Assembly (NCBI GenBank): GCA_964344235.1
Contig: CAYFMJ010000010.1
Coordinates: 1-26,740 of the forward strand
Direction of reading: 5' to 3'
From: an uncultured Methanosarcinales archaeon
Lineage (GTDB): Archaea; Nanobdellota; Nanobdellia; Woesearchaeales; GW2011-AR9
Length of the DNA stretch: 26,740 nucleotides
The position numbers and the translations under genes are program-made. Every line of letters begins with the position of its first letter. The first letter of the stretch is position 1. Shown in pieces: positions 1-26,740 of the stretch. The notes beneath the pieces are model-generated. The model searched no databases. It was not told where the DNA came from and worked only from the letters and a program-made list of their open reading frames with translations.

Positions 1-53
1 AGCTAAGAAATGTGTAGTAGTTTCGTGTTGTGTAGCAGTTTCGGGATATTAGA
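1..53. repeat. Left copy of a 53-bp perfect inverted repeat at the window ends
   Basis: Bases 1-53 (AGCTAAGAAATGTGTAGTAGTTTCGTGTTGTGTAGCAGTTTCGGGATATTAGA) are the exact reverse complement of 26688-26740. Identity ends at base 54 (G versus T). Confidence 0.98.
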
Positions 54-88
54 GTTAGGAATTAGTCCGATTGAGTAGATGCTCAGAA

Positions 89-2662
89 CTATCTCTTCCT
101 ACTTTTTCTAAAGAAATATGCGAACAGACTGGCAGTGACAATTAGCGCAAGGGCAATGATTATCCCATGCCAATAGCTAAACCGGTATGCATTGTCCCCC
201 GTAGAAGCTGTTTCTTTTTCCACTGCCTCATTTGCGGGGTCTTGTTTTACCTCTGCTGGCTGGTTTGTCACTTGTTCTTTCTCTCCTATGAGGAAATAAC
301 TAAATCCAGGAGTTTCTGCTTCATAATAAAAGTGATTATTGTCTTCACCAGTTAATGTTGTTGTTAATTCCTCCCACTTTTCAGTGAAGCGGAACATAGC
401 GAGGTCATCTTTGGAGAGATCATAATCTGCAAGCCATGACTTTTCAACATTGAATTTAATGATTACTGAATCTAAATCTTCTTCTTTAAGATTGGTGGAG
501 GAGATTTTAGAAATCCTGTAAATTTTCTTTTGAAATGTTGTTATCTCGGCAGGGAGTGCTTCAGTTGATTCAATTTTTAACTGTGGGGCTTTGACATCTT
601 TTGATACTATAAAGACTATCTCCTCGACTCCAAGGTTTTCTTGACCTGGAGCTATAGCTTTTTCGCCTCCATAAATTACTGACCAAATCGTTTTACTGCT
701 GGATGAGGATGGCACTGTTATACCACCACTGCTTCCAGTTGCAGGACTTCCGCCGCTTGAACTTGATGATGAACTACTCGAGGAATCTGATTCTGTTGCT
801 GCGGCCGCTGTTGTTGTAAACGAGGTAGTATTGCTTTGTGAGTTCTCTGCATTGTCAGTACAGGTTACGTTTACTGTATACGCAGTTCCTGCAGTAAGGC
901 CACTCAGTGTTGCATTGACAAGTTCTGCTGATGTAGTGTATGAAAGATTACCGATACCAGCACCCGTATAGTTGCACGTTGAGAAACCAGAAGCTGAGTC
1001 TGTTACGTTAGCTGTGAGGTTACCTCCTGTTGTCGTAATGCTCTCTATAGTAATAGCATGAATTGTCGGTGATGTTACGTCAATTCCAATAGTTACGTTT
1101 TCGGTGTTGTTAACTGTTGTTCCATCCGTTGCGTTGATAACGAAAGTATAGTTCCCGTCACCATAGGTTGTTGCATCGAAAGAGGCATTCCAAGAGGTTA
1201 TTGATGTGTTGCTTAAGGAGACCTCTCCACTGAGGTTTAGATTGGAGGAAAGGTTAACCACCTTGTACGTAACCTCTGTTGAGTTCACTTCTCCTCCGGT
1301 TGTTACGTTAATTGTGAAGTTAGAATTGTACCATGTGGCAGTAGGGTTATCAATTGTGACTGTGAGGTTTATTGACTGTGTTGAATAATTACTAAAACCG
1401 CTGACGTTAGCATAGAGGATGCCATTTGTAGAATCGTAACTAATATTACAAGCGTTTGTATCATCACATCGTGTGCTGTCTTTTAGAAGTTTTGGTGCAG
1501 AGATGTATGTCAAGTTTCTAATCTCTATCTCAGCGGTTGTATTTAACGAGCTAATATTAGCGTTGGTCTCTAAGCCCACGAGATTCTGCTGGAGGAAGAT
1601 ATTTGTGTTGACAATAAGATTGCTTTTGAAAGTTAAGTTTGTTAGGGCGTTCCAAGTAATTTGGCCAAGGGAATTGTTGTAGATTTTGGTGCTGTTACAA
1701 CCTCCTTTAATGAAATCTATTGCAGTTGAATTATGGAAATTATTGTTAATGTAAGTTCCGGAGCAAGAATCATGAATCTTCACCCCGTGATCCTGAAGTT
1801 TTGCCGTTGTTGTTTCAACCAATGTAAGGGTAGGGGTTAGGTCATACCCTGCACTTATAGATATTGAGCTCGCGTTAATGGGATTGTCTAATGCTGTTGA
1901 GTTATATGTGTACGCACCCCCTTGGCCGGAGTTGATGAATATGTCTTTTGCCATAGCATAACAAGGGGCTCCTGCGGTTGCTTCGAACTCATCACAATCA
2001 TCAATTGCTTCAGCTTCTGTGAGATAAACTGATGCTCTTTCATTTCCTCCAATCCCAGTTCCGTTGATACAAGCAACGCTAATCTTAGAAGTTCCCGTTA
2101 GGACAGTACTATTTGTCCGGTTGTTTGTTGGGGTAATGTCGGTTAGTATCTGAACGCCAATATTATAAAATGTTGTTCCATTTGACGCATAGAGGGCACT
2201 GTCACATCTTGTGCCATCGTGTGTTATTGGTGAAAGGGTACTGTTATAGAAATATGTGCTATCAAGAGTAAAGTTCGTACTTCCGTTAATGACGTTATCC
2301 TGGAGAACAGTACTATTAGAGTTGTTTAAAACGACACTTGTGACTGATCCTTGTACTAGAATAGTATTGTTGGTTATGTTATTGTTTGCTGAAGAGAATA
2401 ATGAGATTGCGAAATTTCTATTGTCTAATGAAGCGTTAATGATTATGTGGTTATCAGCGATAAGAGTAGATTCCGCATCTTCAATGTAGACACCTCTTTC
2501 AATTGAGGGAAATGTGTTATTTCTAACAATAGTACCATTTGATTGGTTAATGAAGACTACGCCTGTGGCATCTTGGCTGTCACTGCGAATAGTGTTATTT
2601 TCAACGGTAACGTTTGTGCTGTTCAGTCGCACCATAATAGCAAAATCACTGGGCCCCTCCAT
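89..2662 (-). CDS. C-terminal part of a large surface glycoprotein: parallel beta-helix (NosD/CASH-like) repeats, Ig/Fn3-like stalk, Ser-rich linker, PGF-pre-PGF domain, C-terminal TM anchor
   Basis: Asn-rich repeats (NNTI, NNHI, NNNITNNTI), many N-x-S/T sequons, a SSSSSSSSSGGS linker, the YYEAETPGFSYFLIG PGF motif, and a hydrophobic helix followed by RKSRKR. It has no signal peptide, so it is probably frameshifted from 2646-3599. Confidence 0.85.
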   Translation of the reverse strand: MEGPSDFAIMVRLNSTNVTVENNTIRSDSQDATGVVFINQSNGTIVRNNTFPSIERGVYIEDAESTLIADNHIIINASLDNRNFAISLFSSANNNITNNTILVQGSVTSVVLNNSNSTVLQDNVINGSTNFTLDSTYFYNSTLSPITHDGTRCDSALYASNGTTFYNIGVQILTDITPTNNRTNSTVLTGTSKISVACINGTGIGGNERASVYLTEAEAIDDCDEFEATAGAPCYAMAKDIFINSGQGGAYTYNSTALDNPINASSISISAGYDLTPTLTLVETTTAKLQDHGVKIHDSCSGTYINNNFHNSTAIDFIKGGCNSTKIYNNSLGQITWNALTNLTFKSNLIVNTNIFLQQNLVGLETNANISSLNTTAEIEIRNLTYISAPKLLKDSTRCDDTNACNISYDSTNGILYANVSGFSNYSTQSINLTVTIDNPTATWYNSNFTINVTTGGEVNSTEVTYKVVNLSSNLNLSGEVSLSNTSITSWNASFDATTYGDGNYTFVINATDGTTVNNTENVTIGIDVTSPTIHAITIESITTTGGNLTANVTDSASGFSTCNYTGAGIGNLSYTTSAELVNATLSGLTAGTAYTVNVTCTDNAENSQSNTTSFTTTAAAATESDSSSSSSSSSSGGSPATGSSGGITVPSSSSSKTIWSVIYGGEKAIAPGQENLGVEEIVFIVSKDVKAPQLKIESTEALPAEITTFQKKIYRISKISSTNLKEEDLDSVIIKFNVEKSWLADYDLSKDDLAMFRFTEKWEELTTTLTGEDNNHFYYEAETPGFSYFLIGEKEQVTNQPAEVKQDPANEAVEKETASTGDNAYRFSYWHGIIIALALIVTASLFAYFFRKSRKR

Positions 2663-3599
2663 TTGTTATAACATCAAAATCGTTGTTAGGGCCTATCGTT
2701 ATTCTGTTCGCAAGAACTTTCTGGATAGTAATCCCCTGAATGGCTCGGCTAAAATTGTTACCCTCGATTGTAAGATTCTTAACGTAGCCACTTGAGGCGC
2801 CCCCTGAAAAATAAATTGCGGGTGAGGCGGCTGCAAAGGTATTATTGCGTATTGTAATATCCTGAGCAAAGTCACCACCAAGAATAGTTGTACTGATATC
2901 AATAAGCCCATTGGTTTGACCATTGCCTTCTGAGTTAGTATAAATAAAAGTGTTGTTTTCAACTGTAAGATTCGATATGTTGCCAGAGTAAATAGCTCCT
3001 GCCCATGCCGGATGGGATACGTTGAACTCATTGTTGATAATCTCCCAGTGACTCGCTTGTCTTTCATTGGTGTCGCCGCCTGCTATCAATGAGTAAGCGG
3101 TTCTACTGTTGTTGGATGTGAAGTTACTATAATTAACCAAAAGATTGCTGATGTGAAGTTGGAGTGCAGAATCGGATGCGTTTAGTATGCTAACGTTTTG
3201 GACATAAACTTGTGAGGGGGTAATTTGTGAGTCTTCTATGTATATTCCATATGCAAAAGTATCGAGAATCAGGTTCTGGAAAGTTATATTGCTAATACTC
3301 AACTTTTCGATCATAATGGCATCAGTGGAACTATTGCCAGTTATTGTATATCCTTGGCCATCAAGCGTGATGTGGCTGGCGTTAATAACAAGACAAGAAG
3401 TTGCGCTTGAGCCGCCAAAGAAACTTTTGTTTAGCGTATAAGTCTCTCCACTCTCATTTAACGTTACACCATTTGTGTTGAATGTACAGTTGCTGACGTT
3501 TATCTCTGCAAACACAGTAGTGCTTTCTCCACTGAGAAAGAATATACAAAACAGAAAGAAGAATAGTAGTGTGCAGCTAAACCAAACATTATTTTTCAC
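2646..3599 (-). CDS. N-terminal part of the same surface protein (signal peptide plus beta-helix repeats)
   Basis: GTG start with a GGGGTGA SD just upstream, hydrophobic signal peptide, CLVINASHITLDGQGYTITG beta-helix start and further Asn-rich repeats. It overlaps the downstream ORF by 17 nt. Confidence 0.8.
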   Translation of the reverse strand: MKNNVWFSCTLLFFFLFCIFFLSGESTTVFAEINVSNCTFNTNGVTLNESGETYTLNKSFFGGSSATSCLVINASHITLDGQGYTITGNSSTDAIMIEKLSISNITFQNLILDTFAYGIYIEDSQITPSQVYVQNVSILNASDSALQLHISNLLVNYSNFTSNNSRTAYSLIAGGDTNERQASHWEIINNEFNVSHPAWAGAIYSGNISNLTVENNTFIYTNSEGNGQTNGLIDISTTILGGDFAQDITIRNNTFAAASPAIYFSGGASSGYVKNLTIEGNNFSRAIQGITIQKVLANRITIGPNNDFDVITNGGAQ

Positions 3600-3632
3600 A
3601 AGTTCACCCCTTTTATATGAAAAATGAATTAG

Positions 3633-6404
3633 TTAACTTTTATAAATTCTTCGGTGAGGTGGTTCTCTAACCCTTTCATTTGAACTGTACAGCTTTGGTT
3701 TGGTTATGTCTTTTTGATTTTTTGCGATGGCGTCAAATCGATTATAATGAATAAGAGATACATTGTCAAAGAGTACATGCCCATTAATTCTCCGGTTACT
3801 TTCGACATCGGCACTTAGGATTAATTTTATAGAAGTTGTTGCCGAGGGGACAGGAATTTTCTTCATTTGAATACCCTCCCATGCGGGTGATGAACTACTG
3901 TCTGTTATCGCAATTGTTTCATTGTTTTGATTCATGAACTCAACCGTTAACGATGCCATGGCGTTACTCGCCGCTTTAGCTTCAGCATGAGTGGATATCA
4001 TTAAAGCCCCTTTGCTAATGAGCTCTTGTTCACAAGTTACATCGATTTGTTGGGCGAGGGTTGTTCCTGTTGCTAAGAAAAACATTTTGTCTCCGACCTC
4101 ATCATCAGTCTTTACAAGTTCACTAGAAGCAACCCAATAGTTTAGTGATTGAGAGGCGTCGTGGTTCTTTACTCTGTTGCTTTCTTTTCTTTTGAATAAT
4201 GCTTTCATGTTCTCTGAATTGGTGAGCGTTTTCTCGTACACAGCTTCCGTAGAACCGTCAGACCATTGCACAAACTCAAACCCATTATTGGCAGTTGCCG
4301 AGAGGGTTATAGGAATATTGTTGAAGTATGTTCCTGACCACGGTGGTGAACTTGGAGTGACAGTGTTGATACTAACAGTACCACCACAGGGCGGTTCAAT
4401 AGTTATGGTTGAAGTCCCATCAATATCATCAAAGTAGTTTGTTAAGTGCTCAAAAACGTAATCTCTTCGTGGTTTAGACTCTCCGGAACCCTCTATATAT
4501 TCTTTCATTTGATTAATAGCGCTGTTCCAATCAGACAGGGTGTACCATGGTATAGTACTTTTTTCCCAGCGTTCAATGTGACGGTTGATCTCGGGTTCAA
4601 GTGTCTGGGAAAGTTGGTTCATAGTTCCCATAATTTTTGCAGGTTCCAAGTTGCTGTTCATAAGGTCGGCAAAACGATTGAGGAATTGTTTTCTAAATTT
4701 CTCATTAATAAGTAAGCGTTTCATCATCTCCCGCCAGACAATTGGTTTTTCGTTAACTAAGTAAGTGTTGTAATAATGTAGAGAGTAATTGAACGAATTG
4801 AAATGAGGGTTCTTGTATTGCGCTTCTTGAACACCCCCGCCAAAGGCGAAGTCGGTATCGAATAGCAGGAAACGCCATTTGCTACTTGGCTTCTGGTGCC
4901 AAATCTTAATATTGTTGTAAGGCCAATCGTGGTTGCCAACAAAAATCTCAAGGATACTATAATCAATAAAATTGTCGATGTCAATGTGGTTAGTTATATA
5001 TTCGTAATTCTCAGTTTCACTCATATCATTGCTTAGCATAAATTGAAACACATCTTCAAATTGCATGAAACCGTCTGTGCCGTCAGCTTTGTATATGTTG
5101 TGAGCAAGTTCGAGAATTGTTACGCTATCTTTATCAATGTTGAAGTTTTCAGCAAGATAATACTCATCCATTCTCTCACGAATATTGTAAATTCCCCAAT
5201 ATTCACCATTAATGAAAAGAATTGCTGGTTGGTACGCTTGATAATCAATGTTAAGATCTTTGGCGATAATGTGAACAAATGCATCACGAAAATGAGTCTT
5301 GTGCTGACTCGTTGGATAGGCAATGCCATCCTGGCCAGAAGTCCGAAGTATGATGCGCTTGAAAGAGTCTATATCTTTATGAGGAAATAAGGCGTACTCA
5401 ATTTTGTCAGTGCCAAATGTTTTCTTAGCGTATACTCGCAGTGCTTTTTGGTGGCCTTGCATGAATGTCGTGAACTCCCCATGTGGTTTTGCTTCTGCGT
5501 CAAGGCCAAATTGAAAGTTGCCAGTGGAATCAAAGTATTCAATATGGAGTGGTTTTGCTATTTTGTTTCCGTATGTCTGAATAACGTTCTGTTTGAAAAG
5601 CCCTACAAAAATGTCGTTGTATGTTCCCACAACAGAAATAATTGGCAGTGTTGAAACTTCGTTTATGAGGTATGTTTTTGTGATAGTGGGGCTTGGTAGC
5701 TTCCCTTCCGTGACAGATATGGCCCGCAGCGGTGTAGTTTTAGCAATAGAGATTGGTTCTGTGTAGAGATGATTGACAGTTTGATTCGGCGTCTCCCCGT
5801 CTGTTGTAAAGTATATTTTAGTGTTTGGTTCAGGAACTGTGATGGTGAGTGTGACTTCGTCTTCGTACGACCCCGCTTCATGGTTGAATGTGGGGGGTGT
5901 AGAGAGGGCTATCCCGTTTGATGAACTAGGAGTTGGGTTAGAGAATGCAGCCCACATTTCGCTGCCATCAGGGTTGCGTCCAATTGATGTATCGGCCTTC
6001 TGTTCAGAGAAGATGATAGAATCTATGAGTGTTTCCCCGTCATTTGCGTAAAGACTAATAAACTCACCATCACCATCTAACTTAAAATTGGTGTGCAACG
6101 GTCCGAGAGACGGTTCGTCATCAGCAATAAAAAGTAAAAACCCTTTTGATTCGATGATGGTTCCATTTGGAATTTGGTATTTTGTGGGGTGGCCTTCTTT
6201 ATCGGAAAGAAACATACCGCTTAAATCAACTGTCTCTTCGCCAATGTTGTAAATCTCAAACCAATCTGGAGAGTCAGTCTCTGAGATAAGTATGTTGTCA
6301 TTTATTGCAAGGAGTTCATTAATTGTAAGGTCGTCTTGGTTTCCAAGAACACTAGGGATAAGTAAAATAATTGCAAGTATTATCATGTAAAATTTTTTCT
6401 TCAT
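3633..6404 (-). CDS. Secreted CotH-family kinase with lamin-tail domain, Fn3-associated/chitobiase-like domain and C-terminal beta-rich domains
   Basis: Signal peptide; INELLA...DWFEIYN...DLSGMFLSD (lamin tail); IYFTTDGETP...TTPLRAIS; LFINGEYWGIYNIRE, NHDWPYNN and WRFLLFDTDFAFG (CotH kinase motifs). Confidence 0.9.
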   Translation of the reverse strand: MKKKFYMIILAIILLIPSVLGNQDDLTINELLAINDNILISETDSPDWFEIYNIGEETVDLSGMFLSDKEGHPTKYQIPNGTIIESKGFLLFIADDEPSLGPLHTNFKLDGDGEFISLYANDGETLIDSIIFSEQKADTSIGRNPDGSEMWAAFSNPTPSSSNGIALSTPPTFNHEAGSYEDEVTLTITVPEPNTKIYFTTDGETPNQTVNHLYTEPISIAKTTPLRAISVTEGKLPSPTITKTYLINEVSTLPIISVVGTYNDIFVGLFKQNVIQTYGNKIAKPLHIEYFDSTGNFQFGLDAEAKPHGEFTTFMQGHQKALRVYAKKTFGTDKIEYALFPHKDIDSFKRIILRTSGQDGIAYPTSQHKTHFRDAFVHIIAKDLNIDYQAYQPAILFINGEYWGIYNIRERMDEYYLAENFNIDKDSVTILELAHNIYKADGTDGFMQFEDVFQFMLSNDMSETENYEYITNHIDIDNFIDYSILEIFVGNHDWPYNNIKIWHQKPSSKWRFLLFDTDFAFGGGVQEAQYKNPHFNSFNYSLHYYNTYLVNEKPIVWREMMKRLLINEKFRKQFLNRFADLMNSNLEPAKIMGTMNQLSQTLEPEINRHIERWEKSTIPWYTLSDWNSAINQMKEYIEGSGESKPRRDYVFEHLTNYFDDIDGTSTITIEPPCGGTVSINTVTPSSPPWSGTYFNNIPITLSATANNGFEFVQWSDGSTEAVYEKTLTNSENMKALFKRKESNRVKNHDASQSLNYWVASSELVKTDDEVGDKMFFLATGTTLAQQIDVTCEQELISKGALMISTHAEAKAASNAMASLTVEFMNQNNETIAITDSSSSPAWEGIQMKKIPVPSATTSIKLILSADVESNRRINGHVLFDNVSLIHYNRFDAIAKNQKDITKPKLYSSNERVREPPHRRIYKS

Positions 6405-6470
6405 AAGGATGCACAGTATTTTTTTCTATAATTGAGCAATCTTTATAAAACTCTCTGCTTTTATTTTGTC

Positions 6471-7049
6471 ATGGATCTGAGGATGTTGAAAAAAGAGGTG
6501 CAAGGGCTGCAGAATGTTGAGAAAACTATTGCAGCATTTGAGAAGCATTGGCTCAAGCCGATAAAAACGTCTACAAATAAGCATTTACCTTTTTTACAAG
6601 ATCTTTGTGATAATAGAAAGAAAGAGCTAAATGCAGAGTTAGCGGCGTTGAAAGGGATTCTGCAGCAGATAAAGTCTGGTCAGCGAATTAATGAAAAGTT
6701 GCAACATTACGCTCGCTATTTAGTTGAGTTGAAATTGGCAGAGATTCAAGGTAATGTTTCTAAATCTGCATCTATTACAAATACTTTATTACGTGATGAT
6801 TTTCTCAATGTATCTCAAACGATTCAAGACATTACGTTATTTGATAGTGTTGTTACAGAATTAGGAGAACGGTATCATGATATTTTAGAAATGATGCATG
6901 GTGATTTATCTCTGGAAGAATCAGTAGCGGTGATGGAACAACCGCATCACGTTCATTTACGGGAGTTGCATGCAGTTGCACGTGAACAGAAACGGTTAGT
7001 GCATGCTCTCGGAAAATCGTTTGTAATGTTAGCGAGGGAGAAAGAATGA
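6471..7049 (+). CDS. Hypothetical helical protein (start moved to ATG 6471)
   Basis: Long open frame. TTTATAAA at 6442-6449 lies 21 nt before ATG 6471. ATGA overlap with the next gene. Confidence 0.7.
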   Translation: MDLRMLKKEVQGLQNVEKTIAAFEKHWLKPIKTSTNKHLPFLQDLCDNRKKELNAELAALKGILQQIKSGQRINEKLQHYARYLVELKLAEIQGNVSKSASITNTLLRDDFLNVSQTIQDITLFDSVVTELGERYHDILEMMHGDLSLEESVAVMEQPHHVHLRELHAVAREQKRLVHALGKSFVMLAREKE

Positions 7050-7285
7050 CGATTACATTTGGTGTTGGGGTTGTAGGGATGAGTTTGATTTTGATTGGCT
7101 TTATTTTAGATGAGTTTGTTGATTCCCTTGATCAGGATACAATATATTATAATGTAATTAATTTGTGTGGTGCGGGGTGTCTAGTGTATTATGCGTATAG
7201 TATTGTTAGCTGGCCGTTTCTTGTGTTAAACGCGGTATGGTTTCTTGTTGCAGGGTATAAGTTAGTTCTACTTGTGAAGAAATAG
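7046..7285 (+). CDS. Small membrane protein, CBU_0592/SemiSWEET-like
   Basis: Three hydrophobic segments with the pattern GMSLILIGF...YNVINLCGAGCLVYYAY...WPFLVLNAVW. Confidence 0.7.
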   Translation: MTITFGVGVVGMSLILIGFILDEFVDSLDQDTIYYNVINLCGAGCLVYYAYSIVSWPFLVLNAVWFLVAGYKLVLLVKK

Positions 7286-7287
7286 GT

Positions 7288-8694
7288 TTATGGTTCTGGG
7301 AAAATAATCATCCCATCTTCTTCGTTTGTAGAGTATTGTGGCGTTACGCATGGATCTTCAACAATTTCCCATTGTTGTGTTTCTAAGTTACACATCATAG
7401 ATGTTCCACCAAGTGGTTCTGGTGTTAATTTTGAGAAGTAATTAGGGATGTCTTCTACTGCTGTGGTTGGAATCCAACCGCCAACACCTGCTGTGATCTC
7501 ACTCATGTAAGGTTTACTGCTTTCAAAGGCCCCAACTGCGAAAAAGAAAATATCAACGCCCGCTGCAGCTGCTTGTGCGTTTATCTCTTGAGTGTTATAA
7601 CTATTGTTGGAAATTTTCCCATCGCTTAGGATAAAGCAAGCTTTTGGTTCTTCAATTGTTTCTTGTTCGAGAAGCGTTACACACAAACCAACAGCTTTGT
7701 TAATATTACTTGATCCACCAACGTCTACATCAACTAAAGCATTAATGTAACTATGGAACACGGTGTGGTTGACAGCGAAGGGCCCCATTTGTTGTGTCTC
7801 TTTTGCGAAAGGAATAACCATTGCACTTAACCCCTCATACCAGACCTCTTCGACACCATATAGGCCCTCAATCATAGTTCCTTTTACTGCACTTGTGCTA
7901 CCTGATAAATCTGGGCTAAAGATGACTGTTGCGGGTTCACAACTTGCTAATGGAATTACTGCCGGTTCACAGCATGAAATATCAATGGTTGAGTCGTCAC
8001 AATCGGGAATACTACCCACTAAATTTGGTGTACAAGAATATTCTGTGTCTGTTAACACACCAAATCCGTCACCATCATTATCGATTGGAAATTTATCTGT
8101 ACCCTCATCGATTAAACCGTCACAATCATTGTCTTTATAATCACATACTTCTACTTCTGGAATTGGAATCTCTGCGCAGGCGGTGTAATCCCAAAAACCA
8201 ATTTCTGTACAAACTTGTTCTGCATAACCACAAGCTGTTTCTGGTCCACATGGTTGTGTAATAAATTCAAATTCGCCTGTTTCTTCTGAAAGAACCATGT
8301 TTATTGGGGTTTCAGGATTACAATCGTTATCATATCCATCACAAATTTCAGGTGCTCCCGGGTAGACCGTGGGAATGTCATCATTGCAGTCAGCAAGATT
8401 ATCAACAAATTCGACCATGCCGTAAGGTGTTGCAAGTGGTTCTGGCTGAGTACAACTCATTTTGAATGCAGAACCGTTGTTATCTTTTGCAGTTTTACTA
8501 CCAAAGCCATCCCCGTCGTAATCTAAGAACCAAGGCGTTTCTTCGCAATTATCTATTGCACTAATTCTATTTATTGGTGGGACGCTATACCTAACTGCTG
8601 GTTCTCTTTCCACGTGAGCTTCTTTTTTTTCTGCACATGCTCCCAATGTTAATGTTGCTGTTAATAGAATTCTGGTTGTGAGTTGTCCAAGCAT
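7288..8694 (-). CDS. Lipoprotein with Cys/Asp-rich MopE-like putative metal-binding repeats and a C-terminal vWA domain
   Basis: Lipobox LGAC; DYDGDGFG and DNDGDGFG; DCNDD..VYPGAPEICDGYDNDCN and EVCDYKDNDCDGLIDEG; vWA MIDAS DLSGS and ILSDG. Confidence 0.8.
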   Translation of the reverse strand: MLGQLTTRILLTATLTLGACAEKKEAHVEREPAVRYSVPPINRISAIDNCEETPWFLDYDGDGFGSKTAKDNNGSAFKMSCTQPEPLATPYGMVEFVDNLADCNDDIPTVYPGAPEICDGYDNDCNPETPINMVLSEETGEFEFITQPCGPETACGYAEQVCTEIGFWDYTACAEIPIPEVEVCDYKDNDCDGLIDEGTDKFPIDNDGDGFGVLTDTEYSCTPNLVGSIPDCDDSTIDISCCEPAVIPLASCEPATVIFSPDLSGSTSAVKGTMIEGLYGVEEVWYEGLSAMVIPFAKETQQMGPFAVNHTVFHSYINALVDVDVGGSSNINKAVGLCVTLLEQETIEEPKACFILSDGKISNNSYNTQEINAQAAAAGVDIFFFAVGAFESSKPYMSEITAGVGGWIPTTAVEDIPNYFSKLTPEPLGGTSMMCNLETQQWEIVEDPCVTPQYSTNEEDGMIIFPEP

Positions 8695-8731
8695 GTGTAA
8701 AAAATGGTAAAGGGTATATACTATATAAACA

Positions 8732-9379
8732 TTATTGTGGTGCTGTTTTTGTTTTGCCGAATTTGCAGTGGTTAATTATGGGGCACTGGTTACACTTTGG
8801 GTTAATGGGGGAACAAATTGTTTGACCGTGCCCTACTAGAAGTTTGTTAACGTTAATCCATTCATCTCTGGGAATGATTCGTTTAAGTGCTTCTTCGGAT
8901 TCTTCCGGTGTTTTTGTTTGAATCCAGCCTAATCTGTTTGAGATGCGATGGACGTGAATGTCAACAGCAATAGCAGGGATATTAAATGCGTACGCTAGCA
9001 TACAGTTCGCTGTTTTTCTACCTACACCGGGAAGAGATGTTAATTCTTCAAATGTTTGTGGTACTTTACTATTGTATTTGTCTATGAGGGTTTTACTTAA
9101 TGCTTTGACATTTTTTGCTTTCGCCCTATAAAACCCGATTTTATAAATTATTTTTTCTAATTCCTGTTGATCAATTTCTACGTAATCTTCTGGTGCGGGG
9201 TATTTCTTGAACATTTCAACAACAATGGGGATTGTCGTGGAGTCTTTTGCTCTGGCAGAGAGAAGTGTCATGACTAATAATTGAAATTTTGGGTAATGGG
9301 AGAACTGTTCTAACATCGTCTGTGGATGTGTTTTTTCTAAGATACGAAAGACGGTTTTGATCTCTGAAGGAGTTGGCAT
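8732..9379 (-). CDS. nth: Endonuclease III (HhH-GPD DNA glycosylase, 4Fe-4S)
   Basis: LLVMTLLSARAKD, LPGVGRKTAN, AVDIHVHRISNRLG, and a C-X6-C-X2-C-X5-C cluster motif. Confidence 0.95.
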   Translation of the reverse strand: MPTPSEIKTVFRILEKTHPQTMLEQFSHYPKFQLLVMTLLSARAKDSTTIPIVVEMFKKYPAPEDYVEIDQQELEKIIYKIGFYRAKAKNVKALSKTLIDKYNSKVPQTFEELTSLPGVGRKTANCMLAYAFNIPAIAVDIHVHRISNRLGWIQTKTPEESEEALKRIIPRDEWINVNKLLVGHGQTICSPINPKCNQCPIINHCKFGKTKTAPQ

Positions 9380-9413
9380 AGCGAATAGAATGAGAAGTGG
9401 TTTTTAATAATTA

Positions 9414-10562
9414 CTAGACAAACAATAAGATTAATCCAATTACAACCATGACAGAACTGGCAGTGACACTGACTAATTTATGATAATGATCTTTCCACGT
9501 TTTGATTTTGTGTTCAATTTTATGTTCTTCGGCTTTTTCTTCCAATTCGTTTTTGGTAACGTAGAGAATGACGACTAATGCAATTTTAGGAAGTAAGATA
9601 ATGAAGCTGTAATACAAAATGTACGGGAAAACAACTGCTGTATATCCGCCTGCATGGAGGAGGTTTTGTAAGAGCACACTCATTTTTGTAGATGGTGTGA
9701 TTGTGAACAGAGAAGTTACAAAAGCAGTTGCAACGATACCCCATGGCGAGATAAACCACGCGACTGTTTTTCTTCCGTATTCTTTGATATTTTCAGGAAC
9801 TGTTTTAAGAAAGAGTTGCCAAGTTTTAAGGAAGCCACGGATTCTGATGATGCTTACTATAATGACAATAACGCCAACAATTTTGTAGAAGAAGAATGGC
9901 CCCTTGCCACCGAAGCCGGAGAAGAGTCCCAGTAAAGCGAGGAAGTGCATAATGAATACGATTCCAATGAATAACGCTCCTCGTTTAACGAGTGTTTCAT
10001 CGTCTTTAATTGCTAAGAGCAAGACGAGCATGATAAGTAAGATAGCGATCATCGCTGCTTGGAAACTGTTTTGTAAGGCAGACCCAGTAACGTTCCAGAA
10101 GTTTAATGTTTTGAGTGGGTTACTTGGAGCAGTTGGTTCGCCTGTTAATCCCACAAGAGCGGGGTTAGGAGTTGGGCATTCAACATTAGAGTTTTCTCCA
10201 ATTTGTCCGTCAAGAACGGTTTTAATTGGTTCTACACCAACAAGATAGGTTGATTGTGTGAAGACTGCAGGAATGTTTTGTTGTTCTTCCGGGATTTCTA
10301 ATGCTGCGTAGAAATCATCAAGTTTTTGTTTGTTTTCTGAATTATGATACACTTCTAATTGTTCAACTCTAAGATTAGGATATTTGATTGCTAACTGGTT
10401 AAAGTAACTGTCAGCTGGCTTACATTCTTCACAATCGGAACTTGTGAAATAATAGATGCAATCATGTTGTGTTGTGTCTAATGTGGGAGAAGTTTCTGCA
10501 ATCGCAGTGAGACTTAGAATGAATATGAGGAGTGTTACTATAACAAATTGTTTTTTCACCAT
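9414..10562 (-). CDS. Extracellular thioredoxin/glutaredoxin-like CxxC domain fused to a multi-pass (CcdA-like) membrane domain
   Basis: Signal peptide, YYFTSSDCEECK, IPAVF cis-Pro motif, then about six TM helices. Confidence 0.7.
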   Translation of the reverse strand: MVKKQFVIVTLLIFILSLTAIAETSPTLDTTQHDCIYYFTSSDCEECKPADSYFNQLAIKYPNLRVEQLEVYHNSENKQKLDDFYAALEIPEEQQNIPAVFTQSTYLVGVEPIKTVLDGQIGENSNVECPTPNPALVGLTGEPTAPSNPLKTLNFWNVTGSALQNSFQAAMIAILLIMLVLLLAIKDDETLVKRGALFIGIVFIMHFLALLGLFSGFGGKGPFFFYKIVGVIVIIVSIIRIRGFLKTWQLFLKTVPENIKEYGRKTVAWFISPWGIVATAFVTSLFTITPSTKMSVLLQNLLHAGGYTAVVFPYILYYSFIILLPKIALVVILYVTKNELEEKAEEHKIEHKIKTWKDHYHKLVSVTASSVMVVIGLILLFV

Positions 10563-10694
10563 CTTTTTGATGTTGTAGAATGCAAGAGAATTTTATAAAG
10601 GTAACGGTGTGATCAAAAGGTTATTTGGATATAGTAACATAAAACTGATAAAGGGGTTGTTGTTTGATACTACAAAAAGAACGAGGTATACAAA

Positions 10695-11012
10695 ATGGTA
10701 ACGACAGTAACAGCGGATTCATTTCAAGATTTTATTAACGGAGAGACACCAGCAATCGTAGACTTCTGGGCTTCTTGGTGTGGCCCATGTAAAATGCTTG
10801 CTCCAGTATTTGAGGAAGTGAGTAAAGAGTATGAAGGGAAATTACGATTTGGCAAGATTTCTACAGAGATATTTCCTCTTATAGCACAGCAAAATGCAGT
10901 ATCTGGGATTCCTTGTCTGGTTGTCTTTAAGAACGGTCAGGAGATCGGAAGGGTTGTTGGATTTAAGCCAAAACCTGCTCTCAAACAAGAAATAGATGCA
11001 ATATTAGGATAG
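10695..11012 (+). CDS. trxA: Thioredoxin
   Basis: [14 protein letters not shown] and GIPCL motifs; GAGGT SD at 10683-10687. Confidence 0.97.
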
Positions 11013-11019
11013 AAATGTT

Positions 11020-11067
11020 CTGGATGGAGGAAAGGAAAAGAGGTGCTAAACCTTTCCCCTCATCCAG
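11020..11067 (+). other. Imperfect stem-loop just downstream of trxA
   Basis: CTGGATG/CATCCAG and GAAAGG/CCTTTC pair around a 15-nt loop, starting 7 nt after the stop codon. Confidence 0.6.
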
Positions 11068-11124
11068 ATATGCTCTGTTCAGAATTTTCCCAGTTAATAA
11101 AGTTTTTGTAGGAAAGTTCAACAA

Positions 11125-11274
11125 GTTGAAATTCTACCCTGCTTCGCTATTCAGCTCCGCCTGGCCATGACGGGCGAACGTGGTTCGCTGTCACCAGCAA
11201 GCTTTGCTTGCCTGGTGCCATGATTACCTGCGGTAACCAATGGCAATCATGGCACAGACGGTTAGAATTTCAAC
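11125..11274. repeat. 150-bp GC-rich branched palindromic element (REP/MITE-like or structured nucleic acid)
   Basis: A 12-bp closing inverted repeat (GTTGAAATTCTA / TAGAATTTCAAC) encloses GCGAAC/GTTCGC, CACCAG-CAAGC/GCTTG-CTGGTG and TGCCATGATT/AATCATGGCA stems. Confidence 0.75.
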
Positions 11275-11309
11275 AATAGCTTTTTATAGTATAATGGGGT
11301 TTTGATTCT

Positions 11310-11918
11310 ATGATCAAATTAGCACAGGGAGCGGAAGCAATTGTGTATAAGGATAATAACACAATTATCAAAGAGCGATTTAGTAAAGAGTATCGATTGA
11401 AGCATTTAGATGAGTCTCTGCGGAAATTCAGAACGCGAAGAGAAGCGAAAGTTCTCGGAAAATTAGATGATGTGGGATTTCCTGCTCCAAAAGTGCATGA
11501 GTTCTCTGATAAGAGAATGAGCATTGTGATGGATTTCGTTCCCGGTGAGACGTTGAAAGAAGTCTTACTTAGGGGAGATGAGTACCAACAATTTGCTGCA
11601 GAGATAGGTGAGAAAGTTGGCTTGTTACATGCGCAGAATATAGTGCATGGGGACTTAACTACGTCAAATATGATTGTGCATGAAACAACAAAGAAGTTAC
11701 ATTTTATTGATTTTGGTTTAGCATCATTTTCAGAGAAAGTTGAGGATAAAGCAGTTGATTTATTCTTATTAGAAAGAGGTTTGAAGAGTGCACATTATAA
11801 TTTAGATATATTTTCTAGAGTTCTGGCAGGGTATAAGAGAAGTAACCCTGAAGCTGCAGCTGTTTTAGCTAGACTAGAAGAAGTTCGGAAGAGAGGACGG
11901 AATAAGAATAGGGATTAA
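11310..11918 (+). CDS. bud32: KEOPS complex kinase Bud32 (Kae1-associated)
   Basis: AQGAEA, IIKERFSKEYR, RTRREAKVL, VHGDLTTSNMI, FIDFGLA, EDKAVDL. Confidence 0.95.
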   Translation: MIKLAQGAEAIVYKDNNTIIKERFSKEYRLKHLDESLRKFRTRREAKVLGKLDDVGFPAPKVHEFSDKRMSIVMDFVPGETLKEVLLRGDEYQQFAAEIGEKVGLLHAQNIVHGDLTTSNMIVHETTKKLHFIDFGLASFSEKVEDKAVDLFLLERGLKSAHYNLDIFSRVLAGYKRSNPEAAAVLARLEEVRKRGRNKNRD

Positions 11919-12568
11919 TCCCACTTTGTTGCGATAGTTCCAGGCCCACGTCTGCCGACAACTGGCCCTTCATCGTAGAATAATCCCGCAGCTTTCATAT
12001 TTTCTCGTGCCATTCTTGCACAGGAGTACGTTGCCATAATAGCAGAAGAGTTCATTACCCTATGAACTTCGGTGAATAATTCCTGTGTCCACATGTCGGG
12101 AGCTGTCTTTGGAGAGAAAGGGTCGAAGAATACTGCGTCAAAGTGTTCGTCTTTGAATTGTTTGATTGTTTCTCTTGCATCGCCGATGATTAATTTGATA
12201 GTGATGTTGTTATGTTGGATGATTTTGTTATTAGTTAATTGTTTGTAAATCTTGTATGAGTTGATTGGGGGATTCACTTCCTGAATTTTTTGGATAATGT
12301 TGGGATCATATTCTAGGCCAGTAATTTCAATTTCACAATTTGGATTTGCTTCCAATGCAACGTCAATGGCCATTGCTGAATTATAGCCTAAGCCAAAGAA
12401 CATGTCGAGGATTTTTATTGTACCAGCTTTCGCTTTCTCTGCTATCTTACAGGGGTTAGCGTACTTTTTGAGTGCCTCCTCTACCGCACCGGTTTGGGAG
12501 TGGTATGACTCCCCTACTTCAGTGTTGAGAAACGTTTCCGTGTTATCTGCAGTCATGATTTTGTGCAT
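11915..12568 (-). CDS. Stand-alone MnmC-type (MnmD/DUF752-like) SAM-dependent tRNA methyltransferase domain
   Basis: GESYHSQTGAVEEA, ILDMFFGLGYN, FDAVFFDPFSPKTAPDMWT and ATYS motifs typical of the MnmC methyltransferase domain. Confidence 0.85.
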   Translation of the reverse strand: MHKIMTADNTETFLNTEVGESYHSQTGAVEEALKKYANPCKIAEKAKAGTIKILDMFFGLGYNSAMAIDVALEANPNCEIEITGLEYDPNIIQKIQEVNPPINSYKIYKQLTNNKIIQHNNITIKLIIGDARETIKQFKDEHFDAVFFDPFSPKTAPDMWTQELFTEVHRVMNSSAIMATYSCARMARENMKAAGLFYDEGPVVGRRGPGTIATKWD

Positions 12569-12639
12569 TGGTTGCTTTTTTTCTTTGTATTTTAAAATGC
12601 ATCGGAAAAATATATAAAAATGGAAAATAGATTGAGTCT

Positions 12640-13278
12640 ATGGAAAAACCAATCATTGCAACGACCCTATCAGGACTGTTTGTGAAGACAGATCCATGGA
12701 AGAATGCCAGTAGTATGTGGTTTGAGAAAGCGGCATTACAATTACATGATAACTCTGTTTTGGAGTGGATTGGTAAAGAGAATTATTTTGATGGTGTCGA
12801 CGAAGTGATGCAACGCGTGTATCCAGGGTTAACAGAGGAAGAGAGGACTGTGAAAGCACGAGAATTATATTTTGAAGTAGTGTGTGAGTATATGGTTGAT
12901 CATGATGTTCGTAATGAGGAAGTGATTGGATACTTTGATGAATTAAAAGGGAAGTATAGGATTGCGTTATTAACAACAAACACACAGCAAGCGATTACAA
13001 CAATTCTTCCTTTAGTTGGTTTGCTTGATTTTTTTGATATTGTTGAGGTTTCTAAAGTAGAAGAGAAAGACGACAAACGAGTAGTGTTTGATAGATTTAT
13101 TGAGAGGTATGGGAAACCAATGTTGTATGTTGGTGGCGACAGAAAAGCGAGTTACGATTATTGTGCTGAGAAGAATATCCCTACAGTGTTTGTGAATTTA
13201 GAAAGTGATGAAGTTATTGAGAATGTTACAACCGTGAGTAGTGTTGATGAGTTGAAGAATGTTATTGAGAAACTCTAA
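12640..13278 (+). CDS. HAD-superfamily-like protein with degenerate motif I
   Basis: IALLTTN (motif II), KEDDKR (motif III) and YVGGDR (motif IV) are present. The N-terminal DxD is replaced by TLS. Confidence 0.65.
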   Translation: MEKPIIATTLSGLFVKTDPWKNASSMWFEKAALQLHDNSVLEWIGKENYFDGVDEVMQRVYPGLTEEERTVKARELYFEVVCEYMVDHDVRNEEVIGYFDELKGKYRIALLTTNTQQAITTILPLVGLLDFFDIVEVSKVEEKDDKRVVFDRFIERYGKPMLYVGGDRKASYDYCAEKNIPTVFVNLESDEVIENVTTVSSVDELKNVIEKL

Positions 13279-13949
13279 ATCTCTTCTGCTCTGCCTTTTC
13301 TGACAAGTAATTCTGCTACCTCCGGAAAGATATCTACCTCTTCTCCCTGGTCATAGGGGCCGTAGACTTTCATGTCTTTCCAGACGAAACTAGGCATGGG
13401 GTGGATGAAACGGATTTTTTTGAGGTCAACGTCTTCTGCTGGCTCTTCAGGGGTTGACTCTTCTTCTGCGGGGGTTTCAAATTGTGTGAAAGTGCTTGGT
13501 GGTTTTGGTGTAATTTGTGTCGCACCGGAAACTGTTGGCATATTGCCTAAGAATAACTGCGCGAGAATACCTCTTCTGTAGATATTGAGGGATTGCAACA
13601 CTTCTTCGTAAAATTGTTTTTCTTCTCGTAACATCGCTCCTGTGTCAATTAGATCGGATTTTGTACGGCTTCTGTTGAGAGCTATGTCAATAATTTTCTT
13701 TTCGCGTTTTTCATAAATTTCTTTGAGAATCCGTTTGATACTGCGTAATTCATACTCAACTTTCTCTTTTTCTCCTGCTGCGAAGATGTCATCGGAGGTT
13801 TGTGTGTTTTCTAGAAGAGCTTGTTTTTCTTTGAGGTAGGAGACTACGTCTATGAAGAATGTATCTTCTAGTTTTTGTAGGTCTTCCCGTTTTTTTTCAT
13901 TACGGAGAATGTCGTACAGTGTTTCTAGTGTAATTCGTATAGTGTCCAT
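13275..13949 (-). CDS. gins: Archaeal GINS subunit (Gins51/Gins15 type)
   Basis: ITLETLYDILRNEK..EDLQKLEDTFF A-domain, REKKIIDIAL, linker, and C-terminal B-domain VYGPYDQGEEVDIFPEVAELLVRKGRAEEI. SD GAGGTAG at 13951-13957. Confidence 0.88.
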   Translation of the reverse strand: MDTIRITLETLYDILRNEKKREDLQKLEDTFFIDVVSYLKEKQALLENTQTSDDIFAAGEKEKVEYELRSIKRILKEIYEKREKKIIDIALNRSRTKSDLIDTGAMLREEKQFYEEVLQSLNIYRRGILAQLFLGNMPTVSGATQITPKPPSTFTQFETPAEEESTPEEPAEDVDLKKIRFIHPMPSFVWKDMKVYGPYDQGEEVDIFPEVAELLVRKGRAEEI

Positions 13950-14086
13950 ACTACCTCTAATGCGTATTACGAACGTTCCTGTGAGTGGGGCACGGCACGA
14001 TTATGGCGTCTTTTTGAATTATTTTTTTATGGACGCCATGTGCCTCTATTGGCGCCACTCACCCACTTAACGTAATACGCACCCCC
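13950..14086 (-). promoter_or_regulatory. Predicted ~137-nt structured 5' leader (or co-transcribed ncRNA) of gins
   Basis: Nested stems at 13961-13971/14071-14081, 13981-13988/14055-14062, 13994-13998/14040-14044 and 14003-14010/14032-14039. TTTAAAAG at 14108-14115 (minus strand) predicts a start near 14086. Confidence 0.6.
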
Positions 14087-14167
14087 AGCATTTCAGAGAT
14101 GATCAAACTTTTAAAGTTTATTGTTGTTGGTTTGCTTGTTGTAGAAAATAATGGTTGGAAGATATAG

Positions 14168-15175
14168 TTATGGAAGAACGCGCATCTTTACGCCCGCTTC
14201 TTTGAGCAAGCGTGTGCCAACATCATCTGGATATTTTATTCTGGCGATAACTGCTGTAATTCCGGCGTTAATAATCATTTTACAGCAAGCAGTGCAGGGG
14301 GTAAACGTTGTATAAAGAACCGCCCCGCTTGTTGGTGCACCATTGAATGATGCTTGCACAATTGCATTTTCTTCAGAATGACAGCAGATGCAAGGTTCTG
14401 AGTATTCTCCTGACTTCATCTTTCCTAAGTGACGGGATGTGCAGCGTGGACAACCGCCAGCAGTACAGTGGCGAATCCCTTTTGGGCTGCCATTATAACC
14501 GGTTGAAAGAATTTTTTTGTCTTTCACAATGATGGCTCCTTTCTTTGCTGACATGCAGGTGGCACGCATCTTTACTTGTTCAGCGATGTTCATGAAATAT
14601 TCATCCCAGTTTGGACGTTTATCTTGCAGTTTGTATAATTTGTCCTGGACAAGTCGCTCAACTTTCCGTTGTAGTTGTTCAAACGTCCCATTGTTATTGA
14701 TGGTAACTTTGGCCATAGCAGTGACTTTCTGTAAGTTTTGTGCGTTTTTGTCTGTGCTACTTTCTAACGCTTCTTTTGCTCTTAGATCTTTCAATGTTTT
14801 TGGATCATTCTCACGATTTCGTTTGATAATTCGTTGCAGCCGTGTTTTTTCTGGCGCTACGACGTTTACGAGGATAAAATCACCTCGTTCCTGTAATGTT
14901 TTGACTTCCCCTGCGTTCCTAATAGAAGTGAAAACGTAGTTTTCGCCATCTTGCACTTTCTTTAGCGCAAGTTGTGATAGAACATCTGAACCATATGTAG
15001 AGCGAAGTTCGTTACCAACATTAATGAGGTTATCTCTGGTGATTTTTTTACGGCGTCTCTTTAATTCTTCCCGTAAACTGTCGGAGAAGGAAACGTGGTA
15101 GAAATTCATCTTTTGTAGAATCTCTGCAACTGCATCTTTGCCAGAAGCGTATAGGCCAGTAACTCCAATAATCAT
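14168..15175 (-). CDS. P-loop nucleotide kinase-like domain fused to dCMP deaminase
   Basis: N-terminal GVTGLYASGKD Walker A and FTSIRN; C-terminal RPNWDEYFM, STGYNG, CHSEENAI and TPCTACCKMI zinc-deaminase motifs. Confidence 0.9.
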   Translation of the reverse strand: MIIGVTGLYASGKDAVAEILQKMNFYHVSFSDSLREELKRRRKKITRDNLINVGNELRSTYGSDVLSQLALKKVQDGENYVFTSIRNAGEVKTLQERGDFILVNVVAPEKTRLQRIIKRNRENDPKTLKDLRAKEALESSTDKNAQNLQKVTAMAKVTINNNGTFEQLQRKVERLVQDKLYKLQDKRPNWDEYFMNIAEQVKMRATCMSAKKGAIIVKDKKILSTGYNGSPKGIRHCTAGGCPRCTSRHLGKMKSGEYSEPCICCHSEENAIVQASFNGAPTSGAVLYTTFTPCTACCKMIINAGITAVIARIKYPDDVGTRLLKEAGVKMRVLP

Positions 15176-15229
15176 GTGTACTTTGAGAGTAGTGTTGTTT
15201 AAATGGATTGTTGTGGTAGAAAGAAGAGT

Positions 15230-16468
15230 TTATTCACGATATAAAGCTTCAATGTGTGGTTTGATGTGTTCATCGAAAATAACTTGTGGAGGTAGAGTCC
15301 CATCAATTAACTTTACTCTTTCAGGGTGAGTTGCTGCTAGGTCTCTATACTCCGCAATGACTCTTTCAAAAAACTCTGGTCCTAAGCTCTCCATATAATC
15401 TAGTTTAGTTCCGGCAGCTCGCCCACGTTTTAGCATCTCTGCATGACTTATATCAAGAAGAAATGTTACATCGGGCCATTTACCACGTAAAGCAAAGTCA
15501 TTCATTCTGGTAATGGCGTTAATCTGACCTGGATCACTTCGGTAGTGCCCCCCGCCTTGGTACGCTCTCGTGCTGTCTGCTAACCTATCAGCTACAACAG
15601 TGATACCCTGCGCCAGGCGAGGTGCGACTTTTTTATCCATAAATTCTGCTCGTGCAGCGAGGAAGAGAAACGTTTCAGCTTCTGGCGTTAATAATGTTTC
15701 AAGTTGTTCCCCAAGGCCCCTATAAAACCCAACTTCCGACGCACGTAAATGACCTATCATTCGTGAATAATCTCTTGCTGATGTCTCAAACGAAAATCCG
15801 GTATTTTGGCCTAGGAGTAATGCAAAGCGTGCAGTATCAAGCGATCGTGATGTTAATGCGCTTCTTTCTCTTCCGCTCTCTGGTTTGAAGTGTTCAGTAT
15901 ATGCTGCTTTGAATAAAGGTAAGTTATTGTTAAAGACTCTTTGAGCTAACATCCCTAATGCTTGATACCGAACCTCTAAACTGACAAGTGCTTCTGCGGG
16001 AACTTCATCCCCTACGTAATGAGCAAGCGGGTGAAGAATAGCTCCTTTGAAACCGCTTTGGTATCTTGTTGATTTCTCTTGCCCGGAATTAATAATCCCC
16101 CAATTGAAAAGTGCTAACGGAACATGCATTGGCACGCTGTTAAAGTCAATTTTGAAACGAGCCATATCCCCTACAGACGCATGACCATAGCCGGTAAATG
16201 TTTGATCGAGTTTCTCATCTGGATCTACTCCTCGCTCCCCCATCTCATGCATAATATCTTCTGTATCGCCAGGAGCTCTTGAATGTCTCGCGCCGGCCCA
16301 CGCCATATGAGCGGCGGTTCTCTTTTCTGTGTTGGGGTGTACCGATGCTAACTTTACACCCGTCTCTGGATCAGTTAGGGTTACTAAATGCATGCCAGTT
16401 TGTTCTGGAGAAAACGCAGCCCATTGGTATCTCCCTTGGTTAAGAGTTACATCCGGAGTAAGAACCAT
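15230..16468 (-). CDS. Chimera of the N-terminal half of a two-domain ThyX (Thy1) and the C-terminal ~150 aa of thymidylate kinase; probably an in-frame deletion product
   Basis: ThyX-like ARHSR, YGHASVGD, QEKSTRY and LDTARFAL, then Tmk-like TPEAETFLFLAAR, VVADRLADSTRAYQGGG, PDVTFLLDI and LIDGT. No RHR motif and no GxxGxGK(S/T). Confidence 0.75.
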   Translation of the reverse strand: MVLTPDVTLNQGRYQWAAFSPEQTGMHLVTLTDPETGVKLASVHPNTEKRTAAHMAWAGARHSRAPGDTEDIMHEMGERGVDPDEKLDQTFTGYGHASVGDMARFKIDFNSVPMHVPLALFNWGIINSGQEKSTRYQSGFKGAILHPLAHYVGDEVPAEALVSLEVRYQALGMLAQRVFNNNLPLFKAAYTEHFKPESGRERSALTSRSLDTARFALLLGQNTGFSFETSARDYSRMIGHLRASEVGFYRGLGEQLETLLTPEAETFLFLAARAEFMDKKVAPRLAQGITVVADRLADSTRAYQGGGHYRSDPGQINAITRMNDFALRGKWPDVTFLLDISHAEMLKRGRAAGTKLDYMESLGPEFFERVIAEYRDLAATHPERVKLIDGTLPPQVIFDEHIKPHIEALYRE

Positions 16469-16576
16469 GCTCTCTTTGGAGAATTGACTCTAAAATAACC
16501 ACCGAAGAGAATTTACAAATAAATTAGAAGTAACTTCTTGGTATAGAAAAAATTTCTATATGTAAAGCAAAAAAAA

Positions 16577-17278
16577 TTAACAGAAAAATACTTCGCCAAA
16601 CTCAGTTAAACTCACTTCAACTTTTTTTCCTCTGTTACGGATTTCAACAAAACCAAGTTTCTGTAATTTTTTACATAAATAGTGGAACTCGCTCCGCTTT
16701 CTGTTCTCTTCGTTTCCTGTAGCACCATTGAGGAACCGCTGAACAGTTAATGTTTTACGTTTCTTTAGTGTGCTAATGAGTTTCTTTTCTTTTGTAGAAA
16801 ACTTTGGGGTGAACGGGATGGAAGGAACTTGCATGATGTGGTCAAAACCACGGTGGTAGTCTTCTCCACTTTTGATTAGTTCCATAATTTTTGGGTTATG
16901 ATTTTGTGCAATACTATAATCAATAGGAATATTATTCATTTGTGCTACTAACATTAATGTTGCAGCTAATAATTTAGAACCAGTTGAAATGTTAATTGTA
17001 AAGTCATGGTCTTTATTTTTTTTAATATATTTATTTACTTCAATGACAATGTCTTTTAGATCAATGTAGTTAACGCTTAGAGTTTCCACTTCAGTGAATT
17101 TTGCAAGTTCTGTGTGTAGGTAAGTATTCACTTTTTGAGTGATAATGTCAGAATTAGAATACGCATGCTTCTTCTTTTGTTGAGCCGAGATTAGGCATAC
17201 TTTGTCAGCATGACTTTTGAACACTGTTTTGAGAACTAGTTCTTTGTCCCAACCACACGGAATGATATAGATTTTCAT
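16577..17278 (-). CDS. DUF6293/HFX_2341-like transcriptional regulator (CARF-like Rossmann domain plus winged HTH)
   Basis: IYIIPCGWD...ADKVCLI and INISTGSKLLAATL in the N-terminal domain; C-terminal YLCKKLQKLGFVEIRNRGKKVEVSLTEFG wHTH. SD GGGGTGA upstream. Confidence 0.7.
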   Translation of the reverse strand: MKIYIIPCGWDKELVLKTVFKSHADKVCLISAQQKKKHAYSNSDIITQKVNTYLHTELAKFTEVETLSVNYIDLKDIVIEVNKYIKKNKDHDFTINISTGSKLLAATLMLVAQMNNIPIDYSIAQNHNPKIMELIKSGEDYHRGFDHIMQVPSIPFTPKFSTKEKKLISTLKKRKTLTVQRFLNGATGNEENRKRSEFHYLCKKLQKLGFVEIRNRGKKVEVSLTEFGEVFFC

Positions 17279-17340
17279 TGTTACGTTATATCACCCCTAT
17301 CCTCTAAAGAATTGTGGCTATTTAAAAAGATTTCTTAAAA

Positions 17341-17357
17341 ATAAAAAACAAAAAAAA
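17341..17357 (-). terminator. T-rich archaeal-type terminator after the small ORF
   Basis: The minus strand reads TTTTTTTTGTTTTTTAT immediately after the TAA at 17358-17360. Confidence 0.55.
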
Positions 17358-17441
17358 TTATTCCTCTTCTTCACGTTTTTCACTAAAAAAAGAATCTAGT
17401 TTTTGGCAACTCATCATTGCTCTATATGAAATTTTTGACAT
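17358..17441 (-). CDS. 27-aa small protein MSKISYRAMMSCQKLDSFFSEKREEEE (not in the ORF track)
   Basis: GAGGTGA SD at 17452-17458, upstream TTTATATA at 17554-17561, and a downstream T-tract. Confidence 0.5.
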   Translation of the reverse strand: MSKISYRAMMSCQKLDSFFSEKREEEE

Positions 17442-17475
17442 AGGACACCCATCACCTCTTTTTCCAAACATCCAA

Positions 17476-17519
17476 CAGAAAATTGCTTTTCTGAGGATCT
17501 TTCGAAATCTTTCGATTTC
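17476..17519 (-). promoter_or_regulatory. Two GNRA-tetraloop hairpins in the predicted leader of the small ORF
   Basis: Minus strand: GAAATC-GAAA-GATTTC (17519-17504) and CAGAAAA-GCAA-TTTTCTG (17493-17476). Confidence 0.55.
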
Positions 17520-17752
17520 TCAACATCTATCAAAAATATCAAAATCAAAATGATATATAAAGACTATCAACGTCGAATATAGAGACTGAAAGCCGATACC
17601 ACTCTGGAAAAAATATTTTGTTTTACTACTGTTGTTTTGTAGTTGTTTGGTACTACTCTTCAAAGAAATTTAGTGTTGTTTTGACTCTTTATTTTTTGAT
17701 TATAATTATTAAGAATGCAAATGTTTAAGTAGATTTTTCATTTCACAATACT

Positions 17753-18283
17753 ATGGATATTGAGGTGGAAGTGAGAAGTTTTCTGACACAAGAGCAGTAT
17801 CAGCAGCTATTGCAGTTCTTTCATAAGAAAGGAGAATTAGTAAAAGAGGATCAACAGGAAACGCATTACTTTGATTGTGAGCAAGATGTAAGAATTCAAA
17901 AAAATAATTCTTATTCTAAAGTTTGGTTGAAGAAAGGGAAACTCCATGATGATCAAAGAGAAGAGATTGAAGTAAAATGTGATAAAGATGATTTTGAGAA
18001 GCTTGAGAGGTTGTTTTCTTCTTTAGGGTATGCAACGAATATCAAATGGTTTAGAACGAGGCATGAATTTTCGTGGGAAGGTGTTTCAGTGATGGTTGAT
18101 TACACGAAAGGATATGGATATATTTTAGAATTAGAAAAAATGGCAACGGACGATACTAAGGAAGAAGTTCTACGAATTTTAAACGAGAAATTAGAACAAT
18201 TAAATGTTACAAAAACCCCCAAAGAAGAATTTGCTAAAAAATACCAATATTATAAAGAGAATTGGCGAAGTTTACTTAACTAA
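17753..18283 (+). CDS. CYTH-domain protein (CyaB class IV adenylate cyclase / triphosphate tunnel metalloenzyme family)
   Basis: IEVEVR (ExExK-like), QETHYF, VRIQK, REEIEV, KWFRTRHEF, VMVDYTKGYGYILELEK. Confidence 0.88.
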   Translation: MDIEVEVRSFLTQEQYQQLLQFFHKKGELVKEDQQETHYFDCEQDVRIQKNNSYSKVWLKKGKLHDDQREEIEVKCDKDDFEKLERLFSSLGYATNIKWFRTRHEFSWEGVSVMVDYTKGYGYILELEKMATDDTKEEVLRILNEKLEQLNVTKTPKEEFAKKYQYYKENWRSLLN

Positions 18284-18505
18284 CCGTAGAAATTCGTCGC
18301 GTGCTAATTTGAGATCATGTTTAACGATTTTGTTTAACAAACCTCTATCCAACGTTTCTGTGGGATGATTTGGTATAATCGTCGTTCTACCATCTGGGTG
18401 CTCAAAAAACATGTGGCTTCCTTTCTGGCGTTTGAATTCGAAACCAATTTTCGAAAGAATCTTAGCGAGCTCTTTAGCTTTTATCTGTGGTAGTTTAGAA
18501 GACAT
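18272..18505 (-). CDS. hicA: HicA-family toxin (mRNA interferase)
   Basis: LSKIGFEFKRQKGSHMFFEHPDGRTTIIPNH with the catalytic GSH motif. Confidence 0.93.
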   Translation of the reverse strand: MSSKLPQIKAKELAKILSKIGFEFKRQKGSHMFFEHPDGRTTIIPNHPTETLDRGLLNKIVKHDLKLARDEFLRLVK

Positions 18506-18508
18506 AGT

Positions 18509-18724
18509 TTATGCTTCAACTTCAATTTGTTGTAAACTTACAAAAGTACTTTTTGTTACTGGTTTTCCTTTGACTTCTAGATATAGTGAGATTGCTTCTT
18601 TCGTTCTTTCCATGAGCTCATCGTATGTTTTCGCTTGAGTATGACATCCAGGTAGGCCTAGAACTTCAGACACTAAGAAGCCATCTTCTCCTTTCTCTAC
18701 AATAACGTTAAATTTTTGTGACAT
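18509..18724 (-). CDS. hicB: Short HicB-family antitoxin
   Basis: FNVIVEKGEDGFLVSEVLGLPGCHTQAKTYDELMERTKEAISLYL; lies directly upstream of hicA. Confidence 0.92.
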   Translation of the reverse strand: MSQKFNVIVEKGEDGFLVSEVLGLPGCHTQAKTYDELMERTKEAISLYLEVKGKPVTKSTFVSLQQIEVEA

Positions 18725-18760
18725 AGTAATAATTACTTTAGAAACTATATAAACATTTCC

Positions 18761-19267
18761 TCACTTCTGCACTAACTCAACGGCTTGATGGCTTTCTACA
18801 TCTCCAGAAGAAGCATTTATTTTGATGTTAATGAATTTCAAACTTTTTGTGATAAACGTAAAGTTCCATAATGGTTTTCCTTCTAATGTCTGAATAACAA
18901 TAAACCCGTCACCAACTTCTTCGTTAGGGAACAGCTCTTTCTTTTTTGCAATGAAAATGTCAGCTGCTTCATCGACAGTTTTTGTTACTGTAGTAATATC
19001 AAGTTCTTCAACGACTTCCTGTTCTTTCTTAAATACGTCATCTTCAGGTTTGATTGCAAAGCTCCCCTCTTTAGGAGATGTGAACACAGTAATTTTATTA
19101 TGTTCTTTATTGAAGAAACCTACTTCCCAATTTGTTTTTGCTTTTAATTCTCCAGAAACGGCACAAAAGAAGTGTGATAAATAGGATTCAGGTTTCTTCC
19201 ACTCTTTAAATAAGTCGGATTGTTGTAATTGTTTCAGAAATTCTTGAGGAGGAGGGAGTGATCTCAT
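18761..19267 (-). CDS. Hypothetical protein, translationally coupled to tfs
   Basis: 168-aa open frame with an ATGA overlap on the tfs stop. Possible PepSY-like C-terminus (WNFTF...INASSGDV). Confidence 0.7.
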   Translation of the reverse strand: MRSLPPPQEFLKQLQQSDLFKEWKKPESYLSHFFCAVSGELKAKTNWEVGFFNKEHNKITVFTSPKEGSFAIKPEDDVFKKEQEVVEELDITTVTKTVDEAADIFIAKKKELFPNEEVGDGFIVIQTLEGKPLWNFTFITKSLKFINIKINASSGDVESHQAVELVQK

Positions 19268-19584
19268 GCGTATTCCCGCCAGGTATGGTTACATTTCACA
19301 CATTTGAAGAATCGTGTCTCTGGCTCATCAGCACCACGAGTTTGTTGAATCCAATAGTATGCAATCCCGTGACCACACTTCTCACAACGAGTTTTGACTT
19401 TCGGATGCGTTTCAATCTGCTCAATAACTTCGATTTTCTTGCCTTCATTAGACGTTTCTCTAATTTCAGCTGTATCTGCCTCTTCCTGTGCTTTAGTGTA
19501 GCCACAGGCACAATAGAGAACTTTCTTTCCAGATTTTTCTTTTGGTCGTAGTATAGAACCGCACTCGGGGCAGAACATTGTCAA
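19264..19584 (-). CDS. tfs: Transcription elongation factor TFS
   Basis: Two zinc ribbons (CPECG...CACG; CEKCG...CVKC) and the QTRGADEPET acidic hairpin. Confidence 0.96.
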   Translation of the reverse strand: MTMFCPECGSILRPKEKSGKKVLYCACGYTKAQEEADTAEIRETSNEGKKIEVIEQIETHPKVKTRCEKCGHGIAYYWIQQTRGADEPETRFFKCVKCNHTWREYA

Positions 19585-19645
19585 TTACCTCGTGTTTTGG
19601 CTAGGATTAGTATTATGATTTATAAAATTTATCGATTTAGAGTAC

Positions 19646-20308
19646 CTATCTTTGAATATCTATGCCTAATGGCTTAACGGCATCTACGAAGAGAATCTTT
19701 AACCAGCCTAAATAAGGAATTCTCAGAATGCCCTTGCCTAATAAGCGGGACTCATCGATTTTAGTCTCACCAAACGTTCCCTGAATGGAGTCTGAGTTAT
19801 GATCGCCTTTTGTTTGGTAAAAGAATTGGCCATTTTCTTCCCAGATCTTAACGACTCTATGGATAATTGGCTGTGGTTTTGTGCCTTGGAAGACAAGAAT
19901 ATCTCCTATTTCTATCGTTTCTCTATTGGCTTTATACAGTATGATAACATCACCTTTGTCAAACCCATTCACAAAGGGGAATGAGGAAAATTGTTGTTTT
20001 GTAATACCATTATCTTCATACCATGCTCCACAAGTGTTCCAGTAGTTATCTAAAGAATCGTGGAACTCTTCAAACTTCTGGCCGCAAATAATTTGGTTGT
20101 GAATACCGTGTTCCATGCTTTCACTTACCACTGCAACGATTGGGAACCCTGTTCCTAGGACAACACCTAATACTGGATAGACAACGAAGCGAATCAGTAA
20201 GAATGCTACGATAATGTTAACGATCCAACTCCAGATGGAATCGTCTTTCCAGAAGAACTGCCAGAATTTTTTGCAGAGAAAGCAGGTTCTTTCCCAATGT
20301 TTTTTCAT
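19646..20308 (-). CDS. sec11: Signal peptidase I, archaeal Sec11 type
   Basis: N-terminal TM, VVSESMEH (catalytic Ser), KGDVI, IIHRVV and TKGDHN. Confidence 0.92.
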   Translation of the reverse strand: MKKHWERTCFLCKKFWQFFWKDDSIWSWIVNIIVAFLLIRFVVYPVLGVVLGTGFPIVAVVSESMEHGIHNQIICGQKFEEFHDSLDNYWNTCGAWYEDNGITKQQFSSFPFVNGFDKGDVIILYKANRETIEIGDILVFQGTKPQPIIHRVVKIWEENGQFFYQTKGDHNSDSIQGTFGETKIDESRLLGKGILRIPYLGWLKILFVDAVKPLGIDIQR

Positions 20309-20369
20309 GGTTGAGTTAATTCAAGTGGTTTTAAAAATGTTTTTATATGATGTTGTGTTTGTTCCTTCC

Positions 20370-21242
20370 ATGTTAATTGGGAAAAAGGTAGTGGATGAAG
20401 GAAAGATTCATGATTTACTACGCTTGATTAAACGTAAGAAAGAATTGTCTACAATCCGAGATGAGTTTGTGCATGATAGAATCTTTGAGTATTTTCAGAG
20501 GAATGTTAGTAAGACTGCGGTGTTAGGAAATCCTAAGTCGAAAAAATATAAACAGATTGTGAAAGATATCCGAGCGGAGTTACGGCGGGCATATGGGTTA
20601 TTTCGTGTTGAGGAGGATAGTAAAAAGAGAGCAGAGTTGGTTGAGTATTTAATTTCTTTATCAGCTGTGTCCAGGAAAGCAGTGACGGAAGTGCTGAAAA
20701 CACATTCTTCTACTCGGGAGAGATTAGAGATTTATGAGAAATTATATCAAAAATTGTGGAAGATAACCGGAACACCAAAGAAAATTTTAGATTTGGGCTC
20801 AGGAATTAATCCGTTTTCCATTCCATTGATGAAATTACGGTCGTTAGAGTATTATGCATACGACATTAGTGAGAATGAGACTAATTCATTGAATCAGTTT
20901 TTTGACTTTTTGTCCGAGAAGAATAGTTATTTCAGTGGGCATGCTGGTGAGTTAGACTTGTTACACTTTGCGAAGATTGAGAAGCTACGGAATGTTGATG
21001 TCTGTTTCTTGTTTAAAATGACTGATGTGTTAGATAAAGGAAAAGGGCACAAGATGTCAGAGGAAGTGATGACGAGAATTCCAGCAAAACATATTGTGTT
21101 AAGTTTCGCCACTAAAACTATGTCGGGAAAGAAAATGACTGCTCCACGAAGACGGTGGGTGGAATGGATGTGCACACGATTGGAGTGGAAATATAAAGTG
21201 TTAGAGTTTCCCAACGAGATTTTTTATGTGATTGCAAAGTGA
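20370..21242 (+). CDS. FmrO/ArmA/Rmt/Sgm-like rRNA methyltransferase (16S m7G1405 family); start moved to ATG 20370
   Basis: HSSTRERL motif, ILDLGSGINPF SAM-binding motif, YAYDI, DVCFLFK, VLSFATKTMSG, NEIFYV. The track ORF extension overlaps sec11 and its promoter. Confidence 0.8.
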   Translation: MLIGKKVVDEGKIHDLLRLIKRKKELSTIRDEFVHDRIFEYFQRNVSKTAVLGNPKSKKYKQIVKDIRAELRRAYGLFRVEEDSKKRAELVEYLISLSAVSRKAVTEVLKTHSSTRERLEIYEKLYQKLWKITGTPKKILDLGSGINPFSIPLMKLRSLEYYAYDISENETNSLNQFFDFLSEKNSYFSGHAGELDLLHFAKIEKLRNVDVCFLFKMTDVLDKGKGHKMSEEVMTRIPAKHIVLSFATKTMSGKKMTAPRRRWVEWMCTRLEWKYKVLEFPNEIFYVIAK

Positions 21243-21276
21243 ATCTTTTTATAGGCGTGGTTTTCTCTCTACTATA

Positions 21277-22359
21277 ATGGTATCGTTTACGTATATTCAA
21301 ACACAGGAACAGTTAGATGCTATCGTTAGTGAGTGGGGGAAAGAAAAAACGGTAGCAGTTGATTTAGAGTGTGAGAATAATTTACATCATTATGGTGTGT
21401 ATATCACGTTGATGCAAGTGTCTACACCAACAGGGAATTGGATTATTGATGTAATGGAAATTAAAGAGATCGGTTCTTTCTTGCGATTGTTGGAAGATAA
21501 AAGTATTGAGAAAATTTTTCATGATGTCAGTTTTGATTTACGAATTTTAAACCATCAGTTTCAATGCAAACCGAAAAATGTATTTGATACACAAATGGCC
21601 GCATATCTATTGGGAAAAGAGAAGGTGGGATTAGGTTCGTTGTTGGAAGAATATTTTGATATTGCAAAAGAACGGAGGTATCAACGTGTTGATTGGACAA
21701 AGAGGCCATTGTCATTAGGGATGTTAACGTATGCTGCGAAAGATACTGCATATTTGTTACAGTTGAAAGAAAAGTTAGTGACAGAGTTACGGAAAAAGAA
21801 TAGACTCACATGGATGGAAGAAGAAACAGAATTCTTGAATGGCGTTGAGTTTGTCTATCAGCAGCAGGAGTATATGGGTGTTTCTGGAGTAAAGAAAATG
21901 ACTGCGGAACAGAGGGGGAGGTTTAAAGCGCTGTTTGAGTTACGGGAGAACGTTGCGGAGAACGTTGACCGTCCTGTGTTTATGGTGATTCGAAATAAAT
22001 TATTGTTAGAATTAGCAGAGAAACCTCCTAAGGGGTTGCATGGGTGGAAAAAGTTGCGAGGAGTGCATCCAATGGTGCGTAAAGAAGCAGAGCAATGGTT
22101 TAGGGTCATTAAACATGCACGGGATGATGTCTATGTGAAACCAGAAGTGAAGCGGTTGTCATTAAAAGAATATCAGTGGAGTAAGAGGTTGTTAGAGTTA
22201 CGTAATACTATTGCAGAGCAGTTAGGGATTCAGGGATATTTAATTATGAATACAGAGCAGATGCGGGATGTTGTTGTTTCGAGGAGCTTGGGTTCGTTAA
22301 AGAAGTGGCAACAGAGTGTTGTGAACAAGAAAAAATTAGTAAAAGAAATTATTTCTTAG
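21277..22359 (+). CDS. rnd: RNase D-like DEDDy 3'-5' exonuclease with HRDC domain; start moved to ATG 21277
   Basis: AVDLECE (ExoI), KIFHDVSFD (ExoII), FDTQMAA, DWTKRPLS, YAAKD (ExoIII), and HRDC LRENVAENVDRPVFMVIRNKLLLELA. Confidence 0.88.
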   Translation: MVSFTYIQTQEQLDAIVSEWGKEKTVAVDLECENNLHHYGVYITLMQVSTPTGNWIIDVMEIKEIGSFLRLLEDKSIEKIFHDVSFDLRILNHQFQCKPKNVFDTQMAAYLLGKEKVGLGSLLEEYFDIAKERRYQRVDWTKRPLSLGMLTYAAKDTAYLLQLKEKLVTELRKKNRLTWMEEETEFLNGVEFVYQQQEYMGVSGVKKMTAEQRGRFKALFELRENVAENVDRPVFMVIRNKLLLELAEKPPKGLHGWKKLRGVHPMVRKEAEQWFRVIKHARDDVYVKPEVKRLSLKEYQWSKRLLELRNTIAEQLGIQGYLIMNTEQMRDVVVSRSLGSLKKWQQSVVNKKKLVKEIIS

Positions 22360-22753
22360 CTTTCCACCAACCAACAAGTGTCGTGGTGGCTACGAGCAAG
22401 ACTAATGTTAACCAGAATAGTGGGTTGAGGTAATAGGCAAGAGGATCTTGTGGTGCGGTTGATGAGAGAATAAATGGTACGATGATAATAGCGTCAATAA
22501 CAAAGCCAACACCCACAGCAATTAACCCAAAGTATAATCCTGTCTTAACTGATGGTGTTTCTGTTTTGAAATACCATAATGCGAACAATCCCATCAAGAC
22601 AATTGTAAAGACGATGCCCCAAATCCATAAAGTCATTGATGGTTCAACAGCCGTTGTTAAATCAATTCCAAGAACTGCAGCGCCAATAATTCCAATAAAG
22701 AATGATGCAAGATATGCAAGTACGCCCATCCAAATCGCTCTTTTAATGTTCAT
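22349..22753 (-). CDS. Small 4-TM membrane protein
   Basis: Four hydrophobic helices; TATA-like box 21 nt before the ATG. Confidence 0.75.
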   Translation of the reverse strand: MNIKRAIWMGVLAYLASFFIGIIGAAVLGIDLTTAVEPSMTLWIWGIVFTIVLMGLFALWYFKTETPSVKTGLYFGLIAVGVGFVIDAIIIVPFILSSTAPQDPLAYYLNPLFWLTLVLLVATTTLVGWWKAKK

Positions 22754-22807
22754 AGAGGGAGAATAGTTTTGGGGTTTATATTTCTTCTGTTTGATATCGT
22801 GAGAAAT

Positions 22808-22832
22808 TATTTAAACTGTTACAACAATTAAA
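22808..22832 (+). promoter_or_regulatory. TATA box plus palindromic putative operator of the RelBE-like pair
   Basis: TATTTAAA at 22808-22815 lies 21 nt before ATG 22837. TGTT-AC-AACA at 22817-22826 is flanked by TTTAA/TTAAA. Confidence 0.5.
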
Positions 22833-22836
22833 TTGC

Positions 22837-22989
22837 ATGGTTGAAGCTGTGAGTATGTCTGGGGAGAACATTTCAAAAGAAGCTTTGAGACGTTTGCATG
22901 AAGTTAAATCTGGAGAAGCTCAAGTTTTCTCTGAGAAGCGTTTCTTTAGGATTCTGAAAGAAGAAGGTATTAATGTTGATTCTATTTGA
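22837..22989 (+). CDS. 50-aa putative antitoxin (not in the ORF track)
   Basis: MVEAVSMSGENISKEALRRLHEVKSGEAQVFSEKRFFRILKEEGINVDSI. It overlaps the RelE gene by 17 nt, and its C-terminus resembles archaeal RelB-type partners. Confidence 0.75.
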   Translation: MVEAVSMSGENISKEALRRLHEVKSGEAQVFSEKRFFRILKEEGINVDSI

Positions 22990-23299
22990 GTTTCATGAAG
23001 ATTTTGAAAAAGATATCCGAAAATTGGATAGTGCTCAGAAACGGCAGTTGTTAAAAGCTTATCAAAAAATTAAAGAGAACCCAACACGCTTTAAGCACCT
23101 GTCTGGTCCTGGGAATTGTTATTCTGTTCGTATGGGAGATTTCAGAATAGTTTATTTGGTTGAAGACACAACTGTAACACTTCTTACGATAGAAAAAAGA
23201 GCAAAAGTATATGGTTCATACTTGAAAAGGTTATATACTATTAGAGAAGAACTCTTTCCATATGGATTCCAAGAAACAATTTCCTCAGAAACTTCTTGA
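22973..23299 (+). CDS. relE: RelE/ParE-family toxin
   Basis: FHEDFEKDIRKLD...KIKENP...YSVRMGDFRIVY...TIEKRAKVY. Confidence 0.88.
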   Translation: MLILFEFHEDFEKDIRKLDSAQKRQLLKAYQKIKENPTRFKHLSGPGNCYSVRMGDFRIVYLVEDTTVTLLTIEKRAKVYGSYLKRLYTIREELFPYGFQETISSETS

Positions 23300-24194
23300 G
23301 TGGTACTCAGTGAACAAACGAGATTTACCATGGAGAAAGGAGGATGTTACACCATATCACGTTGTTGTATCGGAGATAATGTTACAACAAACACAGGTGT
23401 CGAGAGTTATTGTAAAGTATCACGAATTTCTCGAAAGATTTCCAACGATTTTTGATTTAGCAAATGCACCTTCTGCAGATGTAATTCAGATGTGGAGTGG
23501 TTTAGGATATAATAGAAGGGCGTTGATGTTACACAAATTTGCCCAGGAAGTTGTTGAACGATATGACGGAGTGATTCCTTCCGTGCCTGAAGCGTTGATT
23601 AAGTTGTCCGGCATTGGAGCGTATGCGGCGGGCTCGATAGCATCGTTTGCGTTTAATCGACCAGAGCCTGCGATTGACGTGAATGTGCGGAGAATTTTCC
23701 ATAGATATTTTGATGGAATAGATAAAGGGTTGCCCGGTTCACGTGTTGAGGAGAAGAAGTTGTTTCGTTTGGTGAAAGAAGTTATTCCATCTGGGAGAAG
23801 TAGAGACTTCCATAATGCGCTGATGGATTTTGGTTCTGCAATTTGTTTGAGGAATAATCCAAAGTGTGGTGAATGTGTAATGGCTGGCTGTAGGTTTGCA
23901 CCGTTGTATGAAGAAAAGAAAGAAAAAGTGATGTTTGTGAAGGAGAAGAGGGTAGAGCCAGGTCGTGTGGAGGAAGGGAAACATATTCCAAATAGAATTT
24001 TTAGAGGAAGAATTGTGGAATTTGTGAGAAAGAATGCAGGAGTTATGTTGATTGATGAGTTAGGCAGAACGGTAAAGGAAGATTATTCTGTTAAGGATAG
24101 AGAGTGGTTATTAGGATTATGTGAGAAGTTGTCTAAGGATAAGTTAATTGTGTTTGAGAAAAGAGGAAAAGAAGTGGAGTTGGGATTGGGTTAG
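23262..24194 (+). CDS. mutY: A/G-specific adenine glycosylase
   Basis: RDLPWR, VVVSEIMLQQTQV, WSGLGYNRRA, LSGIGAYAAGSIASFAF, IDVNVRRI, ALMDFGSAIC...PKCGEC. Confidence 0.95.
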   Translation: MDSKKQFPQKLLEWYSVNKRDLPWRKEDVTPYHVVVSEIMLQQTQVSRVIVKYHEFLERFPTIFDLANAPSADVIQMWSGLGYNRRALMLHKFAQEVVERYDGVIPSVPEALIKLSGIGAYAAGSIASFAFNRPEPAIDVNVRRIFHRYFDGIDKGLPGSRVEEKKLFRLVKEVIPSGRSRDFHNALMDFGSAICLRNNPKCGECVMAGCRFAPLYEEKKEKVMFVKEKRVEPGRVEEGKHIPNRIFRGRIVEFVRKNAGVMLIDELGRTVKEDYSVKDREWLLGLCEKLSKDKLIVFEKRGKEVELGLG

Positions 24195-24195
24195 A

Positions 24196-25665
24196 CTATT
24201 CTAAAGGGTTGGTGGGTGTTTTTTCTATGGTTCTCGCTGTGTATAAGCCTCCTGGTACCTTTATTCCCTTTGGGTCGTTTGTTGGGCTGGGATTTGATGG
24301 TTGTGGAACAGATCCTAGCTTCTGCAGCTCCACTGCATTAAATGCAAATTGTGTCACACCAGTGTCGGCTCCTCCTTCCATAACTTCCCTCTCGGCTCTT
24401 TCATAAGGGTTATTGTCTCCGTCAAATGTTTGCCGGAAATATGCTTCAACATCAACACCATTTCTTCGGGCGTCCAAGAGTGCTCGCATGACAATTCCTG
24501 TGACGCGTGAGTCCATACGCTGTAATAATTCCTGGCCCGTTAGTGATTCTAGCGGATTTGTGTATAGTGAGCTTCTTTCGGCAGCTTGCTCTTCTCTAAT
24601 TCTGTATCTTCTAAATGCTTCTGCGTATCCCGATATGCCAGGGGCAACGACGGCTCCAAATTCTCTTGCAGTTATTCTTGGTACTTCCTGTCCATCACTG
24701 TCAACAAATCGATGGTGATACACTGTTGCCATTAACGTTGCTGCCTGCTCGGTAGCGATTCTGAACCAATTCTGCCGCCGGGCACCAATTGCATCTTGGT
24801 CATCTCTAAATCCAGTAACTCCTGATGCTGCAAGGTAGAGCTTCACTAAATTCGCTGCACTTTCAGCCCCATAACCGGTTACTCGAGAAACATGTGCGAG
24901 TTCAATAAGACTAGTTGTTAGAGCTTCTCCGAGAGGCATCTCTGCTCCTGGGTCAATACCATAATCAAACAACGTTCTTGATGTGCCTGCATGGGCCATT
25001 GTTCGCATTGGGGATCGTGCTCGTGCTATTCTTTGCCTTTGCGTTAGAGCCGAAACGGGGTCTGCTCTTCCATGGTCTCGGAATAGGAAATACGGCGCGC
25101 GTAATTCACTTTCTAGAGCTTTTATGTGGTCGAGATACCCTCCCGCATCTTCGGGATCAAAGCCGGCGGCTTTAAATGCGCTATTGGTAACGTTGCGTTC
25201 TAAATTAGCAACTATAACTGGGTTTGGTTTAAATGATCTCTTGTGTTTGTGGAGGTGTTTTAATTCACTTGCAGTCCATCGATGTGATTTCCACGCTAGG
25301 GTTGTGCGGTTAAGTTCATCATCTTGCAAGCCTCCTTCAGGTTTTAGGGAATAAGTTCTTGATTCAATCTCTGAGAAATATTGAAACGCTACCTCAACTC
25401 CTGTTACAGCTCCTCGAAGTGAATGCCTAGTTGCGGTCATTAGGCCGGGAACTTCTATTAAACGTTCGAGACTGACTGAGTCTACCCTTTCAGTGATCGG
25501 GGCACCCTCTTCGTGTAAATCAAATCTTCCTTGTCTTCCGTGGTTTGCTGCTTCTAATGCTTGTTGGCGTCGCTGCTCAATCCTCATACGGCCTGTCACA
25601 GTCCAGCCATCCCAGAAATCTTGCCAGACACCTGCGGCCCTGTCCCATAATGCTTTGTAATCCAT
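24196..25665 (-). CDS. Hypothetical 489-aa protein, no recognised domain
   Basis: Long open frame with a TTTATACC box 23 nt upstream and a Pro-rich C-terminal tail. Confidence 0.75.
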   Translation of the reverse strand: MDYKALWDRAAGVWQDFWDGWTVTGRMRIEQRRQQALEAANHGRQGRFDLHEEGAPITERVDSVSLERLIEVPGLMTATRHSLRGAVTGVEVAFQYFSEIESRTYSLKPEGGLQDDELNRTTLAWKSHRWTASELKHLHKHKRSFKPNPVIVANLERNVTNSAFKAAGFDPEDAGGYLDHIKALESELRAPYFLFRDHGRADPVSALTQRQRIARARSPMRTMAHAGTSRTLFDYGIDPGAEMPLGEALTTSLIELAHVSRVTGYGAESAANLVKLYLAASGVTGFRDDQDAIGARRQNWFRIATEQAATLMATVYHHRFVDSDGQEVPRITAREFGAVVAPGISGYAEAFRRYRIREEQAAERSSLYTNPLESLTGQELLQRMDSRVTGIVMRALLDARRNGVDVEAYFRQTFDGDNNPYERAEREVMEGGADTGVTQFAFNAVELQKLGSVPQPSNPSPTNDPKGIKVPGGLYTARTIEKTPTNPLE

Positions 25666-25771
25666 ACGTTTAATTTTTTAGATAATTTGGTATAAATATT
25701 TTGTGTAATAGTAACGTTTCTTATGGTAGTCAAAAGATAGATTAATAAAGAATACTTCTCTTGGTTTTGCT

Positions 25772-26200
25772 ATGAAAGCGTCGTACAAATTTATTGACCA
25801 CACAGCAGATGTTCTGTTTGAAGCGGAAGCTCCTACACTGCCTGAATTATTTGCGCAATGTGGCTTGGCGTTAGAAGATACGCAGGTTGATGTAACGTTA
25901 ATTGAGGCAAAGGAAACAGTTGAAATTACTGGGAAGAATGCGAAAATTGACAGGTTACTATTTGATTTTTTAGATGATGTATTATACCACAAAGATGCGG
26001 ACTTATTAATTTTTAACCAGTTTGATATTACTATTGATGAAGATGGTGGCGAGTATAGTTTGAAATGTACTGCACATGGCGAAAAGTTGGACCATTCGAA
26101 ACATGATCCCAAAGTTGATGTGAAAGCAATTACGATGCATTTGTTTGAAGTGTCTGAGATTGCAGGTGGTTGGAAAGCAAAAGTGTTGGTAGATATTTGA
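25772..26200 (+). CDS. Archease (RtcB tRNA-ligase activator)
   Basis: YKFIDHTADV N-terminal motif, VKAITMH and KVLVDI C-terminus. Confidence 0.96.
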   Translation: MKASYKFIDHTADVLFEAEAPTLPELFAQCGLALEDTQVDVTLIEAKETVEITGKNAKIDRLLFDFLDDVLYHKDADLLIFNQFDITIDEDGGEYSLKCTAHGEKLDHSKHDPKVDVKAITMHLFEVSEIAGGWKAKVLVDI

Positions 26201-26209
26201 GGTGGAAAA

Positions 26210-26329
26210 ATGAAAGTTGCGGCGGTATATGGTTCTGTGAGGAAAGCACGTGTGGGAAAGTTTTTAGATGAGTTGGAGTGGTATGCGAAAGCGTGTAAAG
26301 CACAGAGAAAGAAGGGTGTGCCGTATTAG
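26210..26329 (+). pseudogene. 39-codon remnant of an NADPH-dependent FMN reductase (N- and C-termini joined in frame)
   Basis: SD GAGGTGG at 26199-26205. MKVAAVYGSVRKARVG resembles the flavin-phosphate-binding N-terminus (GSxR), and KFLDELEWYAKACK resembles the terminal helix of the family. Confidence 0.7.
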
Positions 26330-26667
26330 TGATATGTTGGTGTGGTGTATGAGCTTTGTATTTTTGGTTTGTAGGCATTAAGTGATGTGGAGATGTCAGA
26401 ATAGAACCCTAATTTTTCTGCAACCGGCGTTGAACCAATGTTATAGTTTCCGGTTGTCAATCTTGACGTTATATCTGTTCCTCGCCCTGCGTAAGAAAAG
26501 CTTGCTTCAGGAGCTCCAAGGAGTTCGCCACTTCTGATCCGTCTAAAGTAATCATCCTCAATCTGTGGCGGGGCAATTGTTGCAGCCTCTCTATGGTCTC
26601 TGTAGAGAGTTCTTCGAATATGCTCGCTTTCATGTGCGGTACTTGTATTTGAGACGCTTAGGTACAT
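26326..26667 (-). CDS. Hypothetical 113-aa protein next to the right inverted repeat
   Basis: Open frame filling otherwise empty sequence. No recognised motif and no TATA at the usual spacing. Confidence 0.4.
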   Translation of the reverse strand: MYLSVSNTSTAHESEHIRRTLYRDHREAATIAPPQIEDDYFRRIRSGELLGAPEASFSYAGRGTDITSRLTTGNYNIGSTPVAEKLGFYSDISTSLNAYKPKIQSSYTTPTYH

Positions 26668-26687
26668 AATGTATGATAATACTTTTA

Positions 26688-26740
26688 TCTAATATCCCGA
26701 AACTGCTACACAACACGAAACTACTACACATTTCTTAGCT
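26688..26740. repeat. Right copy of the 53-bp perfect inverted repeat
   Basis: Exact reverse complement of bases 1-53. Confidence 0.98.

Follow-up and report, generated by a model that had tools for sequence, protein, structure and literature searches.

We are very confident that the inverted ends of this window, a stretch of 26,740 nucleotides that makes up the whole of contig C10 in a 37-contig, 1.19-Mb Woesearchaeota-type MAG, mark an assembly boundary at two copies of an IS481-type insertion sequence (IS) with ordinary chromosome between them, and not the ends of a mobile or linear molecule. According to the mechanism we propose, near-identical IS481-family copies of ∼950 bp, about 15 as counted from contig ends, would be scattered through the genome. 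A de Bruijn assembly with k = 55 would have been blocked at these copies, so that only their outer 51-55 nt were retained on flanking contigs and the collapsed IS contig, presumably below 1 kb, went missing from the MAG. Both copies that neighbor C10 would turn the same end, end A, towards it, which would yield identical inverted contig ends. The apparent oddity of the window is thereby removed: it would be a repeat-induced assembly break and not a linear mini-chromosome, a giant TIR element, or a demonstrated invertible island.

Shared contig ends and the assembly graph

Sequence comparison within the window showed that bases 1-53 are the exact reverse complement of bases 26,688-26,740 and that the match ends at base 54. 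Chance cannot account for an exact match of 53 nt within 26.7 kb, and the inverted repeat that a sequence-only reading had reported at both ends of the window is real. Because the window is the entire contig, the match runs up to both contig termini, and C10 ends inside a longer repeat on the left and on the right, as that reading had suspected. A search of the rest of the bin, which had been recommended along with the claim, located the 53-mer at 15 contig ends of the assembly, facing outward each time. A second common sequence (end B) was found at 14 contig ends. Together, these two ends form the imperfect terminal inverted repeats of a single element. Our analysis shows that a single IS accounts for the larger part of the fragmentation in this MAG and in several relatives; IS junctions account here for 29 of the 74 contig ends and for 23 of the 32 ends of contigs of at least 19 kb.

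A comparison of 53 with the assembler k-mer size had likewise been proposed beforehand. All 13 contig-end overlaps outside the IS were exactly 55 nt, which implies an assembly graph with k = 55. The longest IS overlap was also 55 nt (right end of contig C29), and the IS overlaps kept on flanking contigs measured 51-55 nt, mostly 51-54 nt; the bases short of the full 55 were possibly lost to end trimming. The interior of the element is absent from the 96%-complete assembly: the end sequences had no internal match save one 19-nt remnant, PF00665 had no match, and tblastn with the transposase returned none. As the full element (920-960 bp in relatives) is shorter than the smallest contig of the assembly (1051 bp), the loss of its interior would follow from its size. 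Where de Bruijn-graph assemblies break at collapsed repeats, many contigs share ends of length k and the repeat body is missing, and we see no difference here; these two features explain the inverted ends first noticed in the window.

Anatomy and family of the element

Full elements with the same ends were recovered from metagenome contigs and related MAGs. They span 920-960 bp and are flanked by 15-bp duplications. Our metagenome scan yielded nine contigs with related elements and no contig of the same organism, only the IS ends being matched; an exact 30-mer of end A had no match in the genome-contig collection, where this genome may be masked. The full copies consist of a single ORF encoding a 288-aa HTH + rve DDE transposase between imperfect terminal inverted repeats that start TGTAGTATCCCG and TCTAATATCCCG. 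End B begins TGT and end A begins TCT or TGT (elements of 922-960 bp). Pfam domains HTH_28, rve, and rve_3 were assigned to the transposase of full copies from relatives and metagenomes, and the DDE triad (D138, D194, and E239) is invariant in nine sequences. Alignment to the NCBIfam IS481 model NF033577 covered positions 3-283 of 284 (E 1.7e-60) at 204.9 bits, slightly below the curated cut-off of 224, with IS3 at 96 bits and ISNCY at 82 bits. From this alignment we read the transposase as a divergent IS481 member rather than a protein of another family. The rve-fold single-ORF DDE transposase with its N-terminal HTH, the size of the element, and the 15-bp duplication are likewise as in IS481 elements. 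Members of the IS481 family are about 0.95-1.3 kb long and have terminal inverted repeats that start TGT. When duplications were pooled with those of relatives, 34 were of 15 bp, two of 16 bp, and one of 14 bp. The 15-bp duplication had also raised the possibility of a casposon. Casposons are several kb long and encode a Cas1-type casposase as well as a family B polymerase, and the idea was rejected for an element of ∼950 bp with one rve transposase.

On the window, positions 1-53 (plus strand) hold the outermost 53 nt of IS copy 1 at its end A, which is the right, transposase-distal end of the element. They are the same as 14 other contig ends and align to end A of full-length relatives; the body of this copy lies off the contig, leftward. 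Positions 1-17 on the plus strand correspond to the last codons of the transposase with a TAG stop (15-17), and the ORF of the relatives ends ...E-L-K-S-V-stop at the equivalent place. Alignment with full-length elements of relatives identified positions 42-53 (plus strand) as the conserved outer 12-nt terminus of end A. An inner heptamer, TGTGTAG (CTACACA when reading into the IS), occurs twice on the plus strand, at 11-17 and 29-35, and is mirrored at 26,706-26,730. Among ∼40 elements the heptamer co-varies between its single copy in end B and its two copies in end A, and the outer 12 nt are constant. The inner heptamers are presumed to be transposase-binding sites.

The copies in this genome are probably complete elements; their length and coding capacity are projected from relatives with ends 92-98% identical to theirs, and some or all of them could be internally deleted derivatives. 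It is improbable that the copies here are short non-autonomous derivatives (MITEs) mobilised in trans. Such copies would fit the 51-55 nt visible at each end and the lack of a transposase in the 96%-complete assembly, and a MITE contig would likewise fall below 1 kb. However, were all copies MITEs, the genome would have no source of transposase, and the visible ends hold the transposase start codon (end B, 52-54) as well as the last codons and stop (end A), as in full-length relatives. Full-length copies are also the commonest among those recovered from related MAGs, a count in which the transposase bait favored coding copies.

Probable placement of the window in the chromosome

Target-site duplications join the contigs across the missing copies. 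Fourteen of the 15 A-flanks match all 14 B-flanks one-to-one through exact duplications, 13 of them of 15 bp and one of 16 bp. The duplication of IS copy 1, GTTAGGAATTAGTCCG (16 bp, positions 54-69, plus strand), is repeated at the left end of contig C11: the left flank of C10 beyond end A and the C11 flank next to end B are exact reverse complements there. At the right end of the window, the duplication of IS copy 2, ATGATAATACTTTTA on the plus strand (15 bp, positions 26,673-26,687), matches exactly over 15 bp the flank at the right end of contig C20, which holds the second copy. It is followed by the outermost 53 nt of IS copy 2, again from end A (26,688-26,740, minus strand), identified by sequence identity, in the opposite orientation to copy 1 and with its body off the contig, rightward. 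This pairing places C10 between C11 and C20 within an inferred scaffold of ∼830 kb, a chain in which nine contigs including the window are ordered. The two copies arrived independently, as their target duplications differ: copy 1 inserted between C11 and C10, copy 2 between C10 and C20. Duplication pairing, from which we take the order and orientation of C10, reflects the moment of insertion; the present order is presumably still C11-C10-C20. The genes at both junctions are poorly conserved, having no Pfam family or encoding a surface beta-helix protein, and the related genera comprise one or two genomes each. A contig broken at oppositely oriented copies of a repeat or IS was the first of four explanations offered by the sequence-only reading, which ranked it as the simplest, and it is borne out by the 53-mer at 15 contig ends, the IS481-type element, and the pairing of both window ends.

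The DNA between the two IS copies (70-26,672) has a GC content of 0.393, similar to that of neighboring contigs. Pfam scans of 30 window ORFs confirmed Gins51, a TFS zinc ribbon, a RIO/Bud32-like kinase, and thioredoxin, four of the core genes previously named as cargo; sec11 and archease, also named, gave no match at E <= 1e-3. Further genes include two EndoIII-type glycosylases, a ThyX-Tmk fusion, a dCMP deaminase, an RNase D-like exonuclease, HicA, ParE, and CotH, among others. Among the same 30 ORFs, none matched a transposase, integrase, recombinase, polymerase, or terminal protein, in agreement with the earlier statement that the window has no mobility enzyme. By this gene content, the segment is ordinary chromosome with housekeeping cargo.

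An invertible segment would add to the IS explanation without replacing it: the inverted ∼950-bp copies would recombine, and the 26.6-kb segment would exist in both orientations within the population. Long inverted identical repeats are a substrate for homologous recombination, and such repeats lie here 26.6 kb apart, the bracketing copies being identical as far as they are visible. In relatives, 12 of the 49 assembled copies of this IS group have no matching duplications, a pattern that IS-IS recombination or assembly chimeras would each yield. Both duplications of C10, on the other hand, pair cleanly, as in simple insertions, the Pfam scans of the window revealed neither a recombinase or invertase gene nor a dedicated switch site, and the assembly is silent on orientation. 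We regard inversion as unlikely. The sequence-only reading had set against its invertible, mobile, and linear alternatives a 53-mer that ends a multi-copy IS in one fixed chromosomal context without inversion; the multi-copy IS end and the chromosomal context were found, whereas present-day orientation is unreadable with the assembly broken at both copies.

A far smaller probability attaches to a composite transposon, or non-autonomous TIR element mobilised in trans, in which the 26.6-kb segment and both IS copies would move as a unit. The segment is formally bracketed by two inverted IS copies. A unit of this kind would have one shared outer duplication, but C11 and C20 show unrelated outer flanks, and every IS shares with its inner flank a duplication particular to that IS, which implies that the copies inserted separately and that the unit was not transposed as a whole. 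The separate duplications contradict the earlier suggestion of such an element, and the cargo of core housekeeping genes also speaks against it. A small linear replicon with terminal inverted repeats and essential genes aboard, also suggested earlier, has a negligible probability: identical inverted contig ends alone favor it, but the ends are not unique (13 further contig ends share the sequence), the IS body continues past the contig, both flanks have duplications shared with chromosomal contigs, and Pfam scans of the window found no terminal protein, protein-primed polymerase, telomere resolvase, or Orc1/Cdc6.

Insertion upstream of promoters and comparison with known systems

The target sites of the IS481-type element, in this genome and in relatives, have a feature in common. 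Across 37 independent insertions, the distance from the end of the duplication to a TATA box is exactly 7 nt, and a BRE-like heptamer abuts the duplication. Within the genome's own sites, TTTATAAA (<=1 mismatch) lies exactly 7 nt beyond the duplication in 11 of 14 (binomial P about 1e-22 to 1e-27), and an outward-reading ORF follows behind the TATA box. A strict TATA pattern occurred 17 times at offset 7 and not once at offsets 0-6 and 8-14. A sequence logo of 34 insertions has A at +5 in all 34, whereas the mirror signal on the far side is weak (T at -5 in 20 of 34), and neither a TATA box nor a BRE was found on that side. Symmetric AT-rich readout was rejected as the whole explanation of the target for these reasons and is at most a partial contributor. 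The element is very likely to target promoters at a fixed TATA register. The promoter beside the insertion reads away from the IS and remains intact. A more tentative proposal, which we hold to be possible but doubtful, is that the IS481-type element is steered by TBP/TFB bound to and bending BRE-TATA DNA and not by plain sequence readout.

With ∼15 near-identical copies in a reduced genome of 1.19 Mb, insertion to the exact base at the upstream edge of BRE-TATA promoters may be a way to multiply in a gene-dense genome while genes are spared. Insertion sites could serve as promoter annotations, and it becomes possible to test whether an rve-fold transposase recognizes promoter DNA itself or the TBP/TFB complex. 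If the latter is true, the element would be a ready-made promoter-occupancy probe for uncultured DPANN archaea. In the literature, with ISfinder outside the search, we found no description of a TATA- or promoter-targeted archaeal IS481 element, and the papers searched on IS481, IS481EU, and archaeal IS elements make no mention of a TATA-anchored target (PMC10045372 and PMC13343696).

The closest known elements are the archaeal IS481 members ISMac4 and ISA0963-1, which make 15-bp duplications, and the eukaryotic IS481EU/Banshee group (PMC10045372). They resemble the present element in their HTH + rve DDE ORF, their length of about 0.95 kb, their TGT terminus, and their 15-bp (sometimes 14- or 16-bp) duplication. 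In target choice, a parallel exists in Firmicutes, where TnGBS conjugative elements and insertion sequences of the ISLre2 type integrate 15-17 bp upstream of sigma-A promoters (PMC3942029): a DDE transposase places the element at a fixed short distance upstream of the core promoter, which stays intact, and gene disruption is avoided. Their transposase is Mutator-like, however, and they act in Firmicutes on -35/-10 promoters with another spacing, whereas the element here is rve/IS481-like, archaeal, and placed at BRE/TATA. We therefore rejected membership in TnGBS/ISLre2 and consider the resemblance behavioral only.

A further parallel is found in yeast. The LTR retrotransposon Ty3 uses an rve-type integrase that is tethered to TFIIIB (TBP + Brf1) at Pol III start sites, where it integrates with a 5-bp duplication. 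Both elements combine an rve fold with near single-base placement relative to a promoter complex of the TBP/TFIIB family. Ty3 integrates at the start site and the element here upstream of the BRE, and tethering, shown for Ty3, is a hypothesis in our case. If TBP/TFB steering is true, the element would be an archaeal counterpart of Ty3-TFIIIB tethering that integrates at the upstream edge of the BRE of many genes.

The terminal repeat as one end of an insertion sequence

Bases 1-53 and 26688-26740 of the window are exact reverse complements, with the match ceasing at base 54. As the sequence-only reading had stated, the repeat runs to the last base on either side, the window being the complete contig C10, whose two ends it reaches. 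When we compared the contig ends of the assembly (G000; 1,188,452 bp in 37 contigs, 96% completeness), we found the 53-mer, here called end A, at the terminus of 15, pointing outward in every case: C1_L, C2_R, C4_L, C8_L, C13_L, C15_R, C29_R and both ends of C6, C7, C10 and C12 (L, left; R, right). A second common sequence, end B, terminates 14 contig ends. Read inward, ends A and B start TCTAATATCCCG and TGTAGTATCCCG, which marks them as the imperfect terminal inverted repeats of a single insertion sequence (IS). The A-flanks and B-flanks are exact reverse complements in 14 pairs (15 bp in 13 and 16 bp in one); all 14 B ends are paired, each once, leaving C12_L as the sole partnerless A end. 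These matching flanks are target-site duplications, which puts the genome at ∼15 insertions. IS junctions make up 29 of the 74 contig ends; for contigs of 19 kb or longer the figure is 23 of 32. A lone remnant of end A, 19 nt long, also lies outside the window (C1:212540-212558); ahead of it come TTTATATA, a 7-nt spacer and then 15 nt. This is the geometry of live insertions, and the remnant resembles the scar left by a deleted copy, which would make it a 16th insertion event.

The assembly explains why only the ends of the element are retained. Contig-end overlaps unrelated to the IS are all exactly 55 nt (seven dovetails and six shared prefixes), so the assembly graph used k = 55; against this k, IS overlaps span 51-55 nt, most a few bases below 55. 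Neither a PF00665 profile search nor tblastn with the transposase detected the IS interior in the assembly, and apart from the C1 remnant no internal matches to the IS ends were found there. Full elements with the same ends, present in metagenome contigs and related MAGs, measure 922-960 bp. Since the smallest MAG contig is 1051 bp, we infer that the collapsed IS contig was lost below an apparent 1-kb cut-off. Thus, the simplest of the earlier proposals, a contig broken at copies of a dispersed IS, was right: the 53-mer recurs at 15 contig ends, the duplications pair with other contigs, and the inverted ends of the window are an ordinary assembly effect. Separately, C30, C32 and C36 (∼1 kb each) have a GC of 0.57-0.70 against 0.39 for the genome, so they probably entered the bin as contaminants. 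Other repeats or strain variants are suggested by several small low-GC contigs that sit in 55-nt-linked bubbles (C1_R/C28_L/C27, C33/C35/C37 and C5_R/C8_R).

Placement and gene content of C10

At the left insertion, a 16-bp duplication (window 54-69) pairs C10_L with C11_L, and at the right insertion, a 15-bp duplication (26673-26687) pairs C10_R with C20_R. The contig ends are inverted repeats because both IS copies face C10 with end A. Chaining by duplications gave the order C3-C6-C20-C10-C11-C2-C29-C13-C1, ∼830 kb, plus two shorter chains. This pairing records the arrangement at insertion only and, with the assembly broken at both copies, is silent on the present orientation of C10. In principle the two inverted copies could recombine homologously and invert the segment, and 12 of the 49 assembled copies in relatives lack matching duplications, which fits either IS-IS recombination or assembly chimeras. 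Flanks without a common duplication were seen in related MAGs at loci L033, L034, L036, L041, L043, L049, L069, L071 and L076; L049 carries a TATA box at offset 7 (nt from the duplication) in both flanks, as expected from recombined insertions (inversion) or assembler-joined loci. A composite transposon, in which the 26.6-kb unit between the copies moved as a whole, is contradicted: the two copies carry separate duplications, and the sequences on their outer sides, in C11 and C20, show no relation, so the copies arrived independently and the unit has not moved in one piece. A linear replicon, one of the earlier proposals, is contradicted by ends common to other contigs, an IS body continuing past the contig and the lack of an end-replication gene.

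Pfam analysis of 30 window ORFs bore out the absence of a transposase, integrase, recombinase, polymerase or terminal protein. Of the cargo first named, Gins51, a TFS zinc ribbon, a RIO/Bud32-like kinase and thioredoxin were recovered, and sec11 and archease gave no match at E ≤ 1e-3. The same ORFs include two EndoIII-type glycosylases, a ThyX-Tmk fusion, dCMP deaminase, an RNase D-like exonuclease, HicA, ParE and a CotH kinase. Two adjacent nucleotide-metabolism fusions lie at 14168-16468: one joins an AAA-type kinase domain to dCMP deaminase, the other a ThyX-like domain to thymidylate kinase.

Insertion beside BRE-TATA promoters

In 11 of the 14 paired insertions in this genome, TTTATAAA (at most one mismatch) lies exactly 7 nt past the duplication on one side. 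The exact motif occurs at seven insertions versus just 133 copies genome-wide (binomial P ∼1e-22 to 1e-27). ORFs directed away from the IS start ∼20-80 nt past the TATA boxes, several at ∼22 nt; from this placement the boxes have the look of genuine promoters, of which some would drive leaderless mRNAs. Independent insertions in other species keep the same register. For 34 insertions with 15-bp duplications, the logo past the duplication reads M-R-A-W-A, two free positions, T-T-T-A-T-A-W-A, with A at +5 in all 34 and information nearly nil within the duplication and on the far side. A side-independent offset scan found 17 cases of strict TTWAWAWA at offset 7 and none at offsets 0-6 or 8-14. 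The heptamer between duplication and TATA box matches the archaeal BRE consensus, cRnaAnt; the duplication thus adjoins the upstream edge of BRE-TATA and leaves the core promoter intact. Both IS orientations occur, with end B promoter-proximal at 25 of 37 sites. A single-base register is beyond the reach of selection against gene disruption and is therefore targeting. The transposase may read either the DNA itself or a promoter bent by bound TBP/TFB; on the far side, T at -5 in 20/34 insertions forms a weak mirror preference, which suggests some direct, symmetric readout.

The right-hand insertion (window 26665-26687 plus the right end of C20) is atypical, with a weak TATA-like octamer, TTAATGTA, and no outward ORF of at least 60 aa nearby on the C20 side. 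Just 5 nt separate its duplication from the downstream ATG of ORF 26326-26667(-), so the IS may have separated this ORF from its promoter. Elsewhere, the genome's TFB gene, C7:38428-39348(-), is the first gene beside insertion C7_R/C14_L.

Anatomy, family and known systems

Full copies in relatives and metagenomes carry a single ORF of 287-291 aa with HTH_28, rve and rve_3 domains and invariant D138, D194 and E239. Its start codon is end B positions 52-54, and its stop codon falls within end A (window bases 15-17). The NCBIfam IS481 model aligned over 3-283 of 284 positions (E 1.7e-60) at 204.9 bits, below the cut-off of 224 yet far above IS3 (96 bits). Among archaeal IS481 members, ISMac4 and ISA0963-1 are reported to make 15-bp duplications; eukaryotic IS481EU elements have 15/16-bp duplications and a TGT start (PMC10045372). 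From profile match, DDE residues and duplication length, we assign the element, putatively, to the 15-bp subgroup of IS481 as a new and divergent member. By record title, these elements sit in Woesearchaeota and Nanoarchaeota MAGs, with a few records labelled Methanosarcinales or Saccharibacteria.

The terminal repeats are bipartite (window 11-35 and 26706-26730; element ends at loci L032-L086), with an outer 12 nt conserved group-wide and a variable inner heptamer: CTACACA here, and GTTTACA, GTTCGCA, TTCCGG and others in other elements. Present once in end B and twice in end A, its copies vary in step, and it looks like a lineage-specific transposase-binding code. Immediately 5′ of the transposase ATG, at end B ∼33-48, a short hairpin surrounds a GGTG ribosome-binding motif (contig B ends; L032-L086), its arms showing compensatory changes among lineages (AACCAC/GTGGTT, CCTCAC/GTGAGG and CATCAC/GTGATG). 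A similar fold-back, sequestering the RBS, serves some bacterial IS elements as a guard against read-through expression.

The IS481EU paper (PMC10045372) and a 2026 archaeal IS survey mention no TATA boxes, promoters or target sites for IS481, and literature searches of incomplete coverage found no promoter-targeted IS481 element. As far as could be found, such a sharply defined, BRE-TATA-anchored target is undescribed. While the element is IS481-like by family membership, its promoter-linked insertion may be likened to that of Ty3, which inserts at TFIIIB-bound promoters. It is also alike in behavior to TnGBS and ISLre2 elements, whose insertions lie 15-17 bp upstream of sigma-A promoters (PMC3942029), although its transposase is of another type than that of TnGBS.
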